Origin: a virus
Virus record (IMG/VR): IMGVR_UViG_3300015259_000005
Span: 1,244-65,243 of that record
DNA length: 64,000 bases
Strand: one strand, 5' to 3'
In this document: one piece after another, positions 1 through 64,000 of the stretch
Layout: every line of letters starts with the position of its first letter
Numbering within the stretch: the stretch's first letter is position 1
Program-made: the position numbers and the translations under genes
The notes under the pieces: model-generated
Databases searched by the model: none
The model's input: the letters and a program-made list of their open reading frames with translations, nothing else
Told to the model about the DNA's origin: nothing

Positions 1-581
1 GAGTGCATCGCCACGACACCGAGATCGCCCTGCGCGTCGCCCATCGTCTGCTGGGCGTCGATGAACGCCTCGGCCGAGAAGAGGTTCGCCGCGGTGGGCG
101 TGCCGGCGATGCCGAGCGCCACGTTGCGCACCATGTCGCCCGCGTCGTTCGCGACGTTGTCCGCGATGACGCCGCGCACTCCCGAGATCAGCATGCGCTG
201 TTCCTGGCGGATCCAGTACGTCGCCACGAGGTTCGCGATCGCCTGCATCGGGTCGGCGCCCGCGAGGGCCTCGTTGAGGTCCATGCTGGACCACACCTGA
301 TTGCGGTTGTGCCGCTGGGCGATCTCCTGGCCCGTGGTGATGTTCAGCGGAGTCGCCGACGCGGCCGGATTGTCCGACGACACGTTCGACTCCGTCTGCG
401 CGAGGTCACGGAAGTGGGGCACGTTGAAGAGACGCGCGCCGCCGTCCATGAGGCCGCTGATGAACGCCGAGTCCACGAGGACACCGGAGTTGCGGAACGC
501 CGATCGTTCCGCGCTGAGCACCTGAACGTACTCTGCGAATACGCTCGGGATGATGAGGTCCGTGAGCTGGGTCGCAGCCAT
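1..581 (-). CDS. major capsid protein, N-terminal part (runs off window start)
   Basis: Read manually (not in ORF track): MAATQLTDLIIPSVFAEYVQ...LFNVPHFRDL...QEIAQRHNRNQVWSSMDL..LAGADPMQAIANLVATYW. AGGA RBS upstream; directly follows scaffold; resembles capsid proteins of YuA/M6-type siphoviruses. Confidence 0.85.
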   Translation of the reverse strand, partial: MAATQLTDLIIPSVFAEYVQVLSAERSAFRNSGVLVDSAFISGLMDGGARLFNVPHFRDLAQTESNVSSDNPAASATPLNITTGQEIAQRHNRNQVWSSMDLNEALAGADPMQAIANLVATYWIRQEQRMLISGVRGVIADNVANDAGDMVRNVALGIAGTPTAANLFSAEAFIDAQQTMGDAQGDLGVVAMH

Positions 582-703
582 GACGGATTCCTTTCTGGTT
601 GGTGGTTGGTTGCTTCCCCGCCGGCGCTCATGCTCCGTTCGGGTTTTTCTCCGCCGGGCTCCGTCACGGAGCTTTTAGCGGGCCTGGGTTGCGAGTACCC
701 GGG

Positions 704-1561
704 CTAGGAAGTCGGACGAAGCGCCTGCGGCAGGTACTTCATTCCGTCCCAGCTTGCGGTGGTCGCGGCCTTCGCCATGCGAGCGGCCTTCTGCGGATCC
801 TGCTTCACCAGCAGGCCAATCTTCGTGAGGTTGAACGACTTCTGCGCGAAGGGGTTCTCGGTGAACGATTCACCGCCCTTTCCGCCGCCGGCGCCTGCAC
901 CGCTCGTGGTCCCGAACCAGTGCCGTCGCTGACCGTTCGTCTTCATGTCGCCGAACACGTCCTTCGGCGCGAGGCCGGGAGTGCCGAGCGATTCCTTGGA
1001 CACCACGTTGCCCGCCTCGTCGACATCGAAGTGGGCCTGACCCCACAGCTTGATGTCGTCGATCGCGTCGGGCACGATGCCGAGATCCTTCAGCAGCGCC
1101 GGGTTGGCGACCGCATCGACGATCTTCGAGGTGCGCTCCCGACCGACGAACGTGTTCACCTGCCCGGTGAGCGCCTCGTTGGCCGTACGGAGCTCCGTGA
1201 TCTGTCGCTCGAGCGGCTTGACGCGCGCGAGTGCGCGGCGCTCGGCGAGCTCGTCGATTTTCTTGTTGCGCTCGGCCTCGTCGCCTGCGCCCAGCGTCTC
1301 GATCTGAAGCGTGAGCTCTTCGTTCTTCGAGCGGAGCTCCTCGATCGTCTCGGGCTTCAGATCGCCGTATTTCTTCAGCGACGCCTTGGTTGCCTTGTGC
1401 TCGTCGCGCTCTTTGCCGAGCGCCTTCTGGAGCTTGTTGCGATCCTCGGCGGTGAATGCGCCTTCGACGTTGAGGACGTACTTTCCGTCCTTCTCCGTGT
1501 ACTCTGCCTGGACCGCCTCCGGCAGATCGTCGATCGAATCGAGCTCGAACTTGAGGGCCAT
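704..1561 (-). CDS. head scaffolding protein
   Basis: MALKFELDSIDDLPEAVQAEYTEKDGKYVL, coiled-coil middle, C-terminal GAGAGGG..NPF; lies between portal and capsid. Confidence 0.8.
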   Translation of the reverse strand: MALKFELDSIDDLPEAVQAEYTEKDGKYVLNVEGAFTAEDRNKLQKALGKERDEHKATKASLKKYGDLKPETIEELRSKNEELTLQIETLGAGDEAERNKKIDELAERRALARVKPLERQITELRTANEALTGQVNTFVGRERTSKIVDAVANPALLKDLGIVPDAIDDIKLWGQAHFDVDEAGNVVSKESLGTPGLAPKDVFGDMKTNGQRRHWFGTTSGAGAGGGKGGESFTENPFAQKSFNLTKIGLLVKQDPQKAARMAKAATTASWDGMKYLPQALRPTS

Positions 1562-1596
1562 GATTCCTCTACCTCACATGAGGGCTAGGCTCATTC

Positions 1597-3171
1597 CTAG
1601 CCGTTGGAATTGTCGTCTTCGTCTTCGCTGTCGGCGGACGTTTCGTCGGCCGGCGCCCCCGTTGCCTCCGCGATCGCGGTGGCCGCTTCGACCTCGGGCT
1701 TCGGCAGCGCTGCGCGCGCCGTCGCCTCGGCCACGATCTTCGCGAGCTCCTCCTCGAAGGTGAACTTCGTGAAGCCGCGATCCTGCAACCATTTGTGCGC
1801 CGACTCGAGCGAGAGCGGGATCTGACCCGTCTTCATCGCTTCGCCGAGCGCCCGCATGAGCTCCGGGCTCGGGCTCTCCTGCGTGAAGTCCATGTTCGGA
1901 CGCACCTTCACGGCGTCCGGGTCCGCGCCGATCCAGCGCGCACACCGCTTGAGCGCTTCCTCGAGTCCGGCGGCGCCGGTGATGGCGATCGTGGACAGCG
2001 TCGCGGTGGACGCGGCAACGCGGATGCGCAGCGCGTCACCCGACTCGGCCTGCGAGCCGCGGGGCTCGAGCAGGCGAGCGCCCATGCTTTGCGCGCGCTG
2101 CTTGTCGGCCTCGATCGCGGCGCGCTGCTCGGGGATGCCCTTCGAGTCGACGCCGATGAACCGCGCGCCCGCGCCCTCGCCCGCCTGAATGCGGATGATC
2201 GCGCCCGCGCCGACCTCGGTCGTGTCGGACTCTTCCTTGGACTCGCCGTCCTTCGTGATCTCGTCGCCGACGATCACGAGGGTGTCCTGACCCTGCATGT
2301 GGAGCGACTGGCGGTAGTCCGCCTCGCTGCGATAGATCGCAAGGCACAGGTTCGCGAGCCCGAGCAGCGGGATCTCGTCGGGCGACACGTTGAGGTCGTT
2401 CGCGCCGATGATGGTGAACGGGATCTCGTCGAGCGACGTGCCCCGGAACGCCGGGATGATCACCGGGCTCCGCATGTTGTCGCTCTCGGTGTACGTCTTG
2501 TACACCAGAGGATTCGTCGTGCTCTCCGGCTCCTCGGGATTCACCGGCTCGAGGAACACCACGCGATAGCGGCGCTGCTCCTCGAAGTCGAAGACGTTGC
2601 CGCCCTCGGGCCCGCGGATGAACACCGTTTCGTTCATCACCGCGAAGTGCAGCTTGTTGGGCGCGAACTCGGTGAACCGCTCGTCGTCCCAGTTGATGAT
2701 CGTGTCGGCTTGATACGTGACGAAGTGCGGCAGCGCCGCGCGCTCGGCCTGCGCCGGCGCTTGCGGGAAGTCGGCCAGCAGGCCGAACCGTCCGAAGAGA
2801 AGCTGCTGCTCGTTGATTTTTCGGAGCAGGCCCTCGATCGACTCGCCCTTGCGCGTCGCCTTCGCGCGCATCGGCTCCATCTCCGGCGGAAGCTCGATGA
2901 TCGGCGGTTCGGAGTGCATCACGCCGACGAGCGTGTTCACCGCGTCTCGGACGTACTCCGGGAACACTGCGCGCTCGAGGTAGGAGTCGTACGACTTGCG
3001 GCCGAGCGAGGCCGTGCTCTTCGCCGCGCCGTCGGCGATCTGGCCGGCGGTCGCGGGGAGATACGTGAACTCGGCCGACTTGATCCGGCGCTGACCCGCG
3101 AAGGTGTCGCGCATGACCATGTAGTCTTCGACGACTTCGAGGTAGTCGGGATGCTTGTTGTCGATCGACAT
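1597..3171 (-). CDS. portal protein (DUF4055-like)
   Basis: 524 aa; HPDY..YLP..Y..YLERA.F..V N-terminus, PLL.LA.L....YRS.ADY; between TerL and scaffold. Confidence 0.85.
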   Translation of the reverse strand: MSIDNKHPDYLEVVEDYMVMRDTFAGQRRIKSAEFTYLPATAGQIADGAAKSTASLGRKSYDSYLERAVFPEYVRDAVNTLVGVMHSEPPIIELPPEMEPMRAKATRKGESIEGLLRKINEQQLLFGRFGLLADFPQAPAQAERAALPHFVTYQADTIINWDDERFTEFAPNKLHFAVMNETVFIRGPEGGNVFDFEEQRRYRVVFLEPVNPEEPESTTNPLVYKTYTESDNMRSPVIIPAFRGTSLDEIPFTIIGANDLNVSPDEIPLLGLANLCLAIYRSEADYRQSLHMQGQDTLVIVGDEITKDGESKEESDTTEVGAGAIIRIQAGEGAGARFIGVDSKGIPEQRAAIEADKQRAQSMGARLLEPRGSQAESGDALRIRVAASTATLSTIAITGAAGLEEALKRCARWIGADPDAVKVRPNMDFTQESPSPELMRALGEAMKTGQIPLSLESAHKWLQDRGFTKFTFEEELAKIVAEATARAALPKPEVEAATAIAEATGAPADETSADSEDEDDNSNG

Positions 3172-3174
3172 ACC

Positions 3175-4782
3175 TTACCAGCGGGCCTTCGCGCGTGCGG
3201 CGCCCTTCACGGTGACACGCGGCGCGTAGGTCAGGACCAACGCTTCCGCGTGGTCGGGTGATGCCACTCCACGAGCGGCGAGTTGTCGCTTGGATTCGAT
3301 CTGAATCTTGCCGGCCTCGGTGTGGTGGTACCGGGGCAGCGAGAGCTCCGCGCACAGCGCGTCGTCGTCGGGCAAGAACAGAAGGTCTTGAACATCGTGC
3401 GCCACGCCGCCCTCCCCGGCGTAGTGGAGCCAGTGTTCGTATGTCCGGCGAAGTGCGTCACGCACGTTCCACCAGAGCTCAGCCTTCAGGTTGACGAACT
3501 TGTCCTTCGCACGTTTGCCGTCAGGCCACCGCGTCCGAGTGGGGCGGTCGCCGACGTTCACGCCCTGTGAGATCACGCCGGACATCCGGCGCAGCGCGGC
3601 GGCCACTCCGCGGCCAACGCCGATGGAGTCGAACTTGACGATGTTGCAGTCCTGTTCGATCGCGCACGCGCGGGCCTTCGCGGCGATGTCGATCGTATCG
3701 TCGTCCCCCCACTTCGTGGAGGACTTCACGATCGGCCCGAAGCGGGGGACGAGCACGGACTTGCCGGGCCCGCCGGCGCCCACGTCGAGGCCCGCCACGC
3801 CGCTGCCCTTCACGAGAGCGGGGAGCAGGCCGTCCTTTTCGAGCGCCTTGCGTAGAGTCCGCGAGGCGCGCACGTGGATCGACGGGATACAGACTTGGGT
3901 GTCGCTGGCCTCGTAGTCGAGGTCCACTTCCTGCGCGAGCACCTCGGGTTCGAGGGTGCGCTTTTTCTCGTCATACCACGCCTGATCCTTGCGCGGATCG
4001 TCTCGCCAGTGGAACGTGAAGACGGGGAAGTTCCCGCTGAAGCGCATGCGGAAGAACGGGTTGCCAGTGCCGTTAGGCGTGGACAACCAGATTTTCGCGT
4101 CGGCGTTCGCGGAGAGCGCGGCCTGCGCCTCCTCGGGATACTCGAGGAAGGCGGCCTCGTCGACGAAGTAGAGAGACGATCGACCGCCGCGGCCGATGTT
4201 GCGACCACCCTGTCCGATCATGACGGACGAGGTTTCGCGGTTCTTGATCCGCATGTACGGCTGATCTTCGCTGCTCTTCCAGTCCGCCGGCCGGAGCTCG
4301 ACGGGGAGGCGCGCGATCAGGATGCGGATCTTCTCGAAGATCGAGTCGGGGTCGCCGATGCGATCGACCAACCCTTCCTTGCGGGAGCCGAAGCCGATCT
4401 GCACACCTTCGTGGAAGGTCCAGAGCCACCACGAGAACGACGCGGCCACCCACGTCGCGCCGCAGTCGCGGGACTTCTCGAGAACGCCTTCCTTCTGAGT
4501 GAGGTACAGGTCCCACAACCAGTCAACGCATTCGCGCTGGCGCGGGAAAAGCTGGAAGGGCACGTACGGGTTGATCCCACGATTCACGAGACGCGGATCG
4601 TACGTGGTGACCCAGTCGTTGATCGCTTCGCACGGGTGCGCGGCGTAATACGTCCACGCGGCTTCCCATGCGTCTTCGCCGCCGTCGCGGAGGCGCGTTA
4701 GGTTCCAGTTGCGGAACCGATAGATCGCCTCGTAGTCGGGGTTCTTCCAGTCGGTGATGTTCGGCCGTTTCACACGGATCAC
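3175..4782 (-). CDS. terL: terminase large subunit
   Basis: Walker A-like EKSRDCGATW, GRGGR, Walker B YFVDEAAF, STPNG, nuclease GLDVG...DSIGVG...SPDHAEA. Start set at the GTG overlapping the upstream stop, shorter than the ORF track. Confidence 0.93.
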   Translation of the reverse strand: MIRVKRPNITDWKNPDYEAIYRFRNWNLTRLRDGGEDAWEAAWTYYAAHPCEAINDWVTTYDPRLVNRGINPYVPFQLFPRQRECVDWLWDLYLTQKEGVLEKSRDCGATWVAASFSWWLWTFHEGVQIGFGSRKEGLVDRIGDPDSIFEKIRILIARLPVELRPADWKSSEDQPYMRIKNRETSSVMIGQGGRNIGRGGRSSLYFVDEAAFLEYPEEAQAALSANADAKIWLSTPNGTGNPFFRMRFSGNFPVFTFHWRDDPRKDQAWYDEKKRTLEPEVLAQEVDLDYEASDTQVCIPSIHVRASRTLRKALEKDGLLPALVKGSGVAGLDVGAGGPGKSVLVPRFGPIVKSSTKWGDDDTIDIAAKARACAIEQDCNIVKFDSIGVGRGVAAALRRMSGVISQGVNVGDRPTRTRWPDGKRAKDKFVNLKAELWWNVRDALRRTYEHWLHYAGEGGVAHDVQDLLFLPDDDALCAELSLPRYHHTEAGKIQIESKRQLAARGVASPDHAEALVLTYAPRVTVKGAARAKARW

Positions 4783-6095
4783 CCGACTGTGAGGACGACG
4801 TTGAATCGCTGCGCCGTCACGGCGCCGCTGGCGTTCGACACGTTCTTGAAGCCGGAGACGAGAAGCTGTGCGCTCGTGAAACGCCGGACGCCGAGGAACG
4901 AGTTGTCTTTCGGCTGAATCCCGAACAGGATCGTGCCGGGTGCGTTGCCCGCGCCCGCGACCCACTGCTGCACCAGCGTGGTCACGTCGAAGTCTTGATT
5001 GCCCGTCCACGTCGTGTTCAGCGCGTACTCGAGCACGCTACCGAACGCGGGCTTGTGTGGGGTCGTCCCGTCCTCGCGATAGAGATGCGGCCACATGGGG
5101 CCGACACCGTAGGCACAGGTCGCGACGCCGTAGCGTTTTCCGAAGATGCACGCCGATCCCGCGTAGCTGTCGACTAGCAAGGCCTGCGTGCGTAGATAAT
5201 CCGTGTTGGTGTAGACGTGATCGACCTCGAGCGCAAACGCGTACCGCAGGCCCGCGGTGACCGCGACATCGGACGAGAAGTCGAAGCTGAAGAGCCCGTT
5301 GACCACCGACGACGCGGCGATATCCGGCGAGGTGGCGAGCAGCGCGCCCAGGTTGGGTCGATCGTCCGTTCCGTCGTCGGCCATCGCGCGGTACATCTTG
5401 ATTCGGCAGTTGCCCGCGGGCGTGCCGATCTTCAGAAGCCGCATCTGATAGCGACGGAAGTTGCCCGACGTGGTGCAGACCAACGTCTGCGCGACGCTGT
5501 CAATCCCCGACTGATCCGTGATGACGGCGCCCCAGTCGTACTTGACGTTGAGGTCGTTGCTGCCGAGGCCCGGGCCGCTAGAGAGGTTCGCGCCGCCGCC
5601 GGCCGTCTGCATGAGGGCTTGGATGCCCCACGCTTCCGTCGTCGCGCCCGTCGTGTCGTTCAGCACGACCCACGATAGGTTAGGCCCGGCGTTATCCCAG
5701 ATCCCGTCTTTCGGAACGAGCCAGAAGCGCGCGGTGAGCGCATTCGCGTCGCCGCCCGTCGTGGTGACGAGACGGAGCGTTGCGCTGGTGATTGTCGAGC
5801 CGGCCGCGATCGGGAAGTCGAACCGCCCGAACCACGAGTGCCGCGAAACGACCTTGAAGTTGCTGTACTCGATTGAATCGTAGCTGACGTCCGTGAACAC
5901 CGTGACGGTGTCGAACGCGATGCTCTTGTGCCCGGCGACCGTGGTCGGCGAGAGCGCGTTAGGCCCCGAGAACGACTGCGTCGACTGGGACGAGAAGGCC
6001 ACGTCTACGGGCGAGCCGCTGAGAGCCGCGCCGACTCGCTGCACGCTGATCGTAGTCGCCACCTGCTGTGCTGACAGTGTGGCGTTGACGTTCAT
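4779..6095 (-). CDS. putative virion beta-rich protein with DNRLRE-like elements
   Basis: 438 aa, T/S/G-rich; FDFPIAAGSTITSATLRL and FDVTTLVQQW resemble DNRLRE-domain strands. Confidence 0.45.
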   Translation of the reverse strand: MNVNATLSAQQVATTISVQRVGAALSGSPVDVAFSSQSTQSFSGPNALSPTTVAGHKSIAFDTVTVFTDVSYDSIEYSNFKVVSRHSWFGRFDFPIAAGSTITSATLRLVTTTGGDANALTARFWLVPKDGIWDNAGPNLSWVVLNDTTGATTEAWGIQALMQTAGGGANLSSGPGLGSNDLNVKYDWGAVITDQSGIDSVAQTLVCTTSGNFRRYQMRLLKIGTPAGNCRIKMYRAMADDGTDDRPNLGALLATSPDIAASSVVNGLFSFDFSSDVAVTAGLRYAFALEVDHVYTNTDYLRTQALLVDSYAGSACIFGKRYGVATCAYGVGPMWPHLYREDGTTPHKPAFGSVLEYALNTTWTGNQDFDVTTLVQQWVAGAGNAPGTILFGIQPKDNSFLGVRRFTSAQLLVSGFKNVSNASGAVTAQRFNVVLTVG

Positions 6096-6820
6096 TTCGC
6101 CCTCTGGAGCTCCACGCTCGCGGATGCGTCAGCGATCGCGGGCGTCGGTTTTACGGTCAAGATCGTGCGGCCCGCGAGCGCGGGGTCCGCGACCTCCTCG
6201 AGAACGACCGGGTTCGTCGACCGCGCCGCACGGGCCAGCGCCTCGGCGCGCCACGCGGCCATCGCCTGATCGCCCGCGTCATTGCGCAGGGCATCGACGA
6301 AGTAGCGCGTACGCGCCGTGCGGAAGATGATGGTGTGCTGCCCGGGACCGTCGATCACGGTCTGGGCGTAGGTTTCGATCACATCGAACATGCGCCGCAC
6401 GCGCACGCGCGGGTCCGTCACGCGCGGGTACGCCGCGATCGGGAAGTACGAGACGCGATGCACGGTGTCGACCACGTGGTCCTTCGGTGCGAAGAACATG
6501 AAGCCGCCAACGGCCTCGCCGTTGGTCGTGTTGTAGCAGACGAGATCGCCCGGCAGGTAATCGCCGAGCTCGAGAGGGAATTGCTTGCCAGCCACGCGGG
6601 CCGCGGTCGCGTCGTAGTCGGGCCGCGCCGCGCGCAGCACGTTCTCGATGCCCGCCGTGTCGCAGTAAATCTCGAGGGGCGCTACATCGCGCATCTTCCC
6701 GAGGACGAGGTTGCGTGCCGCGCGGCGGTCAGCCGCAGGACAGTCCCGCGCGTCGATGTAGCGCAGCGCGCCAATCGTCACCGTCGGGATGCGGAACGGA
6801 AGGGGTTCTAGATCCGCCAT
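6092..6820 (-). CDS. hypothetical protein
   Basis: 242 aa ORF with ATGA overlap to the downstream gene. Confidence 0.6.
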   Translation of the reverse strand: MADLEPLPFRIPTVTIGALRYIDARDCPAADRRAARNLVLGKMRDVAPLEIYCDTAGIENVLRAARPDYDATAARVAGKQFPLELGDYLPGDLVCYNTTNGEAVGGFMFFAPKDHVVDTVHRVSYFPIAAYPRVTDPRVRVRRMFDVIETYAQTVIDGPGQHTIIFRTARTRYFVDALRNDAGDQAMAAWRAEALARAARSTNPVVLEEVADPALAGRTILTVKPTPAIADASASVELQRAK

Positions 6821-6994
6821 GCGGCCCTCAGTAGTCGATGCGGATCGTCTGGTGCGGCCGACGCGTGCCCCGCGCCGCGAGGCTCGGAAGCGGCCGCGGG
6901 TGCGCGGCGGGATCGCCGGTGAGCGGCTTGACCACCGTGCTCGGCGGCCGGTTGCGACGCGCGGTCGCGCGCGGCGGCCGGGCCTGGGTCGCCA

Positions 6995-7252
6995 CTAGAA
7001 CGTGAGCTCCGGGATTCCCGCTTCCTTCTCCGGCACCTTCGGCGCGGACGGAGGCGGGAGGATCCAGAGGCAGAGCGTCACACCGATGTGGAGTTCGAGG
7101 TCTTCGATGATCGGGTAGCAGCGGAGAAGCTGCGCGGGCACCTGTCCGCCGGCCAGAGGCACCTGCGTAGGCTGCACGCGCGCGACGAGCGCAGCCGCGC
7201 TTCCGACGACGAGCACGAGGGCGACGATCACTGCGAGTAGGAAGCGCTTCAT
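6995..7252 (-). CDS. small secreted or membrane protein
   Basis: MKRFLLAVIVALVLVVGSAAA signal-like N-terminus. Confidence 0.55.
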   Translation of the reverse strand: MKRFLLAVIVALVLVVGSAAALVARVQPTQVPLAGGQVPAQLLRCYPIIEDLELHIGVTLCLWILPPPSAPKVPEKEAGIPELTF

Positions 7253-7578
7253 TTCTTCAGGGGCTCCAATTCCCCGTTCGCGAGGAACGACAGGCGCAGC
7301 GCCGGCTTCTCGTCCTCTTCGACGGGAGCGGCATGCGCCGAGTACAGGTGCATGCTGACGCAGGAACTCAGCAGTTGCGACGCTTCCGCGATGCACGAGT
7401 CGTCTTGCTCAGTCCACGACACGTAGAGGCGGCCGTTGCGATCGCGCGCGATCACGACGAGGGCGTCGACTTCCGCGACTTGCTTGAGGAGCTCGAGGAG
7501 AAGCTGATTCGGGTGCTCCATCTGAAACGGGGTCACCACGTTGCCCGGGCCCTGCACGGCGACTTCGACCTCGGTCAC
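7249..7578 (-). CDS. hypothetical protein
   Basis: GTG start coupled to the upstream stop; coherent protein sequence VTEVEVAVQG... Confidence 0.5.
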   Translation of the reverse strand: MTEVEVAVQGPGNVVTPFQMEHPNQLLLELLKQVAEVDALVVIARDRNGRLYVSWTEQDDSCIAEASQLLSSCVSMHLYSAHAAPVEEDEKPALRLSFLANGELEPLKK

Positions 7579-7958
7579 TACCAGTCCTCCACGTCGTCGA
7601 TGACGCTGCCGTCCTCGAACGCGGTGATGATCGAGCTCCACGTGCCGCTGAACGCGGGGCCGTGGTCCTCTTCCTTCACGTCCCACACGAGCGCGTGCGC
7701 GTATTCGTGCTGGAGCAGGTTGACTGCGAGCGGAAGCTGGCACCGCGGGTCCACGGCGATCACGAGATCGCGCGTACCCGCTACGCGCCAGCACTCGGCG
7801 TCCGCGCCCTTGAGCTTCTGGATGCTGAACGAGACGCTGCGCTTCGTCGGCCAGTGCGCCTGCATGTACCGGAAGATCGCGCGAAGGTGCCGGCGCGAGG
7901 CCGGCGACATCGGCGAGTCCCAGTAGTCATCTCGCTCGGCGACGGGCGTGCTTGCCAT
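7578..7958 (-). CDS. SprT-like zinc metallopeptidase
   Basis: LLQHEYAHAL...DHGPAF (HExxH plus HG.xF). Confidence 0.65.
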   Translation of the reverse strand: MASTPVAERDDYWDSPMSPASRRHLRAIFRYMQAHWPTKRSVSFSIQKLKGADAECWRVAGTRDLVIAVDPRCQLPLAVNLLQHEYAHALVWDVKEEDHGPAFSGTWSSIITAFEDGSVIDDVEDW

Positions 7959-8400
7959 ACGGCACCCAGCCCCCGACGCGGACACCGGCCCAGCCGAGCC
8001 ATGCCCGCGCGGGGTTCACGTGTTTCTCGCCGCTGCTGGCGATGATTCGGAAGACGCGATCCGCGGCGGCGCGCGGCGCGCCCATGCGGTAGAGGTAGTC
8101 GTGGACCGCGGCGGCGATCTCGTAGAGCTCGCGCGGGCCCATGAAGGTCTGAAGGATCGGCGAGATCGAGGCGCCATCGTAGACGAAGCCCGCTGGCACG
8201 CGGATCACCGTCGTGCCGTCGTGCGCCTCGGAGATGCGCCAGTCGATCCGCCAGCCGGGGCGCGTCTCCGCTTCCCACTCGCGGAGCTCCGGGATCGCCA
8301 CGCCCACGTTGATCGTGAGCTCGGCCGCCATCCGCCGATTGATCGTGCCGTCGCCCAGGATTCGCGAGTCGAACTCGCTGAGCAGGAACGCCGTCGACAC
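7927..8400 (-). CDS. DUF1353 family protein
   Basis: VPAGFVYDGASI...AAAVHDYLY...ADRVF...VRVGG signature. Confidence 0.85.
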   Translation of the reverse strand: MSTAFLLSEFDSRILGDGTINRRMAAELTINVGVAIPELREWEAETRPGWRIDWRISEAHDGTTVIRVPAGFVYDGASISPILQTFMGPRELYEIAAAVHDYLYRMGAPRAAADRVFRIIASSGEKHVNPARAWLGWAGVRVGGWVPYGKHARRRAR

Positions 8401-8402
8401 GG

Positions 8403-8621
8403 TTAGGTGGCCGGTCGGAAGTACGCGCCCAGCGCGGCGACGACCGCGGCTACGAGCGTGCTGATGCCCGCGGTGCGTCGGTCGATGCGATCGAGCCGCT
8501 CTTTCTGGTGGACCGAGCGCTCGTCCAATCGCTCGAGCAGGGGCAGGACGCGCTGGTTGAGCGTGTTCTCGACGGCGCCGATCTCACAACAGGTCTGAGT
8601 CGTCTTCGTCGTCTCCTGCAT
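8403..8621 (-). CDS. small coiled-coil protein with C-terminal TM helix (XhlA/holin-like)
   Basis: LERLDERS..RLDRIDRR followed by hydrophobic ISTLVAAVVAALGAYF. Confidence 0.5.
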   Translation of the reverse strand: MQETTKTTQTCCEIGAVENTLNQRVLPLLERLDERSVHQKERLDRIDRRTAGISTLVAAVVAALGAYFRPAT

Positions 8622-9012
8622 CGCCGTCCAACCCCGCGAACCACTTGTCCGCTTCGCTCTGCGAACCGCGGACGTTGCTCTTGCGCGTCGAGCGCGCGCC
8701 GTCCGCACCCTGTGTGCGCGACGGCTTCGGCGCCGCGCGGTCGCCGAGCTCTTGGAAGTGCTCTTTGCTACCGCGGAGGCCGTGCATCTGGAAGACCCAG
8801 ACTTGGAGGTCGAGAACCGTCTCGAAGCGCGGGATCTCGTCGGGCTGCTTGCCCAATCCCTTCGCCGCCATCTCGTAGTGAGACTCGATCGGTTCCTGCT
8901 CGTACGCTAGTCCGATCGCGGCTTCGAGGTTGGGGCGCGCACCGCGCCCGCCTTTCTTGCTGCCGCGACGGAACCCTTTCGGGTCGTAGTCAGGATCGAG
9001 GGGGTTCGACAT
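8584..9012 (-). CDS. putative terminase small subunit
   Basis: 142 aa; N-terminal F..G.KGGRG.RP motif and ..ELGDR..K, as in DUF5681-like TerS; upstream of TerL in the same operon. Confidence 0.45.
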   Translation of the reverse strand: MSNPLDPDYDPKGFRRGSKKGGRGARPNLEAAIGLAYEQEPIESHYEMAAKGLGKQPDEIPRFETVLDLQVWVFQMHGLRGSKEHFQELGDRAAPKPSRTQGADGARSTRKSNVRGSQSEADKWFAGLDGDAGDDEDDSDLL

Positions 9013-9013
9013 A

Positions 9014-9089
9014 TGGCTCCTCGGGGAGGGCTCGAACCTCCGACCCGCGGCTTAACAGGCCGCTGCTCTGCCAACTGAGCTACCGAGAA
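9014..9089 (-). tRNA. tRNA-Asn(GTT)
   Basis: TTCTCGG-TAGCTCAGTTGGCAGAGC-A-GCGGC-CTGTTAA-GCCGC-GGGTC-GGAGG-TTCGAGC-CCTCC-CCGAGGA-G-CCA; 76 nt cloverleaf with encoded CCA. Confidence 0.95.
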
Positions 9090-9091
9090 AA

Positions 9092-9280
9092 AGAATCCGA
9101 CGCGCCGATCACGGACCCGCCCTGCATCTAGTGCGTGTGGTGTGTACGGCGTTTCTTCAGCGCGTCGGGAAAGGTTCGGCTGGGCGACCATCACCCATGC
9201 CTTCCCACCGGCTCCAACTTTTACGAGCACTCGATTCCGGTGGATCCGCTCGCTCGGCCAGAAGTGCGGCCGAGATTGTC
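9092..9280 (-). ncRNA. candidate structured RNA upstream of tRNA-Asn
   Basis: 12-bp stem CCGACGCGCUGA/UCGGCGCGUCGG (9097-9168) plus hairpins CUCGGCC/GGCCGAG and CCACCGG/CCGGUGG; no credible ORF. Confidence 0.35.
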
Positions 9281-9282
9281 CC

Positions 9283-9726
9283 TTAGGAGAGGGTGCCGTT
9301 TGTGTAGATGATGTTCCACGTGTTCGGCGCGCTGTACTCGAAGAGACAGCGGTCGTTCACCGCGGCGAGGTCGACGTTGGTGACGGCCGCAGCCGCCGCG
9401 TCGCCCTGGATGCCGGCCTGTTGCAGCGAGACACCCGCGCCCGCGTTGATGCGGAGCGAGTCGCCGCCGGCCACCTCGGTCACGAACGTCACGAGATGGC
9501 GCTGACCGACCTTCGTGCCGGCCGGGATCTGGAGCACCTGCTGGGTCGCCGCGCCGCTCGAGCGCACGCGGCTCTCGTACGGGGTCGGGTCCAGCACGAC
9601 GGTCGAAGCGCCCGACTGGACGTTCACGTCGTCGGCCACCAGCCCACCGCGAATTGCGGTGCGCAGCAGCGCGAGTGCTTTGACGAAGCCCTTGCCGGGG
9701 CGGGACGTATCGAATGCTCGAGCCAT
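9283..9726 (-). CDS. putative virion decoration/fibre protein
   Basis: 147 aa beta-rich, ..IPAG..GQ...W.I C-terminus; strong AGGAGG RBS. Confidence 0.45.
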   Translation of the reverse strand: MARAFDTSRPGKGFVKALALLRTAIRGGLVADDVNVQSGASTVVLDPTPYESRVRSSGAATQQVLQIPAGTKVGQRHLVTFVTEVAGGDSLRINAGAGVSLQQAGIQGDAAAAAVTNVDLAAVNDRCLFEYSAPNTWNIIYTNGTLS

Positions 9727-9789
9727 GGAAGGGCTCCTCCTGTTGGTTGGGTGCGACCGCGCTCTGTGCGCGGCCGGGGATGGCCGACG

Positions 9790-10062
9790 CTACTCGGCCG
9801 AAACTTCGCTGACCGGGCCGGGCGTGGTCGGGCCGGTATCCACGTCGGGATCGCTCTTCAGCGCCTCGACGAACGAGCTCACCGCGACGGCGAGAGCCAC
9901 GTAGGCGTCCACCGCGACGGTCGCCGCGTTGATCACCTGCTCGACTACGGCCCCGGCGCTGTCGCCGAGGTCGAGCCCGAAGAGCGCGCCGTTCGCGGCC
10001 ACTGCCGCCACGACCTTGCCCTTGTGCTTCGCGACCGCTGCGATGAAATCCTGAATCTTCAT
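9790..10062 (-). CDS. small hydrophobic protein
   Basis: MKIQDFIAAVAKHKGKVVAAVAANGALFG..; Ala/Val-rich. Confidence 0.5.
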   Translation of the reverse strand: MKIQDFIAAVAKHKGKVVAAVAANGALFGLDLGDSAGAVVEQVINAATVAVDAYVALAVAVSSFVEALKSDPDVDTGPTTPGPVSEVSAE

Positions 10063-10076
10063 GGTTCTGAATCCCC

Positions 10077-10427
10077 CTAGTTGTTGATGTCGTCTTCGAC
10101 GATGAAGCGACCCGTGGCGAGTGTCCGAACGGTGCTGCCGTTCGTCCACTGCACGTCGTAGTAGTACGATCGACGCTCGATGTTCATCTGCGTCGTGGTA
10201 GGTTGAAACGTGACGACGCCGCTGGCGCCCGGAGTGTTGGTGGGAGAGAGCTGCCACTCATTCGCTGCGGAACCGTCCGACGAACGGTTGACGGTGAAGG
10301 CGAAAGTGCCGCCCGTTAGGTCGATGGGCAGGCCGGTCAGCGGATCGGTGACCGTGACGGTGAGAACGGGGTTGTCGCCCCGCCAAACGATGATGTCTTC
10401 GACGACCGGCGAGAGATCGAGTGCCAC
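10077..10427 (-). CDS. BppU-N/Ig-like virion protein
   Basis: RGD...TVTD..G.PIDLTG....YYYDVQ...TL..G.F.V pattern. Confidence 0.6.
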   Translation of the reverse strand: MALDLSPVVEDIIVWRGDNPVLTVTVTDPLTGLPIDLTGGTFAFTVNRSSDGSAANEWQLSPTNTPGASGVVTFQPTTTQMNIERRSYYYDVQWTNGSTVRTLATGRFIVEDDINN

Positions 10428-10429
10428 GG

Positions 10430-10666
10430 CTACTCCGCGTCGAGCAGTTGGACGCCGACCGGGAGTGCCGCGGTGCGCGTCTTGAAGGTGTCGAAGTCGC
10501 CCGGATCCGCCTGCCGGAACCGAAGCTGGTTGCGTGTCGGCAACGCGCGCGGCGCGTGCAAGCCGTGCGCCTGAAGCCACCGCCGCGCGTCTACCTCGCG
10601 CCAGCCGCGGCCGCGGTTCACGCTGGGCGGCGACTCGTGCATCGAGAAGCGGACGCTCTGGATCAT
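10430..10666 (-). CDS. small basic hypothetical protein
   Basis: MIQSVRF...ARRWLQAHG...LRFRQADP..F. Confidence 0.55.
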   Translation of the reverse strand: MIQSVRFSMHESPPSVNRGRGWREVDARRWLQAHGLHAPRALPTRNQLRFRQADPGDFDTFKTRTAALPVGVQLLDAE

Positions 10667-10765
10667 GGCGGCCTAACATGGAGCCAGACCACGAGCGTCG
10701 CACTCGGAACCGCGCCTCCCCGGCGCCGGGTCGTCACGACATGCCTTTGCGGCTTCTGGCAGAAG

Positions 10766-10841
10766 TGGGAGCGGGAGCGGGGCTCGAACCCGCGACACGC
10801 GGCTTATGGGGCCGCTGCTCTACCAACTGAGCTATCCCGCA
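10766..10841 (-). tRNA. tRNA with CAT anticodon (Met/fMet-like, atypical)
   Basis: TGCGGGA-TAGCTCAGTTGGTAGAGC-A-GCGGC-CCCATAA-GCCGC-GTGTC-GCGGG-TTCGAGC-CCCGC-TCCCGCT-C-CCA; U1:U72 mismatch, C33. Confidence 0.88.
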
Positions 10842-10847
10842 GTAGAG

Positions 10848-10988
10848 GGTGACGCCCCTGGATCCCTGGTTATTCCCCGGCTGGAGGGATCTCCGCGCGT
10901 GCCGGGCCAGATGCCACCTGCATAGGGCGTCGTGGTGGCCCACGCGGCATTCGCTATTCGCGAATCGCGAATGCCGCGAGGGTCACAG
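10848..10988 (-). ncRNA. candidate structured RNA upstream of tRNA-Met
   Basis: Long hairpin GCGGCAUUCGC/GCGAAUGCCGC and a multibranch domain closed by GACGCCCU/GGGGCGUC. Confidence 0.35.
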
Positions 10989-11180
10989 TCTGTCGCGCTC
11001 GAACGCGATCTCTCGCTCGAGCTCGAGGAGGCCGCCGCCGAGCGCGTCGAACTCCGGGTTGCCCGGGCGCACGTGGCCGCGCTCGAAGTCGCGCTGGTGT
11101 GCGGCGCGGTGCCGCTCCAGCGCGGTGAGACGCGCGTTCGAGGCGGGCCGCGAGAAGAGCTTGCGGATGCTATCGAGCAT
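10983..11180 (-). CDS. hypothetical protein
   Basis: 65 aa ORF in operon order. Confidence 0.45.
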   Translation of the reverse strand: MLDSIRKLFSRPASNARLTALERHRAAHQRDFERGHVRPGNPEFDALGGGLLELEREIAFERDRL

Positions 11181-11436
11181 CGTACTCGGGGACGCGCACG
11201 CGGAAGCTCGACCACGCGCCTTCTGCCAGCCACGCGCGGCCGTAGCCGTCGCGCCACATGGGCAGCGTGGTGGTCATGCCGGTGCGCTCGTATCGCTGCA
11301 TCGGGCGCCCGCCAGTGAGACGGGCGAGCAGCCGGCGCGCCTTGCTAGGCGGAACGGGGAGTACCACGTAGACTCCGAGTGTGAGGACGGCGAGCGCTAC
11401 GGTCGCGCAGCCGCGGAAGAATCGTTCGCGCCACAC
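11170..11436 (-). CDS. hypothetical membrane protein
   Basis: Hydrophobic VALAVLTLGVYVVLP segment. Confidence 0.45.
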   Translation of the reverse strand: MWRERFFRGCATVALAVLTLGVYVVLPVPPSKARRLLARLTGGRPMQRYERTGMTTTLPMWRDGYGRAWLAEGAWSSFRVRVPEYDAR

Positions 11437-11966
11437 GGGGCGTCCCCCTCGCGCACTGCGGCGAGCTCGCGCACGCCGGGACCGGGAACCGCCGCGAGCG
11501 GCGGCGTGTACTCCGCGTCGACCACTTCGTCTGCGAAGGGGTCGTACTCCACGGGCGCGCCGGCGCGCTCGAGCTCGTGCCCGATCACCGCGACGGCATC
11601 CTCGAAGTCTTCGAGCTCTGCGACGAACCGGGCGACCAGTTGAGCGGGGAGCGCTTCCAACGCTCGGACCTTGTCGCGCAGGTACTTGAGCTCGTCCTTC
11701 TCGTGCAGCCGCTCGAATAGCACCAGGGCCTCGAACGACTGCTGCGGCATGTCACTGCGGACGATGCCGTCCACGACGGGGAGGTGCTTGAACGTGCCGC
11801 GCGCGCAGCCGTTCGCGCCCATCACGAGCGTGAAACTGAGAACGACTTCGGGGATCGGGTTGCCCTGGTAGTCGAGCAGCCGGGTGTTCTCGGGTGTGCC
11901 GTCGCCGACCAAGCGGACGACGCGATCACTCGAGGTGTGGAGCCGAACCGTGCGGATCACCTGCAT
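11397..11966 (-). CDS. hypothetical protein, first gene after the structured leader
   Basis: 189 aa; AGGA RBS. Confidence 0.6.
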   Translation of the reverse strand: MQVIRTVRLHTSSDRVVRLVGDGTPENTRLLDYQGNPIPEVVLSFTLVMGANGCARGTFKHLPVVDGIVRSDMPQQSFEALVLFERLHEKDELKYLRDKVRALEALPAQLVARFVAELEDFEDAVAVIGHELERAGAPVEYDPFADEVVDAEYTPPLAAVPGPGVRELAAVREGDAPCGANDSSAAARP

Positions 11967-11983
11967 GGGGGAGTTCCTGTCGT

Positions 11984-12306
11984 GCCGATCCGGTACCAGC
12001 CCGGATCGTGTTAGGCGCCGCCAGGACGCCTAGTGCTCTTGAGGACTATGCCCCCGTGGGGGCCGCTGAGTGGGCCGAGGCCGGTGTCGCTCACGGGCGA
12101 CGGGCCGGGGCTGGAGCACCGCGCCCCCGCGCGTCGAGCCTCGCCGAAGCGGAGCGCACGCGGGGGCGCGGGTCAGTGGGGATGTCTCCGACAGCCGGCT
12201 CTCGCGAGAGCCCTGCCGGCGAGCCGCCACCTCCCCGGGCGGCGGTCGTGCGCGGCGGTGCGCGGCCTCACACGAGAGAAGCCGGCCGCCGACACCACTG
12301 CCAGGG
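11984..12306 (-). ncRNA. about 320-nt highly structured leader or ncRNA
   Basis: Contiguous stems: CAGUGG/CCACUG-closed multibranch domain, 13-bp CCGCGCCCCCGCG/CGCGGGGGCGCGG with a C(UUCG)G loop on the minus strand, GUGCUC/GAGCAC domain, UAGGCG/CGCCUA, CGAUCCGG/CCGGAUCG. Confidence 0.55.
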
Positions 12307-12314
12307 TTCCGCAG

Positions 12315-12344
12315 AAGATAGCACGTCGTTCAGGCCGGTGTCAA
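12315..12344 (-). promoter_or_regulatory. sigma-70-type promoter, putative late-operon promoter
   Basis: TTGACA-18 nt-TATCTT with TGn extended -10; predicted start near 12308, at the 5' end of the structured region. Confidence 0.6.
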
Positions 12345-12387
12345 ATCCCGTCACCGCAGCCGAGGGCCGGGTGACGAAATTCGTCAA
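12338..12387. promoter_or_regulatory. two GTGACG-N5-CGTCAC-type sites
   Basis: GTGTCA-AATCC-CGTCAC (12338-12354, overlaps the -35) and GTGACG-AAATT-CGTCAA (12371-12387). Confidence 0.6.
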
Positions 12388-12866
12388 CGCCGGCGGCGGC
12401 TTAGGGCGGCGAGCAGGAGCAGTGCGGCGGCGAGCGCCGGGAGGCCGGGCTCGGGCAGAGGCTCGGCGGTGCCGTCCTCGTACTCGACGAATCCGATCTC
12501 TAAGGGCTCGGATCTGCTACAGATTCGCTGCATCTGGCAGCCGTTCTCGTCGCACACCTCTTGGAGCTCGAGCAGGCAATTCTGGCAAATTCCCCAGTTA
12601 AACCACGTAGTTGAGTGGTCGAACACCGCCATCAAGCCGGTCGGCCACTCCTCGACCGGCACGGGCTCGTCGCGGTCGGGCGCACGCTCGGACCACGGGC
12701 AGCACGAGACGAGGAACACCTCGCGGTCGGCGTAGTCGATCACGTCCTGGGGCAGATAGCACCCGACGCGCGGGTCGTACTCGCCGCCGGTCAGCAGCGG
12801 CGCGGCGAGCAGCGCGACGGCGAGCGCGAGCGCGACGATCGGGGCACGAGCGCGGGCGGCCATCAC
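12384..12866 (-). CDS. PEP-CTERM sorting-signal protein, Cys-rich
   Basis: N-terminal signal peptide; C-terminal LPEPGLPALAAALLLLAALSRRRR (PEP + TM + Arg tail). Confidence 0.8.
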   Translation of the reverse strand: MMAARARAPIVALALAVALLAAPLLTGGEYDPRVGCYLPQDVIDYADREVFLVSCCPWSERAPDRDEPVPVEEWPTGLMAVFDHSTTWFNWGICQNCLLELQEVCDENGCQMQRICSRSEPLEIGFVEYEDGTAEPLPEPGLPALAAALLLLAALSRRRR

Positions 12867-13093
12867 ATACGAGCTCCGGGTGGTCCTGGGACGTTCGGCC
12901 GGAGTGTAGCAGATCCGCGGGGCCCGGCGCTACCTCGACCCGAGCCAGCGGCCGGCGAAGTGCCCGAGGAGCCCGAGCACGGCGCCGGCGAGGCCGCAGA
13001 TGAACCCGGTGCGGCCGGGGCCGTCCGGGAGCAGCATGAGCGCGGCGCCGGGCACGAGGGCGAGCGCGAACAGCAGCGAGAGCGGGAGGGGCT

Positions 13094-13486
13094 TCACCAG
13101 TTGCTCGGGATGCCGTCGGTGCGGCGGCCGATCGGGCGCTCGTCGGGGTCCGGGCGCTCGAGCTCGCGCTGCGGGCGCTCGTCCCAGAGCCGCTGCCCCG
13201 CGGTGATCAGATCGTTCGCGCACGGCGCGTTCATCGCCCCGAGCGTGTGGCCCGCTTCGCGCACGCCGCGCCCGATCACGTTCAGCCGCCAGCGCTCGTC
13301 CGCGTCCACGTACCCGATCGCTTCGTCGATCTCGTGCTCGGCCCAGCGCAGCACCGCGCGGATCGCCGCGCGCCGTGCGAGGCCGGCCTTCGACATGCGC
13401 CGCGTGCGCGACGACTGCGCGCGCCGCGCCGCGCGGATCCGGCGCAGCAGATCGTACATCTCGACGCCCGACATGGGCTCTTTCAT
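13094..13486 (-). CDS. hypothetical protein
   Basis: 130 aa; ATGA coupling with the upstream ORF. Confidence 0.5.
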   Translation of the reverse strand: MKEPMSGVEMYDLLRRIRAARRAQSSRTRRMSKAGLARRAAIRAVLRWAEHEIDEAIGYVDADERWRLNVIGRGVREAGHTLGAMNAPCANDLITAGQRLWDERPQRELERPDPDERPIGRRTDGIPSNW

Positions 13487-13756
13487 CGCTTGGGCCCTCC
13501 GTTGAGCGCGATAGTGATGCCGCGCGTTAGTTCGTCGACCGCGTGCGTGTCCCAGTCCTCCCAGGATTGGAACGCGCGACCCTGCCGGTCGTCACGCATC
13601 TCGTCGTACGCGCGCTTCACGATCTCGCGAAGGTCGTTGCTCGGCGGGTTCACGGGCAACCCCCGAACCACGCGCCGATCGCGATCCCGATCAGGAACGC
13701 CGCGAGCTCGCCGTCCGTTCCGTCGAGCACGTCCCACCACGGGCGCTTCGGCGCGC

Positions 13757-13993
13757 TCATTTGATCGCCTTCCATTGGTCGGTGTCCGTGCGCTCGAAGA
13801 CGCGCGCCCGGTTCTGCCGCCCGCGCAGCGACTCGTACTCCGCGAGCGCGCGGGCGCGGTCGTTGGTCTGGAATACGAGCGCGCGGCCGTAGATGTTGGC
13901 GCTCTTCACGGTCACGGCGTACAGGTGCCCGCCGACCGCCCAGCGCAGCGCGCTCTCGTCGTTCTTCCCGATCGCGTGTTCGACGTGGGGCAT
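13757..13993 (-). CDS. hypothetical protein
   Basis: 78 aa; GGAGG RBS inside the ligase 3' end. Confidence 0.55.
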   Translation of the reverse strand: MPHVEHAIGKNDESALRWAVGGHLYAVTVKSANIYGRALVFQTNDRARALAEYESLRGRQNRARVFERTDTDQWKAIK

Positions 13994-13994
13994 G

Positions 13995-14885
13995 TCAGTC
14001 CTCCCGAAACGCCTTGAAGCCGGGGAACCGCGGCGCGTTGAGCACGCCGTGGGGCTGGTACTTGAACGTCACCGTGCGCCCGACAAGCGCTTCGCGCCCG
14101 ATCCACAACGTCTCGCGCTCGGCCGCGGTCAGCACGCCGGGCGCGCAACGCACCTCGACGCCAGGGAACGCCGGGCACTCGAGCACGAAGCCGCCTAGCG
14201 TGTTCTTGCCGCTCTTGCCGGCCTTCGCGCTCGAGCGCTTCGTGCGCCCGAGCGCGTCACGCTCCGCGACGTTGCCGTTGTGCTGGCCCTCGTACACCGA
14301 GACGATGGTGCCCTCGGCGTCCTGCCAGCGCTTCACCTTGAGCAGCCCGCCCTCGCGCGTCGTGGAGCGCCCGAACTTGTACCGGCCCTCCGGGTTGCGG
14401 AGCATCATGCCCTCATAGCCCGCTTCGACTGCGCAGTGCTCGAAGTAGTCCGCGCCCGCGGCGTCGCGCACCTCTTGGTGGAACACCATCTTGATCCCGG
14501 GCAGGTTCGCGTTTGCGACCTTCGCGCGCGCCGTCTCGAGACGCTCGCGGAACGGCGCGAGCGGCGTGATCCAGTGGTCCACGTGGTCGAACACGTAGAA
14601 CATGGCCGCGTCCGCGGCGCCGTTCTCACGCATCACCGCGCTCGTGCTGTGCTGCATCGCGTTCGGGTGCGTCGGGTCGCCGCCGATCAACTCACCATCG
14701 AGCCCGAGCAGCCGCGGGTCCGAGAGCGCCGCGGCGAGCGCCCGATTCGGGATCGGGAGCAGCTTGCGCGTGACCGGGCCGTCCGGCGTGATGATGCAGC
14801 GGATCCCGTCCAGCTTCACCGAAGCGAGCTTCGGGTACGTGAGCGTGTCGTCTGCCTTGCCTGCCAGCATGGGTTTGAACGCCAT
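13995..14885 (-). CDS. ATP-dependent DNA ligase
   Basis: Motif I KLDGIR, III LDGEL, IIIa FYVFD, IV EGMMLR, V LLKVK, VI PRFP. Confidence 0.95.
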   Translation of the reverse strand: MAFKPMLAGKADDTLTYPKLASVKLDGIRCIITPDGPVTRKLLPIPNRALAAALSDPRLLGLDGELIGGDPTHPNAMQHSTSAVMRENGAADAAMFYVFDHVDHWITPLAPFRERLETARAKVANANLPGIKMVFHQEVRDAAGADYFEHCAVEAGYEGMMLRNPEGRYKFGRSTTREGGLLKVKRWQDAEGTIVSVYEGQHNGNVAERDALGRTKRSSAKAGKSGKNTLGGFVLECPAFPGVEVRCAPGVLTAAERETLWIGREALVGRTVTFKYQPHGVLNAPRFPGFKAFRED

Positions 14886-14886
14886 G

Positions 14887-15507
14887 TTAGGCGTCCATCT
14901 CGATCATCTCTTCGCCGTCCGGGTCGCGCGGCAGACCGAACTCGTCGACCAGCCGGCGGGACATCGAGATGATGTACTCGTCGTTCATCGTGCTCACCAG
15001 CTTGACCGTGCTCTTGATCCGCTCGGTCGTCTTCGTCGGGCGCGTGAGCTTCACGTGCGGGTAGGGCCCGAGATCGCTCGCGATCGACATGAGCTCGTGG
15101 AGCAGGCGCGCGCCGGGCGTCGTCGCGGTCCACGGCTTCTCGAGCCCGACCGCGCGGGCCGCCTTCACGAACTCGCCCTTGTGCTTCTGATCGGTGCCGA
15201 CCGCGGCGTGGACCATCTCGTGCAGCAGCGTCGCGAGCACGGCGATTACGTCGTCGAGCTCCGGCGAGATGAACACGTGGTGGGTCTGCCCGTCGGCCGC
15301 GCAGCCGCGCGACCAGCACTCGCCGATCCGCTTGCGGCCGCCCTTCGGAAAGCCGGTGCTCACCGCGAGCGCCGTCAGCCCGAGCGGGAAGTCGGGGACG
15401 TAGCGCTCGAGCAGCACGTTCAGAGAGAGCGCCGCCTCGCGCAGCCACGCCTCGCGGGTGTGGTGAAGGAAGGGCGACGTGATCGGTGCGTCGGTTGCGT
15501 CGTTCAT
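14887..15507 (-). CDS. SprT-like zinc metallopeptidase
   Basis: TRE.WL...IGECW...FISP...LLHEMVHA...HKGEF. Confidence 0.75.
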   Translation of the reverse strand: MNDATDAPITSPFLHHTREAWLREAALSLNVLLERYVPDFPLGLTALAVSTGFPKGGRKRIGECWSRGCAADGQTHHVFISPELDDVIAVLATLLHEMVHAAVGTDQKHKGEFVKAARAVGLEKPWTATTPGARLLHELMSIASDLGPYPHVKLTRPTKTTERIKSTVKLVSTMNDEYIISMSRRLVDEFGLPRDPDGEEMIEMDA

Positions 15508-15776
15508 CGGGTGACCTCGTACTCCCAGAGGCCGCTCACCGCGGAGCGGCGCCGTTTGTTCACCGTGTAGCTCCCGAAGCGCGGCTTCCGCAAGTGGCGA
15601 AGCTGCGCGGACACCGACGCGGGCGGATCGCCGGTCGCCGCGGAGATTTCGGGCAGGCTGTGGTAGCCGGGGTGCCCGATCATGAAATCGCGGATGCGGT
15701 TCATCTGGGTGCGCACTCGGCGGCCGTCGATCTGCTCGTCGTACGCCGGCCCGAAGGTCGAGCTAGCCGCGGACAT
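15504..15776 (-). CDS. winged-HTH DNA-binding protein
   Basis: SLPEISAATGDPPASVSAQLRHLRK..FG...V.KR....GLWEY. Confidence 0.7.
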   Translation of the reverse strand: MSAASSTFGPAYDEQIDGRRVRTQMNRIRDFMIGHPGYHSLPEISAATGDPPASVSAQLRHLRKPRFGSYTVNKRRRSAVSGLWEYEVTR

Positions 15777-15948
15777 TGAGCTCGACCTCGAGCCGCTCGG
15801 CGCCCACGTTCAGGGCGGCGAAGGCGTCGTGGATGTCGGTCAGCGCGGCGTCGCGGTGCTCGTCGCGCTGCGGGCGCTGGATCACGCTGCGGGCGGACTC
15901 GAGCGCGCGACGGATCGTCCGTTCGGCCCGGTCGGTGAGGATTTGCAT
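15763..15948 (-). CDS. hypothetical protein
   Basis: 61 aa; AGGAG RBS. Confidence 0.55.
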   Translation of the reverse strand: MQILTDRAERTIRRALESARSVIQRPQRDEHRDAALTDIHDAFAALNVGAERLEVELNVRG

Positions 15949-15996
15949 GAGGGCTCCTGTGAGGGTGTGGGAGACGTATCGGCCGGCACGAACGGA

Positions 15997-16025
15997 ACTT
16001 TAGCGCTCGGCAGGGTCGGATGCCA
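15997..16025 (-). promoter_or_regulatory. sigma-70-like promoter
   Basis: TGGCAT-17-TAAAGT; CGCTAAAGTTC shared with the promoter at 28474-28501. Confidence 0.5.
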
Positions 16026-16089
16026 CAGTCGGCTAAGTAGTCGGTTCGCCTCGGGAAGTGTCTCCCAGAATCACCCGTTTTTCTGACAG

Positions 16090-16825
16090 CCTGTTAGGCA
16101 GCGGGTGCCGAGATTTGTCACTTACCGAAAAACGGGAAGTGCCCAAAAACGTAGGCCGAATTTGGCGTTACGTGGGCGCAGCGCGCCGAGTTGCGTTTTA
16201 GTTGCCTACCCCCGGTGTTAGGCGGGTGTTAGGCCGCACTAACAGCAACTAACAGGCAAGACGATTTCCCTAGTAATACCACACACTTAGCTAGCCTTAC
16301 CCACCTAACACACTAACTAACACACTCGCTAGGTACTGGCCTACGCCTAACACCCTCTACAGCTACCTAACCCCCTGTATCTAGTGACGTTTTCCGTCAC
16401 TTCACCCCTACACAGTAGCGGGAGGCTACGCGCAGCGGTATGCGCCTAGTTGCACATTGCGTCAGTGAGGGTTTCGTGAGTGATTCCGTAGGGTTAGGGG
16501 TTGTATAGGGGGGTAGCGTTAGCGGGTTTTCTAGCGCTCGCTGCGCTGCGCGCCTACATAGCCACATAGTGGCTAACGCTGCCACCCCGAGGCGGGAGGC
16601 AACATATACCCCGAAGGGTGCGCGCTAGCGGCGCTTTTCCCCTTCGCTATCCACTAGACCACTAGTAGCCACATACTCCTATAGTAGGTGTGGGGATAGG
16701 GGTACTACATACCCGCTAGCTCTACGTTTCCAGCCCTCTCTATATAGGTATATGTGGCTATAGTGTCATTCTCTGCTATATCAAGGGGTTAACGTGGCTA
16801 TCTGCTAGTGGCCTAGTAGTGGCAC
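16090..16825. repeat. non-coding repeat-rich region (origin and/or terminus or injection-stop candidate)
   Basis: About 10 TGTTAG/CTAAC(A) copies at 16092-16371; opposing TAGCCAC/CCACTAG and GTGGCTA/TAGTGGC copies at 16559-16823 around TATATAGGTATAT; perfect GTGACG-TTTTC-CGTCAC at 16384-16400. Confidence 0.65.
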
Positions 16826-17374
16826 CTCTGGCAAACCCGAGGCGGACGGTTAGCCGATCCGAGCGCGTGCGCGCGTCCGCCCATCGGGCAAAACGGCAAG
16901 CGCCCGACGCGCATACTCGGCGCGTCGGGCGCTAACCCGTTTCGGACGATCGGGCGCTAGCTCGCGCCGCACCCCCGAGCCGTACAGCGGCGCGCGGAGA
17001 GTGCAACCGCGACGCGCGCCGCATCCGAGCGGCGCGGGTATGTGTGCCCCGACGCGCTGCCGCACGTCGCGCACGCGACGCGGAACCCACCCGGCACGGG
17101 CACTACGGCGCGGGTGCCGCAAACGAAGCGGGCGGCGGCCGTCACAGCGGCTCGCCCGACGCGATCGCGGCCGACTCCCGCGCGTCCGCGTCCGCGTCGG
17201 CGCAATACTGCGCGGCGAGCGCGTGCGACCCCCGAGCGGCGCACCGATCGGCCGCCCGATAGCCGGCGGCAGCGGAGCGCGCGAGCCGATCGGCGCGAGC
17301 GTAGGCGGCCGTGCTTCGCTCCGCGGCGATTGCGAGCGGAACCCACGCGCGCGGGTTGGCGCAGCGTCCGCCGC

Positions 17375-17755
17375 TCACTTCGCGCCCTCCGACGCGATCG
17401 CGAGCCCTACACCGCAACCGCCCGCGTCGGGATGGCACACGGCTACAGTGCCGTCTGTTTCGCGCGCTGCGCGCTCCGCTGTGAAAGCGTGAACGGCGAG
17501 CGCGCCGCAAGACGGGCAGCGGACGGGCAACCCTGCGACACACTCGCGCAGCGGCGGCGCTTCGCCGCACGCGCGCGCCACGTCCGCCGAGATTGCGGCG
17601 AGCACGCGCGCCCGATTGCCGCGGTACCCCTCCCCTTTCGCGATCGCGAGCGCGGAGCGGCGGCGCGATAGCCGTAGCCCTTTCGCTTCCATCGCGAGCG
17701 CGGAGCGCAGCGCAGCGAAACGCGCGAAGCGGATAGCCTCGGGGGTGTCCAGCAT
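17375..17755 (-). CDS. hypothetical protein with C-terminal Zn ribbon
   Basis: ALAMEAKGLRLSRRRSA..; CPSC...CHPDAGGCG. Confidence 0.55.
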   Translation of the reverse strand: MLDTPEAIRFARFAALRSALAMEAKGLRLSRRRSALAIAKGEGYRGNRARVLAAISADVARACGEAPPLRECVAGLPVRCPSCGALAVHAFTAERAARETDGTVAVCHPDAGGCGVGLAIASEGAK

Positions 17756-18217
17756 GATTCCGCCGCCGCTCACTTTTCGCACCCGAAGCAACGGCAGTAC
17801 CCGTGCGGTTGCGGCCGTGCCATCGCGCGCACAGCGGCGGCAGCGTGCAAGTAGGCGTCCGCCGCGCCGCGCCGATAACCCGCGTCCTCGGGATCGCCGT
17901 TATCCGCGGCGCGGCGCATCGCTGCGCCCTCGCCGTCGATCCATTTGGCAGCGGCAAGAATTGCCGCCGCGCCCTCGCCGTCGAATTGAACGGGCACGGC
18001 TACGCCCCCACTGCGCGGCGCGGCTCGCGGATCCCGAGCGCTCGCGCCCGATCGGCCGCCGCGTCGGCGCGCGCCGCGTCCAGCAGGCGAAACGCGCGCG
18101 ACTCTTCCGCGCGCCGCATGCGGCGCGTAGCGCTGCCGATCGGGGCCAGCCCTACCAGCGCACCCGAAAGCATCGCGATACGCGCGCAGCGCTCCAGTAG
18201 TGAGATTGAGCGGCCCA

Positions 18218-18307
18218 CTACAGCGCACCTACCACGCGCGCGAGTGCCAGCGCGGAACCCGTGAGCGAAGCGGCGAACCCGAGGACGGAGACGATTCGGT
18301 CGAACAT
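18218..18307 (-). CDS. 29-aa hydrophobic peptide
   Basis: MFDRIVSVLGFAASLTGSALALARVVGAL; AAAGGA RBS; too short for the ORF track. Confidence 0.5.
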   Translation of the reverse strand: MFDRIVSVLGFAASLTGSALALARVVGAL

Positions 18308-18340
18308 GGCTAGACGTTTCCTTTCGTACTGGATCGGGGG

Positions 18341-18430
18341 TTAGAGGCCGGCAACCGTTGCGACGTTGACCAGCGCGTAGAACATGACACCCGCGAACCC
18401 GAGGACCAGCGCCGAGATTGCGTAACCCAT
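18341..18430 (-). CDS. 29-aa hydrophobic peptide
   Basis: MGYAISALVLGFAGVMFYALVNVATVAGL; AAGGGG RBS; first ORF after a sigma-54 promoter. Confidence 0.55.
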   Translation of the reverse strand: MGYAISALVLGFAGVMFYALVNVATVAGL

Positions 18431-18464
18431 TTTCGTTCCCCTTTGTTTGTTCGGACGTGACTAC

Positions 18465-18485
18465 CCTACTGCAACCCGTGTGCCA
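18465..18485 (-). promoter_or_regulatory. sigma-54 (-24/-12) promoter P3
   Basis: TGGCACACGGGTTGCAGTAGG matches TGGCAC-N5-TTGCW; paired sites at 18545-18561 and 18569-18585. Confidence 0.85.
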
Positions 18486-18552
18486 CGGGCGCGGAGCGCG
18501 GAGCGCGCGCCGTAGCCTATAGTTGCGCACTAGCGGACCTTTCGGTGACGTT

Positions 18553-18897
18553 TTACGGCGTCACCCTAGCGCCGTTTTGCGTCACTCGGCGCGAGCGCTC
18601 GCGCGCCGCCTCCCGCAAGTAGCCGGCCGCCGCAGCGTAGCGCGCAGCGTTCCCCGCGTGGATACTCGCCGCGCCGCAAAGGTCCGAGCGCAGCACGCGC
18701 AGCGCGTCGCGCGCGCTCCGCTCCGCGTGGTAGAGTGCCCACGCGGCGGCGCGTCGCAGCGCGTAGGCGGAACCCGGCACGCGCTCGCCGTCCAGCGTAG
18801 CACCCGCGAGCCGTAGCGCGTCTAGCTCGGGGCGTCCGGCGCATGCTGCCATTGCTAGCGCGTGCTCGCCGTCCGAAAGCGGAACAAAGCGCCGCAT
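18553..18897 (-). CDS. hypothetical protein
   Basis: MRRFVPLSDGEHALAMAAC..; TAATG coupling. Confidence 0.5.
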   Translation of the reverse strand: MRRFVPLSDGEHALAMAACAGRPELDALRLAGATLDGERVPGSAYALRRAAAWALYHAERSARDALRVLRSDLCGAASIHAGNAARYAAAAGYLREAARERSRRVTQNGARVTP

Positions 18898-19127
18898 TAG
18901 CTCGCGTCCTCCCGCCAATACTTCCACGGCGAGCGCTGCGCGTTCCACCGATCGAGCAACCGCAAAAACGCTAGCTCCGATGCCTCGGGGTGCGTTGCGT
19001 AGGTGAGGCGTCCGCTCGGGATATGCAACCGCGCGAAGCGATAGAGCGTTAGGCCACTGCGCGCGAGCCGCGCGCGGTACTCGTCTACCGTTTCCACGTC
19101 CGGCGCGGACGGGTGTGCGCGTGCCAT
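18897..19127 (-). CDS. hypothetical protein
   Basis: 76 aa; TAATG coupling. Confidence 0.55.
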   Translation of the reverse strand: MARAHPSAPDVETVDEYRARLARSGLTLYRFARLHIPSGRLTYATHPEASELAFLRLLDRWNAQRSPWKYWREDAS

Positions 19128-19321
19128 TAGTCGGCCCTCCCCTCTGATAGCGGCATGTCGCCGTTAGGGAAGCACGCGCGCACAAACCGAACCTCGCAAA
19201 AACGCGGGTTGAATCGGTGGCACACGTCCGCGATACCCGAGGCTACCTCTAGCCGCTCGGAGTCGGTTAGGGGCAGCGCCGCGACCATTTCGGCGAACGC
19301 CTCGAAGTGTCGGCGCGTCAT
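19127..19321 (-). CDS. conserved small phage protein
   Basis: MTRRHF...NPRF..VRF..AC pattern seen in many phage early genes. Confidence 0.6.
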   Translation of the reverse strand: MTRRHFEAFAEMVAALPLTDSERLEVASGIADVCHRFNPRFCEVRFVRACFPNGDMPLSEGRAD

Positions 19322-19590
19322 TATCGCGACCCCTCGAAATCGTCGCACGCGCGGCGGAACATATCGTAATCCGTCAACCCGTCCGCGTTATTTTCGACTA
19401 CTGCGGCCCACCCGCTATCGCCAAACTCGCAACCGTCGCCGCCGCCCATTTCGCCGCAATCCTCGGGGTCCGAGGCGTCGCCCGCTTTCGCTTTCGCGAT
19501 CGCGTCCGCCTCGGTGTCCGCCTCTACCTCGTAACGGAATTTCCGGTACTCGGTACACTCTTGCATTTCGTAGACGAAAAATCGCGCCAC
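19321..19590 (-). CDS. small acidic protein
   Basis: YEVEADTEADAIAKA motif; D/E-rich. Confidence 0.55.
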   Translation of the reverse strand: MARFFVYEMQECTEYRKFRYEVEADTEADAIAKAKAGDASDPEDCGEMGGGDGCEFGDSGWAAVVENNADGLTDYDMFRRACDDFEGSR

Positions 19591-19711
19591 TACTCTACCC
19601 CTTTCGCTAGTCCGGGGATACACACGATTACGACGATAGACGCGACTAGCAGCGCGTCCGCGCCTAGCGATACCCCCCAATAGAGTACCGCGAGCACACT
19701 TCCGACGCGGA

Positions 19712-20053
19712 CTAGAATCGGCAGAGTGTGCGATCCGTCGCGGCAGCGTCCGCGATCCACTCGCGAAACTCCGCGGATAGTCCGCGCCCCTTGCGCGCAG
19801 CGTCCGCTATCGGTGTGCCGTTTTCGTCCATCACAGTTACGGCGCTTCCGATCCCGCCCGACAAGCGATAGAAGCGCCGCCGCTCCGCGCCGTCGCCGTA
19901 GACTACATACCCGTCTAGGTAATAGGTACGCTCGCCGTCGCGCGTCGCTACTACCTTCGCCCGCAACCCGAGCGGCGAAACGTCCGCCCGCGAGCGCAGC
20001 GCGTCCATATCGGATAACGCTTGATTGAGTGCCAACCCGTACGCTTTTACCAT
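19712..20053 (-). CDS. hypothetical protein
   Basis: 113 aa ORF in operon order. Confidence 0.5.
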   Translation of the reverse strand: MVKAYGLALNQALSDMDALRSRADVSPLGLRAKVVATRDGERTYYLDGYVVYGDGAERRRFYRLSGGIGSAVTVMDENGTPIADAARKGRGLSAEFREWIADAAATDRTLCRF

Positions 20054-20056
20054 AGG

Positions 20057-21019
20057 CTACCGTTTCCACCTTTCCACTTCCTGCGGCGTTATGCCGTAGT
20101 GCAAGAGAATATCCGCGATGATTTCGGGTTCCGATTCCGCGAGCCGTAGTAGCCGGTAATAGTCGTCACCCGATCCGGCGGGAGTGCCCCACCCCGAAAC
20201 GGTTTCCCACTTCCGCGCCGCGTCACCTTTAGGCCACTGGCCCCAATCGTCGCCCCACTCGGGATCCGCTTTCGGATCGCGCGCGACGGGCAGCGCCGAA
20301 ACGTCTAGGCGCATTAGTCGCGGCAGTAGCCACAACATAAAACCTACGTCTAGCGTTTCCTTCGCGCTGTGCGCGTGCTCGTAACCTACGCTTAGGTTGC
20401 TGCACTCGGGGATAAGCTCGGCATAATTCGCCGTATCGGTGAATAGTCCCGACTCGTCCGGCTCGAAATCGCCGCCTAGCGCGTCGGCGAGCGCACCCGC
20501 GAAAGTGTCCGACGCGCAGCGCGCACCCTGATAGGTGATAACCGAGTCGAACCCCTTTCGGTCAAGCGCGATCGCGTAGCGGATCCCGTCCAATAGCTCG
20601 GGGGTTTCCTCTGCTATGTAGGTGGATCCGATCCCGCCGATTTCCTCGCCGCGGTGGAAGATATATAGCCCTTCCACTTCCGCGCGGATCATTTCGGACA
20701 TTAGCCAAACTCCCGCGCTATCGTCCGCCCCGAGGCAAGACGATTGCGAGTCGCGCGCTAGTTTGATTTTCCCCGCCTCTACCCGGACGTTTTGCCGTCC
20801 ACCTTTCCCGCTGTGTACCGTATCGGTGTGGCACGACCAAAGCACGGGCGCGGATCCGATACGCTTGATTAGGTTCCCCGCGCCGTCAATCTCGCACCCG
20901 AGCGGAGCTAGGAAGCGTTTGATAAATTCCACTTCCGCGCGCGATCCCGCCGGCCGCGAGTAGGTGAGCATATCCAGCAAGCTCCGCGGAGTCTTTAGGG
21001 TGCGTTCGGTTTTGGGCAT
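20057..21019 (-). CDS. M28/M20-clan zinc peptidase
   Basis: CHTDTV, LGADDSAG, RGEEIG..GS, IALDRKG, TDTANY, NLSVGY..AHS..E. Confidence 0.85.
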   Translation of the reverse strand: MPKTERTLKTPRSLLDMLTYSRPAGSRAEVEFIKRFLAPLGCEIDGAGNLIKRIGSAPVLWSCHTDTVHSGKGGRQNVRVEAGKIKLARDSQSSCLGADDSAGVWLMSEMIRAEVEGLYIFHRGEEIGGIGSTYIAEETPELLDGIRYAIALDRKGFDSVITYQGARCASDTFAGALADALGGDFEPDESGLFTDTANYAELIPECSNLSVGYEHAHSAKETLDVGFMLWLLPRLMRLDVSALPVARDPKADPEWGDDWGQWPKGDAARKWETVSGWGTPAGSGDDYYRLLRLAESEPEIIADILLHYGITPQEVERWKR

Positions 21020-21020
21020 G

Positions 21021-22646
21021 TTAGTTATTCTCCGATTCGGTCGGGCACGAGCACGGGCAACCGTTCACACCGTAGGCGCACGGGGCGGGATCGGGCACGC
21101 GCTCGGGGAGCGGCGCGCGCTCGCGCCCTTCCATCGCGTCGCGCGCGTCCGCCACTGCGCGGCGCGTCGCGTCGATTAGCTCCGCGCGGGTTAGTTCGTC
21201 CGCGGCTAGCGTCCAGTCTATCGGGTGCGCGCCTAGCGCGTTCGCTGCGCGCGTCGCCGCGTCGCGATCGCCGCTATGGATTCCGGCGCTTAGTCCGCTC
21301 GCCGCGTGGGTGACTACAAACCGCCGCGACTCGGAAGCGTCCGAGCGCGTCGCGCGCGTTACCACTATTCCGGGGGTTTCGGTAGCCCACGCGCGGACGT
21401 ACTCGAAACTACCGGCCGTCGGGATAGGCTGGACTAGCGAGCATCGCGCCGGCGCGTCCGCGTCGCCCGACTCCTCGCCGTCCGCGTCCGCGTTCTCTTT
21501 TTCCTCCGACTCGGCGCAATTCTCGCAGTGCCCCGACTCGTTTACTTCGCCGTTAGGCCACCACTCGCCGCACGGCTCGCAGTGGGTATAATTCGACTCG
21601 GCGCAATCGCTGCAAACCGTATCGCCGTCCATGTCGGTAATCGCGTCCTCCGACGGCACTAGCGCGTCACAGCGCGACCACGCACACCGCGCGTAGTGCG
21701 AGCTTACGCAATCGTCGCAAATGTCCATCCGCTGCGACGCGGAATAGTTGATATTGTCGCGGTGTACCGAGTTTTCGCAGTGGTCGCAGTGTCGGATAAT
21801 ATCGTCCGCGCAACCGCTACAAAGCGAGCCGTCGGCCGCCTCATAATAGGATAGTTCGTCCTCGGGGTATCGTTCGTCGCACGCGCTACAGGTTTCGTAG
21901 CTTGAACCTTCCGTCAATCCGTGGGTACACTGCGCGTTATACTCCCCGGATTCGTCGATTACTAGCCAATCGCCGTTATCCGAAACGGCGCTAACGTAGT
22001 CAATATACGGGCACACGTACTCGTAACCGTGTGCGATTTTTCGGATCCGCGCGCCCTCTATCGAACCTTCCGAGTAGCCGGCCGCGTGAAGCGCAGCGAT
22101 TAGGCGGGTTTCGTCGCCGTAGACGCGCGTATGTACTAGGTTGCTAGGCCACACAATCGCGCGCGCCGTTACTTCGCCGTCGCGGCGGATATAGGCTAGC
22201 TTCAAATCTGGGCCAGCGTAGACGCGCACGGGATGGCACGGCGACTCGTACGAGCTAGCGCTATGCGACATGCAAGAATTAGGGCCGCTAGTGTAAATCT
22301 CTTCCCACTCGTCCGCGGTTTCGGCTAGCAATAGCTCGGGGGATTCGTTCTCCGCGGCGAAACGTCCGGCCCACTCGCGCACAGCGTCGGGATCCAGCGC
22401 CGACACGAAACGCGCGAGATAGCGTCCGGGTTTCATAGCCGTTTGACGATCGCGCGCCCCTTTGTCCGCGTTCTCGGTAAACGCAATCTGTGCGCCGTGC
22501 TTGACCGATGCGTGCGCGAAGTGGTCGGCGAGCGGCGCACCTTCCGCGGTTAGCGCCGTCCACCACTCTTCCGCGTGCCACGGTACGGGTTTGTACTCGC
22601 CGCACGCAAACCGCGCGCGTTCGCGCTCGCGCCAATCGTCCGACAT
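21021..22646 (-). CDS. large protein with tandem Cys-x2-Cys repeats
   Basis: 541 aa; MKPGRYL..., SCMS, ARAIVW, RVYG, CPYID N-terminal domain, then about 8 CxxC units and an acidic linker. Confidence 0.7.
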   Translation of the reverse strand: MSDDWRERERARFACGEYKPVPWHAEEWWTALTAEGAPLADHFAHASVKHGAQIAFTENADKGARDRQTAMKPGRYLARFVSALDPDAVREWAGRFAAENESPELLLAETADEWEEIYTSGPNSCMSHSASSYESPCHPVRVYAGPDLKLAYIRRDGEVTARAIVWPSNLVHTRVYGDETRLIAALHAAGYSEGSIEGARIRKIAHGYEYVCPYIDYVSAVSDNGDWLVIDESGEYNAQCTHGLTEGSSYETCSACDERYPEDELSYYEAADGSLCSGCADDIIRHCDHCENSVHRDNINYSASQRMDICDDCVSSHYARCAWSRCDALVPSEDAITDMDGDTVCSDCAESNYTHCEPCGEWWPNGEVNESGHCENCAESEEKENADADGEESGDADAPARCSLVQPIPTAGSFEYVRAWATETPGIVVTRATRSDASESRRFVVTHAASGLSAGIHSGDRDAATRAANALGAHPIDWTLAADELTRAELIDATRRAVADARDAMEGRERAPLPERVPDPAPCAYGVNGCPCSCPTESENN

Positions 22647-22649
22647 GCC

Positions 22650-22874
22650 CTAGCCCTCCCCGCGCGTTCGGCGGTTGAATCGGAAACCCGGACGATTCTC
22701 GGGGCGAGCGCGCAGCGCGCGCCGCTCCGCGGCTCGCACGTCACGCGCGCGGATCCGCGCCGAGATTGCGTCTAGCCGCGCACACTGCGCGGGCGTAAGC
22801 TCCGCGGCAGCGGCGGCTATCGCCGCGTCTAGCCGCGCGTTCTCTTCGGGCGTTAGCCCCTTGCCGTTCGTCAT
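22650..22874 (-). CDS. hypothetical protein with internal LTP..xARLDA duplication
   Basis: LTPEENARLDA / LTPAQCARLDA; GGAGG RBS. Confidence 0.55.
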   Translation of the reverse strand: MTNGKGLTPEENARLDAAIAAAAAELTPAQCARLDAISARIRARDVRAAERRALRARPENRPGFRFNRRTRGEG

Positions 22875-22881
22875 AGCCTCC

Positions 22882-22902
22882 CCTACTGCAACCCGTGTGC
22901 CA
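22882..22902 (-). promoter_or_regulatory. sigma-54 promoter P2
   Basis: Same 21-mer as P1 and P3; paired sites at 22942-22958 and 22964-22980. Confidence 0.85.
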
Positions 22903-22954
22903 GCGCTGCCGCGCGCGCTCCGCGCGCCGCGCCCCTTTCGGGTGCCGTTAGTCG

Positions 22955-23191
22955 TCACTTCCGCCCGCAAATTGCGGCACCTTCCGCGCGCTGCGCCGCT
23001 ACCATCGCGGCGCGCGAGCCGAACCCGCGCCAATCGCGCCCGACGGCGCGGCGGCGCTTCCCTTCGCGCGACTCGGCGCGCGACTCCGCGCGGCACAGCG
23101 CGCACACCCGGCGCAGCGCGACGCAATCACACTCTACGGCGACGCGCTCCGCGTCGCGCAAGCTCCGAGGCGCGTATACGAGCTTAGCCAC
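22955..23191 (-). CDS. small Cys-containing protein
   Basis: ECDC...VCALC; GGGAGG RBS. Confidence 0.45.
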   Translation of the reverse strand: MAKLVYAPRSLRDAERVAVECDCVALRRVCALCRAESRAESREGKRRRAVGRDWRGFGSRAAMVAAQRAEGAAICGRK

Positions 23192-23193
23192 GG

Positions 23194-23379
23194 CTAGCGC
23201 CCTCCCGCGTTCGGGCGCGCGTACTGTAGCGGCGCTTTCACTTCCGACGCGCTCTCCGCGTCCGGGTTGAGGCGCAGCGCTTCCATTAGCGCCGCGATGA
23301 TATTCGGCGCTTCCACTTCCACGGTTGCGTAGGGAAGGTCCGCCAGCGCCGTCCGGTAGAGCTTGATTGCGTGCTTCAC
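23194..23379 (-). CDS. hypothetical protein, first gene of the island
   Basis: VKHAIKLY..VEVEAPNIIAAL..; AAAGGGG RBS downstream of P1. Confidence 0.55.
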   Translation of the reverse strand: MKHAIKLYRTALADLPYATVEVEAPNIIAALMEALRLNPDAESASEVKAPLQYARPNAGGR

Positions 23380-23409
23380 TTTGGGAACCCCTTTCGGTGT
23401 GTGCCGGAT

Positions 23410-23430
23410 CCTACTGCAACCCGTGTGCCA
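23410..23430 (-). promoter_or_regulatory. sigma-54 promoter P1
   Basis: TGGCACACGGGTTGCAGTAGG; perfect GTGACG-CGCGC-CGTCAC at 23480-23496 and a partial site at 23503-23519. Confidence 0.85.
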
Positions 23431-24294
23431 GCGCTGCGGCGCGCGCTCCGCTCGCCGTAGCCCTCTGCGACACTTGAAAGTGACGCGCGCCGTCACTTCG
23501 CGCCCGCAAATTGCGTCACCCGCAACGGCTCGCGAAATGTTCTACCAGAATAGAACGCGCGAGGCAAGAAAATTCTATTCTGATAGAAATTCGCGCCGAG
23601 GCGGACGTTTCGCGCGCGGCGCGAATTGCCAGCGCACGCGCACGCAACTAGCGCCGCAGCGGAATTTTCGCGCCGCAGCGGAGTTGCCGGCGCGTGCGCA
23701 CGCAACTAGCACCCGTGGGGGTTGCCGGCTCATGCGGCGGCAACTAGCGCGCAACTCGGCGCAGGAGCTCCCCCTTACACCCTTATCACCCAAAATTTTC
23801 GCTACACGCATATCACCCAAATGCGGGCGAGGCGTGCGAGGCGCGGCTAGCGGCGACGAGCTCGTCGTAGCGCACGCTGGCGCTTCGCTCGAGCTCGTCG
23901 CTTCGCTGCGCTGCCAGAGCTCGGCGAGCGCGGCGACATTGTCGACCGCGGTGCAGCGCCGACCGTCGGCGGATCGCCAGACGGCTTTTCGATCATCGAA
24001 TCAACGCGGCAAAGCCAGCGCTGAAACTCAGTGATCGGTTCGATCGCGGAGCCGAACGTCTCGGTCGAGTGCCTTGCTGAAATCGGCGGCGAACTCCCGG
24101 ACGAATTCGAGGTTCACGATCACTGTGTTGACGACGATGCTGGCCTGCGGCGAAACAGCGAGGGCAAGCGATCGCAGAAGTTGTCGGTTCTCTTCGATCG
24201 CAGCGGCCAGGACTGCTGCCTTGGCTGCGTGATCTTTCCGGTTGTGGTTGCCATGGATCCTCCCAGCGCGCCAGCGCGCCCATCAAATGGAGTT

Positions 24295-24350
24295 TGAAAT
24301 TGGAAAATGAAATGCCCCGTCGCCCAATTTTAGGTTAGGCGACGGGGCGG
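24295..24350 (-). terminator. intrinsic terminator of the 28.4->24.35 kb operon
   Basis: GCCCCGTCGCC/GGCGACGGGGC stem followed on the minus strand by ATTTCATTTTCC. Confidence 0.7.
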
Positions 24351-24352
24351 GG

Positions 24353-24595
24353 TCAGTAGCCGGCCGCGATCACGTCCCGACCGCGTTCGGTCGGGGCGAA
24401 GAACGTGACGGGCGTAGCCTTGCAGCCCACGTTCAGTCGGCGCGCGGCGATCAGGTTGCGCTTGCGCAGCGCGGTGATCGTCGAGGCCCGGAACGTGGCC
24501 TGAGCGTCTTCCTTGCGGAAGCCACGGCGGCCCTGGCCGGTCGACGCCGCGGCGATCTGCCACAGCGCGACCCGCATTGCATCGGTCAATCGCAT
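24353..24595 (-). CDS. small basic winged-helix-like protein
   Basis: MRLTDAM...STITALRKRNLI...TERGR. Confidence 0.5.
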   Translation of the reverse strand: MRLTDAMRVALWQIAAASTGQGRRGFRKEDAQATFRASTITALRKRNLIAARRLNVGCKATPVTFFAPTERGRDVIAAGY

Positions 24596-24642
24596 ACTCG
24601 TTCTCCCTGTGCTATTCGCCGTTCATCGAACGGGAATCCGTT

Positions 24643-25046
24643 TTACGATTTTCGGAGCCGGCGTCCCTGCTCGAAGAGCGCGTAGCTCTCGCGGCGTAGC
24701 GTGTTCTGCGCGATCAGCAGATCGAGGCAGCGCGTCATGAGGCGCACGTACTTCGGCGGGTACGGATTGTCCGTACACTTGTCGAGGTAGCAGCGCAGAT
24801 CGTTCGTGATTGCGTGCGCCTGCTCGCGCGCCGCATGCAGCTTCTCGCGATATCGCTTCTGGCTGCGATCGAACCGCTCGCGCTGCTCGCACTCGTAGCG
24901 CTTCTCGAGCTCGGCGCGACGACGCACGATCTCGGCGTCACGCAGCACGGGCGCCACGGATGCCAGGGTTGCCTCGACGGCGGCGAGCCGCACGCAGAGG
25001 TCGTTGACGGTCACTCGCTTCGCTTTCTTCGTCTTTCGCTTTGCCA
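24643..25046 (-). CDS. coiled-coil hypothetical protein
   Basis: GGAGG RBS; MAKRKTKKAK.. Confidence 0.5.
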
Positions 25047-25074
25047 TGGGGGCCTCCATCGAATCGGATTTGGG

Positions 25075-25305
25075 TTAGGAAAGTTCCTCGGCTATCACGT
25101 CCATGTAGAGCCGCAGTAGGTGGTCACTCACCTGCCCGATCGCCGCGCGCGTCTTGTCGCACTCGTCGCGGATCGCCGGCTTCGACGTGTAGTCCTGCGC
25201 CGTGCGCACCTTCTCGGCCAGCGCGAGCAGCCGTGCGCTCGCCTCTTGCAGCGCAGTCGCCGCGAGCACGAGCCGCTCGTCGTGCGAGCGCGTGTCAGCA
25301 GCCAT
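25075..25305 (-). CDS. hypothetical protein
   Basis: 76 aa helical ORF. Confidence 0.5.
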   Translation of the reverse strand: MAADTRSHDERLVLAATALQEASARLLALAEKVRTAQDYTSKPAIRDECDKTRAAIGQVSDHLLRLYMDVIAEELS

Positions 25306-25400
25306 TGGACATCCCCAGGATGATTAGGCCGAGCACGACGCCCATGGCCCCCACGAAGTCCCAATCGACCGCCGAAATCCATTCGCCTAGTCGCCTCATT

Positions 25401-26000
25401 TCACCACACCAGCCGCACGCCCTCGGAGGGCGCCACGGTGTGAAGGCGGGCCTCGCCGCCGCAGTGGAGCGCGTGCCGGATCGTCGTCTCGAGTGCGACG
25501 CGCGCCACTTCGGCCTCGGGCACCGCGAGCCCCTCGAAGCCGGTGATCACGGCCTGCGCCGTGTCCCAGCCGACGCCGATCGACACGAAGCGCCCGAGCT
25601 CGACCTCGCGCGGGATCAGGGCCGTGTTGATCTCGAACAACCGACGGCCGTCGGTGAGCAGCATCGAGAGCTCCCAGTACGGCGGCGTCCCGGGCTTGAG
25701 CTCCGGCAGCCACCCGTACTCTTCGAGCGACGAGCGCAGCACGCGACTGAACGCGCGCACACTGATCTCGCTCCAGGGAGTCTCGCCGACCGGATAGTGC
25801 ATCGCGCCGAGCATCCCGCCCGAAGCGAGCACCGACGCGGCGAAGTAGCGGCCGGCGCTGCTGCCCGCGATGATCGCGTGCAGGCCGCGCACTTCGAGGT
25901 GCTTGTCGTCGGTGTAGTCTTTGTTGCCGCCCTGCGTCTCCTGCTGATCGCAGCCGAGCAGCGCGCCGAAGTTCGTGACGATTCCAAGTCCGATGGTCAT
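25401..26000 (-). CDS. HslV/proteasome beta-subunit-like Ntn-fold protein
   Basis: M-T-I..; GCD.Q.T...DK; AGS; SIG.G...A; ..CGG C-terminus; start reset to the internal ATG. Confidence 0.65.
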   Translation of the reverse strand: MTIGLGIVTNFGALLGCDQQETQGGNKDYTDDKHLEVRGLHAIIAGSSAGRYFAASVLASGGMLGAMHYPVGETPWSEISVRAFSRVLRSSLEEYGWLPELKPGTPPYWELSMLLTDGRRLFEINTALIPREVELGRFVSIGVGWDTAQAVITGFEGLAVPEAEVARVALETTIRHALHCGGEARLHTVAPSEGVRLVW

Positions 26001-26221
26001 AGTAGGTCGCTCCAGTCGTCTTCCGCCGGGGCAGCGGGCGCCGACAAGTCTGCGTCGAGCCAGACCTCGACGCGGGGTTTCCGGTTCGCAGCGCGCGCCT
26101 TGCACGCCTCGAAGTCCCGACACGCCGGACGCGGTTGCGCCGCCGTGGTGAATCGCAGCAGGCCGTCCCAGACGCGCGAGAGCGCGCCGCACCGCGAGCA
26201 GCGATAGCAGTGGGTACTCAA
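25997..26221 (-). CDS. small Zn-finger protein
   Basis: HCYRCSRC...C.DFEAC. Confidence 0.4.
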   Translation of the reverse strand: MSTHCYRCSRCGALSRVWDGLLRFTTAAQPRPACRDFEACKARAANRKPRVEVWLDADLSAPAAPAEDDWSDLL

Positions 26222-26670
26222 ACGGCGGCCTGCTGAGCTCGTCGGCGCGCGACGAACCGCCGCCGCTTCTCGCGCCACTTCGCCCGCTTGGCCTCGAGCG
26301 GGAGACGATCGCGCACAGCCTCGGCCGCGATTGCGAACGCCTCGGGCGTGTCGTGGTCAACGAGAAAGTGCTGCCGCTCGTGTTCGCCGTCGGTGACGAA
26401 GATCGGTGCGCGCATGTCACGCGAACGGCGGATCAGCCGCAGCGCGTCGATGCCGACCCAGCGGAACGTGCGCCGCAGGTACTTCGGCGGCACGCTCGCG
26501 CCCTCTGCGTGCGCCTTGTGGTCCTGTCGCAGCAAAGCGAGCACGATGTCGCTCGCGAGATCCTCGACATCTTCGTGGCCCGGACGCAGAAGCTCCGTCG
26601 CGGTGAGGATCGCGCGCCGGCGCAAGTACATGGCGCGCTCGTCGGTGCCGAACTCGGCTAGGCGGTCCAA
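26218..26670 (-). CDS. ECF sigma region-2-like protein lacking an obvious region 4
   Basis: EDVEDLASDIVLALL...YLRR....IDALR...TPE; basic tail. Confidence 0.45.
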   Translation of the reverse strand: MDRLAEFGTDERAMYLRRRAILTATELLRPGHEDVEDLASDIVLALLRQDHKAHAEGASVPPKYLRRTFRWVGIDALRLIRRSRDMRAPIFVTDGEHERQHFLVDHDTPEAFAIAAEAVRDRLPLEAKRAKWREKRRRFVARRRAQQAAV

Positions 26671-26857
26671 ATCAGGTACCCCCAGTGGAAGATCGTGAAG
26701 AGCCAAAGGATCAGGAGCACCAGCCCCCAGTCGATGCGGGAGAAAAACCCCCGGCGAAATTTTTGCGCTTTCAGTTCGCTCGGCGTCTGGATTGAGGCCA
26801 CCAAAACTAGCAGCACCATCGCCACGCCGAAGTAGATCGCGTCCTTGACCCGGTTGG

Positions 26858-27142
26858 TCATAGGGTGATGTCCTCCATCGAACGCCTCCGCGTTCTCGGT
26901 TGCGAAACGGGGGGTGTCTTTGATCTGCGAAGGCAAGGCTCGCAGCGCGGGTCGTCGTCGTGCTCGTCGAGCAGGTGCGCGTACCACACCGGCCCGCGCG
27001 AGCCGTACCAAAGGGCCCGACCGCAGCAGCCGCAGCGACGATCCGGGTCGCGCGCCGGCGGGTTCCAGCCCGAGCCGCCGCACATGACGCAATCGCCGTC
27101 GTTCTTTCCGCCGCAGTGCTGGCAGTCGCTACCGCGAGCCAT
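26858..27142 (-). CDS. DnaJ-type Zn-binding small protein
   Basis: CQHCGG..CVMCGGSG..CGCCG. Confidence 0.5.
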   Translation of the reverse strand: MARGSDCQHCGGKNDGDCVMCGGSGWNPPARDPDRRCGCCGRALWYGSRGPVWYAHLLDEHDDDPRCEPCLRRSKTPPVSQPRTRRRSMEDITL

Positions 27143-27384
27143 GCGGCCTCCCGAGCAGCGCGACGTGGTGATCGCCGCCGGCGGGCCACGTGCGGAGAAT
27201 CGACCGCCGCTCGTGCGCGCCGCGGCGCGAGTCCGGGTAGTAGAACACCGCGGTGCGCGAGGAGACGATCGTCTGCCCCGGGACCGGGGCCGCAGCGGGC
27301 CACACGCCGTCGATCAGCTTGAAGCCGAACGGCAGCGCCCGCTCGCCCCGTCGCCCGATGTACCAGCGCAGAACGCGGAGCACT

Positions 27385-27555
27385 CTACGCCTTCGCGGCG
27401 CGCGCCGCGATCCGCTTGCGCTCCCGCTCGGCGCGGAAGCCGCCCTTGTCGAGCCGGGCGATCTGCCCCGCGTCGCCGCGCGCGTCGCGCGCCGTCTGTC
27501 GCTCGACGGCCTGCTCCTGGCGGGCCTTCGTGCGTCGGTGATGCCGTGTCGGCAT
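27385..27555 (-). CDS. small basic phage protein
   Basis: Read manually: MPTRHHRRTKARQEQA..RQ..QIARLD..AERERKRI; GGAGG RBS. Confidence 0.5.
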   Translation of the reverse strand: MPTRHHRRTKARQEQAVERQTARDARGDAGQIARLDKGGFRAERERKRIAARAAKA

Positions 27556-27556
27556 G

Positions 27557-27772
27557 TTAGTCGCCTCCCTGTAGTACGATCAGTCGGCTGTCGGCGTACC
27601 CCGCCGGCACCTTCGTGACCGTGCCGCCGCGGCGCAGATACTCGGCGAGCGTCTCGCGTCGCGTCGGCCTGTGCGTCCGCGGCTTCGGCAGCCGCGCCTC
27701 GAAGTTGGGGTTCAGATCGCCCTCGAGTGCTGCGCGGGCGAGATAGAGCTTGTCGAGGTTGCGCGGGATCAC
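27557..27772 (-). CDS. SutA-like RNA polymerase-binding peptide
   Basis: LAEYLRRGGTVTKVPAG resembles the SutA EFL..GG.V motif. Confidence 0.5.
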   Translation of the reverse strand: MIPRNLDKLYLARAALEGDLNPNFEARLPKPRTHRPTRRETLAEYLRRGGTVTKVPAGYADSRLIVLQGGD

Positions 27773-28419
27773 TGCTGGATCCCACGGTGCAGGAAGGGCC
27801 CGACGGCGCGGTCGCCGCCGTAGCTCTTCGCGCGGTAGCACTCGCGGTCGGCACGCGCGATCAGCGCCGGGGCCGTCTCTCCCACCTCGTGCGCGGCGCC
27901 GCCGATCGACACCGTGACGGGTGACGTGGTGCGGACGGCCTCTGCGATGCGGTCGCCGAGCGCGAGCAGCCCGAGCGGGCTTGTCTCGTCCACGATCACC
28001 ACGAACTCGTCGCCGCCGTAGCGGACCAGCACGTCGGGCGCGCGGAGGCAGGAGTGGATGGCGCGCGCCACCGCAGCCAGGGCCGTGTCCCCCGCGGGGT
28101 GGCCGTCCAGATCGTTGAGCGGCTTCAGCCCGTCCACGTCGATGAACAGGACGCCGGCAGCCTTGGGAGCTAGCGTGGGAGCGCCGCTGTTGCGCCGTAC
28201 GGAGCGCGCGAGGGCCAGCCCGAGCAGATCGTCCAGCCGGCCGCGCCCGAAGGCGCCAGTGAGCGGGCAGCGCGACAGGCGCGCCACCTCGGTCTGGGCG
28301 GTGGCGAGCGCTGACTCCAGGGAGCGGACGCGGCCCTCGAGCTCGCGGGTGTAGGCCGGGCTGTTGCGCTCGCCCTGCCGGTCGTATAGGCTCTGCTCGA
28401 ACATGATCGCCTCGGCCAT
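27769..28419 (-). CDS. diguanylate cyclase (GGDEF)
   Basis: N-terminal coiled coil, PLTG, DVDGLKPLND..GH..GD..L, RxxD I-site (RAPD), RYGGDEF, TVSIG, RAD..Y.AK..G. Confidence 0.93.
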   Translation of the reverse strand: MAEAIMFEQSLYDRQGERNSPAYTRELEGRVRSLESALATAQTEVARLSRCPLTGAFGRGRLDDLLGLALARSVRRNSGAPTLAPKAAGVLFIDVDGLKPLNDLDGHPAGDTALAAVARAIHSCLRAPDVLVRYGGDEFVVIVDETSPLGLLALGDRIAEAVRTTSPVTVSIGGAAHEVGETAPALIARADRECYRAKSYGGDRAVGPFLHRGIQQ

Positions 28420-28473
28420 CGAAGGACTCCTCTTCCGGTTGGTGCCCCCACTGTTCGGCGGGGTGACAGCAGA

Positions 28474-28501
28474 ACTTTAGCGGCGATCTTTCGTGGTGCC
28501 A
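28474..28501 (-). promoter_or_regulatory. sigma-70-like promoter for the GGDEF operon
   Basis: TGGCAC-16-TAAAGT; CGCTAAAGTTC shared with 15997-16025. Confidence 0.5.
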
Positions 28502-28552
28502 GCCGACACAGTGGCCGGCGGCACCGATGTCCGTCTCACGTGGAGGTTTCCG

Positions 28553-30199
28553 TTGACTCTCGACATCTGGTTCTCGAAGCATCCCGAAGCCGCCGAAGCG
28601 GTGCGCCTCTGGCTCGTTGCGCGGCAGCGCGGCAAGACGACCGAAGGCAGCCGCACCATCGTAGGCCGCCTCCGCAAAGAGCACAAGCTCCCGTTCGCGG
28701 ATCACACCGCGTTTCAGCGCTGGGCCCGCCGCCGCTATCCCGATCTCTACGCCACCGGCGTCGCCACGTCCTCGCGGCCGGCGTCGGCCGACAAGATCGC
28801 CTCCAGCTTCAAGCGCTCCACGCGCGACGTGAAGGCCCTCGAGCGCAGCGAGGATTTCTTCGTCACCTGCGCCGTGCAGGAGAGCTACGCGAACCGCGAC
28901 TTCCTCGCCGCCATCCAGAAGTGGTGCGGCGAGCGCGACGGCAAGCTGGTGATCAACCCCGTGCTCTACACCAATCCGCGTACCCGCTCCGAGACGGAGC
29001 GCGCGCGGGGTGAGCGCTGGTGGGATCCGGCGTTGGCCGACTTCATGCTCGAGAACGAGCTCCGACCGCACGAGAAGCTGTCGATCATGACGACGAAGGC
29101 GCAGGCCACCGCGCACAACCCGCTGCCCGCGCGGCTGTCGGGGCGCACGAAGGACCGCAGCGCGGTGTTCGGCCACCCGCAGTTGTCGATGCGCACCGTC
29201 GCCACGCCACAGTCGAAGCTCCCGAAAATCCTGTACTCGTCGGGCGCGATCACCGAGAAGAACTACAGCGAGACGCTGGCCGGCGACATGGCGGACTTCC
29301 ACCACTCGCTCGGCGGCGTGATCGTGGAGGTGCGCGGCAACCGCTTCTACCTCCGCGAAGTGACGTGGGACGGCGAGGGTTTCACGGACCTCGACCGGCG
29401 CTACACCGCGCAGGGTGGTGAGGCCGCCCCGCCGCCCGAGGCGCTGGTGATGGGCGACATACACGCGCCCCACTTCGTGTCGCCGACGGTGATGAACGCC
29501 ACATTCGGTCAGGGTGGGATTCACGAAACGCTTCGCCCCCGTCGCCTTTTCCTGCACGACCTCGCGGATAACCGCAACGTCAACCACCACGAGCTCGCGA
29601 ATCGGCTGACGCGCGCGGCGCTCGTGGGCAAGGGCGAGGGGTCGATCGCGCAGGAGCTCGCGGGCGTGGCGCAGTGGTTGCTGAACCTCCCCGAGTTCGA
29701 GGAGGTGCTAGTCGTCCGCTCCAACCACGACGACTTCCTCGGGCAGTGGCTCGAGCGCGCACACCCGGAGCCGCAGAACGCGAAGCTGTTCCACCAACTG
29801 AGCTACCTGATGCTCGAGCACTTCGAGGGGCACGGCTCGTTCCCGATCCCGCTCGAGCTCGCGCTCCGGCAGAATCACCTGCTACCCGACAACATCCGCT
29901 TCCTGAACACGGACGAGCCGTGCCAGATCGGCGGCGTCGAACTCGGGATGCACGGGCACCGCGGACCCGACGGCGCGCGCGGCTCGCTGCGCAACCTGTC
30001 GATGATCGGCACGCGGTCGATGGTCGGACACGGCCACGGGCCCGGCATCTGGCAGGGCGGCTACATGGTCGGCATGTCCTCGGTGTACCGGCACGGCTAC
30101 AACAACGGGCCGAGCTCGTGGCTGCAATCGCATGGGCTGGTCCACGCCAACGGCTATCGGCAGTTGGTCCACATGATCAAGGACACGTGGCGAGGTTAG
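28553..30199 (+). CDS. T5 A1-like protein with metallophosphoesterase domain
   Basis: FVTCA...TA.NPL...GHP...G.IT..NY...AG..A.FHH..G..VE; GDIH, HD, SNHD, HGH.GP.G.RG, GH.H.P.I, GYN.GPSSW; TTG start after GGAGG. Confidence 0.7.
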   Translation: MTLDIWFSKHPEAAEAVRLWLVARQRGKTTEGSRTIVGRLRKEHKLPFADHTAFQRWARRRYPDLYATGVATSSRPASADKIASSFKRSTRDVKALERSEDFFVTCAVQESYANRDFLAAIQKWCGERDGKLVINPVLYTNPRTRSETERARGERWWDPALADFMLENELRPHEKLSIMTTKAQATAHNPLPARLSGRTKDRSAVFGHPQLSMRTVATPQSKLPKILYSSGAITEKNYSETLAGDMADFHHSLGGVIVEVRGNRFYLREVTWDGEGFTDLDRRYTAQGGEAAPPPEALVMGDIHAPHFVSPTVMNATFGQGGIHETLRPRRLFLHDLADNRNVNHHELANRLTRAALVGKGEGSIAQELAGVAQWLLNLPEFEEVLVVRSNHDDFLGQWLERAHPEPQNAKLFHQLSYLMLEHFEGHGSFPIPLELALRQNHLLPDNIRFLNTDEPCQIGGVELGMHGHRGPDGARGSLRNLSMIGTRSMVGHGHGPGIWQGGYMVGMSSVYRHGYNNGPSSWLQSHGLVHANGYRQLVHMIKDTWRG

Positions 30200-30203
30200 G
30201 CGC

Positions 30204-30701
30204 TTGACAGCCGACGGCTGGATCCGCTTCTACTATGACCAACGCGAATCGTTCGGCGCGCCTGCGCTGAACTACATCGACACGGTGGGCCGCGTCTACG
30301 CAAAGCGCTGCTCGAAGTGCCACGCGCGTATCCGCCACTGCACCAGCAACCACGAGTGGGTGTGCGGGAAGTGCGGCGCGCCGTGGAAGTTCTGGATGCG
30401 CGCCCTCTCGAAGGGCGAGATCCAGAAGTCGATGCGACCATTCGGGTTCGACGAATCGAACGCGCGGTACTTCGACATCGCGCGCCTGCTGCATGTGTTC
30501 CTGACCGAGGGCGGCTGGAACGCGAAGCTGTACGTGGTCAACGCCATGGGCGAGCCGATGGCGAGCCTCGCCGAGAAATTCCCGTTGCGCTTCCCCGAGG
30601 CGCCGGGTCCGTGGTCGGTGGGATCCGTCCACGCGCGCATCCGAACCGCCCGCACCGAGTGGGCCGAGCGGCTGACCGCCGCGGGAATCAAGGTGAGCTA
30701 G
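30204..30701 (+). CDS. Zn-ribbon plus C-terminal HTH-like putative transcription regulator
   Basis: CSKC...CGKC; C-terminal SVGSVHARIRTAR resembles a sigma-4 recognition helix. Confidence 0.5.
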   Translation: MTADGWIRFYYDQRESFGAPALNYIDTVGRVYAKRCSKCHARIRHCTSNHEWVCGKCGAPWKFWMRALSKGEIQKSMRPFGFDESNARYFDIARLLHVFLTEGGWNAKLYVVNAMGEPMASLAEKFPLRFPEAPGPWSVGSVHARIRTARTEWAERLTAAGIKVS

Positions 30702-32885
30702 ATGCGAGTAGTCGACAAGGATCAGTTGAAGCCTTGCCTCAAGCTCGGCTTCGATCTGATCCCGATCAAGAAATGGGACGCGAAGGCGAACGGCCTGTTC
30801 GTCGGCAAGGCCCCGCGCGACAACCGCTGGGTGATTCAGCCGTACGAAAAGTCCGAGATCATCGACTGGATCAAGGAAGGCGGCAACGTCGGCGTGCGGC
30901 TCCGCAAGACGGAGCTCGTGATCGACGTTGACCCCAAGCACAAAGACGCGAAGGGGCGCAACGCGAAGACGCTGCTCGAGGATCTCGAGCTCGAGCTCGG
31001 CATCGACCTCTCGGCGTGCCCGATCGTCGAGACGGGCTCGGGCGGCTACCACGTCTATCTCACGATCCCCGACGAGACGCGCGTGCGGAACTCGACGGAG
31101 GTGTTCGGCGGCGCGATCGAGTTCAAATCGTACGGCCGGCAGGTGCTTGCGCCGGGCTCGAAGCACCCGAACGGGAACCACTACCGCTGGGTGCAGCACG
31201 AGACGGGCCCGGTGCCCGCGTGCCCCGCACCGCTGCTCGCGATGATCGCGAAGCCGAACCTGCCGAAGCGCGAGCGCGCGCCCGGCGAGGAGATCGCCAT
31301 CGACGTGCTCGAGCAGTGCCTCGAGCAACTCGAGCCGACGGACTTTCAGGACTACGAGAAGTGGCGCAACCTGATGTTCAGCGTCCACTACGCCTGCAAC
31401 GGATCGGAGGAAGGGCGCGAGGCGTTCAGCAAATGGTCGACCGCCGACCCGAAGTATGCCAGCGCGCGCGAGTCGATCGACACGTTCTGGGAGTACGCGA
31501 GCGACAACCGCAGCGACGCGCGCACCGAGAAGACGCTGTTCTGGTACGTCTCGGAAGCGGGAGGCCACGTCCCGTACGAGATCGACAAAGAGTTCCCCGA
31601 CGAGCTCAACGAGCCGCTGCCCGCGGCGGGCACGCCGGAGTCCCGCGAGCGACCGATGCTCGAGGTCGACAAGCAGGGCAAGGTCAAGCACACGATCGCG
31701 CAGAACGTGATCCTCGCCTGCCAATACTACGGCCTCGGCATCACGGAGGACGTGTTCAGCGGCAAGCGCTACCTACGCGACCAGCTCGGGCTGCTCAAGC
31801 AGCACTTCGAGTGGGTCGACGACGGCGCCGAGTACACCGACCAAATGACCGAACTAGTGGCGCTCGCGATCACGCGCGAGAACCACAAGATCGACCCGGG
31901 ATGGATGACGCTGCCGTGGTCGGGCGACCCGGCGAAGGCGACGATGAAGCGAGCAAAAGACGGCCTCGTGCAGCGCGAGCATCCGCTCCAGAAGTGGCTG
32001 ACGACTCGCGAATGGGACGGAACGAAGCGACTCGAGACGTGGCTGATCAACTGCTCCGATCTCGAGGACACGCAGTACAACCGCGCCGTGTCGAAGCTGA
32101 TGCTCACGTCCGCGGTCGCGCGTGCTATGCAGCCGGGGATCAAGTTCGACTCGATGATCATTCTCGAGGGCCCGCAGGGCGGCTACAAGAGCTCGTTGAT
32201 CAAGCACCTCGGCGGCCAGTGGGCGGCCGAGGGCCTGCCCGCGATCGGCGGCTACAACGAGAAGGACGTGATCAGCGCGATGCGCGGCAAGTGGATCATC
32301 GAGATCGACGAGCTCGCGTCGATGAAGAAAGCCGACGTGGACGTGCTCAAGTCGTTCCTCTCGAAGACCGAGGACCGGGTGCGTCTGCCGTATGAGGAAG
32401 AGACGCGCACCTTTCCACGTCAGTGCGTTTTCATCGGGACTACGAACGACGCCGAGTACCTGCGCGACATCACGGGCAACCGCCGGTTCCTCCCGATGCG
32501 GGTCGGCATGATCCGCGACCACCTCGAAGTCCCGCGCGAAGAGCTATGGGCCGAGGCGTACCACACGTGGTACTACGGCGCGCGCGGCGAGATCGCCCTC
32601 CCCATGACCGAGCGCGAGGCGGCCGAGCGCGAGCAGGAGCTTCGCCGGGTGCGGGATCCGTGGGAGGACAAGCTCGACACGTTCCTCAACGAGAAATATG
32701 CGGGAGAAAACTTCCTCTCAACCGACACTGTCTTTCACGACTGCCTGCGCCGGGATCTGGATCAGGCAAGCACGACGGACGCGCGCCGGCTCGCGCAGGT
32801 GATGCAGAAGTTGGGCTGGGAACGGACCCGGAAGATGATCGACGGCCGCCTAGCGCGCGGCTACAAACGAAAGGACGAAGACTGA
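30702..32885 (+). CDS. bifunctional primase-polymerase / PriCT / VapE(VirE)-type helicase
   Basis: NVG..LVIDVD, TGSGGYHVY, APGSKHPNG; W..WS...KY; WDG..RL, GPQGGYKS, IEIDEL, GTTN...L.D.TGNRRF. Confidence 0.9.
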   Translation: MRVVDKDQLKPCLKLGFDLIPIKKWDAKANGLFVGKAPRDNRWVIQPYEKSEIIDWIKEGGNVGVRLRKTELVIDVDPKHKDAKGRNAKTLLEDLELELGIDLSACPIVETGSGGYHVYLTIPDETRVRNSTEVFGGAIEFKSYGRQVLAPGSKHPNGNHYRWVQHETGPVPACPAPLLAMIAKPNLPKRERAPGEEIAIDVLEQCLEQLEPTDFQDYEKWRNLMFSVHYACNGSEEGREAFSKWSTADPKYASARESIDTFWEYASDNRSDARTEKTLFWYVSEAGGHVPYEIDKEFPDELNEPLPAAGTPESRERPMLEVDKQGKVKHTIAQNVILACQYYGLGITEDVFSGKRYLRDQLGLLKQHFEWVDDGAEYTDQMTELVALAITRENHKIDPGWMTLPWSGDPAKATMKRAKDGLVQREHPLQKWLTTREWDGTKRLETWLINCSDLEDTQYNRAVSKLMLTSAVARAMQPGIKFDSMIILEGPQGGYKSSLIKHLGGQWAAEGLPAIGGYNEKDVISAMRGKWIIEIDELASMKKADVDVLKSFLSKTEDRVRLPYEEETRTFPRQCVFIGTTNDAEYLRDITGNRRFLPMRVGMIRDHLEVPREELWAEAYHTWYYGARGEIALPMTEREAAEREQELRRVRDPWEDKLDTFLNEKYAGENFLSTDTVFHDCLRRDLDQASTTDARRLAQVMQKLGWERTRKMIDGRLARGYKRKDED

Positions 32886-33331
32886 TGGCGGCCAAGACGA
32901 ATTTCACGATCGAAGAGAACCTCGAGCGCATCGCGGATGCGGTCGAGGCGTTCACCAAGTCGTTCAAGATCGAGGCGCTCCCCGGCGCGACGACCGCGGA
33001 GGCTCCGGTCACCGCTCCCGCCGCACCGGCAGCGCCCGCGGCGACCGACAAGAAAGCGACGCGCAAGCCCCGCGCGGCCGCGCCCGAGGCGCCCCCCGCG
33101 CCTCCGACGCCCGCAGCGCCGGCCGAGCCTGCGTCGGCGGCGCCCGCAGCGCCGGCCGAGCCCGCGGCGGATGCGGTCACGCGCGATCAGGTGCGCGAGG
33201 CTCTGCGCACCTTCCGACAGACGCACTCGAAGGACGAGGCTCTGGCGACGCTGCGCAAGCACGGGGCGAACAGCGTGTCCGACGCGCCCGAAGAGGCACT
33301 CGCGGCCCTGCTCGCGGACTTCAGCAAGTAG
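32885..33331 (+). CDS. Ala/Pro-rich conserved phage protein
   Basis: VTRDQVR..L.....A...L.K.GA..VS C-terminal domain, commonly found upstream of DUF2800. Confidence 0.65.
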   Translation: MAAKTNFTIEENLERIADAVEAFTKSFKIEALPGATTAEAPVTAPAAPAAPAATDKKATRKPRAAAPEAPPAPPTPAAPAEPASAAPAAPAEPAADAVTRDQVREALRTFRQTHSKDEALATLRKHGANSVSDAPEEALAALLADFSK

Positions 33332-33400
33332 ACGGACGGCGGGCAACGGCCGGCGCCCGGATCGCTCCCCGGGCGCCGGCCATACTTGTGAGGGCCTAAC

Positions 33401-33826
33401 ATGACCGAGTACGTCTGCGGCTTCGCGTTCAACCGCGACCGCACCGAGGTCGCGCTGATCGAGAAGGCGAAGCCCGAGTGGCAGCGCGGCCAGTGGAACG
33501 GCATCGGCGGCAAGATCGAGCCGGGCGAGTACCCGAGCGAGGCCATGGCGCGGGAGTTCGAGGAGGAGACGGGCTGGAGCGTGCCGGCATCGCGCTGGTA
33601 TCCGTTCGCGGTCCTCTTCGGCAAAGGCTACCGCGTGACGTTCTACGTCGCGCTCGACGTGCGGATCGCACACTGCGTCACCGCGACCGACGAGCGCGTG
33701 CAGTGCTGGGCGGTCGACGCACTGCCCGACAAGGTGATCCCCAATCTCAAGTGGCTGATCCCGCTCGCGCTGCAAGCGGACCAGTACCAGCGGCTCACGA
33801 TCCGCACGACGGACTTCAGCGAATGA
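33401..33826 (+). CDS. NUDIX hydrolase
   Basis: GGKIEPGEYPSEAMAREFEEETG Nudix box. Confidence 0.93.
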   Translation: MTEYVCGFAFNRDRTEVALIEKAKPEWQRGQWNGIGGKIEPGEYPSEAMAREFEEETGWSVPASRWYPFAVLFGKGYRVTFYVALDVRIAHCVTATDERVQCWAVDALPDKVIPNLKWLIPLALQADQYQRLTIRTTDFSE

Positions 33827-33987
33827 CGTGGGTCGAGCTCTTCCCCGCCGCGTGCGGGCTGCTGTATCTCGGCGCGGCTGTCGGCTACGCCCTCCAGAGC
33901 AACTGGCCGTGGTGCCTCACGTACGGGGCGTACGCGGTCGCGAACGTCGGACTGATCTTCGCCGCGATTCAGGCGCGGCCGAGCTAG
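33823..33987 (+). CDS. small membrane protein
   Basis: Two hydrophobic segments; YA.ANVG. Confidence 0.55.
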   Translation: MTWVELFPAACGLLYLGAAVGYALQSNWPWCLTYGAYAVANVGLIFAAIQARPS

Positions 33988-33994
33988 GAGCATC

Positions 33995-35239
33995 ATGCCT
34001 TCCTCCGTTCACGCCGTCCTCGGGGCCTCGAGCTCCGGTCGCTGGATCGCCTGTCCCGGGTCCGTGCGAGAGATCGCCAACCTGCCCGACTGGGCGCGCA
34101 AGGGTTCGTCGCGTTATGCGTCCGAGGGCACGTCGGCGCACTACCTCGGCGAGCTCTGTCTCGTCAAGGGCCACGATCCGATGGAGTACCAGGGCCAGTA
34201 CATCTCCGATTTCGGGGTGATCGCGGACGCCATCGACGCGAGTCTGCCGGGCGAATGGTTCGAGATCGGCGACGAGATGGTCGACGGGGTCCAACTCTAC
34301 ATCGACACCGTCGCCAAGTATCGCACGAAGTTCCCGAACGCCGAGATCAGCTACGAGCAGACCGTGTACCCGATCCCGGGGCGCGAAGAGGAGATGTTCG
34401 GCACGGCGGACTGCACGATCTACGAGCCCTATGGCGAGTTGATCGTGATCGACTTCAAGTACGGCAAGGGCATCCAAGTCGAGGCCGATTGGAACGACCA
34501 GATGATGTACTACGCGCTCGGCGCGCTGCGCGCGGTGGGCGGCGAGCACGACGTGTCGAAGGTGACGGTCGTGATCGTGCAGCCGCGCGGCATGCACAGC
34601 GACGGGCCGGTGCGGACGTGGACGTTCGACGTGGACGCGCTGCTCAGCTTCGCGGGCATTCTGGTTGCGGCCGCGGATCGCACGAAGGATCCGAACGCGC
34701 CGCTCGTGCCCGGTCGGCACTGCGAGAACTACTTCTGCCCCGTCGCGGCGACGTGCCCGGCGCTGAGCGACCTCGCGCTCGCGCAGTTTCCCGATGATCT
34801 GGACCCGGACCTCGGCGTCGTCGAGTCGGTGGATTCACTGCCGCAGCGGGTCTACACTCCCCGCGAGCTCGCCGAGGCGAAGCGGGTGTCCGACATCCTC
34901 GAGTTCCGAATCAAGCAGGTGAACACGATGCTGCTCGCCGCGCTCGAGCGCGGCGTGAAGGTGCCCGGCTACAAGCTCGTGCGGAAGTCGGCGCACCGCA
35001 AGTGGCAGGACGAAGCCGAGGTCGAGCGCCGGCTGCGAAACATGGCCGGCCTGAAAGTCGACGACATCTTCACGCGCAAGCTCAAGTCGCCTGCGCAGAT
35101 CGAGAAGACGAAAGCGGGCAAAGAGTGGGTCGCGAAGTTCGCGATAAAACCCCTGGGCGAAACGACCGTGGCCCCGGACTCGGACTCGCGGGACGAGGTG
35201 ACGCCGCAGATCGAGGCGTTCACGAAGGTGGAGGACTGA
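33995..35239 (+). CDS. DUF2800 Cas4-like PD-(D/E)XK exonuclease
   Basis: HA.L..S...RW..CPGS, EGT.AH, FGTAD, IDFKYGKG, NDQ..YALG, IVQPR, PG.HC..C. Confidence 0.9.
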   Translation: MPSSVHAVLGASSSGRWIACPGSVREIANLPDWARKGSSRYASEGTSAHYLGELCLVKGHDPMEYQGQYISDFGVIADAIDASLPGEWFEIGDEMVDGVQLYIDTVAKYRTKFPNAEISYEQTVYPIPGREEEMFGTADCTIYEPYGELIVIDFKYGKGIQVEADWNDQMMYYALGALRAVGGEHDVSKVTVVIVQPRGMHSDGPVRTWTFDVDALLSFAGILVAAADRTKDPNAPLVPGRHCENYFCPVAATCPALSDLALAQFPDDLDPDLGVVESVDSLPQRVYTPRELAEAKRVSDILEFRIKQVNTMLLAALERGVKVPGYKLVRKSAHRKWQDEAEVERRLRNMAGLKVDDIFTRKLKSPAQIEKTKAGKEWVAKFAIKPLGETTVAPDSDSRDEVTPQIEAFTKVED

Positions 35240-35241
35240 CC

Positions 35242-35589
35242 ATGGACCGAGAGAAGGTGCAGGGAATCGCGAACGTCGTCGTGGGCTACGCCGAAAAGAT
35301 CACGGCGACACTGACCGACGAGAAGAATCCGCAGGCATGCCTGATCCCGACGATCCAGACCAATCTGGACCGCATGAAGCTCGCCATCTTCGCCGGCGTG
35401 CTGCTGCCCGGCGGCGAGGACTACGAGCCCACCGACGAGGAGCGCACGCAGGGCGCCGAGCTCGTGACGGTGCTGTTGAGCAGCGCGCTCATGGCCGCGG
35501 GCGGACTTCTGCTCGTGCTCGAGAGCTCGCCGGCGCCCGTCGAGCTCCTGACCGAGCTCCTCTCCGACGGCGAGGTGATCAAGGTCTGA
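35242..35589 (+). CDS. hypothetical protein
   Basis: GGAGG RBS; 115 aa. Confidence 0.55.
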   Translation: MDREKVQGIANVVVGYAEKITATLTDEKNPQACLIPTIQTNLDRMKLAIFAGVLLPGGEDYEPTDEERTQGAELVTVLLSSALMAAGGLLLVLESSPAPVELLTELLSDGEVIKV

Positions 35590-35794
35590 TGCGCCACATC
35601 TGGGTCAAGAGCGTCGGCCGCCGTCGGCGCAGCGTCAAGTGCAAGCGACGTTTCTGCGGGGAAACCCGTGTCGCGATGCCGGTCGCCGAATCCGCGAAGA
35701 TTCGCGAGGTATTCGGGCCGATGTTCGCCGACACTGGACCGTGCAGAGAGAAGGTGTCAGGCGGCATCGCCGCTGACAATGCCAGGAGGTAACC

Positions 35795-36409
35795 ATGGCA
35801 GGTGATCGAGAGACGATCCTGACGAAGTACGCGCGGCTCAGCTTTCCCACGTTGGCGAAGGCTCGCGAGTACAAGAAGGGCGACAAGGCGAAGTTCAGCG
35901 CCACCCTTCTGTTCCCCAAGCCCGAGCTCGTCACGGGCGTGCGCGCAGACGGAAAGCCCGTCTCGCCGTGGAAGGACGTGAGCAAGCACGACCTCACCGA
36001 GCTTCGCGGTGTGGTGGATCGGTTCGTGGCCGACACGTGGCCGAAGTCCGACAAGCGCCCCAAGCTCCGGCTGCCGTTCAAGGACGGCGACGACGAGAAG
36101 TGGGACGGCTACGAGGGCAACATCTTCGTGCGCACCACGTCGATCCGCATGCCTCTCCTGATCGACGCCCAGAAGAACGAGATTTCGGGTGACGACATCG
36201 AGAAGCTGTTCTACCCGGGCTGCTGGGTGCGGGCGAGCGTGAGCCCGTTCGATTACAACGAGACGGGGAACGTGGGCGTGAGCCTCGGTCTTCGCGCGTT
36301 GCAATTCATCCGGCACGACGAGACGTTCTCCGGCAAGGTGACCGCCGATTCGTTCGACGCGATCCCGGAGGCCGACATCGCGCCCGACGATCTGGACGGA
36401 CTCGAGTAG
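35795..36409 (+). CDS. single-stranded DNA-binding protein (DUF2815)
   Basis: RLSFP.L, KFSATLL, LPFKDGD, FYPGC.VRA, GVS.GL..LQF; acidic tail. Confidence 0.88.
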   Translation: MAGDRETILTKYARLSFPTLAKAREYKKGDKAKFSATLLFPKPELVTGVRADGKPVSPWKDVSKHDLTELRGVVDRFVADTWPKSDKRPKLRLPFKDGDDEKWDGYEGNIFVRTTSIRMPLLIDAQKNEISGDDIEKLFYPGCWVRASVSPFDYNETGNVGVSLGLRALQFIRHDETFSGKVTADSFDAIPEADIAPDDLDGLE

Positions 36410-36423
36410 ACCCTTACGACCGC

Positions 36424-36912
36424 GTGTTGGCCCGTGCGCGGGGGAAGGCGGTTGTCTCCCGAGGCGACCTAACGGGCCCCTTGATTCGTGAACCCCGGCC
36501 GGAGTGGGCAACGTCGAAACCCCCTCCTAGCGACTACGCCCCCGGCCGGGGCATCTTTCACCGCGGAGCCACGATGATCCTGTTCGCCCACGACGATCTC
36601 TGGCCGCTGTTCTACACCGGCCGGTGCCGCGCGATCCCGATGCCGGCGTTGTCGAACCAGGGCCCGGCGATCCCGTTCGTCGGGCAAGGCGCCGTGCAGG
36701 GGATCACCGGCCATCGCATCGAAGGCATCTTCATCAACCGAGTCGTGCTCACGACCGTTGCGCTGCTGACGCCACAGGACGCGAAGGACGCGGGGTTCCT
36801 GAACCTGGGCGAGCTCCTCACTTACATGCGGCACTTCGACGCCGCGATCAGCGAAGAGACGCCCGTATTCCTCGCGCACTTTGCGCGGGTGATCCAAGGG
36901 GAGAAGGCATGA
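36424..36912 (+). CDS. ASCH-like protein (start uncertain)
   Basis: LT..DAKDAGF..L.EL C-terminal motif. Confidence 0.4.
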   Translation: MLARARGKAVVSRGDLTGPLIREPRPEWATSKPPPSDYAPGRGIFHRGATMILFAHDDLWPLFYTGRCRAIPMPALSNQGPAIPFVGQGAVQGITGHRIEGIFINRVVLTTVALLTPQDAKDAGFLNLGELLTYMRHFDAAISEETPVFLAHFARVIQGEKA

Positions 36913-37331
36913 CCGACATCGACTCCTCCAGCGATTTCACTCGGGCGCTGACGCCCGAGCGGCTCGACGCCGACAAACGCAAGGCGCAGAGCGCCGGCCT
37001 GACCGTCGTCGAGCCGGACGATTTTACCCTGCTGATCGACCTCGACGGCCCGGAGGGCTACGCGCAATTCGAGCGAGTGTTCCCGCGCGCCGCCGAGCTC
37101 TTCGGTCTGACCATCTCGGATCGCTGGCCGTCGAAGAGCGGCGAGCTATATCACGAGCACGTGGTCGTGTCGGTCACGGATCACGGGCCGCTCGACGTGA
37201 CGACGCGGGTCGCCCTTCAGTCGATCCTCGGCTCGGACCCGGTGCGGGAGTTGCTCGCGCTGAAGCGGTTCGAGAACGGGGTCGCGGAGCCGTCAACGCT
37301 GTTCAAGCCGACGGTAGTGGAGCAGTCATGA
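36909..37331 (+). CDS. conserved hypothetical protein
   Basis: LLIDLD, SKSG..H.H, LQ..LGSDP.RE. Confidence 0.6.
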   Translation: MTDIDSSSDFTRALTPERLDADKRKAQSAGLTVVEPDDFTLLIDLDGPEGYAQFERVFPRAAELFGLTISDRWPSKSGELYHEHVVVSVTDHGPLDVTTRVALQSILGSDPVRELLALKRFENGVAEPSTLFKPTVVEQS

Positions 37332-37867
37332 AGACGGTCTACCTCGCGGGCCCGATATCGGGCGTCTCGTACAACGGCTGCACGGAGTGGCGGGAAGGCG
37401 TGCGCCGCGCGTTCGCTCCCGGCATCCTCGGGCTGTCGCCGATGCGCGCAAAGGACTATCTCGCCGAGCTCGGCACGATCCCCGACGCGGCGAACTCCGA
37501 CTATCAGGTGGAGCACCCGATGGTGAAGGTGTTGTCGAGCTCGCGTGGCATCATGTCGCGCGACTACTATGACTGCACGCATGCGGACATGGTGCTCGCG
37601 AACCTGCTGGGCGCCACGTCCGTGTCGATCGGTACGGTGATGGAGATGGCGTGGTGCTTCGGGCACCGCGTGCCGCTCGTCGTCGCGATCGAGCCGGAGA
37701 ACAATCTGCACGAGCACCCCATGGTGCGGGAGGCGATCAGCTTCCGCGTGCCGACGCTGGAGCAGGCCGTTCACGTCGTGAACGCCGTGCTTGGCGACTA
37801 CGTGAACGACCCGAACGGCCTCGCGCGCGTGCGCCGGCTGCTCGAGCTCGAGCCGGTGATCGACTGA
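37328..37867 (+). CDS. nucleoside 2-deoxyribosyltransferase-like protein
   Basis: VYLAGPI, D.....D, SIGT.ME.A. Confidence 0.8.
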   Translation: MKTVYLAGPISGVSYNGCTEWREGVRRAFAPGILGLSPMRAKDYLAELGTIPDAANSDYQVEHPMVKVLSSSRGIMSRDYYDCTHADMVLANLLGATSVSIGTVMEMAWCFGHRVPLVVAIEPENNLHEHPMVREAISFRVPTLEQAVHVVNAVLGDYVNDPNGLARVRRLLELEPVID

Positions 37868-38514
37868 TGCCGTACATCTCTCAGGCACGCCGCGCCGCGC
37901 TCGACGCGCGTATCGAGGCGGTTCAAGCCGCTCTCGCCAAGCTCGGCTTGTCCGAGGGTGATCTGAACTACGTGGTGTCTCGGCTCGCCGGGTACTACTT
38001 CCGCGCCGAACCCAGCTATCACACGATCGCGCGGGTGCGCGGCGCCCTGATGGACGCGGCGGACGAGTTCTACCGGCGTCTCGCCGTGGGGTACGAGAAG
38101 CGGAAGCGCGAGCAGAACGGCGACGTGCCCGAGTATGCCCCGCCGCGCAAGCTCGCGCCGCTGTCGCTGACGTTCCCGAACCATCCCGTGATGCCGACGA
38201 AGCCGGCGCACTTCGACTGCGCGCCGCGCGAAAGGGTCGAACTCGGAGAGGGTAGCTCGCTGCGCGCGTTCGAGCTTGCCTCCCTCGAGCACAGCCCGCA
38301 GCGCGTGCTCGGGCACCCGAGCTCGGAGTGCGCCGAGCAGCACTGCACGTTGCACAACCGCAGCAACCATCACATGCGCGCGTGGCCGCAACTGTGGCGT
38401 GACGACGCGCAGTTGATGGAGCGCACGTGCCCCCACGGCGTCGGTCACCCCGACCCCGACGACCTCAAGGCCGCCGAGTACCGGCACGGCTGCGACGGGT
38501 GCTGCCGGCCGTGA
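37867..38514 (+). CDS. two-domain conserved phage protein
   Basis: MPYI..R...G.LNY...E.YRR....YE..K...NGDV plus ERTCPHGVGHPDPD. Confidence 0.65.
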   Translation: MPYISQARRAALDARIEAVQAALAKLGLSEGDLNYVVSRLAGYYFRAEPSYHTIARVRGALMDAADEFYRRLAVGYEKRKREQNGDVPEYAPPRKLAPLSLTFPNHPVMPTKPAHFDCAPRERVELGEGSSLRAFELASLEHSPQRVLGHPSSECAEQHCTLHNRSNHHMRAWPQLWRDDAQLMERTCPHGVGHPDPDDLKAAEYRHGCDGCCRP

Positions 38515-40625
38515 TCTTCATGGACTTCGAGACGCGCTCGGCCGCGGAACTTCGGCAGGTGGGAACCTACCGTTATGCCCGCGACGCGAGCACGGACATC
38601 CTCTGCCTCTGCTGGACGTGGGACGACGACCCGCGCGTTTGGCTGTGGACGCCGGGCTTCGAGGATCTCTCGCCGTTGCAGGTGGTGAAGCGCGCCGACC
38701 GCCGGCCGCGCCACGACATCGCTCGCTCGCCGGACCCGACGGAGCTCTGGGAGCGGATCCTCCTCGGCGAGACAGTTGAGGCGCACAACGCATTCTTCGA
38801 GCGCAACATCTGGGACGCGATCATGGTCCCGCGCTACGGGTTCCCCGCCGTCGAGCACGAGCAGTGGCAGTGTTCCGCGGCGATCGCCGCGTCGTTCGCT
38901 ATGCGCCGCAAGCTCGAGCACGTCGCCATGGACCTCAACTGCTCGGAGCAGAAGGACATGGACGGCCACCGGCTGATGAAGAAACTCAGCACGCCGCGGC
39001 GCCCGACGAAGCGCGACCCCGACTCGCAGTGGCACCAGAGCCGGCGCGATCTGCTACGAGTGTTCCGCTACTGCGCGCAGGACGTGCGCGCCGAACGCGC
39101 GGTGTCGAACGCGCTGCGTCCGCTCAAGGACCGCGAGCTCGAGGTGTGGCGGCTCGACCAGACGATCAACCTGCGCGGACTGCACCTCGACCGGCCTCTC
39201 GTCGAGAAAGCGCTCGAGGTCGGCGCGGCGGCCGAGGCCGAAGCACAGGCGCGACTCAAAGCCATCACGCGCGACGAAGTCGACAAGACGACGAAGCGCG
39301 GCGCGTTCAAGGAATGGCTGCGTGGCGAAGGCATCACGATCCCGACCAAGCTCGTCAAAGAGATCGACGACGAGGGCGAAGAGTCGATGGTCGAGAAAGA
39401 GACGATCGGCGCGGAGCACCTGCGCGGGATCCTTTCGGGCGCTGGTCTGCCGCCGCACGTCGCGCAGGCGATCGAGATTTGGATCGGCGTCAACAAGACG
39501 AGCACGAAGAAATACGCCGCGATGATGAACCGGCTGTCCGCCGACGACCGCGTGCGCGAGATCCTCCGCTATTGGGCGGCGACGACGGGCCGCTGGGGCG
39601 GCCTCGGGATTCAGCCGCAAAACTTCCCGCGCAACTGCCCGAAGCCGAAAGAGATGGAGCGGATCTGCGACGATCTCAAGCTCTACGGCTACGACGACAT
39701 GGCGATGATGTACGGCGCCGAGAACCTGATGGTGCTGCTCTCGCGCATCCTGCGTGGCGCGATCACCGCGGCGCCGGGTCACGAGCTCGTGGCGGCCGAC
39801 TACTCCGCGATCGAGGCGCGCGGCACGTTCTGGATCGCCGGCGACGAAGGCGGACTCGAGGCGTTCCGCCAGATCGACTCGGGCGCGTGGCCGGGCCAGG
39901 ACATTTACACCTGGGAAGCGTCGAAGTTCGTCGGACGCACCGTATACAAGTCCGACGAGTTCGAGCGGCAGGTGTGGGGCAAAGTGCCGATCCTCGGGTG
40001 CGGCTACCAGATGGGCCCGCCGAAGCTGGTCGCATACGCCGGTGGCATGGGCATCGACATCACGTCGCAGCAGGCCGAGACGATCGTGTACGGCTATCGC
40101 AACGAGCACTGGCAGGTAAAAGAGTTCTGGTACGAGGCCGAGCGCTGCGCGCAGCTTGCGATCACGCGGGGCTCGAAGGCCGCGCCCGTCGAAATGGCGG
40201 ACGGCCGAATCAAGTGGGCGGTGCGCGGCGGCTTCCTGCACTGCCGACTCCCGAGCGGGCGGCTGCTTTCGTACTTCCGTCCGCAACTCGAGTGGGACGC
40301 CGACTTCGGGCGGATGAAGATCACGTTCACCGGCTACGCGACCTACAAGCCGGGCCTCTGGACGCGCACCTCGACGTACGGCGGCAAGCTCACCGAGAAC
40401 ATCGTGCAGGCCCTCTGCCGCGACATCATGCGCGACGCGATGCTGCGCGCGGAGGCCGGCGGCTATCCGATCGTGCTCACCGTTCACGACGAAGTCGTGT
40501 CCGAAATCCGCGAGGGCGAAGGCGACCTCGCCGAGTTCAAGGGGCTGCTCGCCCAACAGCCCGAGTGGGCCGAGGGCTTCCCCATTGCCGTCGATGGCTG
40601 GCGGCGCCGGAGGTACGGGAAATGA
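38511..40625 (+). CDS. DNA polymerase family A with 3'-5' exonuclease
   Basis: DFETRS, AHNAFFE, YCAQDV, TGRW...QPQN, DYSAIEAR, K..ILG.GY.MG, ENIVQ, VHDE. Confidence 0.95.
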   Translation: MIFMDFETRSAAELRQVGTYRYARDASTDILCLCWTWDDDPRVWLWTPGFEDLSPLQVVKRADRRPRHDIARSPDPTELWERILLGETVEAHNAFFERNIWDAIMVPRYGFPAVEHEQWQCSAAIAASFAMRRKLEHVAMDLNCSEQKDMDGHRLMKKLSTPRRPTKRDPDSQWHQSRRDLLRVFRYCAQDVRAERAVSNALRPLKDRELEVWRLDQTINLRGLHLDRPLVEKALEVGAAAEAEAQARLKAITRDEVDKTTKRGAFKEWLRGEGITIPTKLVKEIDDEGEESMVEKETIGAEHLRGILSGAGLPPHVAQAIEIWIGVNKTSTKKYAAMMNRLSADDRVREILRYWAATTGRWGGLGIQPQNFPRNCPKPKEMERICDDLKLYGYDDMAMMYGAENLMVLLSRILRGAITAAPGHELVAADYSAIEARGTFWIAGDEGGLEAFRQIDSGAWPGQDIYTWEASKFVGRTVYKSDEFERQVWGKVPILGCGYQMGPPKLVAYAGGMGIDITSQQAETIVYGYRNEHWQVKEFWYEAERCAQLAITRGSKAAPVEMADGRIKWAVRGGFLHCRLPSGRLLSYFRPQLEWDADFGRMKITFTGYATYKPGLWTRTSTYGGKLTENIVQALCRDIMRDAMLRAEAGGYPIVLTVHDEVVSEIREGEGDLAEFKGLLAQQPEWAEGFPIAVDGWRRRRYGK

Positions 40626-41005
40626 CAGACCGAGAAGAGGCGCGCGAGCGCGATCTGTTCAACGCGGCACGAGGGCTCGACTGGCTCTCCGAGCACGTTC
40701 ACGCTGGCAACATCGAGCGAGGGTTCTTCGAGGACCGCGACCCCAAGAACACACACCATCTTCTCGCGATGCACATGCTGATCGTGACCGAGCTCGCCGA
40801 GCTCACCGAGGCGGTGCGCGCACGAGTGCCCGCGGAGTCGGAGCACATCCCGGAGTTTACCTCCGAAGAGGAAGAGCTCGCCGACGCGGTGATACGCTGC
40901 CTCGACTACGCGGCGTTTCGTCGATTGCGGCTCGGGCAGGCGGTAGTCGCCAAACTCGCGTTCAACGCGACACGCGGGCACCGGCACGGAGGGAAGCGCG
41001 CGTGA
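40622..41005 (+). CDS. MazG-like nucleotide pyrophosphohydrolase
   Basis: LIVTELAE..EA.R...EEELADAVIRCLD...K..FN..R...HGGK. Confidence 0.85.
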   Translation: MTDREEARERDLFNAARGLDWLSEHVHAGNIERGFFEDRDPKNTHHLLAMHMLIVTELAELTEAVRARVPAESEHIPEFTSEEEELADAVIRCLDYAAFRRLRLGQAVVAKLAFNATRGHRHGGKRA

Positions 41006-41493
41006 TTCAATACATCCGACGGTGGATGCACGAACGGAGCTCGGCGAAGATGGTGCGGCGCAACGGCGAGGACTACCTCGAGCGCTTCTACATCTTCTCG
41101 CTGCTCGGCTTCAAGGTCTTCTACCACGTGTTCCACATGGACGACCCGGATCCGTTGCACGATCATCCGTGGGACTGGGGCCGGATCATTCTGCGCGGTC
41201 GCTACGAAGAGACGCGCGCGACGCCGGCGTCCGATGGCAAGCTCCACGCCTTTCGCACCGCCACGTATGGGCCGGGCGACGTGGTGAGTCGGCGCAGCGC
41301 TACGGACGCGCACCGGGTTCGGATCGCCGAGGGCCCCGTTCACACGATCTTCTGGCACTGGCGCCGACAACGTGTGTGGGGCTTCTACAACCCGACCGGC
41401 TGGGAAGCGACGAGAGAAGAGGGTCAAGACGGGCGGAAGATGAAGGGCATCTTTCTCCCCCGAAAGATCGGGCAGGCGCCCGGGGAGGCTTGA
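41002..41493 (+). CDS. cupin-like protein
   Basis: YLER..., LHDHPW....L.G.Y.E, HR, WGF. Confidence 0.7.
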   Translation: MIQYIRRWMHERSSAKMVRRNGEDYLERFYIFSLLGFKVFYHVFHMDDPDPLHDHPWDWGRIILRGRYEETRATPASDGKLHAFRTATYGPGDVVSRRSATDAHRVRIAEGPVHTIFWHWRRQRVWGFYNPTGWEATREEGQDGRKMKGIFLPRKIGQAPGEA

Positions 41494-41494
41494 G

Positions 41495-41695
41495 ATGAAA
41501 CGATTCGAGATCGGATGGAAGAGCGGCGAGGTGGAGTTGATCGACGGAGACGTGATCCAGCCGGCGGGCGGCGCGGTCGCGGTTCTGCGCGCGAGTGCCG
41601 CGGTCACCGCGCAGGGGCAAGCGTCCCTGGAGTTGATCAAGCTGATCAACTTCGATTCGGTCCACTACATCGAGAAGGTGGAAGTCCTCAACTAG
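41495..41695 (+). CDS. hypothetical protein
   Basis: 66 aa; GGAGG RBS. Confidence 0.55.
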   Translation: MKRFEIGWKSGEVELIDGDVIQPAGGAVAVLRASAAVTAQGQASLELIKLINFDSVHYIEKVEVLN

Positions 41696-41696
41696 C

Positions 41697-42077
41697 ATGG
41701 GTGTCGTGGAGCTCTATACCGACACGCTTCGCGACGCGGACGAGGCGCTGCGCCGAGAGCACGAGTGGCTCTCGGCGCGCGTCGACTCCATCGCGGAGCT
41801 CATGGCCGGCAGGCGGTTCAATCCCGAATTGCTGGCCGAGGCGCAGCGACGCTACCGGCTCTGGGCCGAGGAGCGGACGTGGTTCACCCGCGAGACGGGC
41901 TCCATCACATTCGAGGAGGTATGTCAGCACGTCGGTGCCGACATAGATGCAGCCCGCGCAGCGCGGGCCAAGTATTACGCGCTCCCGTTCTCGGGCGCGC
42001 TGTTCAGGATCAGATGCGAGAATACACAGTCGAAGACGAACTCGTCCGGGAAGGGCGCCGCCGGGGCGTCTGGGTGA
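41697..42077 (+). CDS. hypothetical protein
   Basis: W....G.ITFEEVC..G.D pattern. Confidence 0.55.
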   Translation: MGVVELYTDTLRDADEALRREHEWLSARVDSIAELMAGRRFNPELLAEAQRRYRLWAEERTWFTRETGSITFEEVCQHVGADIDAARAARAKYYALPFSGALFRIRCENTQSKTNSSGKGAAGASG

Positions 42078-42289
42078 TCAAGTCCGAGACGCTCTACACG
42101 GGCTTCCCCGATCGGCTGCTGCTCGCGCCGCAGGGCCGCTTCGCGCTCGTCGAGCTCAAGGCGCCCGGCGGTGCGCTTCGCAAGGGGCAGGTGATCGTAT
42201 GCGGCTGGCTGGCTAAGCTCGGCTTCACGGTCCACGTGCTCGATCACCCGACGAAGGTGCAGGAGTTCTATCGCCGATGGCTGGACTAA
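42014..42289 (+). CDS. VRR-NUC domain nuclease
   Basis: E..VE..LV, GFPDRL, VELKAP.G...Q, GF.V.V.D. Confidence 0.85.
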   Translation: MREYTVEDELVREGRRRGVWVIKSETLYTGFPDRLLLAPQGRFALVELKAPGGALRKGQVIVCGWLAKLGFTVHVLDHPTKVQEFYRRWLD

Positions 42290-43713
42290 CGCTGCACGGC
42301 TATCAGGAGCGCGCGGTCGGTGAGGTGATGGCTGACCCGTTCCACGCGCTATTCATGGATCCCGGCCTCGGGAAGACGGCGATCTCGCTCACCGCGTTCA
42401 CGCGGCTGCGCAACGAGCTCGACGTGTGCAAGCTGCTCGTGATCGCCCCGCTGCGGGTGTGCTACGGCGTGTGGCCGGAAGAGGCGCGGATTTGGGACGA
42501 GTTCAAGCACCTGAAGGTCCGGCACCTGACGACGCACATGGACCTCGATTGCGACGCCGACATCTACACGATCAACCCCGAGCGTCTGTCGTGGTTGTTC
42601 GGCCGGCAGGACGAAGTCACCGAGTACAAGCGCCCGAAGACGGTGTGGCGCGCGGGCCCGTGGAAGGACTGGAAGGGCCGCCCGGACATGCTCGTGGTCG
42701 ACGAGAGCTCGCGGTTCAAAACCTCGACGGGCGTGCGCACCAAGACGGTGAAGCGCTACATCGGCGACTTCGGTCGACGGCTTGCCATGACTGGCACGCC
42801 GGCGGCGAACGGCGTCATGGGGCTGCACGGCCAGATGCTTCTGGTCGATGGCGGCGCGGCGCTCGACCACCGCATCACGTACTTCCAGAAGCGTTATTTC
42901 GACCACGAGATGGTCGGCGGCGCGCGCAAGTTCCCGAAGTTCACGCTGAAGGACGGCGCGCACGACAAGATCATGGCCGCGATCGCGCCGCGTGTCACCG
43001 TGCTGCGGGCCGAGGACTGGCTCAAGCTGCCGGAGTTCATGTACCACGACGTGGTGATCCCGCTCGAGCAGCGCATCGGCATCGCACTCACCGAGCTCGA
43101 GCACGAGGCAGCGACGGAGATCGACGACATCGAGTTGATCAACGACGGCCCGGCGCTGACGAAGATCCGGCAGTTGGTGAACGGCATCGTCTACGAGACT
43201 TCGCCGTTCACGGATCCGTCCAAGCGGAAGTGGAAGGTCGTTCACCGCGAGAAGCTGAACGCGCTGACCGAGCTCCTCGACGAGATCGGCAAGCCGGCCA
43301 TCGTGACGTACGAGTTCCTGTGCGAGCGCGAGGAGATCGTCAAGACGCTGCGGGCCGAGGGCTTCCGCGTCGCCATCATCGGCGGCGGGATCTCCGCGCG
43401 CGAGGGCGCCGAGGCCGAGCGCGCATGGAACGCGGGCGAGCTCGACGTGCTGCTCGTGCATCCCGCGGCCGCGGGCCACGGCCTGAACCTTCAGCGCGGC
43501 GGTCACTGCGTGATCTGGTTCGCGCCGATCTGGGATCTCGAGCTCTACCAGCAGTTGAACGGCCGCGTTCGACGGCAGGGGCAGGAGTCGGACAAGGTGT
43601 TCGTGTACCATCTCGTCGGGCGAGGGACGCCCGATCGACGGGTCGCGCGGGTGCTTCGGCAGAAAGACGCTACACAGGAAAGCGTCTTCGATGCGCTGAA
43701 GCGGGAGGAGTAG
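42277..43713 (+). CDS. SNF2-family helicase
   Basis: YQ, DPGLGKT, VDES, TGTP, GHGLNLQ, Q..GRV.RQGQ. Confidence 0.92.
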   Translation: MAGLTLHGYQERAVGEVMADPFHALFMDPGLGKTAISLTAFTRLRNELDVCKLLVIAPLRVCYGVWPEEARIWDEFKHLKVRHLTTHMDLDCDADIYTINPERLSWLFGRQDEVTEYKRPKTVWRAGPWKDWKGRPDMLVVDESSRFKTSTGVRTKTVKRYIGDFGRRLAMTGTPAANGVMGLHGQMLLVDGGAALDHRITYFQKRYFDHEMVGGARKFPKFTLKDGAHDKIMAAIAPRVTVLRAEDWLKLPEFMYHDVVIPLEQRIGIALTELEHEAATEIDDIELINDGPALTKIRQLVNGIVYETSPFTDPSKRKWKVVHREKLNALTELLDEIGKPAIVTYEFLCEREEIVKTLRAEGFRVAIIGGGISAREGAEAERAWNAGELDVLLVHPAAAGHGLNLQRGGHCVIWFAPIWDLELYQQLNGRVRRQGQESDKVFVYHLVGRGTPDRRVARVLRQKDATQESVFDALKREE

Positions 43714-43714
43714 T

Positions 43715-44296
43715 ATGTTCATCGTGGGTGTGTGCGCCGTCGCTGGCGGCGGCAAGACGACGTTCTCGGAACGGCTCCGGGACATGCACGGGTTCTCGTT
43801 CGCGAGCTTCGCGTCCCCGCTGAAGGACGACTGCGCCGAGCGGTACGGTTTCGACCGCGGGGCCCTGGACTTCGACGAGGCGGCGCGTGCGCTCGGGTAC
43901 GAGAGCTCGTTCGCGTACAAGGAAGAGTACGTGCCCGATCTCGACATGACGCGCCGGCAGGCGTTGATCCTGCGCGCAACCGAGGCGCGGGCGGCGGACC
44001 CGGACATCTACGTCAACCTGCTGATCCGCAAGCTCGAGGCGGGCGGCAAGTACGTGATCGGCGACGTGCGGTTCCGCAACGAAGTGGCCGCGATGCGCAC
44101 GGCAGGTGGCGTGCTGGTGCGGCTGTACCGGCCGTCGCGCGAGGACGTGGTGACTTCGGCGGGCGCGCACGAATCGGAGACGGAGTGGAAGACGATCGAG
44201 CCGGACTTCGCGTTCACGCCCGGCGAGGGCATCCCGCTCGTTCAGCAGGCGGCCGACGACTTCGTGGCGACGCTGCGCGCGACGGGGCGGATCTGA
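43715..44296 (+). CDS. deoxynucleoside monophosphate kinase
   Basis: GGGKT, SFA.PLK, R..L, DVRFRNE, HESE. Confidence 0.85.
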   Translation: MFIVGVCAVAGGGKTTFSERLRDMHGFSFASFASPLKDDCAERYGFDRGALDFDEAARALGYESSFAYKEEYVPDLDMTRRQALILRATEARAADPDIYVNLLIRKLEAGGKYVIGDVRFRNEVAAMRTAGGVLVRLYRPSREDVVTSAGAHESETEWKTIEPDFAFTPGEGIPLVQQAADDFVATLRATGRI

Positions 44297-44628
44297 TGGG
44301 CCGCGCAACCCGCATCGACTGCGAGCTCTGCGGCCGCGCGCCGGGCGGCGTCCACGCCGACGAGTGCCCGCGCTCGCGCGTGTCGCAGCGATCGCTGCGG
44401 CAGGAGATGGCCTCGCTCGGCCAGGGCAACGTGCTCTGGACGTTCGGAGTCCAGTCGATCCAGACGAGCGAGGGCAACAAGGTCGTGTTCAACCCGGGCG
44501 TGCCCTACGTCGACCAGTCGACCGGGCGCGCGTGGAACGCCGGCGGCGTGCCGGCCGACATGGACGCGAAGATCGAGGTGTTCAACCGAGCGATGCAGAA
44601 GGTCGCGCTCGTGAAGGGGGCCGTGTAA
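44296..44628 (+). CDS. hypothetical protein with N-terminal Cys/His motif
   Basis: CELC.....H...C; TGATG coupling. Confidence 0.5.
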   Translation: MGRATRIDCELCGRAPGGVHADECPRSRVSQRSLRQEMASLGQGNVLWTFGVQSIQTSEGNKVVFNPGVPYVDQSTGRAWNAGGVPADMDAKIEVFNRAMQKVALVKGAV

Positions 44629-44942
44629 TGGCGACGCAGCACGTCGTGACCGGGGTCCAGCCGAGCGTGTCGATGGCCGTCGCGCTCCAGATTCGCTACC
44701 TCGTGACCGGGCTGTTCATCGGGCCGATGTTCGGCGCGGCGTGGGGCGGGTTGCTCTGGGCGATCGCATGGTTCATCGAACACCCGGTGCCCTTCCTGCC
44801 GTGCTATGCGGCGGGCTGGCTGCTCTCGACGGTGACGTTCGCGTACGACCTTCGCACGTGGTTCTTCCCCGCCGAGCTCGAGCTCGAGGCCGTGGAGGTG
44901 ACGGACGAGCGGCCGCCGGGTCCGCCGGCATTCCAGGGCTGA
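44628..44942 (+). CDS. membrane protein
   Basis: Two hydrophobic segments. Confidence 0.55.
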   Translation: MATQHVVTGVQPSVSMAVALQIRYLVTGLFIGPMFGAAWGGLLWAIAWFIEHPVPFLPCYAAGWLLSTVTFAYDLRTWFFPAELELEAVEVTDERPPGPPAFQG

Positions 44943-44944
44943 AA

Positions 44945-44990
44945 CGCAGAAAGGCCCGGCACCCCTTTCGGGATGCCGGGCCTTCGTGTT
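44945..44990. terminator. terminator between convergent replication and late operons
   Basis: AAGGCCCGGCA/TGCCGGGCCTT stem. Confidence 0.75.
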
Positions 44991-45039
44991 AGTTGGGGCG
45001 GATCGACTCAAACCCCCTGGAGCCGACCCGCCCCGCCTG

Positions 45040-45309
45040 CTAGCTGGAGGGCGGGCCTGAACTCTCGCCAGCAGGCTTGATGCGTCGCCGAAGCTCTCGT
45101 ACGCCGGTGAAGACACCGACCCCGAGGCCGACGACGATCGACACGGCGCCCGTCACGACGACATCGGCCACTTGGCCGCACTCTTGCGCCGCAGCGGCGC
45201 CGAGCGGGCCGCCCTGCACGACGCAGAAGGCGGTCGCCGCCTGGGCCGCTAGGCCGCCAGCCGCCGCGGCGAGGCCGCCGTTGCGGATGGACGTGAGGAG
45301 CACACCCAT
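45040..45309 (-). CDS. holin-like membrane protein
   Basis: Two hydrophobic segments, basic C-terminus; lysis cassette position. Confidence 0.45.
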   Translation of the reverse strand: MGVLLTSIRNGGLAAAAGGLAAQAATAFCVVQGGPLGAAAAQECGQVADVVVTGAVSIVVGLGVGVFTGVRELRRRIKPAGESSGPPSS

Positions 45310-45310
45310 G

Positions 45311-45736
45311 CTACTGCGCCGCGCGCACGGCGGCAGCGCCGCGCACGACGAGCAGCGCGGCCTTCACGCGCTCGGGGATCTCCGCGGCCGGGATCTCCGC
45401 GCCGCGGGCCTTGGCCTCGGCGAGCACGAGCTCGAGCACGTCGGAGGCGAGCAGCTTCTCTTCCTCGTCGAGCTTCTCCCAGTCGAGCACTTCCTTCGTC
45501 AGCGCCTCGAGCGCGGCGAGGTCGAGCGTCTCCGGGAGCTCGACGGCGAGCACCTTGTCGACACCCGCCACGACTTCCGCCGCGAGCTCGGGCTTGCCGT
45601 CCAGCAGCACGAGCGTCGCGCCGCGCAGCGCGATTCGACGCGCCGCCTCGTCGGCCTCGGGGCTCGAGAAGATCGGCGTCGAGCACGCGCAGAGCGCGAG
45701 GGCCACGAGGGCGACGATCAGTTTCTTGATGTTCAT
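45311..45736 (-). CDS. lipoprotein (spanin-like)
   Basis: MNIKKLIVALVALALCAC lipobox; follows the endolysin. Confidence 0.6.
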   Translation of the reverse strand: MNIKKLIVALVALALCACSTPIFSSPEADEAARRIALRGATLVLLDGKPELAAEVVAGVDKVLAVELPETLDLAALEALTKEVLDWEKLDEEEKLLASDVLELVLAEAKARGAEIPAAEIPERVKAALLVVRGAAAVRAAQ

Positions 45737-45745
45737 CGGAGTCTC

Positions 45746-46192
45746 CTACTTGTTGATTCGCTCGAAGTGAACGAGGTCGTTGAACGTCTGGTCGGACAGA
45801 TCGCGATCGCTGTCCCAGTCGCCGCCCCAGCGCAGCGGATCGCCGAGTTGCTCGGCCACGCCCTGCACGAAGCCGGCGAAGTGGTAGAAGCGCAGCAGCG
45901 CGTTCAGCTTCGCTCGATCGAGCTTGCCGTTCACGACGAGCGGGCCGTCGCCGAAGTCGACCGGGTACGGCGCCGCGTCCACGGCCTGCGACGGGTAGGC
46001 GTTGTGGTTGCCGTTGGGCCAGTCGAGCTTCGAGCGCTTCGCGACGAACGCGGCGTGCTGCTCCTCCTGCCCGCGGTGGCCCTTCAGGATCTTGTTGTCG
46101 TACGTCTTCACCACGACGCGCATCGTCCGCTGTAGCAGCGGGTCGACGCTCCGAAGCTGGTGCTCGCTCTCTCGGCCGTAGGTCGCCATCAT
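45746..46192 (-). CDS. endolysin, M15 L-Ala-D-Glu peptidase
   Basis: GHR...Q..., SK....H....AVD, WGGDW, D..HFE. Confidence 0.88.
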   Translation of the reverse strand: MMATYGRESEHQLRSVDPLLQRTMRVVVKTYDNKILKGHRGQEEQHAAFVAKRSKLDWPNGNHNAYPSQAVDAAPYPVDFGDGPLVVNGKLDRAKLNALLRFYHFAGFVQGVAEQLGDPLRWGGDWDSDRDLSDQTFNDLVHFERINK

Positions 46193-46833
46193 GTACTCCG
46201 TGGGGTTGTGACCGCCGCGGCGCCCGCGGCGATCCGGTTGTGCGACAGCCCGAGGGAGTCGCAGAGAAGCGTCGCGAGCCCGACGGGGTCGCGGTGCCAC
46301 GTGTTGAACTCGACATGACACGCCACGTCCCGCATTGGGATCGCGTCGCGGATCCGGCGGTCGACTAACACGTTGATCTCGGTGGCGACGCGCGCCTTCG
46401 CGGTGCGCTTCATCCACCGATCGGCCCACCGCTTCTGCGCGTTCATGCTGTCGCGCACCGGGCGGTGACACGTGATCCAGAGGACGCGGTGCCCGAGCTC
46501 GCGGGCGACTTCGTCGAACTCGCGGCGGAACAACGTGAGCGGCGGGGCCTTCACGCCCCACGCGCCCGCAACGTCGTACGACTCGGCGAGCTCGCGGTAC
46601 GCCTGCTCGCGCAGCAGCATCCAGCGCCGGATGTACTCCCTCGAGAGCATCCGGTGCTGCATGGCCGCGGTCATGGACTTCATCGCGAAGTCCCTGTCCT
46701 CGTACTGCACGTGGCCGCCGGGCACGGGGGCGAATAGCGCGTCGCACATGGGCACGCCCATCGCCTGCAACACGGCTGCGACCATCGACGTGCCCGAGCG
46801 ACCGGGCCCGCCGACGGCGATGATGTCACGCAT
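46189..46833 (-). CDS. sulfotransferase family protein
   Basis: 5'-PSB-like GPGRSGTS, ED..F, WGVK.P, 3'-PB-like R.V.DS, V.F..W..DP. Confidence 0.75.
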   Translation of the reverse strand: MRDIIAVGGPGRSGTSMVAAVLQAMGVPMCDALFAPVPGGHVQYEDRDFAMKSMTAAMQHRMLSREYIRRWMLLREQAYRELAESYDVAGAWGVKAPPLTLFRREFDEVARELGHRVLWITCHRPVRDSMNAQKRWADRWMKRTAKARVATEINVLVDRRIRDAIPMRDVACHVEFNTWHRDPVGLATLLCDSLGLSHNRIAAGAAAVTTPRST

Positions 46834-46834
46834 A

Positions 46835-49705
46835 CTAGATCCGCTGGAACCAGATCGTGTAGGCCGTACGGGAGAAGATCGTATCGACGCCCGCGCCGTC
46901 GGTGCGACGGAAGCGCAGCTTGATCGACACGAGGCCGCTGTTCTGCGTGTTCACCGCCGGAAGCGTGAAGTCGAACAGACCCGTGTTTGCCGACACGAAC
47001 GTGCTGTGGATCACCGTCGTGCCGCCTTGGTGGCCCGTCACGACTACCTGCACGTCCCACGCCGTCGAGGCCGCGGGCGCGCTCGGCGGGTACTCGCCCG
47101 GCTCGTTCGTCGCGTTCATCGTGTCGGTCGCGTCGCCCGGCAGCTTGATCGTGGTGAAGAACCGACCGCGGTTCTTCCACGTCACGCGGCAGTCGAGCGC
47201 CGCGGTCAGACCCGCGACCGTGGCCGGTGATCCCGGCTGCGTCGCGTCGCCGGGGAAGAAATACGACGTGGTCGGCGGCGCGGCCGGCGACGGATCCATG
47301 AGCAACCCGACATCGAACGGCGGCAGCGGCATCCAGATGCGCGTCGCGGCGTCGATCGTGGCGTCCACCTGCGCCCGGTAGATCACGCGGCGCTGCGTCG
47401 CAGTCGAGGGGCTCGACAGCGAGAACGGCGTCTGCACCTGAATGCGCGTGTCGGTGTTCAGGTTCGAGCCGGCCGGATGGCTGCCCGACCATCCCGGATA
47501 GATGGTACGATTGTCGGTCAGGTGATACGCCTGATCCGCGTCGAGGAAGTAGACCAGCGAGTTGTCCGGGTGATCCCACGGCACCGTGTCGCCGAGGCCG
47601 CGGTACACGTTATTCAACGTGTAAGAGCCGTTGCCGTTGTCGGTGATCGTCTCGAACGCGAGGAACTCCACGCGCGCGAGGTCGGTGTAGCCCGCGTTGT
47701 CCGTGCCGCCCACGCCGCCGATCATGATCAGGTTGCGGCCGGCGCGGAGCTCCGCGGGCGTGCGCCCGATGAAGTCCTTCAGCACCTTCTCGACGAAGTC
47801 GACCGTGACCGTGTCGATCGTGATGCTAGCGACGATCGGGGATCCGCCCTGTCGCGCGAGCAGCGCGGCCGTCAACTGGCCCGTCGGACAGAAGCCCGTC
47901 GCGGCGTCGGCGCTCGGCTCCGTCGTGCCCGAGTAGGGCGCCCACGCCGTGGCCGGGTTGCCGATGTTCCAGTTGGGGATCACGCCGATCGCCGGCCCAC
48001 TCGAGCGCGGGACGAGCGCCATGATGCGCGAGTCGTTCAACTGATCCTCGGCGCGCGCCTGCGCGATCACGCCCGGCATCGGGAACACGATGGCGCCCGC
48101 ATCCGTGGCGGCCACGTCGATCGGATCCCAGCCCGTCGCGGGCGGGGCCGCGAAGCCGCCGTACCCGAGGCCGAAGGCGTCTTCCATGGCCGTGATGTCG
48201 ACGCGCCCGTCGCCGAGCTCGCCGAGGTCGAGGCTCAGTATGCGGATCACCATGTCGGTGATCCCGAGCTCGGGCCACGTCAGCTTCGCGATGTCACCCG
48301 GCAGCAAGTGCGCGCACTCGCGGTTCGCCGACAACTTCACTTTCGCGAGCGGGAACGAGCGGGTCAGTAGCTCCCGCTTCGCGATCATGCGCGCGACCGC
48401 GGCGTTCTTCACGCCCGGCCAGTCCTGCGCGGCGATGGCCTCGCGGTTGCCCTGGAGCGTGTAGTTCGCGAGATCCTGCTCGACGGCGCTGGTATCCTTG
48501 AACGAGTCGTCGCGGTCCTGATAGTTCACCTGAATGTGGTTGAACGTCTGGTTCCACGCGCCGCGCGTGAACTCCTCGAGCTCGAGCACGTTGGTCGTGT
48601 CGAATGCGAAGGCCGCGCTGAGCTCGCCGCCGGTGGGCGTGCGGATCAGCTTCACGCGGTAGAGTCCGCCGGCCGACTGCGTGAGCGAGCCGTGGATCTG
48701 CCGCATGATCTCTGCGATCAAGTCGCGCGCCGGGCGCTGGTCGGTCCACACGAGGCTGAAGCCGTTGCCCTCGCTGGCGAGCGTGGCGCCCGCAGCCTGG
48801 AAGTTCGACACGTCGATGTCCGCCGACGGGATTCCGAGGCCCCACACCGTGTTCGTCATGATGTCGTAGAGCACGGCCATCGGGTTCGCGTCGTCGCCGA
48901 TTCGGTGCTGGCCGCCGCCGAGCGAGAGCTCGTTCGGGAAGCGGCGCACGTAGAACGCCCACGGCTCGAGCGTGGTCTGCGTCCCGAGGTAGCCGTTGTG
49001 CTCCGACACGGTGATCGTCTGGCCGTTCGGATACGCCTGCGTCGGCGGCGAGACAAATTGGCTGACGATGCGGCGGCTGGTCGGACCGCGCCACACGAGG
49101 TACGTCGTGCTCAGGAACGCCGGGATGTTGTCGAGCGAGCCGCCACCTAGCACGTCGGCGAGGTACTGCGACATGTCGCCGTTCGCGATGCTGGTCGTGC
49201 CCGTGTACCACTCGAACTCGCCGACGATGCCGCCGCGCTCACTGTCGCCACCGAAGATGTTCGGCTTGTTGATCAGGACCGGCTGCGTGGTCGCGGTGAG
49301 GGGCACCTGCGCGTCGAGAGGGAATACCTGCTGCTCGCTGATCTCGATGCGGTAGAGCTCGTCCACCACGCCGTGGCAGATCGCAAGCTGGAGGCCGATG
49401 TAGTAGCGATATCCGACGGTGAAACGGGTCGTGCCGCCGAAAATGCCGCCGTCGATCTTCTCTTTGATGGGTGACACGAGGAGGTCGCCATACCAGACGA
49501 CGTTCGGGCCCGCGACCTTCACGCTTCCCCATACGATCGGAATCGCACGGCCCTCGGTGGCCGTCGGGAAGTTGAAGTCGCCCAGCCCCGCCGGCCGCGC
49601 GTCCTCGATATCCGGCTTCGGCTGCAAGATCGCGCTGATCACAGTCAGCGCGACAGACAGCAGAAGCAGGATCAGTGTCACATAGTCTGGGGGTCGACGG
49701 CGCAC
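46835..49705 (-). CDS. central tail tip / host-specificity protein
   Basis: FPTATEGRAIPIVWG.V...GPNV.WYGD, GYRYY.G, DANP, LLPGD, RG..DT; start set at the GTG after GGAGG. Confidence 0.85.
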   Translation of the reverse strand: MRRRPPDYVTLILLLLSVALTVISAILQPKPDIEDARPAGLGDFNFPTATEGRAIPIVWGSVKVAGPNVVWYGDLLVSPIKEKIDGGIFGGTTRFTVGYRYYIGLQLAICHGVVDELYRIEISEQQVFPLDAQVPLTATTQPVLINKPNIFGGDSERGGIVGEFEWYTGTTSIANGDMSQYLADVLGGGSLDNIPAFLSTTYLVWRGPTSRRIVSQFVSPPTQAYPNGQTITVSEHNGYLGTQTTLEPWAFYVRRFPNELSLGGGQHRIGDDANPMAVLYDIMTNTVWGLGIPSADIDVSNFQAAGATLASEGNGFSLVWTDQRPARDLIAEIMRQIHGSLTQSAGGLYRVKLIRTPTGGELSAAFAFDTTNVLELEEFTRGAWNQTFNHIQVNYQDRDDSFKDTSAVEQDLANYTLQGNREAIAAQDWPGVKNAAVARMIAKRELLTRSFPLAKVKLSANRECAHLLPGDIAKLTWPELGITDMVIRILSLDLGELGDGRVDITAMEDAFGLGYGGFAAPPATGWDPIDVAATDAGAIVFPMPGVIAQARAEDQLNDSRIMALVPRSSGPAIGVIPNWNIGNPATAWAPYSGTTEPSADAATGFCPTGQLTAALLARQGGSPIVASITIDTVTVDFVEKVLKDFIGRTPAELRAGRNLIMIGGVGGTDNAGYTDLARVEFLAFETITDNGNGSYTLNNVYRGLGDTVPWDHPDNSLVYFLDADQAYHLTDNRTIYPGWSGSHPAGSNLNTDTRIQVQTPFSLSSPSTATQRRVIYRAQVDATIDAATRIWMPLPPFDVGLLMDPSPAAPPTTSYFFPGDATQPGSPATVAGLTAALDCRVTWKNRGRFFTTIKLPGDATDTMNATNEPGEYPPSAPAASTAWDVQVVVTGHQGGTTVIHSTFVSANTGLFDFTLPAVNTQNSGLVSIKLRFRRTDGAGVDTIFSRTAYTIWFQRI

Positions 49706-49719
49706 GTGGCGCACCTCCG

Positions 49720-50595
49720 CTAGGCAATTCGCGAGATGAAGGGGTTCTTGGTCGGCACGGTCGGGAAGCCGCCGTACCGTCGGCCGTTGGCGAACTTGGC
49801 GATGCACGTCGGGAGCGAGTGATTGCAGCCCGCGCGCAGGAGGAGCGTTCCGCCGAGCGTCACGCTCTCGAAGGGGATGATCACCTGAATGGTTCCGTTG
49901 CCGCCGCCGGTGCGCGTGAGCACCTGAATCATTCGCGCGTCGCCGGTGAGGGACTGGAGCAGGATCCCACCGTCGAAGAACGCAGCGTCGACCGGGCCCG
50001 CAATGTCCGGGATCCCGGAAACGGTCAGCACCTTCCCGTTGATCGCTGTGATCGTCACGGTGTACTGGAAGCTCGCGGGGTTCACCTGACAGCCGGCGTC
50101 GTAGAGCACGTGGTTGCAGAGGTTGCGGTACGTGCGCTTCGGCAGGTTGCGGTCGAGCACGTCGTTGCGGCCGCGGACGCGGAGCTCCGCGCTGCTGCCC
50201 TCGAACGCGACGGTCGCCACGGTGCCACGGAAGTAGGTGATCACCGCCGCCGCAGGCAGGTTGAGCGTGCCGTCCGTGTCGACGGTGACGCCCGTGTCGT
50301 TCACCTGTCCGCGGAAGATCCGAACGTTGTCGAGCAGCGCCGGGACGGTCACGATGTACCGGATCGCCAGCGGATGGTCGCGCCGAAGACGCAGCGCGAG
50401 CGTCTGCCCGTTCGTCTCGAGGCTCTCCTGAATCACCTGCGATCGGCCGAGCACCTCGGGCTCGTAGCGCTCCGCGTTGTAGAACACGGGCTGGTCGGCC
50501 GAGGTCAGCAGCGTGCGACCGGCCGCGGTCGTGAACTCGTAGAGCTCGACGACCTCGCCGGCGGACTGACTCTGCTCTTGCGCTAGGTAGGTCAT
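49720..50595 (-). CDS. baseplate hub protein (DUF2163/BR0599-like)
   Basis: ELYEF, C.HVLYD..C, GC......C..KF.N...YGGFP.VP..NPF. Confidence 0.85.
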   Translation of the reverse strand: MTYLAQEQSQSAGEVVELYEFTTAAGRTLLTSADQPVFYNAERYEPEVLGRSQVIQESLETNGQTLALRLRRDHPLAIRYIVTVPALLDNVRIFRGQVNDTGVTVDTDGTLNLPAAAVITYFRGTVATVAFEGSSAELRVRGRNDVLDRNLPKRTYRNLCNHVLYDAGCQVNPASFQYTVTITAINGKVLTVSGIPDIAGPVDAAFFDGGILLQSLTGDARMIQVLTRTGGGNGTIQVIIPFESVTLGGTLLLRAGCNHSLPTCIAKFANGRRYGGFPTVPTKNPFISRIA

Positions 50596-52343
50596 TCGAT
50601 CACCTCGACGATCGGCACTTCGAGCACCGCGTCGGCCTGGGACTGTTCGTGCTCGATGGTGAGCACGTCAGAGTCGAAGCGTACGCGGTGCAGGAACGAC
50701 ACGCGCAGCACGTCGCTGAGCGGCACGTCCACGCCCCACGCGGAGTCGACCGTGAAGTCCTCTTCGTTGTTGCCCACGTCCGCGCTCGCGATGATCCGAC
50801 GGATCAGCGGCGTCGAGGTGCTGCGGCGGAACACGATGATGTCCCGGCGCGGGCTCTGCTGGTCGACGAACCGGGCGTAGTCGGTGAGACGGGCGGTGAA
50901 GCCCGTGCTCGCACTGCCGAGTGGGTCGATGAGCTCGAGGTCCGCGCCGAAGGTCGGGAGCCAGAACGACACGCGACGCCCCTGGAAGCGGTGCAGTAGC
51001 GCGTGCAGCGCCCACTTCTCGGCGAGGGTGTTGACGATGAACGTCTTCGTGGTGCGGTTCTCGGGCGCGAAGCGGTTCCCGTACATGATGAACCCGCCGC
51101 CGTCGCCGTCCACCTGCTCTTTGCCCTGGATGAACTCTTCGGCCAGCGCGCCGGTCACGTAGTTGAAGCCGAGCACGACCGTCAAACCCTGGTAGGTCGT
51201 CGTCTCGAGCGGCGTCGCGGCCGCGAGGCGGGCCTGCGGCTTCCCGTCCACGCTGTGCCACTCCGCGCGGAACCGCTGCGGGCCGACGCGGTACCGCGGT
51301 GCCTGCATCTCGTCGGAGAGGTAGGCGAAACGCAGCGGCATGATCAGCGTCCCGAGCGGGTGCGCCTGCTCGAGCGGTCGCTCGAGCGTGAGCGTCGCGT
51401 CGGTGCGGCTCAGGATCGTGATCACCTCGAAGTCGTTCCACGCACGCCACAGAATGCCGAGCTTCGAGTCGCCGAAGTCGCGGAAGTCCACTGCGGCCGA
51501 GTTGATCGAGATGCTCGAGGCGCCGATCGAGAGCGCGCTGTTGATTCGCTGCGCCTCGTGCCACATGGGGACGGCGAACAGCGCGTGCCACCCGAACATG
51601 CGATTGATCAGCGCGGTGCGCTCCGGGCCGGAGGTCATGTAGTCCATGCCGTAGACGACACGCGGGGTCACCCACGCGGACGCTCGCTGCTCGATGCCGC
51701 TGCGCGACACGAGCACGTCCGTCTTGTACCGGAGCTCCTCGACGAGCGGCACCTGCGGTCGGAACGGGAAGATCACCGTTCGGTCGCCGAGGATGTCGAA
51801 CAGCAGATCGGTCTGGCCGCCGGTGAGCACCCACGACAGTTGGGCGTCAATCTTCGGCGGGCCGTCGAGATCGACGTTCAGCGTGAAAAGCTGGTCGTCC
51901 CACGGATTCAACACGTAGGGGAACGACGCCGGCGTGATGCTCAGGCCGTCCGGGTTCGTGATGTTGTGGTCGGTGACGTTACGCGACGCGGTGCGTACGA
52001 AGTTCGTGACGAGGAAGTCGAACGTCTGCGCTTCGGTGATGTTCCCGAGGTCGAGCACGCGCTCCCAGTCGGACATGAGGTCGTCGATCGTCTCACCGCC
52101 GACGATCACGCGGCTGCGCACGAGGTGGACGCGGCCGTAGAAGTCGTCGGCGAACGTGTCGATCAACGTCGCGCCCGAGCTCGTCAGCACCGGCGGCTGC
52201 GGATTCTGCGCGCCCGCGCCTGCTGCGGCCTCGAACGGATCCGTCGGCTCGAGGTAGCCGGTCGTGGCGCCGGGAAGCATGTTGAGGGCCGTCAACGCTG
52301 TCGGCGTCGCAAACCCTGCAAGGAAGGTGCTCTGAATCAGCAT
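50592..52343 (-). CDS. distal tail/virion structural protein
   Basis: DDFY.R.H, E.L...TDV..S.SG.EQR, GR...FW.P, R.D.D...IEH. Confidence 0.75.
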   Translation of the reverse strand: MLIQSTFLAGFATPTALTALNMLPGATTGYLEPTDPFEAAAGAGAQNPQPPVLTSSGATLIDTFADDFYGRVHLVRSRVIVGGETIDDLMSDWERVLDLGNITEAQTFDFLVTNFVRTASRNVTDHNITNPDGLSITPASFPYVLNPWDDQLFTLNVDLDGPPKIDAQLSWVLTGGQTDLLFDILGDRTVIFPFRPQVPLVEELRYKTDVLVSRSGIEQRASAWVTPRVVYGMDYMTSGPERTALINRMFGWHALFAVPMWHEAQRINSALSIGASSISINSAAVDFRDFGDSKLGILWRAWNDFEVITILSRTDATLTLERPLEQAHPLGTLIMPLRFAYLSDEMQAPRYRVGPQRFRAEWHSVDGKPQARLAAATPLETTTYQGLTVVLGFNYVTGALAEEFIQGKEQVDGDGGGFIMYGNRFAPENRTTKTFIVNTLAEKWALHALLHRFQGRRVSFWLPTFGADLELIDPLGSASTGFTARLTDYARFVDQQSPRRDIIVFRRSTSTPLIRRIIASADVGNNEEDFTVDSAWGVDVPLSDVLRVSFLHRVRFDSDVLTIEHEQSQADAVLEVPIVEVIE

Positions 52344-52344
52344 G

Positions 52345-53328
52345 TTAGGGGATCTGCTTGTACGCCAGCCCGAACCAGCCCGTGCTGGTGATGTCTTCGC
52401 CGAACGATGCACCCGGCGTCAGGAACATGGAGGTGCCTTTCACCCACAACGGAAACAGGTGCCACGTGTCGCTGCCGAGCGTGAGGGTGTTGCCGCCGAC
52501 GAAATACTGCATGTTCACCCAGCGCGCGTCGTGTACGCTGCCGAGGAAGTTGAAGTGCGTCGTCCCGATCGGGATCTTTGAGTAGATCGGGATCAGCGGC
52601 GTGAGTCCGTTCTGAGTGTTGACGCCCATCGTGAAAAGGTCGATGGTGATCGAGTCCTCACCGTTCCCGAACGAGATCGGCGTCCAGCCGACGTGCATGT
52701 CGCCGTTCGCGCTCTTGAGATAATTCTCGACGTTCGACTTCGCGCCGGCATCGGACGACGTGAGCGTGCTGCCGATCATAGACACGTAGGTGGAGCGCTG
52801 CGTGCTCACCTGACCGCACTGGAAAGGCATCGCGTTCTCCGAACGCGCGCGATCCGTGGTCGTGTCGCTGACGAACGTCGCCTGACAGTATGCGCCGCCC
52901 GCGTAGGCCCCCGACTTGTCCATCACCCCGACCATGAAGTGCGAGAAGACGCCGGGGGTAACTTCGCACACCGCGTGAACATACACGACGGTGCCCGCGC
53001 TGACGATGCGGGAAAAGATCCAGTAGTTCGTCATGTTCGCGGCAAGCGGATTCTGCCGCACCTGATTGCCTGCGGTCGTGGGGCTGGTGACCGTGCCGGA
53101 CTGGGCGGTCCATGCGGACCCGCCGGCCACCGCGCCGCTGAACGGAAGAGCCTGAATGATGTTCGCGGTCATCTTGATCGCGAAGTTGTGCCCCGTAGCA
53201 GCAAGGGTGTACCCGAACTCGTCCGCGCCCGAGAGCGCCGTTTCGGTGAAGCCGACACCCGTCAGCGCGTTGCGAAGCGCGGTGCGATAGTCGCTGAAGG
53301 TGGGGTTGACCATCGTGGTGAAGGCCAT
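52345..53328 (-). CDS. virion structural protein
   Basis: G.DTW..FP...K...G..G.AYK C-terminus; tail cluster. Confidence 0.7.
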   Translation of the reverse strand: MAFTTMVNPTFSDYRTALRNALTGVGFTETALSGADEFGYTLAATGHNFAIKMTANIIQALPFSGAVAGGSAWTAQSGTVTSPTTAGNQVRQNPLAANMTNYWIFSRIVSAGTVVYVHAVCEVTPGVFSHFMVGVMDKSGAYAGGAYCQATFVSDTTTDRARSENAMPFQCGQVSTQRSTYVSMIGSTLTSSDAGAKSNVENYLKSANGDMHVGWTPISFGNGEDSITIDLFTMGVNTQNGLTPLIPIYSKIPIGTTHFNFLGSVHDARWVNMQYFVGGNTLTLGSDTWHLFPLWVKGTSMFLTPGASFGEDITSTGWFGLAYKQIP

Positions 53329-53337
53329 GGGGATCTC

Positions 53338-54699
53338 CTAGACCAGCTTGAGCGACCAGAAGTTCTGTTCCTGCTGGCGCGAGATGTTGGGGAACATGAT
53401 GTACGGGTCGCTGCCGACGGTGAAAATTTCCTCGAGCGGGACGCCCGGCTGCGCGAGCCCATTCGTGCAGAACACACTGGCGACTTCGCCCATGATGGGG
53501 TGACGGTTTGTTTCGCCCTGGATCACCATGCACGGCAGCGCATAACGCTCCGTGGACGGAGCACCTCGCATCGGAGTGATGAAGAGAGCGCCGCCGAGGT
53601 AGATGTTCGTGCCCACGCCTCGGCCCTGCGCGCCATAGATGACACCCTGCACCGTTTGCCCCGGTGAGGCCCACGGCCAGAAGCACGAGTCGTTGGCACT
53701 CGGGGAGCTCGTCTGAAGATCGCCCGAGGCGAAGCCCGTGCCGCTCTGCACACCGCGCCCGAAGACTTCCTTCCACACGCCCTCGGGACTGCGAAAGAAC
53801 GAGGATCCCGCTCCGTTCATCCACGGCGCCATGTGGTCTTCGACCGTCGAGTTGGGCGCGGTGTTGAACGTCGTGGTGTCGCCCGCGACCATGAGGGGGT
53901 ACGGATACTGCTGCTTCGTGGCGAACACGTCGATGAACCCGCCCCACATCTGGTGGTAGTCACCCGACACACGCCCGACCAAGCAGAAGTGACGGTGGCT
54001 CGCGACGAGCCAGTAGGAGATGCTCGAGCCCGTGCCGACGGCCATGTAGACCAGCGTCGACACGTTGCCGGTGCCTGCCGCGTTCTCGAATCCGCGAAGC
54101 ACGAGAGTGCCCGACGTGTTGTCGATGTTGAAGCGGACGTAGAAGTAGTCCGTCGGATCGCTTGAGCCCGACACCCGCCGGCCGCGCAGGTTGACGGCCG
54201 TCTTGGCGAGGTTGGTCGTGCTCGCCTCGAACTCGGCGAACCAGCGATCGTTCGTCGGGAGCCCGTTGGCCGCGAGCGTGAAGTCCCAGCCTTCCGTCGT
54301 CGCAAGCGGCGGGTCCGAGTTGTTCGTGCGGTTGATTCGGAACGCGACGCCGTGCGTCTGCTGGCCGTTGAAGTTGTAGTCGGTCGATACCCCCGCCGCG
54401 GCGGCGATCGCCGCATCGAGCACGCCGGCCGTGCTGTGCGAGAGGGTGAACACGTCGCCGCCGTTGTGGCGGAGCGAGTACGTTCCCGTCGTCAGCGCGA
54501 GGTTCTTGTGCGTGTCGATCTGCTCGAGGACGTTCGTGTGCGTGCCGACTACGACGTTCGTCGCGATCTCCGGGTTGCCCGTGAGGTAGCGTCGCACGCG
54601 AAAGAACAACTCCTGATTGCCGACGGCAGCGACGGTGTGGCCCGTCGGGATCACATAGCCGCCCGGCGCCGCAGCGCCCGCAGAGATTACGAAGGCCAA
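53338..54699 (-). CDS. virion structural protein
   Basis: QYPYPLMVAG, GE...VF, Y..FPN..R; follows the tape measure. Confidence 0.7.
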   Translation of the reverse strand: MAFVISAGAAAPGGYVIPTGHTVAAVGNQELFFRVRRYLTGNPEIATNVVVGTHTNVLEQIDTHKNLALTTGTYSLRHNGGDVFTLSHSTAGVLDAAIAAAAGVSTDYNFNGQQTHGVAFRINRTNNSDPPLATTEGWDFTLAANGLPTNDRWFAEFEASTTNLAKTAVNLRGRRVSGSSDPTDYFYVRFNIDNTSGTLVLRGFENAAGTGNVSTLVYMAVGTGSSISYWLVASHRHFCLVGRVSGDYHQMWGGFIDVFATKQQYPYPLMVAGDTTTFNTAPNSTVEDHMAPWMNGAGSSFFRSPEGVWKEVFGRGVQSGTGFASGDLQTSSPSANDSCFWPWASPGQTVQGVIYGAQGRGVGTNIYLGGALFITPMRGAPSTERYALPCMVIQGETNRHPIMGEVASVFCTNGLAQPGVPLEEIFTVGSDPYIMFPNISRQQEQNFWSLKLV

Positions 54700-54708
54700 G
54701 GGGTTCTC

Positions 54709-57700
54709 CTATCCGATGATCTGGCGCAGCTTGCCGCTGTTCCGCTGGATGATGTTCAGGACCACCTGCTCGCCCTGGCGCGTGGACATCGCGTTCGGCA
54801 CGGTCATGGGGTCGTCGACGTTCACCACTTGCACGTTCACCTGCGGCGCCGCGCCGGGCGACATCGCGGCGAGCGCCTCGTTCGGAACGACGGTGCCGGT
54901 CTGCTTCGGGACGAAGAGCTCGGGCCCCGCCTCGCCGACGAGGAACGTCTTGCCGAGGTCGGACGCGCCGAGCGAGCCGCCGGTCTGGAGTCCGCCGGCG
55001 ACGCCGAGGATCCCACCGACGAGCCCGAGCACCTGACTCGTGGTGTCCCCGCCCCCGCCGCCGAACAGACCGAGGATGCCCTGGATCGCGCCGCCCAAGC
55101 CGGTCGCGAGCGTGGACAGCCCGGTACCGATCGACGTGCCGAGTTGCCCGAGGCCGCGCGTCACCGCGCCCCAGCCGTCGGTGAACACACCGCTCACTGC
55201 GGTGAAAGCGTTCGACACCGACTTGCCGATGCCGGAAATGAGCGTGCTGAAGAACCCGGCCTGCTGCGCCTGCTCTTCCGTCTTGGCCGCCTGCTGCTGC
55301 GTACCCAGCGCGCCGATCGCGTCGGTGACCGCTTTGTTGCCGCTGCTGCCAAGCTGGCCGGCGTTGATGATCTGCACGAACAGCGGGTCCGCGCTCGAGC
55401 CGCCGGTGTTGCCCTTGCCGCCGCGAGCGCCGCCAAAGATTTCGCCGACGATGCCGAGAAGGCCGCCTGCGCCGCCCGTCTCGGTACTCGCGCCTGCCGG
55501 CTGCCCGCCGCCGCCGAGGCCCTGGATCACTCGCAGTGCGAGCATCTTCAGGATCACCTTCTGGATGTCCGCGATCACGTCGAGCGCAAACTGCCGGAAG
55601 TCGAGCTTGCCCGTCGTGGTGAACTCGTGGATCGCATCGAGGCTCTTGTTGAGCAGATCCTCGGTCACGTCTGCGACGTTCGAGGCGATCGTGCCAAGCC
55701 CCTCGGTGAACCGACGGAACCCCGCTTCGACGCCCTGCTGCACCGACTCGACGGCGGTCAGCGATTCCTGATACCGCCGGAGCTCGAAGCGCGCCTTCTC
55801 GAACTCGTCGCGCTGGCGCGCGATCGCATTCGTGAGCTCCTGGGAACCCTGGAGGCCAGCGGCCGTCGCGCGCGCGTTGAGCTCCGCGAGCGCGTCCTTG
55901 TACTCGATCGTCAGCGACGCGAGCTCGTCCGTCTCCGCAGCGAGGCGGCGGAAGTCGTTCGTCGCAAGCTGCTTGATGATCTCGCGCTGTTCCTTCTGGT
56001 TGATCACGCCCGCGGTCACGGCTTTGTCGAGCTCGGACTGCGCGTCCGCGTACTCGAGCGCCACGCGCGTGCCCACGTCCATCTGTGCGATCAGGCTGAC
56101 GACCGCCTTCTGCTGCTCGGTGAGCGCAAAGGTCGTCTTCAGCACACCGCCAGCGGCCGCCGGTTCGGCGCCGGGGCCCTGGTCCGGCGCGGCCTTGGCG
56201 AGCGAGTCGCGGAAACGCTTGGCCGCACGATCGGCGAGCTCGGGCCCGAAGACGCTCTCGAAGAACCCGGTGGCCTCCTGAAGGAAATCACGCTGGCCCT
56301 CCTCGCGGAAGATGCGCGCGAAGTCGATCTTGCTGAACGCGGACTCGGCCTCGACGGTGACCGGCTTGAACAGCGTCTCGAAAGCGCCCGAAAAGTCGCC
56401 CGCGACGGCGCGCTGGAGCGCGTCCATCACGTCACCGACCTTCTGGGTGATGATGCTGAAGCCCTCGGCCGCGTCCTTCGCGATCGCCTGGAACACTTCG
56501 GACACGATGCGCCCGAAGATGGTGAACCCGGCGATCACCGAGTTGAAGAATTGTCGAGCCGTCGGGAGCAGATCGCGGAACGCCTTCGACGCCTCGAAGA
56601 GGCGCTGGAGCCACGCCTGCGTCTTCTCGACGATGATCTCGAAGCCGACGACGATGATGTCCTGCACGCGGGCCGACTCGCCGCCGATGGTGACGAGCTC
56701 GTTGCGCACGCCGAACAGCAGGCCGACGAACGCCGCGACCGCGGCGAGCAGAATGGTGAACGGGTTCGACGCGATCAGCGCCAGGAGCCCGATGCGGACG
56801 CCGCTCAGCCCCGTCACGATCGCGGCCAGCACGGCGGGTAGGCGCACGAGACTGCCGAACAGATTCACGCGCACCAGCCGCGTCGACGATGCTACGACGA
56901 GATCCATCGCGCGGGCGACGCCGAAGAGGAACTGCGCGACCTTGATCGCGAGGAGGATCTTGAACAAGTCGACCGTGCGGTCGATGATCTCGTTCAGCCG
57001 ATCCTCGTCGAGCGCGAGCTGAAGGAATCGCTGGCTCAGCGAGATCAATGCGGACGTGATCGTCTTGCCCACGTCGGAAACGCGGAAGAATTGCCCGACC
57101 AGCACCTCGGTCGAGTTCGTGAGCACCTGAAACGCCTGCCCGATCGTCGGCGCGATCCGCGAGAAGCGCGACTCGATCACGTCGGCCTGCGACTCGAGGG
57201 CCTTGATCACGATGTCGGAGTTCAGCTTGCCTTCGCGCGCCAGCACCTTGATGCGGTCGGTCGAGACGCCGAGGCCGTCGGCCAGGGCGTCGGCGAGGCC
57301 GGGCGTCTGCTCGAGGACCGAGTTCAACTCCTGCGCGGCCGCCTGGAAGTTGCCCGACAACGCCTGCGAAAACTGCCGCAGCGCGCCGCCGGCTTCCTGC
57401 GCGCTCGAGCCGCCGATCGCGACGGCTTTCGACAGCGTTTCGGTCAGCTTGAGCACGCGCTCGGTGCTGAGCCCGAGGCGGTCCTGATTGATCGCGAGGC
57501 GCTGGTAGGTCAGCGACACGGCGTCCGTGGCGACGCGCGCCCGGTTCGCGATGCCGATCAACTCGTTGGTCGTGCGATTCGCCGACTCCTGCGAGTCCGT
57601 GAACAGACGAACCCGGTTGGACAGGTTGGTGAAGCTGTCCGCGAAAGCAAAAATGCGCCGTGCTACGGATGCGATCGCGAGTCCGCGCAGTAGGCGGGTG

Positions 57701-57816
57701 GTCGTCGAAAGCTGACCGGAGACGGCGCTTGCGGCGAAGCCGATGTTGCGGATGTCGCGCGCAACGGTGCGCGCGCCCTGCTGTCGGACTCGGATGTCGA
57801 GAGACTCGAGTGCCAT
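54709..57816 (-). CDS. tail tape measure protein
   Basis: 1035 aa; N-terminal tape-measure domain (QFSQAL...ELNS..EQ.P), C-terminal VGEAGPELFVP. Confidence 0.93.
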   Translation of the reverse strand: MALESLDIRVRQQGARTVARDIRNIGFAASAVSGQLSTTTRLLRGLAIASVARRIFAFADSFTNLSNRVRLFTDSQESANRTTNELIGIANRARVATDAVSLTYQRLAINQDRLGLSTERVLKLTETLSKAVAIGGSSAQEAGGALRQFSQALSGNFQAAAQELNSVLEQTPGLADALADGLGVSTDRIKVLAREGKLNSDIVIKALESQADVIESRFSRIAPTIGQAFQVLTNSTEVLVGQFFRVSDVGKTITSALISLSQRFLQLALDEDRLNEIIDRTVDLFKILLAIKVAQFLFGVARAMDLVVASSTRLVRVNLFGSLVRLPAVLAAIVTGLSGVRIGLLALIASNPFTILLAAVAAFVGLLFGVRNELVTIGGESARVQDIIVVGFEIIVEKTQAWLQRLFEASKAFRDLLPTARQFFNSVIAGFTIFGRIVSEVFQAIAKDAAEGFSIITQKVGDVMDALQRAVAGDFSGAFETLFKPVTVEAESAFSKIDFARIFREEGQRDFLQEATGFFESVFGPELADRAAKRFRDSLAKAAPDQGPGAEPAAAGGVLKTTFALTEQQKAVVSLIAQMDVGTRVALEYADAQSELDKAVTAGVINQKEQREIIKQLATNDFRRLAAETDELASLTIEYKDALAELNARATAAGLQGSQELTNAIARQRDEFEKARFELRRYQESLTAVESVQQGVEAGFRRFTEGLGTIASNVADVTEDLLNKSLDAIHEFTTTGKLDFRQFALDVIADIQKVILKMLALRVIQGLGGGGQPAGASTETGGAGGLLGIVGEIFGGARGGKGNTGGSSADPLFVQIINAGQLGSSGNKAVTDAIGALGTQQQAAKTEEQAQQAGFFSTLISGIGKSVSNAFTAVSGVFTDGWGAVTRGLGQLGTSIGTGLSTLATGLGGAIQGILGLFGGGGGDTTSQVLGLVGGILGVAGGLQTGGSLGASDLGKTFLVGEAGPELFVPKQTGTVVPNEALAAMSPGAAPQVNVQVVNVDDPMTVPNAMSTRQGEQVVLNIIQRNSGKLRQIIG

Positions 57817-57825
57817 CGGCTTTCC

Positions 57826-58275
57826 TTAGAAACGGGACCGAACGTTGGTGAGCAGACGGACGCTCTTGAGACGGGCGGACGCTGCGGCGAGCGCGGCTTG
57901 CACAAAGCCGGCTGGAGCCTGCGTGCTCGAGCCATCGTTCAGCTTGTTGATGTACGGGACGGGGTTGGAGATGGACACCACGTCGGGGCGCCCGAGGCCG
58001 TTGACCTCGAATATCGCGCGCGACACGGCGTCGCCTTCGGTCGTGTGATCGCGCACGTGCTGGGCCGAAGCCTCGCCGGCGATCACGTACCAGTTGGAGC
58101 GCGCGAGGCCCGGGTGCGGGTCGCGCGGTGAAGTGGGGGGCCCTCCGACGGGGGTGAGGCGCACCAGCGCGACCACTGCCGCTGCTGCTGCGTCCTTCAC
58201 CGCCCGCCCGGAGTTGAGCTCAACGCCCTCCGCGATTGCTAGGAGTCGTGCGGCGAATTGTTCGGGATCGGCCAC
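57826..58275 (-). CDS. tail completion protein (HK97 gp10-like)
   Basis: TPV....G.ARSNW, ISN.VPYI..LN.GSS.QAPAGFV. Confidence 0.8.
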   Translation of the reverse strand: MADPEQFAARLLAIAEGVELNSGRAVKDAAAAAVVALVRLTPVGGPPTSPRDPHPGLARSNWYVIAGEASAQHVRDHTTEGDAVSRAIFEVNGLGRPDVVSISNPVPYINKLNDGSSTQAPAGFVQAALAAASARLKSVRLLTNVRSRF

Positions 58276-58640
58276 CGTTCGCCTCCGCTTTCTTTTTCTC
58301 GGCGGCGATGTCTTTCGAGCGCCGCTCGATGAAAGCCTCGTCGAGCTCTTGGATGATCGCGACGAAGTCCTCGTACGCGAGCTCGTCGTCGACGACGCCC
58401 ATGCGCTGGGCGTACTGGTCGATCGCCGACCAGGGGATGGGCCCGATGGCGCCCATCACGATCTGACGACACGTACTCAGCTTCTCGAACGCCTCGAACA
58501 CCCGCACTTGGTACGAGTCTTCAGGGACCGGGGCGTCCAAGATGCTTTGGGGGATGGGAGCTCCCGTTTCACGCGCGGCGTCGATGATCGCCTTCGCCTG
58601 GGCGCCGTACTTGAGGCGCCACTCGAGGAACTCCCTTAGC
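58220..58640 (-). CDS. tail assembly chaperone, frameshifted extension (GT-type)
   Basis: -1 frame overlapping the stop of the upstream chaperone; AF..LSTCR..GPIPWSAI..YA. Confidence 0.65.
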
Positions 58641-59058
58641 TTTTTGCGTCGTCGGCGCGCGACTCCTCGACGAAGTTGATCACGGTCTGCGTCTGCTTGA
58701 GCAGATCCTCGAACAGATCGGGGAGCGCCTTGAAGAGCTCCACGCACTTCTCGCGCGAGAACGGGATCGCCACGATCTCGCCGAGGTCGTTCTCCTCGAC
58801 GATGTCCCACTCGAGCACGACGGCCTCGGCGAAGCACTCGTGCGTGATCTTCTCGAGGATGGACTCGTCCATCGTGCCCATGTTGATCGCGGAGCGGTAC
58901 GGGCGGAGCTTGCGCTCCATGAGGTTGCGGAACGCCTTGTTCTTGCCGCCGGCTCGCGCGCAGCGGAAGCGGCCGTACTCGCCGTATTCGATCCAGATGC
59001 CGTCCGTCTCGAGCGACGCGCTCGTGCCGAACAGAGAGTTGAGGGGCTTGGAAGCCAT
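58636..59058 (-). CDS. tail assembly chaperone
   Basis: E..GIW, ARAGG.NK.F, V..W, F..LPDLF; ends GCA AAA AGC TAA. Confidence 0.8.
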   Translation of the reverse strand: MASKPLNSLFGTSASLETDGIWIEYGEYGRFRCARAGGKNKAFRNLMERKLRPYRSAINMGTMDESILEKITHECFAEAVVLEWDIVEENDLGEIVAIPFSREKCVELFKALPDLFEDLLKQTQTVINFVEESRADDAKS

Positions 59059-59100
59059 GGGGGGTTTCTCCTGTTGGGGGTTTCGGAATGTTCACTGTTC

Positions 59101-59133
59101 GGGCCATGTTCACAACCGCTGTGAACATGGCCC
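59101..59133. terminator. perfect hairpin after the tail tube gene
   Basis: GGGCCATGTTCACA-ACCGC-TGTGAACATGGCCC, 14 bp; no U tract, so may be a stability or processing element. Confidence 0.5.
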
Positions 59134-59145
59134 TACGAGTGAAGA

Positions 59146-60642
59146 TTACTGCACGCCGTAGAAGCGGAACAGAGCCAGGGTGTAGTTGAACACCGGGTGG
59201 CGGATCGCCTGATACGACAGGGGCACCGTCGCATCCTGATTCTTCCCGGGCACCTCGGGCGAGCCCTCGGAGAACTTGATGCGGGGTGCGTCGAGCAGAA
59301 CGATCTGGTTGGCGATGTCGACGAAGCGCACATCGAACGACGTTTCGGTGTTGCTCACCACGTCGCGCGCGATGCTCGCGTTGTCGAAGTACGTGCTCAG
59401 CGAGCCCGTCACGCCGAACTCGCCGACGCCGATGCCCACGGCGCCGAGGAACCCGACTGCCGGCTGCTGGCGCAGGTTGTTCGCGATCTCGAAGGTGGCC
59501 TCGAGCACGAAGTTGCTACCCGAGATCGGAACGCCGCCGCGCGCGATGCGCCCGACGTTCGAGCTCGAGTTGAGCACGTTCACCTGCCCGGTCGTCACGG
59601 TCGTCGCGGAACCCACGCGGCCGTTGCCGGCCACCGCGGGAAGCTGCGCCGGCACCGTCGCGGGGATGCCCGAGTCGCTGAAGAACGCATCCTTGCCTGA
59701 GAACGTGAGTCCCGTGGTCACGATCGCCTGCGGCTCCGCGGTGATCGTGAGTCCGTCGACCATCATGCCACGGAAATACTGGAAGGTCACGGGTGAGTGG
59801 TCCGAGAACTCCTCCTCGAGCGTGTACGAGATGCGGGTCGTGCTGTTGATCAGCCGCTCGCCCATGTACACGTCGACCGCACCGGCCGGATTCTCGGTCG
59901 CGGCACCCGTCGGCACGATGCCGAACGTCAGCAGGGTCGCCGTCGGCGCAACGCTGATCCGGTACCAGCCGTTGTTCACCGGAGTCGCCGAGAATCCCGC
60001 GAGCTTCACCCAGTCACCGGCCTGGAGGCCGAGCGTGGTGAAGTTCAGGACCGTTGACGCGAGCGTGCCGGTGCTGCCCGTGATCGTGAGATCGAGATCG
60101 CCGGCCGCGCTGCGGCGCCCGACGGTGTGCAGGCGTGCGCGCAGGGGCGGCGATGCCTCGACCGTCAGGGCGGTCGCGACGGTCACCGCGGTCGTGGTCG
60201 GCGCGCCGTTCACGATGTGGTAGCCGTTGTTGTTCGCACCGTTGAAGCCCTGCGAGCGGACGATGTCGTTGATGATGGGAGTGAAGCCCTCGTTGGTGAC
60301 GGTGAACTGGGTCGCCGTCACGGCCGTGATCTGCGTCTCTTCCTCGGTGTTGGTCCACTTGTTCCGCACCTGAAAGGTGTTGAACCACGCACCCTCGAAG
60401 AGGTAGTCGTGGATGCCGAACGCGAGCTCGGAGTTGAGGTCGCCCGCGGCCTCGGCGCCCACGAGCGCGAGGTCGTCGATCTGGCGATCCGAGCGAATGA
60501 GCTCGGACACGACCGTCTCGGGCACGAATCCCAGATTCGGGGCCCCGCTGTACGGGATGTCGCGGAGGAAGGGCGCAGTCGGCACGATGCCGTACGTGAC
60601 CTCCTTGACCGCACGGATTGCGACTCGATTGGTATCGGACAT
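59146..60642 (-). CDS. major tail tube protein
   Basis: E.TYG..P, SE.IRSDRQ, S.T.E..F.D, VTGSL..YF; 498 aa with an inserted beta domain. Confidence 0.85.
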   Translation of the reverse strand: MSDTNRVAIRAVKEVTYGIVPTAPFLRDIPYSGAPNLGFVPETVVSELIRSDRQIDDLALVGAEAAGDLNSELAFGIHDYLFEGAWFNTFQVRNKWTNTEEETQITAVTATQFTVTNEGFTPIINDIVRSQGFNGANNNGYHIVNGAPTTTAVTVATALTVEASPPLRARLHTVGRRSAAGDLDLTITGSTGTLASTVLNFTTLGLQAGDWVKLAGFSATPVNNGWYRISVAPTATLLTFGIVPTGAATENPAGAVDVYMGERLINSTTRISYTLEEEFSDHSPVTFQYFRGMMVDGLTITAEPQAIVTTGLTFSGKDAFFSDSGIPATVPAQLPAVAGNGRVGSATTVTTGQVNVLNSSSNVGRIARGGVPISGSNFVLEATFEIANNLRQQPAVGFLGAVGIGVGEFGVTGSLSTYFDNASIARDVVSNTETSFDVRFVDIANQIVLLDAPRIKFSEGSPEVPGKNQDATVPLSYQAIRHPVFNYTLALFRFYGVQ

Positions 60643-60654
60643 GATTCCCTCCTG

Positions 60655-61098
60655 TTAGGCCGTCCGGTCGAACACGAACTCGGTTTGCACGTGAACTTGG
60701 TACCACACCCCGTCCACGCCGATTTCTCGCATGCTGATATTGCGGAACCAGATGTTGTTCACGGCCGCGGCGTTCTCGAGCGCCGTAGTGATCGGGCCGG
60801 CGATCTGCCGCGCGCCGACCGCGCCGGGCGCATCCGACCCGATCGCCGTGAAAATCTGGAGTGTGAGCAGCCCGTAGCGCCGGTGAACGACGCTCGCGCC
60901 GCTCCCGAGCGACCGCGTGCCGCCGAAATGCTTGATCACGAGGCGCGCCCACGTCCGCGACGCCGCGGTGCCCGCGGTCGGCGGGGTGAAGTCACTGTCC
61001 TCGTAGGTGAGTTGGGTCGGCGCGCCACCCGCGTTCTGCCACGCGGTGCGCATGAACGCGCTGAGCTCCTGAACCGCCTCGTCGTAGGTCTGCGCCAT
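60655..61098 (-). CDS. tail terminator protein
   Basis: WARL..., R.G...QIF, WYQ..V...F.FD. Confidence 0.75.
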   Translation of the reverse strand: MAQTYDEAVQELSAFMRTAWQNAGGAPTQLTYEDSDFTPPTAGTAASRTWARLVIKHFGGTRSLGSGASVVHRRYGLLTLQIFTAIGSDAPGAVGARQIAGPITTALENAAAVNNIWFRNISMREIGVDGVWYQVHVQTEFVFDRTA

Positions 61099-61496
61099 TA
61101 CACGGCCACCCGCACGATGTAGCCCACGAGCGTCGGGCCGGGCTGAATCTTCACCACGCGGGTGATCTCGTAGACCTTCGTGCCGTCCACGATCTTGTAG
61201 TCGTCGGTGAGCTCGAAGGTGAGGAACTTGGCGGGCACGAGCACGAGTCGGTCGATCTCGCGCGTGACCATCGTCTGCTCGTCGGCCGCGCCGGGGATCG
61301 CGAGCAGGAGGTCGCGCGTGTCATGGTCGAGGAACACCGCGGGGTGCGTCGTGTTTGCGTAGCTGGCGACCGTGCCGGCCTCGGGCCGGTTCGCGATCTT
61401 CAGCGTCGTGCCACTCTGTCGACGAAGCACCACGTTCCGCCCGTGCTTCGCCACGAGGCGGTACATGAGCTCGACGAAGTTGTCGTGGATCGCCAT
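61098..61496 (-). CDS. head closure / head-tail protein
   Basis: L..K.GR.V.L; V..IQPG....Y; position. Confidence 0.65.
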   Translation of the reverse strand: MAIHDNFVELMYRLVAKHGRNVVLRRQSGTTLKIANRPEAGTVASYANTTHPAVFLDHDTRDLLLAIPGAADEQTMVTREIDRLVLVPAKFLTFELTDDYKIVDGTKVYEITRVVKIQPGPTLVGYIVRVAV

Positions 61497-61497
61497 G

Positions 61498-62073
61498 CTA
61501 GGCTCGAATGGCCTTGTCGCTGCCGCTCTCGGTGAGGCCGCTCTGCCGGATGATCCGATCGGCCAGGGCGTACTTGCGCGTGGACGTGGTCACCGCCTTG
61601 GAGTCGCTGAAGCGCGTCTCCTCCTCGAGCGGGCCCAGCTTCTCGCGCTTCAGCGTCACGAAGCGGCCGGCGTCGTCCGGTACTGTGGGGTCCGGGAGCA
61701 GCCGCCCGGTCACGAGGTATGCGAGCGCGTACTCGAGCGTGGCGTTCACGATCCAGAACGGGATCTCGTCGTCCGCGTACTGATTGCCGCGCGCGTCGGT
61801 GATGAAGGCGTCGTCAGTGCGCGGCCACTGAAGGGCCTGCGCGAGGTTGGTCGGGTCGCCCGGAAACGTCGGCGAGCCGACGAACTTCCAGCGCATGTCG
61901 AGATACTCGGTCGCGTGGATCAGCGCCGTGGCCTTGCGGTCCTGCGTCGCCTCGGTCCACGCCGAGTTCGAGCGGTGCTCGTGGTACACGTCGCCGTCGG
62001 CGATGCTCACGTAGCTGTTCGCCGTGTCGAGCCCGGTCCCGTCTTCGACGATGATGTCCGCTGCGACGGCCAT
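61498..62073 (-). CDS. head-tail adaptor (DnaT-like domain)
   Basis: VEDGTGL..ANSY.S..D.Y, AL..AT.Y.D, QAL.WPR, EK.GPLE. Confidence 0.82.
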   Translation of the reverse strand: MAVAADIIVEDGTGLDTANSYVSIADGDVYHEHRSNSAWTEATQDRKATALIHATEYLDMRWKFVGSPTFPGDPTNLAQALQWPRTDDAFITDARGNQYADDEIPFWIVNATLEYALAYLVTGRLLPDPTVPDDAGRFVTLKREKLGPLEEETRFSDSKAVTTSTRKYALADRIIRQSGLTESGSDKAIRA

Positions 62074-62081
62074 GACGACTC

Positions 62082-62669
62082 CTAGAACACGAAGGTGGGC
62101 GGGACGAATCCCGGAAAGATTTCGAGCGGCCCGATCGTGCCGACGTATTGGTGCGGAATCCCGAACGGATCGTTGAACGGGTCCACGCCGAAGTAGGCGA
62201 TGAACCCTGCGTCCAGGGCAACAGCAGAGAACGTGGCGCTTCCGACTTGGTTGCCGTCGAACCACATGCCGCAACGATCCGCGACCGGATCGAGAAAGAC
62301 TGCGATGTAGTGAGGGCCGCCCAGCGTCGTCAGCGCGGGCAGGCTGACGGTGATCAGCGGAGTCTGAAATCCGCTCACGTCGGAGAGTACGAGCTCATTG
62401 TTGAGTCCGCCCGCCTGCAAGCGCGTGTACCCGAGTTGGAAGATGTTGGGAACGACCGGGTAGTTCGCCGGGCCGATGAACTCGAAAGACGTGACGTACA
62501 GCGCCGGGCGCAGCTTCTCGGCCGCGGTCAGGGGCGAAGTCTGGCCCCAGCCGATCGTGGTGATCGCCTTCTGGGGCGAGAAGAATCCCGCGCCCGCGCG
62601 CACATAGCGCTCGAGGCGGGCCGTTCGCGCGTTGAGGATGGCGCGCTGAAGCTGCTTGCTGATCGTCAC
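62082..62669 (-). CDS. LamG/ConA-like putative virion protein (paralog B)
   Basis: HYIAVFLDPVADRCGMWFDGNQVG; shares motifs with 62666-63328. Confidence 0.55.
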   Translation of the reverse strand: MTISKQLQRAILNARTARLERYVRAGAGFFSPQKAITTIGWGQTSPLTAAEKLRPALYVTSFEFIGPANYPVVPNIFQLGYTRLQAGGLNNELVLSDVSGFQTPLITVSLPALTTLGGPHYIAVFLDPVADRCGMWFDGNQVGSATFSAVALDAGFIAYFGVDPFNDPFGIPHQYVGTIGPLEIFPGFVPPTFVF

Positions 62670-63328
62670 AGTGTGAATCCAGCGGGAATGTACCCCGGGA
62701 AAACTTCGAGCGGGCTCACGAGGCCGATGCTTGTCGGCTTCGACGCCGTGCCCGTGTTCCACATGTAATTCCACGTGCCGGCCGACCACGCCGCATGCAC
62801 GTGCGCGACTGCGGCCACCTGATCCCCGTTGACGAACAGGGCGATCCGGTCCCCCACCGGGTCGAACAGAACGCCGGTCTGGTTGAAGCCGTGATGTCCG
62901 GTATGGCCCGTGAGCGAAAGGTCAAACTGAAGCAGCACTACCGACGCGAGGTCGATGATGCGGAAAAGACCGGATGCCGCAACGGTGCCGACGCAGAACA
63001 CGCCCGTGTTCACCATCGCGTTCGTGGTGGCGCCCGTGGCGGGATACTGGGTCAGCGTTGCGTTGTTCCACTCGCTGTACCACGAAAGATACGTCGGAAT
63101 CGCTTCCTGCCCCGCGCTGATCGGGGGAACGATTCCGGTGCCGGGAAGAGCGACCGTGTTCGCGGGGTGCGCGAATCCGGCGCCGTTCTTCCGCTGGCGC
63201 TCGCGGCGCGCCTTCTGCGCGTTGAAGATTTGGCGACGTTGACGTGGGGTCAGCCGTTCGGTCGGAACGTCGAGCTCGAGCTCGAGTTCCGGGTCGAACT
63301 CCTCGAACGGCTGGAACCCCTGCGTCAC
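62666..63328 (-). CDS. LamG/ConA-like putative virion protein (paralog A)
   Basis: TGVLFDPVGDRIALFVNGDQVA. Confidence 0.55.
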   Translation of the reverse strand: MTQGFQPFEEFDPELELELDVPTERLTPRQRRQIFNAQKARRERQRKNGAGFAHPANTVALPGTGIVPPISAGQEAIPTYLSWYSEWNNATLTQYPATGATTNAMVNTGVFCVGTVAASGLFRIIDLASVVLLQFDLSLTGHTGHHGFNQTGVLFDPVGDRIALFVNGDQVAAVAHVHAAWSAGTWNYMWNTGTASKPTSIGLVSPLEVFPGYIPAGFTL

Positions 63329-63332
63329 GTTG

Positions 63333-63818
63333 CTACTCCTCGCCCTTCACGGCGCTGCGCACCGACGGGTGGACCGGATACTGACGCTTCCCGGGCCGGA
63401 AGTGGGCCTGGAGTGCGTCGAGCGCGTGCCGTGCCGCGACCGTGCGCGCCTGCTCGGGTCGCGTGATGCGATCCTGCATGGCGTTCAGGATGTGCAGCGG
63501 CGTCTCGCTTGCCTTCTGGAGAAGGCCGGCGAGCTCCTGATTGATGGCGCTCACCTCGGCGACGGCCGCCTCGTACTTCTGGCGCGCCTTGCTTTCGCGC
63601 TTGCACGCTTCGGCGAGTCGATCCTGGCACTCGAGGACCGGATCCTCGGGCAGCACGATCGCGTCGCTCTCGGCGAGGTCGTCGGACTCGGCGAGCTCGG
63701 CATCCGCTTCGGGAGCCGGCGCGTCGCCGGAAACTTCGGGGTCGATGGGGCCTGCCACAGCGGCGGGAGAATCCTCGAGCTCGTCCAGATCGCTCGCGGT
63801 GATCGCTTCGGACATCAC
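63333..63818 (-). CDS. acidic hypothetical protein after the capsid gene
   Basis: 161 aa; acidic N-terminus and coiled coil. Confidence 0.6.
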   Translation of the reverse strand: MMSEAITASDLDELEDSPAAVAGPIDPEVSGDAPAPEADAELAESDDLAESDAIVLPEDPVLECQDRLAEACKRESKARQKYEAAVAEVSAINQELAGLLQKASETPLHILNAMQDRITRPEQARTVAARHALDALQAHFRPGKRQYPVHPSVRSAVKGEE

Positions 63819-63840
63819 GTACCTCAGTGATTCGGGGTTG

Positions 63841-63881
63841 AAAGAGAAGGCGCCCCGCCGCCGCTGAGACGACGGGGCGCC
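63841..63881 (-). terminator. intrinsic terminator after the capsid gene
   Basis: GGCGCCCCG/CGGGGCGCC stem followed by TTCTCTTT on the minus strand. Confidence 0.75.
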
Positions 63882-63914
63882 CGAATCCCACTCAACGTGG
63901 GAGGGGAGAACGGA

Positions 63915-64000
63915 TTAGCCGTTCGTGCGGAGCTCGGCGATCTTGATCTGCTTCCGCTCGGGATACCGACGATCCGCGACCGAGTGGCCCAGATGGCGGT
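63915..64000 (-). CDS. major capsid protein, C-terminal end
   Basis: ..DRRYPERKQIKIAELRTNG* typical of this capsid family; implies a circular permutation. Confidence 0.75.
   Translation of the reverse strand, partial: RHLGHSVADRRYPERKQIKIAELRTNG

Follow-up and report, generated by a model that had tools for sequence, protein, structure and literature searches.

The early and accessory genes of phages are usually considered to be expressed through the host housekeeping sigma factor or a phage polymerase. Among bacterial systems, the PilS-PilR/sigma-54 control of type IV pilin genes (pilA, or pilE with Nps/Npa in commensal Neisseria) joins a -24/-12 promoter to an upstream activator sequence, to which a response regulator of the NtrC family binds. 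Enteric NtrC activates the sigma-54 promoter glnAp2 from upstream sites and represses the sigma-70 promoter glnAp1 via overlapping sites. For pilins, it has been proposed that the build-up of pilin in the inner membrane leads the kinase to dephosphorylate the regulator (PMC6528607, PMC6058289). Additionally, FleQ, FlrA and VpsR are described as bacterial enhancer-binding proteins (bEBPs) able to act on both sigma-54 and sigma-70 promoters (PMC10333796). Pseudomonas phage YuA (Yuavirus) is described as a pilus-dependent siphovirus (PMC11461919); its GenBank record annotates three promoters as ‘high activity, -24/-12 consensus sequence’, and its gp44 is a short diguanylate-cyclase-domain protein (GenBank record; PMC10333796).

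Here, we describe a set of promoters in an uncultured phage of 65 kb that shares traits with each of these systems. As in pilin control, -24/-12 promoters are accompanied by upstream activator-type sites, and the pilin promoters found in our scan (see below) have a palindrome and a distance to the -24 element like those of the phage, and possibly also a similar tandem phasing of sites. By contrast, the phage module drives phage genes instead of a pilin, the phage carries neither the kinase nor the regulator, and no pilin locus examined has a counterpart to the phage site on a sigma-70 late promoter. By analogy with NtrC, a single bEBP might use both activating sites and sites overlapping a sigma-70 promoter (repression in the phage being putative), although here the two types of site are found at separate loci 6-11 kb apart. 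FleQ, FlrA and VpsR differ in that the phage site belongs to pilin promoters, with no sign in the present data of a link between c-di-GMP or the phage cyclase and the promoters, a contrast that concerns the promoters served. The kinship with YuA is distant (a few tail proteins at ~30-44% identity); its -24/-12 regions stand between late structural genes and are poor matches to the consensus, and none of its four GTGACG-type matches is at those regions. No description of phage promoters wired to PilR was found in the literature searched.

Island promoters and their upstream sites

The window, that is, the whole stretch of 64,000 nucleotides that was analysed, holds exactly three copies of the 21-mer TGGCACACGGGTTGCAGTAGG, all on the minus strand (18465, 22882 and 23410), in agreement with the original prediction of three identical sigma-54 promoters; it had no match across 100 shuffles. 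The cores contain the full TGGCAC-N5-TTGCA, and the sigma-54 consensus (TGGCAC-N5-TTGCW, with GG and GC doublets 10 bp apart) is present as three exact copies of TGGCACACGGGTTGCA. With up to one mismatch, TGGCACNNNNNYTGCA has no match in the window beyond these three, hereafter P1, P2 and P3. The exact 21-mer was not found outside this phage, all matches being fragments of the same phage, and P1-P3 lack a phylogenetic footprint because the sequences of the close relatives, G001 and G002, are fragmentary and end before them.

The upstream sites are related to the 17-bp palindrome GTGACGNNNNNCGTCAC, which occurs five times in the window with up to one mismatch (0.62 expected; no shuffle out of 100 reached five) and 17 times with up to two (9.2 expected). 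Non-coding DNA, which makes up 16% of the window in our own ORF map, holds eight of these 17 sites (binomial p = 0.003). The features of the region are as follows:

23410..23430, minus strand: P1 core; predicted start ~23404; heads the ORFs 23379-23194 and 23191-22955
23480..23496: P1 proximal site, GTGACGCGCGCCGTCAC; 0 mismatches; 49 nt upstream of TGGCAC
23503..23519: P1 distal half-site, GTGACG-CAATTTGCGGG (minus strand); spacing to the proximal site 23 bp, start to start
22882..22902, minus strand: P2 core; predicted start ~22876, 2 nt before the ATG at 22874
22942..22958: P2 proximal site; 1 mismatch; 39 nt upstream of TGGCAC
22964..22980: P2 distal half-site, GTGCCG-CAATTTGCGGG; spacing to the proximal site 22 bp, start to start
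18465..18485, minus strand: P3 core; predicted start ~18459
18545..18564: P3 proximal site; GTGACG-N8-CGTCAC, a variant of 20 bp; 59 nt upstream of TGGCAC
18569..18585: P3 distal site; 2 mismatches
16384..16400: perfect palindrome; 0 mismatches; in a 0.9-kb non-coding, repeat-rich region
16105..16121: weaker site; 2 mismatches; in the same 0.9-kb region
17142..23379, minus strand: island genes behind P1-P3; GC3 below that of the rest of the genome
24314..24348, minus strand: strong intrinsic terminator (14-bp stem and T run) at the end of the GGDEF operon, immediately upstream of the island

P2 is followed by genes for proteins of 74, 541 and 320 aa and then by smaller ones, while P3 heads two membrane peptides of 29 aa (18430-18341 and 18307-18218) and the ORFs downstream of them; an RBS and an ORF are found 25 nt after P1 and 29 nt after P3. 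The island products include the 541-aa protein (21021-22646), which has no recognised fold, and an M28/PepT-like peptidase (20057-21019). In the region 15800-24600 there is just one sigma-70-like match, which is weak and away from P1-P3. Judging from their sequence, P1, P2 and P3 are probably genuine sigma-54 promoters, and they supply the only recognisable transcription signals of this accessory island of ~6 kb.

Counted from the sequence, the centres of the sites are at -84/-107 (P1), -74/-96 (P2) and -95/-118 (P3) from the predicted starts, within the ~70-150 bp expected for sites upstream of sigma-54 promoters. The pairing of sites at each promoter and their range of positions (-74 to -118) were thus as originally described, but their regularity was not: the paired sites are 21-23 bp apart start-to-start, the distal elements of P1 and P2 match only the left half (GTG(A/C)CG plus CAATTTGCGGG), and the spacer of the P3 proximal site is 3 bp longer. 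The PrsR (PEP-CTERM-box) enhancer was considered as a candidate and rejected, as the motif described upstream of its sigma-54 promoter contains TTTACA (PMC1569441) and the phage sites are of the GTGACG type.

The palindrome at the late promoter

The same palindrome is also found 6-11 kb away, at a sigma-70-type promoter that heads a structured leader and then the packaging and head genes (terminase 3175-5010, portal 1597-3171, scaffold 704-1561):

12315..12344, minus strand: late sigma-70-type promoter, TTGACA-18-TATCTT; scores 10/12 plus an upstream TG; 0.0 expected in the region
12338..12354: site on the late -35; 2 mismatches; covers TTGACA at 12344-12339; conserved in G001 and G002
12371..12387: second late-promoter site; 1 mismatch; 33 bp upstream of the 12338 site

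The overlap with the -35 had been correctly predicted, as had the recurrence of the site at 12371, 16105 and 16384, and it reproduces the type of arrangement seen at glnAp1. Both relatives (77% portal identity) retain the two late sites as well as the TTGACA and a -10 of the form TAnnnT, while the spacer has diverged; the late sites are 33 bp apart in the phage and 22 bp in the relatives, a difference of one helical turn. In G001, the counterpart of the 16384 site is TTGACAAATTCCGTCAC. As the same site is present at the island enhancers and on the late -35, a single protein could turn the island on and block the late genes.

Bacterial pilin promoters, other viruses and the candidate activator

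As originally claimed, no sigma-54 activator is encoded by the phage: a six-frame search found no Sigma54_activat (PF00158), sigma-54 DNA-binding or HTH_8 domain. Consequently, P1-P3 would fire only with a host enhancer-binding protein at the GTGACG-N5-CGTCAC-type sites. We scanned one genome per prokaryotic species for a composite formed by the site, a gap of 32-62 nt and the sigma-54 core, and a pilin was called when the first downstream ORF had G-F-T-L-I-E within its first 45 aa. The scan gave 44 loci, and a type IV pilin was the first downstream ORF in 19 of them; at three further loci, apparent pilins were read in the wrong frame. TIGR02532 confirmed two of the pilins. The matches span Betaproteobacteria, Lysobacteraceae, Holophagae/Acidobacteriota, Thermoanaerobaculia and Myxococcota. 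When five genomes were searched whole, four matched, with the exact composite once in each, and the reversed control never did. At the pilin loci, the gap between the site and the -24 element clusters at 39-41, 51-53 and 59-61 nt, and the phage sites, at 39, 49 and 59 nt, stand at the same distance; extra upstream sites are present in 11 of the 19.

Because a site with the phage geometry stands before pilin genes in many bacteria, PilR becomes the candidate, and not FleQ, VpsR or Nla24. The idea of a host bEBP acting from the upstream sites is supported, while the FleQ/VpsR/Nla24 type initially put forward is replaced by PilR in view of the pilin-gene matches: the host activator is most likely PilR of PilS-PilR, judging from these matches, and not a c-di-GMP sensor of the FleQ/VpsR type. 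Some observations qualify this assignment. A REC-Sigma54_activat-HTH_8 regulator adjoins the module in two of ten pilin loci tested (the neighbours in the other eight are not regulators), and these two are assigned only to the ‘NtrC family’, as NCBIfam has no PilR model. Half of the composite loci (22/44) were not called pilins, and some look like intragenic chance matches; at two (L097 and L098) a GTGCCG-N5-CGGCAC module is upstream of FlgB-like genes; motifs of this class are therefore not confined to pilin genes. The strict pattern had no match in 200 further Burkholderiales genomes, which indicates a low sensitivity. Furthermore, the published P. aeruginosa PilR site differs from the phage palindrome, being given as TGT-N11-ACA (PMC8035640) or as NifA-like TGTN11AGA plus GTCT elements (PMC6058289). 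GTGACG-N5-CGTCAC was not found as a PilR site in the literature searched.

The module of site and sigma-54 promoter was also found in 14 viral contigs, none with a pilin downstream and none with PF00158 above the cut-off. One of them, a T7-like fragment (G006), is the only one that shares genes with this phage: it has a gene homologous to that of the 541-aa protein (40% identity), with TGGCACAGCATCTGCA and an enhancer that can be aligned standing in front of it.

These distributions bear on two other explanations. According to the first, which we regard as unlikely, the palindromes would be lambda-like operators of a phage DNA-binding protein, and the sigma-54 promoters would use another host activator. 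Sites on a sigma-70 -35 and in repeat-rich, non-coding DNA are in the style of phage operators, the sites are conserved in relatives, and the 90-aa protein encoded at 15504-15776, already named as a possible binder in the original prediction, is basic and winged-helix-like by eye. However, this protein and the other small ORFs tested have no Pfam or PHROG match, which leaves that binder without support; the identical palindrome is found at the same distances before chromosomal pilin genes in several phyla that lack such a phage protein; and, G006 excepted, viral contigs with the site have no gene in common with the phage.

A second explanation, to which we give a slightly lower probability, is that the modules are passengers, i.e., a host pilin-type control region that was acquired with a horizontal island and duplicated, and that is silent or has no role in infection. 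The codon composition of the island is deviant, the identical cores and the 91% likeness of P1 and P2 over 55 nt suggest recent duplication, and the homologous unit in the T7-like fragment indicates a mobile module. Nevertheless, every copy is properly placed before ORFs, no other island promoter is recognisable and a terminator shields the island. Moreover, the late-promoter sites are outside the island, conserved in relatives and kept in helical phase, and the module recurs in the 14 viral contigs.

The diguanylate cyclase and a proposed role for PilR

An intact GGDEF cyclase is encoded upstream of the island, as had been noted from the sequence:

27769..28419, minus strand: 216-aa GGDEF diguanylate cyclase; coiled-coil N-terminus; GGDEF and RxxD intact

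The protein matches PF00990 (E = 1.9e-24) and TIGR00254 (90.8 bits), and its translation shows RYGGDEF, RAPD five residues upstream and DVDGLKPLND (the DxDxxKxxND block). It thus has the GG(D/E)EF motif, the metal/substrate residues and the RxxD I-site of such cyclases, and activity is predicted. In the circuit originally proposed, a c-di-GMP-binding host bEBP of the FleQ/VpsR/Nla24 type turns the island on and keeps the late promoter blocked, and c-di-GMP made by the phage flips both. The cyclase itself and the presence of the palindrome at both the sigma-54 enhancers and the sigma-70 -35 speak for this circuit. In M. xanthus, a heterologous cyclase cut pilA mRNA ~2.5-fold by a route that is left unexplained, and the authors state that NtrC-like regulators can be c-di-GMP effectors (PMC4686200), a precedent that keeps the idea alive. 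In P. aeruginosa, high c-di-GMP is described to induce PlzR, which blocks pilus assembly (PMC11461919). By contrast, the site is of the pilin-gene enhancer type and not of the flagellar/polysaccharide regulons of FleQ/VpsR (a judgement on the genes served), the cyclase is in a separate operon closed by a terminator, and the c-di-GMP-binding bEBPs in the table of PMC10333796 do not include PilR. The co-occurrence of module and cyclase in other phages, which such a circuit would lead one to expect, was not seen either, as a GGDEF domain is absent from all 14 other viral records that have the module, three of them at least 90% complete. The circuit is improbable and the c-di-GMP “flip” of the promoters is speculation; the cyclase is a separate module, whose target is more likely to be pili or the cell surface than the promoters. 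Particular to this window are its conserved late-promoter sites and its co-resident cyclase.

We consider it reasonably likely that host PilR fires P1-P3 from the upstream sites; bound at 12338 and 12371, it may also repress the late promoter. PilR, the response regulator that turns on the gene for the major pilin of type IV pili, would bind the sites 39-59 nt upstream of the -24 element and switch on the island promoters; at 12338 and 12371 it would cover the late -35, holding the late genes down while the island is on. If the phage enters via type IV pili, any infectable cell would have active PilR, because making the receptor needs PilR.

It is also possible, though doubtful, that this arrangement works as a two-way clock, in which phosphorylated PilR of piliated, infectable cells fires the island and occupies the late promoter, and its loss releases the late genes. 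Release might occur by titration, as replication would multiply the at least nine sites per genome and exhaust scarce PilR. Alternatively, island products or c-di-GMP made by the cyclase might block pilus assembly, so that pilin would accumulate in the membrane and PilS would dephosphorylate PilR, or titration and PilS-driven dephosphorylation might act together.

A gene block under sigma-54 and a pilus regulator would tie the phage programme to the state that makes its probable receptor. If the inference on the late promoter is true, the phage would illustrate, in a small natural system, how the same regulator can activate promoters of one class and repress those of another. If the clock also operates, it would couple the choice of receptor, early expression, superinfection exclusion and the switch from early to late genes in a single system and, as the module recurs in diverse phages, pilR/rpoN mutants resistant through their ‘receptor’ may also block a post-entry stage, such mutations acting at two levels. 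Finally, the sequence signature may make it possible to recognise pilus-dependent phages in metagenomes and to predict their host range.

Gene layout and the predicted sigma-54 promoters

The window holds 64,000 of the 65,243 bases of the IMG/VR record, whose completeness is put at 100% by a CheckV estimate, and has an overall GC content of about 66%. GC3 frame analysis together with family scans gave the following layout.

Start near 12,340, leftward: late operon, with terminase, portal and scaffold, continuing past the record end
12315-12344 (-): late promoter, sigma-70-type
28,419 down to 12,384, leftward: genes between the late operon and the replication block, including the GGDEF protein and a ligase and SprT-like group
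16.0-16.9 kb: non-coding, repeat-rich stretch of 0.9 kb
~17.1-23.4 kb, leftward: island, with clearly lower GC3
18465-18485 (-): P3, predicted sigma-54 promoter
21021-22646 (-): 541-aa gene of the island
22882-22902 (-): P2, predicted sigma-54 promoter
23410-23430 (-): P1, predicted sigma-54 promoter
24348-24314: terminator with a 14-bp stem, closing the GGDEF operon immediately before the island
From 28,493, rightward: replication block, with a T5 A1-like "DNA transfer" protein first, and a primase-helicase

No named relative of the window, or of the scan-matched contigs L143 and L147, was found among 50,697 phage records, and a homolog search with the PEP-CTERM-like protein returned only the protein itself.

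According to the original prediction, a c-di-GMP-sensing host enhancer-binding protein (bEBP) turns the island on and blocks the late promoter, and a phage GGDEF cyclase flips this state. The promoters and sites on which it was built are confirmed, and its interpretation is partly supported. An identical 21-mer, absent from shuffled sequences, occurs exactly three times in the window (P1, P2 and P3), always on the minus strand, as had been described. It includes the complete sigma-54 consensus TGGCAC-N5-TTGCA, and the window holds no further match at up to one mismatch. Over 55 nt, P1 and P2 have 91% identity, and they can also be aligned across their upstream regions, and P3 has the core and the GC-rich spacer in common with them. 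Since a terminator lies upstream and the interval 15,800-24,600 contains a single weak sigma-70-like match (1.6 expected), P1-P3 are the only recognisable promoters of the island.

Downstream of P1 and P3, an RBS is followed by an ORF 25 and 29 nt past the predicted start, respectively. The predicted start of P2 (~22876), by contrast, is just 2 nt 5′ of an ATG at 22874. In 22872-22902 a GGAGG is located 5′ of that start, and the corresponding 74-aa ORF spans 22874-22650; either it is translated as a leaderless message, or this stretch actually serves the 541-aa gene as its 230-nt leader.

The claim that the phage encodes no sigma-54 activator was borne out, as neither a sigma-54 activator domain, nor a sigma-54 DNA-binding domain, nor a Fis-type HTH was found in any frame of the window. 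A phage RNA polymerase was also considered as the reader of the 21-mer; a PF00940 search gave no match, a weak result because the control genomes were matchless too.

P1-P3-type promoters were rejected as a lineage-wide trait, as in distant relatives (portal identity 41%, low GC) all matches look intragenic, while the close-relative fragments G001 and G002 (77% portal identity) end short of the P1-P3 region and provide no promoter comparison.

Other features were observed in these regions. The first products of P3 are two 29-aa hydrophobic peptides (18218-18430), by eye unlike the pilin N-terminal segment. The region 23540-23751, 5′ of the P1 enhancer, contains an AT-rich inverted-repeat pair (TTCTACCAGAATAGAA / TTCTATTCTGATAGAA) and three direct repeats of 33 nt that each include GTTGCC-N12-GCAAC, which could be IHF-type bending sites or sites of a second regulator. 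Additionally, 15980-16000 and 28460-28480 share a minus-strand GC-TAAAGT-TC motif (with a -10-like hexamer), located 45-60 nt 5′ of the first genes of two leftward operons (the 15948 operon and the GGDEF operon), with TGGCA(C/T) 16-17 nt further 5′. G001 retains TAAAGT, with TTGCCA 16 nt 5′. This motif may represent an early or middle promoter class.

Enhancer palindromes and the probable activator

The palindrome GTGACG-N5-CGTCAC is over-represented in the window, with five sites at up to one mismatch (0.62 expected). Allowing two mismatches there are 17, eight of them in non-coding sequence, which by our own count makes up 16% of the window (p = 0.003). The paired upstream sites originally described are thus only partially upheld: the palindrome is present and enriched, but P1 and P2 each have a half-site as their distal element, and the spacer of the proximal P3 element is 3 bp longer.

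The activator was sought in one prokaryotic genome per species (~596 Gb) with a composite pattern consisting of the sigma-54 core, 32-62 nt, and the palindrome with the degeneracy of P1, P2 and G006 (a T7-like phage fragment). The pattern matched 44 loci, where about 8 would be expected by chance (our own arithmetic, with uniform base composition), and many of these, in promoter orientation, agree well beyond what it requires. They share AAGTGACG, an AT-rich centre and CGTCAC, followed by CTGGCACG-N4-(C/T)TGCA, an RBS and an ORF starting MKRVQQGFTLIELM... or MRRQKGFTLIELL.... The first downstream ORF carries the prepilin G-F-T-L-I-E signature in 19 of the 44, three more resemble the same pilin gene in the wrong frame, and the TIGR02532 prepilin model confirms two of the pilins. 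The matches come from Betaproteobacteria (including three Rubrivivax), Lysobacteraceae, Holophagae/Acidobacteriota, Thermoanaerobaculia and Myxococcota-type MAGs. When five source genomes were searched whole, four contained the exact composite, once each, and the reversed control gave none. In the pilin loci, 11 of which (of 19) have extra upstream sites, the gap from site to -24 falls into groups at 39-41, 51-53 and 59-61 nt, which differ by about one helical turn; in the phage it is 39 (P2), 49 (P1) and 59 nt (P3). The neighbouring gene encodes a regulator in two of ten loci tested, a REC-sigma-54 AAA+-HTH_8 protein in both, an arrangement like that of pilR-pilA known in Myxococcus and Geobacter. 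According to the available portions of four papers (PMC6058289, PMC11841059, PMC6528607, PMC7170775), PilR together with sigma-54 activates pilin genes of this type. The most economical reading of these sequences is that the phage sites would be PilR sites. Consequently, the host bEBP of the original prediction is retained, being needed in the absence of a phage activator, and is now most likely PilR-type by the pilin-locus match, but the c-di-GMP switch attached to it is unsupported.

Several observations limit this identification. The P. aeruginosa PilR site has been published, in the passages available, as TGT-N11-ACA (PMC8035640) or as a NifA-like TGTN11AGA plus GTCT (PMC6058289), and differs from the phage palindrome. 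The main texts searched contained no description of a PilR site as GTGACG-N5-CGTCAC, nor of PilR- or sigma-54-dependent phage promoters; supplements (e.g., those of PMC8041468 and PMC8035640) may list PilR motifs. NCBIfam has no PilR model, and about half of the 44 loci are not pilins. In 200 further Burkholderiales genomes both the exact composite and the control gave no match; such a strict pattern would recover just a minor fraction of any regulon, and this null is itself uninformative on sensitivity. The PrsR/PEP-CTERM box was ruled out as the enhancer, as its motif, in the published text available, has TTTACA (PMC1569441).

Two Sphingomonadaceae loci (L097, L098) have a GTGCCG-N5-CGGCAC palindrome and a sigma-54 promoter before a FlgB-like gene; half-sites of a related class may be the target of a flagellar activator. 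Two MAG contigs (L094, L119), assigned by their labels to Klebsiella pneumoniae, carry high-GC pilR-pilA-type loci with the module and look mis-binned.

The module in other viruses and the phage cyclase

The same composite scan of IMG/VR gave 14 loci, several of which have two or three tandem TGTGACG-N5-CGTCACA sites 5′ of the sigma-54 core (GC 0.45-0.66). None of the 14 has a pilin downstream, and in none of the records does Sigma54_activat exceed its cut-off (one sub-threshold match, 12.7 bits). They share no genes with the phage except in G006, which encodes a T7-type primase-helicase and PolA, as well as a homolog of the 541-aa island protein (40% identity) with TGGCACAGCATCTGCA 5′ of its gene and upstream sequence that can be aligned by eye to the P1/P2 enhancer. 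Because this homolog keeps an alignable promoter and enhancer, the promoter, enhancer and 541-aa gene have travelled together between unrelated phages.

The 541-aa family occurs in the early regions of many phages, with 45 viral loci that include those of Bradyrhizobium, Rhizobium and KP34-like Klebsiella phages. A sigma-54 promoter as a general trait of this family was rejected, as a TGGCAC-type promoter with enhancer is present only in L047 (G006), one of the 45; L060 and L073 have weak matches of the form GGCAT..CTGC, located 1292 and 371 nt upstream, respectively. In the protein, certain His and Cys residues are invariant, and one half consists of Cys-rich repeats. Its model (mean pLDDT 76.7, confident for residues 1-370) matched nothing in the PDB at E <= 0.001, with only weak GNAT/FemX-like and LIM-like rows.

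Two further viral arrangements were observed. In L143 (3411-3544), two divergent sigma-54 promoters have in common three adjacent palindromes, perfect or nearly so, with 20 bp spacing, by sequence a compact bidirectional form of the module. In L134 (~14400-14500, GC 0.45), the module lies before a protein with an N-terminus that looks ArdC-like (anti-restriction) by eye, which hints that module-type promoters drive early anti-defence genes.

The GGDEF protein has both catalytic and I-site motifs, in agreement with the intact cyclase originally described, and looks catalytically competent. Its closest precedent is found in YuA, a phage that depends on pili (PMC11461919, in the text available) and whose record annotates a cyclase-domain gp44 (also in the available part of PMC10333796) and three "-24/-12 consensus" promoters. 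However, these fit the consensus poorly, and none of the four GTGACG-type matches of YuA is at them. Two routes from c-di-GMP to pili appear in accessible portions of the literature: a heterologous cyclase reduces pilA mRNA in M. xanthus (PMC4686200), and in P. aeruginosa high c-di-GMP induces PlzR, with pilus assembly blocked (PMC11461919). As neither route shows a tie to P1-P3 and all 14 other viral records with the module lack GGDEF, the proposed c-di-GMP switch was not supported, and we regard the cyclase as having a separate function, in host conversion or exclusion, possibly with an indirect effect via PilS-PilR.

Conserved sites on the late promoter

The late promoter (TTGACA-18-TATCTT) is the sole sigma-70-like match of its region and, as originally proposed, a site (12338-12354) overlies its -35. 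G001 and G002 retain the two sites, TTGACA and a TAnnnT -10, whereas the spacer sequence has diverged. The sites are 33 bp apart in the phage and 22 bp in both relatives, a difference of 11 bp, so both stay on the same helix face. G001 also retains the site matching 16384. This conservation is the pattern that would be expected of functional protein-binding sites. NtrC at glnAp1/glnAp2 is the model for a bEBP repressing a promoter and, by analogy, the bound activator would repress the late promoter.

On the 3′ side of this promoter there is a GC-rich leader of ~320 nt (11984-12306). Its sequence is strongly conserved in both G001 and G002, where long stretches are invariant, which fits a functional RNA or attenuator heading the late operon.

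The sigma-54/PilR enhancer is already known; what is new is the presence of phage genes putatively placed, as judged by sequence, under a PilR-type enhancer, together with conserved copies of the same site on a late sigma-70 promoter.

Follow-up and report, generated by a model that had tools for sequence, protein, structure and literature searches.

A 7.9-kb block of small genes with a deviant dinucleotide and codon signature in a YuA-like siphovirus

The carrier is a GC-rich, 65-kb metagenomic YuA-like siphovirus, of which a 64-kb stretch (the window) was analysed. Its tail module is syntenic with that of YuA, and the YuA gene order (GGDEF, then an anti-restriction gene, then terS/terL) corresponds to the order found here. 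A 7.9-kb compositional island (15960–23845), with the GC content of the backbone but a foreign dinucleotide and codon signature, fills exactly one intergenic gap, from the stop codon of a backbone ORF (TAG at 23847) to the ATG of the next backbone gene at 15948. The gap is an accessory slot, with GGDEF/early genes on one side and packaging genes on the other, that in YuA is occupied by the anti-restriction gene. In a 200-bp profile the right edge is sharp and coincides with the TAG that closes the upstream ORF (23,830–23,847); the left edge falls near 15,960, a short way upstream of the ATG. The first-pass annotation had placed the island at 16200–23830; its sharp right boundary near 23.83 kb agrees with the profile, while the left boundary lies about 240 bp further left. 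Just upstream of the island, the leftward backbone operon ends at a strong intrinsic terminator with a 14-bp stem (24314–24348, minus strand). The block contains about 18 small genes that run leftward and three sigma-54-type promoter-like elements (P1–P3), identical to one another and each with palindromes upstream; one end, 890 bp long, is untranslated and rich in repeats.

Read from right to left, on the minus strand, the genes begin with two small ORFs (78 and 61 aa; 22955–23379) downstream of P3 and a 74-aa ORF (22650–22874) starting 14 nt past the TTGC of P2. These are followed by a 541-aa protein of unknown function (21021–22646; phrog_6980, E 9e-16), conserved as the upstream partner of a 320-aa Zn-peptidase-like protein (20057–21019; phrog_4191, E 7e-74; Pfam M28 at 21.2 bits, just under the 21.3 cut-off). 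In a model of the 541-aa protein (mean pLDDT 79), residues 103–195 are weakly GNAT-fold-like (Z 4.3–5.7) and are followed by a Cys-rich beta-hairpin region. Five tightly packed genes with overlapping stop and start codons come next (114, 76, 64, 89 and 113 aa; 18553–20053), none with a match in Pfam, PHROG or PADLOC. Two ORFs for 29-aa hydrophobic peptides (18341–18430 and 18218–18307) lie directly downstream of P1, and beyond them a GC-rich (0.74) stretch (16957–18173) holds small leftward ORFs of doubtful reality (57, 75 and 126 aa, and others) with no family match. Island genes have no premature stops. In their products 149 of 177 and 113 of 144 consensus columns are conserved, which indicates that the genes are functional. 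Searches for a transposase or integrase, for a deaminase or methyltransferase, and for the T5 genes dmp and A2 found none.

P1 (18471–18485, minus strand) is an exact match to the sigma-54 −24/−12 consensus, TGGCAC-N5-TTGC, and shares a 22-nt core with P2 (22888–22902, minus strand) and P3 (23416–23430, minus strand). Palindromes (GGTGACG..CGTCACC) lie 60–100 nt upstream of P1, the palindrome CGCAA-T-TTGCG lies upstream of P2, and both GTGACG-N6-CGTCAC and CGCAA-T-TTGCG precede P3. The exact motif occurs three times in the window, each time inside the island, ahead of ORFs and in the orientation of the genes, and from these matches the elements are predicted to be used by sigma-54. No sigma-70-like site was found in the island by a simple scan. 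Promoters of the sigma-54 type require an activated enhancer-binding protein, and none (PF00158) was found encoded by the phage. The first-pass annotation had credited the small, early-type ORFs with their own promoters; three promoter-like elements do lie upstream of such ORFs, all of the activator-requiring type. [quoted passage not shown] Both phages combine a YuA-like backbone with −24/−12 elements. The annotated YuA fragments, however, lack a close match to TGGCAC-N5-TTGC (at best 8 of 11 scored positions), and unlike those late-region elements the three perfect matches here serve an accessory block.

The untranslated left end (15960–16850) has a GC content of 0.553, a TA odds ratio of 1.78, no TCGA and 13.5 CTAG per kb. 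It carries opposed GTGTTAGGC/GCCTAACAC copies, copies of TAGCCAC/GTGGCTA, and seven DnaA-box-like 9-mers (two mismatches each), compared with about one per kb elsewhere. A hairpin with 23-bp arms (16890–16942, minus strand) follows the last island ORF and is a possible terminator, although it has no T run. The right untranslated end (23520–23845) is strongly structured (fold z −3.4 and −4.7), with an AT-rich inverted repeat and three 33-nt direct repeats containing GCAACTAG. It includes the right arm (23739–23762) of an inverted repeat that has its left arm at 16183–16206 (plus strand). The 24-nt arms are 88% complementary, with 13 nt exact, and bracket the island from points about 225 bp (left) and 85 bp (right) in from its edges rather than at the very edges.

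The compositional island is real, strong and coherent. GC content is 0.654, compared with 0.669 in the rest of the window, but the odds ratios shift from 0.45 to 1.46 for TA, from 0.90 to 0.68 for CA/TG and from 1.37 to 0.96 for GA/TC (backbone to island), giving a delta* between island and backbone of 217. All 12 of the 2-kb island windows (delta* to backbone 215–253) exceed the maximum of 107 backbone windows (122), and the signature is uniform across six of six sub-blocks (TA 1.04–1.78, against 0.39–0.48 in both flanks). Codon usage was compared between 10 island genes (1520 codons) and 17 backbone genes (8972 codons): CTA supplies 42.6% of Leu codons in the island and 2.9% in the backbone, with corresponding values of 32.5% and 2.7% for GTA, 13.5% and 0.7% for ATA, and 19.2% and 6.4% for ATT. 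Stop codons (TAG/TAA/TGA) number 4/5/1 and 6/3/8. Per kb, 16200–23830 has 4.7 times as many TAG, 10.2 times as many TAA and 0.41 times as many TGA as the rest of the window, and 9.6 times as many CTAG (48 sites versus 37). The switch of a GC-rich segment to CTA/GTA/ATA/ATT codons, abundant CTAG and TAG, and TAG and TAA stops had all been noticed in the first-pass annotation and are borne out by these counts. The TA excess is equally strong at codon positions 2–3 (1.89) and 3–1 (1.98). The signature occupies synonymous sites, and junctions between codons, in genes under purifying selection, which indicates a long-standing regime rather than a burst of mutation.

The words described earlier as scarce are scarce. 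TCGA occurs 14 times (1.83/kb) in 16200–23830 and 641 times (11.37/kb) in the rest of the window, a roughly 6-fold reduction, and a recount of 20101–21000 gave exactly two, where about two had been reported. Density ratios for the other words are 0.18 (GGTC), 0.30 (GACC), 0.05 (TCAG), 0.13 (CTGA), 0.40 (CATC), 0.14 (GATG), 0.18 (CAGG) and 0.12 (CCTG). The depletion extends from each word to its reverse complement; the signature, TA-rich and A/T-clustered, is therefore one that acts on the DNA duplex. In 2000 synonymous-codon permutations that held the amino acid sequence and island codon usage, eight words remained depleted (observed versus permuted): GATG (5, 25.0), GACC (7, 21.9), CCTG (1, 12.5), CTGA (0, 9.8), CATC (5, 14.6), GGTC (5, 15.0), GGCC (15, 26.5) and TCGA (11, 17.6; P 0.0175). 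CAGG was marginal (2, 5.5; P 0.03) and TCAG not significant (2, 3.6).

After Markov and codon correction, three sites are avoided in the island only: GGCGCC (0 versus about 10 expected; backbone 69 versus 67–85 expected), GGGAC/GTCCC (1 versus 14–16 expected; 80 in the backbone) and TCGA (14 versus about 35 expected). The proposal that the segment had been purged of restriction-modification targets fits these sites but not the block at large. Palindromes of 4 and 6 bases (114.9 and 30.7 per kb) are denser than in all 42 backbone windows (87.6–111.5 and 20.3–29.2), k-mer diversity shows no reduction, and CGCG, GCGC, CTAG and GCTAGC are over-represented. Palindromes avoided by the backbone are also missing from the island: ACGCGT (0 versus 5.6–8.2 expected), and GACGTC, GTGCAC, TCCGGA, TTCGAA, ACCGGT and ATCGAT (all 0). 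This shared avoidance points to a long time under the same host pressures rather than a fresh arrival; as the signature has not faded over that time, it suggests that the signature is actively maintained rather than merely foreign.

In the leading early region of Autographiviridae (T7-like), a pair of adjacent genes encodes homologues of the 541-aa protein and the peptidase. In Rhizobium phage Pasto, genes 003–005 encode ArdA, a protein of unknown function and a zinc peptidase, and 004/005 match the island pair in order and adjacency, with 33% and 42% identity, respectively. Unlike Pasto, the carrier here is a siphovirus in which no phage RNA polymerase was found, the Pasto pair has ordinary composition (TA 0.65), and the other island genes have no counterpart in the Pasto early region. 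By tblastx the pair recurs across viral loci, and matches outside it are short and scattered, so that only the pair shows clear homology; the nearest protein relatives are 62–64% identical. In all 23 high-GC relatives the pair is TA-richer than the rest of its locus (0.75 versus 0.60), which fits a cassette that travels. No donor was found among 51 viral and 80 metagenome peptidase-carrying loci and the Pasto record. Among those loci a 2-kb window with TA above 1.21 and GC of at least 0.55 occurs only in L061, which is the same phage; the island signature is present in none of 128 other related loci. According to PMC12455610, the Autographiviridae leading region enters first and holds anti-defence genes. 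The position of the pair in such a region suggests that host takeover or counter-defence is the likely job of the block, in keeping with the earlier suggestion of such genes as far as the two large genes are concerned.

On balance, and by a modest preference, the block is best read as a horizontally acquired, self-contained accessory cassette with a history separate from that of the backbone. It would be an outsized 'moron'-like cassette, set precisely between two backbone genes and supplied with its own signals for transcription (a closing hairpin and three sigma-54-type promoters, whose upstream palindromes would act as activator sites) and with about 18 small genes, of which the unknown-protein and Zn-peptidase pair is the best conserved. 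The sharp edges at a backbone stop and start codon, the upstream terminator, the uniform signature and the bracketing inverted repeat count in favour; against it stand the missing donor, a signature that has not faded despite the palindrome avoidance shared with the backbone, the failure to find an island-less relative with an empty site, the inverted repeats lying off the edges and the lack of a transposase or integrase. Amino acid usage is GC-richer than in the backbone (Ala 15.1 versus 10.4%, Arg 10.1 versus 7.5%), the opposite of what a cassette from an AT-rich donor would show. Morons and accessory (hyperplastic) regions of tailed phages are reportedly a concept of Hendrix, Juhala and colleagues. 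The island resembles them in its insertion between two genes of a backbone operon, promoter-like elements, closing hairpin and deviant composition. A typical moron is far smaller, however, and the island also differs in its backbone-like GC with a reversed dinucleotide signature, in having no known donor, and in sharing the backbone's palindrome avoidance.

A leading, first-entering (pre-early) segment without duplication is a less likely alternative to the cassette. DNA would enter from a physical end at about 23,845, P3 and P2 would fire inward, 15,960–16,850 would be a pause or stop signal, and the block would be kept free of host-nuclease sites that the rest tolerates once island products act. 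The island-only avoidance of GGCGCC, GGGAC and TCGA and the T7-like early pair are consistent with this. According to PMC10644984 and PMC12455610, T5-like and Autographiviridae phages are restricted only via sites in the DNA that enters first. The layout mirrors T5 first-step-transfer DNA: promoters near one edge point inward, and 8–10 kb of small orphan genes precede a long untranslated stretch crowded with direct and inverted repeats and with DnaA-box-like words (bioRxiv 10.1101/866236 and PMC10644984). The genome also encodes a homologue of T5 pre-early protein A1 (28493–30199, plus strand; phrog_1745, E 3e-112), 28% identical to T5-like A1 over 82–93% of its length. Both ends of the contig lie in the structural operon and bear an 860-bp repeat (68% identity), and are therefore assembly breaks rather than true termini. 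Against a leading segment, the A1 homologue is not part of the block and is encoded on the opposite strand, palindrome density and k-mer diversity are not lowered, the block offers only activator-requiring promoter-like elements of a type annotated in the late region of YuA, and contigs from three other samples cross the right edge at ordinary depth.

More doubtful is a context-specific mutational regime confined to the segment, in which C-to-T changes at CpA (TpG to TpA) and TpC, filtered by purifying selection, would make the signature neither an adaptation nor a donor trace. Almost all enriched tetramers can be derived from a depleted one by changing CA or TG to TA (CCAG to CTAG, CAGG to TAGG, CATC to TATC, CTGA to CTAA, with GCCA to GCTA and GTCA to GTTA), CA/TG falls as TA climbs, and the TA effect is as strong at 2–3 as at 3–1 codon positions. 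However, replacements at conserved columns go to Ala, Pro and Ser codons rather than to the Tyr, Ile, Leu and Val codons expected from CA-to-TA change (His to Tyr in 1 of 59), and synonymous TTG to TTA change is absent (TTA 1, TTG 16). CTC and GTC also fell, which requires transversions, overall GC is not lowered, there are no premature stops, and no deaminase or methyltransferase was found.

A T5-type long terminal repeat, collapsed by assembly, is very improbable; a terminal repeat was one of the two options put forward in the first-pass annotation. The 7.9-kb length and gene style resemble the repeats of about 10 kb in T5 and BF23 (PMC10644984), and a collapsed repeat would appear internal in a contig. 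Coverage over the island, predicted to be doubled, is about 1.0, 0.73 and 0.9 times that of the flanks in X2, X3 and X4 (contig-level word depth at 4–6x, a weak measure), separate island contigs have depths of 3.5–6.4 against 3.7–7.2 for flank contigs, and A1 is not within the block.

An assembly chimera or inserted contaminant, conceivable for a metagenome-assembled contig with so extreme a jump in composition, is the least credible reading, as gene strand, spacing and ACGCGT-type palindrome avoidance match the backbone and contigs from three runs other than the likely source bridge the right junction with 0 mismatches. The island is not an assembly artefact: at least half of the sampled words of 15001–25000 are present in five of eight listed sediment runs, a single contig of run X1 spans 11001–28023, and 17290–21961 is matched at 99.89% identity by a contig from a further sample.

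The atypical block, hereafter the island, extends from about 15,960 to 23,830–23,847 in a 200-bp profile; its left edge thus lies just upstream of a backbone ATG (15,948) and its right edge at the stop codon ending a backbone ORF (23,847). Counts upheld every element of its composition as described in the first-pass annotation. The island stays GC-rich (0.654, against 0.669 outside), and TCGA falls to 1.83 per kb inside compared with 11.37 per kb outside, with exactly two sites in 20101–21000. The other words named as scarce occur at 0.05–0.40 of their density outside, and CTAG, TAG and TAA are more abundant by factors of 9.6, 4.7 and 10. CTA makes up 42.6% of Leu codons, GTA 32.5% of Val codons and ATA 13.5% of Ile codons, each 12–19 times the backbone share. 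The TA odds ratio is reversed (1.46 in the island, 0.45 in the backbone), and those of CA/TG and GA/TC are lowered. Every one of the 12 island windows has a dinucleotide-signature distance to the backbone (delta*) of 215–253, whereas the highest of 107 backbone windows reaches 122, so that no other part of the genome resembles the island by this measure; all six island sub-blocks share the signature. On Karlin's scale, unrelated phyla lie about 200 delta* units apart, and the observation is far beyond chance. Atypical blocks in phages usually stand out by their GC and are taken for recent imports; the island is unlike these, as its GC is unchanged while its dinucleotide code is reversed.

The signature is not confined to codon choice. 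TA is favoured to the same degree inside codons (1.89 vs 0.36 at positions 2-3) and between neighbouring codons (1.98 vs 0.29 at 3-1), A-ending codons after C (GCA, ACA, CCA, TCA) show no rise, and the junctions T-to-C, C-to-A and T-to-G are avoided. At equal A+T content, runs of at least three A/T occur at 37 per kb in the island and 11–12 per kb in the backbone. When synonymous codons were permuted at constant protein sequence and island codon usage, the word depletion persisted beyond codon and GC effects: GATG, CATC, GACC, GGTC, CCTG, CTGA and GGCC gave z-scores of −3.2 to −6.3, TCGA remained depleted (P 0.0175), CAGG was marginal (P 0.03) and TCAG was not significant. Both orientations were clearly depleted in three of four word pairs, so that the constraint falls on duplex DNA rather than on mRNA or tRNA use. 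Two candidate causes were rejected: a restricted vocabulary, since k-mer richness and entropy are close to those of backbone windows, and selection on secondary structure, since the fold z-score of the island (−0.50) does not differ from that of the flanks (−0.69; P 0.51), the two untranslated ends excepted. As for phage-encoded DNA modification as a cause, thymidylate-synthase-like, N6/N4 and C5 methyltransferase genes were not found in this phage, and the backbone gave only weak nucleoside-deoxyribosyltransferase-like, NUDIX and P-loop matches. Pseudomonas phage YuA does have a thymidylate-synthase-like gene; with none found here, there is no evidence for thymidine hypermodification of the YuA/M6 type. 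A TA odds ratio of 1.46 in a 65%-GC block is explained by none of the causes tested.

The source record is a single 65,243-bp metagenome virus contig, classed as linear and about 100% complete, of which bases 1244–65243 form the window; the phage DNA is also present in several freshwater-sediment runs. The phage is a GC-rich (about 0.67) siphovirus encoding terminase, portal, tape measure and tail proteins, together with a Prim-Pol/VapE primase, a DUF2800 nuclease, a family-A DNA polymerase, a helicase, an ATP-dependent ligase and a GGDEF protein. The tail modules of this phage and YuA are syntenic, with 30–45% identity, and the two phages share the order GGDEF gene, small genes, terS/terL/portal; in YuA, an 'anti-restriction protein' gene follows the GGDEF gene. 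RcMcDreamy has only the replication module in common with this phage and so gives no guide to the termini, and no close backbone relatives were found, the ligase relatives reaching at most 42% identity and the 339-aa neighbour having none. A direct repeat of 860 bp, its copies just 68% identical, lies at genome positions 17–874 and 64390–65218 (the end copy at window 63147–63975). It encodes paralogous acidic coiled-coil proteins followed by a similar downstream ORF, and both ends fall within the structural operon, so the contig probably ends where assembly broke at paralogues rather than at true termini. The replication module also carries a NUDIX gene (33401–33826), a weak nucleoside 2-deoxyribosyltransferase-like gene (37328–37867) and a P-loop kinase-like gene (43715–44296), all on the plus strand.

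All credible island genes read leftward with overlapping stops and starts. From the right edge, an untranslated, structured stretch holding three 33-nt repeats is followed by the promoter-like element P3 (23416–23430, minus strand), two small ORFs, P2 (22888–22902, minus), a 74-aa ORF, a 541-aa protein (21021–22646, minus), a 320-aa Zn-peptidase (20057–21019, minus), five small genes and P1 (18471–18485, minus). Beyond P1 lie two 29-aa hydrophobic peptides, a 74%-GC stretch with uncertain ORFs, a long hairpin (16890–16942) that lacks a T run, and an 890-bp untranslated region. The arms of a 24-nt inverted repeat, exact over 13 nt, lie 225 and 85 bp inside the island's edges and so bracket it.

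P1–P3 share an identical 22-nt core containing TGGCAC-N5-TTGC, and they are the sole exact matches to this motif in the 64 kb, all three without mismatch and on the gene strand. Promoters for sigma-54 (RpoN) have a −24 GG and −12 GC at fixed spacing, with dyad activator sites some 70–150 bp upstream, and their use requires RpoN and an AAA+ enhancer-binding protein. Palindromes centred about 50–71 nt upstream of the −24 GG accompany all three copies as putative activator sites, and by its consensus and upstream dyads the predicted layout is that of textbook sigma-54 promoters. At P2 an ATG follows 14 nt past the TTGC, which would leave the mRNA almost without a leader. The phage has no PF00158 match that would represent an enhancer-binding protein, and a T7-type RNA polymerase is likewise absent from it. 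Beyond these three promoter-like cores, a scan of the block gave no sigma-70-like site. A literature search on sigma-54 promoters in phages, with supplementary files outside its scope, turned up only the statement that YuA depends on sigma-70 and sigma-54 (PMC10914365). IMG/VR contigs carrying an exact 19-mer of the core were rejected as relatives, the two matches being about the number due to chance and lying on unrelated AT-rich contigs. In one IMG/VR contig of an unrelated AT-rich phage (L060, GC 0.335), the same 19-nt sigma-54-type core at 270–288 is intergenic and promoter-like, upstream of a gene; this may be chance, or other phages may also use consensus sigma-54 promoters.

Only the two large proteins could be placed in families. 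The peptidase matches phrog_4191, a phage Zn-peptidase family, over residues 11–259 (E 7.1e-74), and scores 21.2 bits against Pfam M28, just below the 21.3 cut-off; the 541-aa protein matches phrog_6980. The pair recurs, adjacent and in the same order, in early regions of Autographiviridae. In Rhizobium phage Pasto it follows an ArdA-like gene, 2–4.5 kb from the left end, and it is also present in Bradyrhizobium phage BDU-MI-1; in Klebsiella phages both genes were matched at nearby coordinates, and in Pectobacterium phages the peptidase was matched. In tblastx comparisons of viral loci the pair recurred and clear homology was limited to it. The model of the 541-aa protein has a pLDDT of 79, with the N-terminal 380 residues confident. 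Residues 103–195 align to many GNAT acyltransferases at Z 4.3–5.7 (VIA-align; below the tool's 7–8 noise level), and Cys-rich beta-hairpins follow this segment; a Foldseek search of the PDB gave nothing at E ≤0.001, and the model offers a hint only of a GNAT-like fold. Neither Pfam, PHROGs nor PADLOC gave a match for the remaining island ORFs; the PADLOC scan for defence systems, over 10 island proteins, was negative, and no known RNA was matched in Rfam at E ≤0.1. Whatever the cause of the signature, there are targets for experiment in the three putative sigma-54 promoters of textbook type and in the early gene pair, the GNAT-like/Cys-rich protein with its Zn-peptidase partner, which is uncharacterised although widely conserved.

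The most economical reading, held here with moderate confidence, is that the island is a self-contained accessory cassette of separate origin. It lies between two backbone genes and its composition is unlike that of its neighbours. Morons and accessory cassettes typically have their own promoter and terminator and are absent at the same site in close relatives. No contig join skipping exactly the island was seen in four runs (island parts left uncovered in a run do not amount to absence). A mobile element was rejected, with no integrase, no transposase-like Pfam match and no direct repeat of at least 10 nt between the edges. A blastn search of 16001–24000 against 50,697 phage records gave no match. 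A donor search by TA odds ratio, covering 51 viral and 80 metagenome peptidase loci, six ligase loci, Pasto and YuA, found the signature only in L061, a second-sample copy of the same phage; no other locus examined at GC ≥0.55 matched the value of 1.46. The gene pair is richer in TA than its surroundings in all 23 high-GC loci (0.75 vs 0.60), with 1.34 vs 0.45 here; thus the cassette generally shows less adaptation to its host genome, most extremely in this island. Ala and Arg are commoner in island proteins than in backbone proteins, which argues against an AT-rich donor undergoing amelioration. Beside the insertion site, 23847–24254 (minus), between a terminator and the island, has backbone composition and a single 136-codon frame with two stops (44-aa and 49-aa ORFs); in a contig from one metagenome run, one base is deleted and one inserted at 24237/24244. 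This may be a decaying or frameshifted gene.

The first-pass annotation had proposed a terminal repeat or leading segment purged of restriction targets. Of these, a non-duplicated leading segment has a low but real probability. If the terminus were at 23,845, the promoters at one edge reading inward and the repeat-rich untranslated region at the far edge would reproduce a T5-like layout. In T5-type repeats a large untranslated repeat region with ordered DnaA boxes, the injection stop signal, lies at the inner end; the 890-bp region here has opposed short repeats and seven DnaA-box-like words at two mismatches, none at one or fewer. Site counts favour the leading segment. GGCGCC is absent from the island (about 10 expected) and occurs 69 times in the backbone (67–85 expected), GGGAC/GTCCC occurs once (14–16 expected) and 80 times (100–106 expected), and TCGA occurs 14 times (about 35 expected), with 641 sites in the backbone. 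As in the T5 repeat, nuclease sites are thus missing or short in the island and tolerated in the backbone, and this island-only avoidance is the best support for the proposal. Published accounts state that in T5-like phages and some Autographiviridae restriction acts only via sites in the first-entering DNA (PMC10644984; PMC12455610; bioRxiv 10.1101/866236), and the island-only avoidance matches their leading-DNA site rule. Against a leading segment, and against a general purge of palindromes, the island's palindrome density is above every backbone window (four-base 114.9 per kb vs 87.6–111.5; six-base 30.7 per kb vs 20.3–29.2), CGCG, GCGC, CTAG and GCTAGC are enriched, and k-mer diversity is not reduced. 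CTCGAG, GAGCTC and GTCGAC occur 0, 1 and 0 times in the island and 112, 131 and 48 times in the backbone; with just 0.4–4 expected under island composition, their near-absence follows mostly from the codon switch. A literature search, supplementary files outside its scope, found nothing on restriction-site or palindrome avoidance in phage early regions.

Other avoidance is common to both parts. By Markov models the backbone avoids ACGCGT (2 vs 24–27 expected) and GACGTC (1 vs 29–45), and lacks GTGCAC, TCCGGA, TTCGAA, ACCGGT and ATCGAT (9–22 expected each), a clear restriction-avoidance footprint that could help identify the host. The same seven palindromes are absent from the island (ACGCGT 0 vs 5.6–8.2 expected), so the same host nucleases have left their mark on both parts. 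Given this shared avoidance and a TA value unmatched among the loci examined, the signature appears to be maintained and not passively inherited.

One fuller form of first entry, rather improbable as a whole, would account for such maintenance. A YuA-like siphovirus would keep a pre-early, first-entering cassette in a non-host dialect, devoid of a set of nuclease targets, fired on entry by the host sigma-54 polymerase, in a T5-like staged delivery that evolved independently and without a terminal repeat. The dialect would be TA-rich, with A/T clustered in short tracts and GC unchanged. Selection acting on the duplex would maintain it, either to evade nucleases or to suit the mechanics of last-packaged, first-ejected DNA. 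If such selection is the cause, T5-style staged entry and leading-region site avoidance would extend to a new phage group, and there would be a sequence-only marker for such regions in metagenomes. A context-specific mutational regime, which would imply an unknown process acting on part of a phage genome, is improbable. The two large proteins keep the family consensus at 149 of 177 and 113 of 144 conserved columns, and where they depart from it the new residues are Ala, Pro and Ser. The genes are thus functional, and a burst of TA-creating mutation did not occur.

A collapsed T5-type terminal repeat is very improbable. Such a repeat lies at the genome terminus, is duplicated at the other end (giving twofold read depth) and contains A1, A2 and dmp. 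Island depth was 0.73–1.0 times that of the flanks in three runs (bins and separate contigs at 4–6x, a weak test at contig level), and none of 15 island ORFs searched had a Pfam, PHROG or PADLOC match to A1, A2 or dmp. A full-length homologue of A1, the T5 pre-early 'DNA transfer protein', lies outside the island at 28493–30199 (plus), 4.6 kb beyond its edge and on the strand opposite to the island genes. It shares 28% identity (E about 1e-40) with A1 in the left terminal repeat of T5-like phages, and heads a rightward replication operon divergent from the GGDEF gene (27769–28419, minus); the divergent region near 28.45 kb gave no sigma-70-like site. A1 homologues are also frequent in phages without known two-step entry. 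An assembly artefact is hardly credible, as one contig of the likely source run spans 11001–28023 and contigs from three other samples cross the right edge without mismatch.

The phage carries a tRNA with a CAT anticodon at 10766–10841 (minus). If this is a lysidine-type tRNA-Ile, it would read ATA, which accounts for 13.5% of Ile codons in the island and 0.7% in the backbone.
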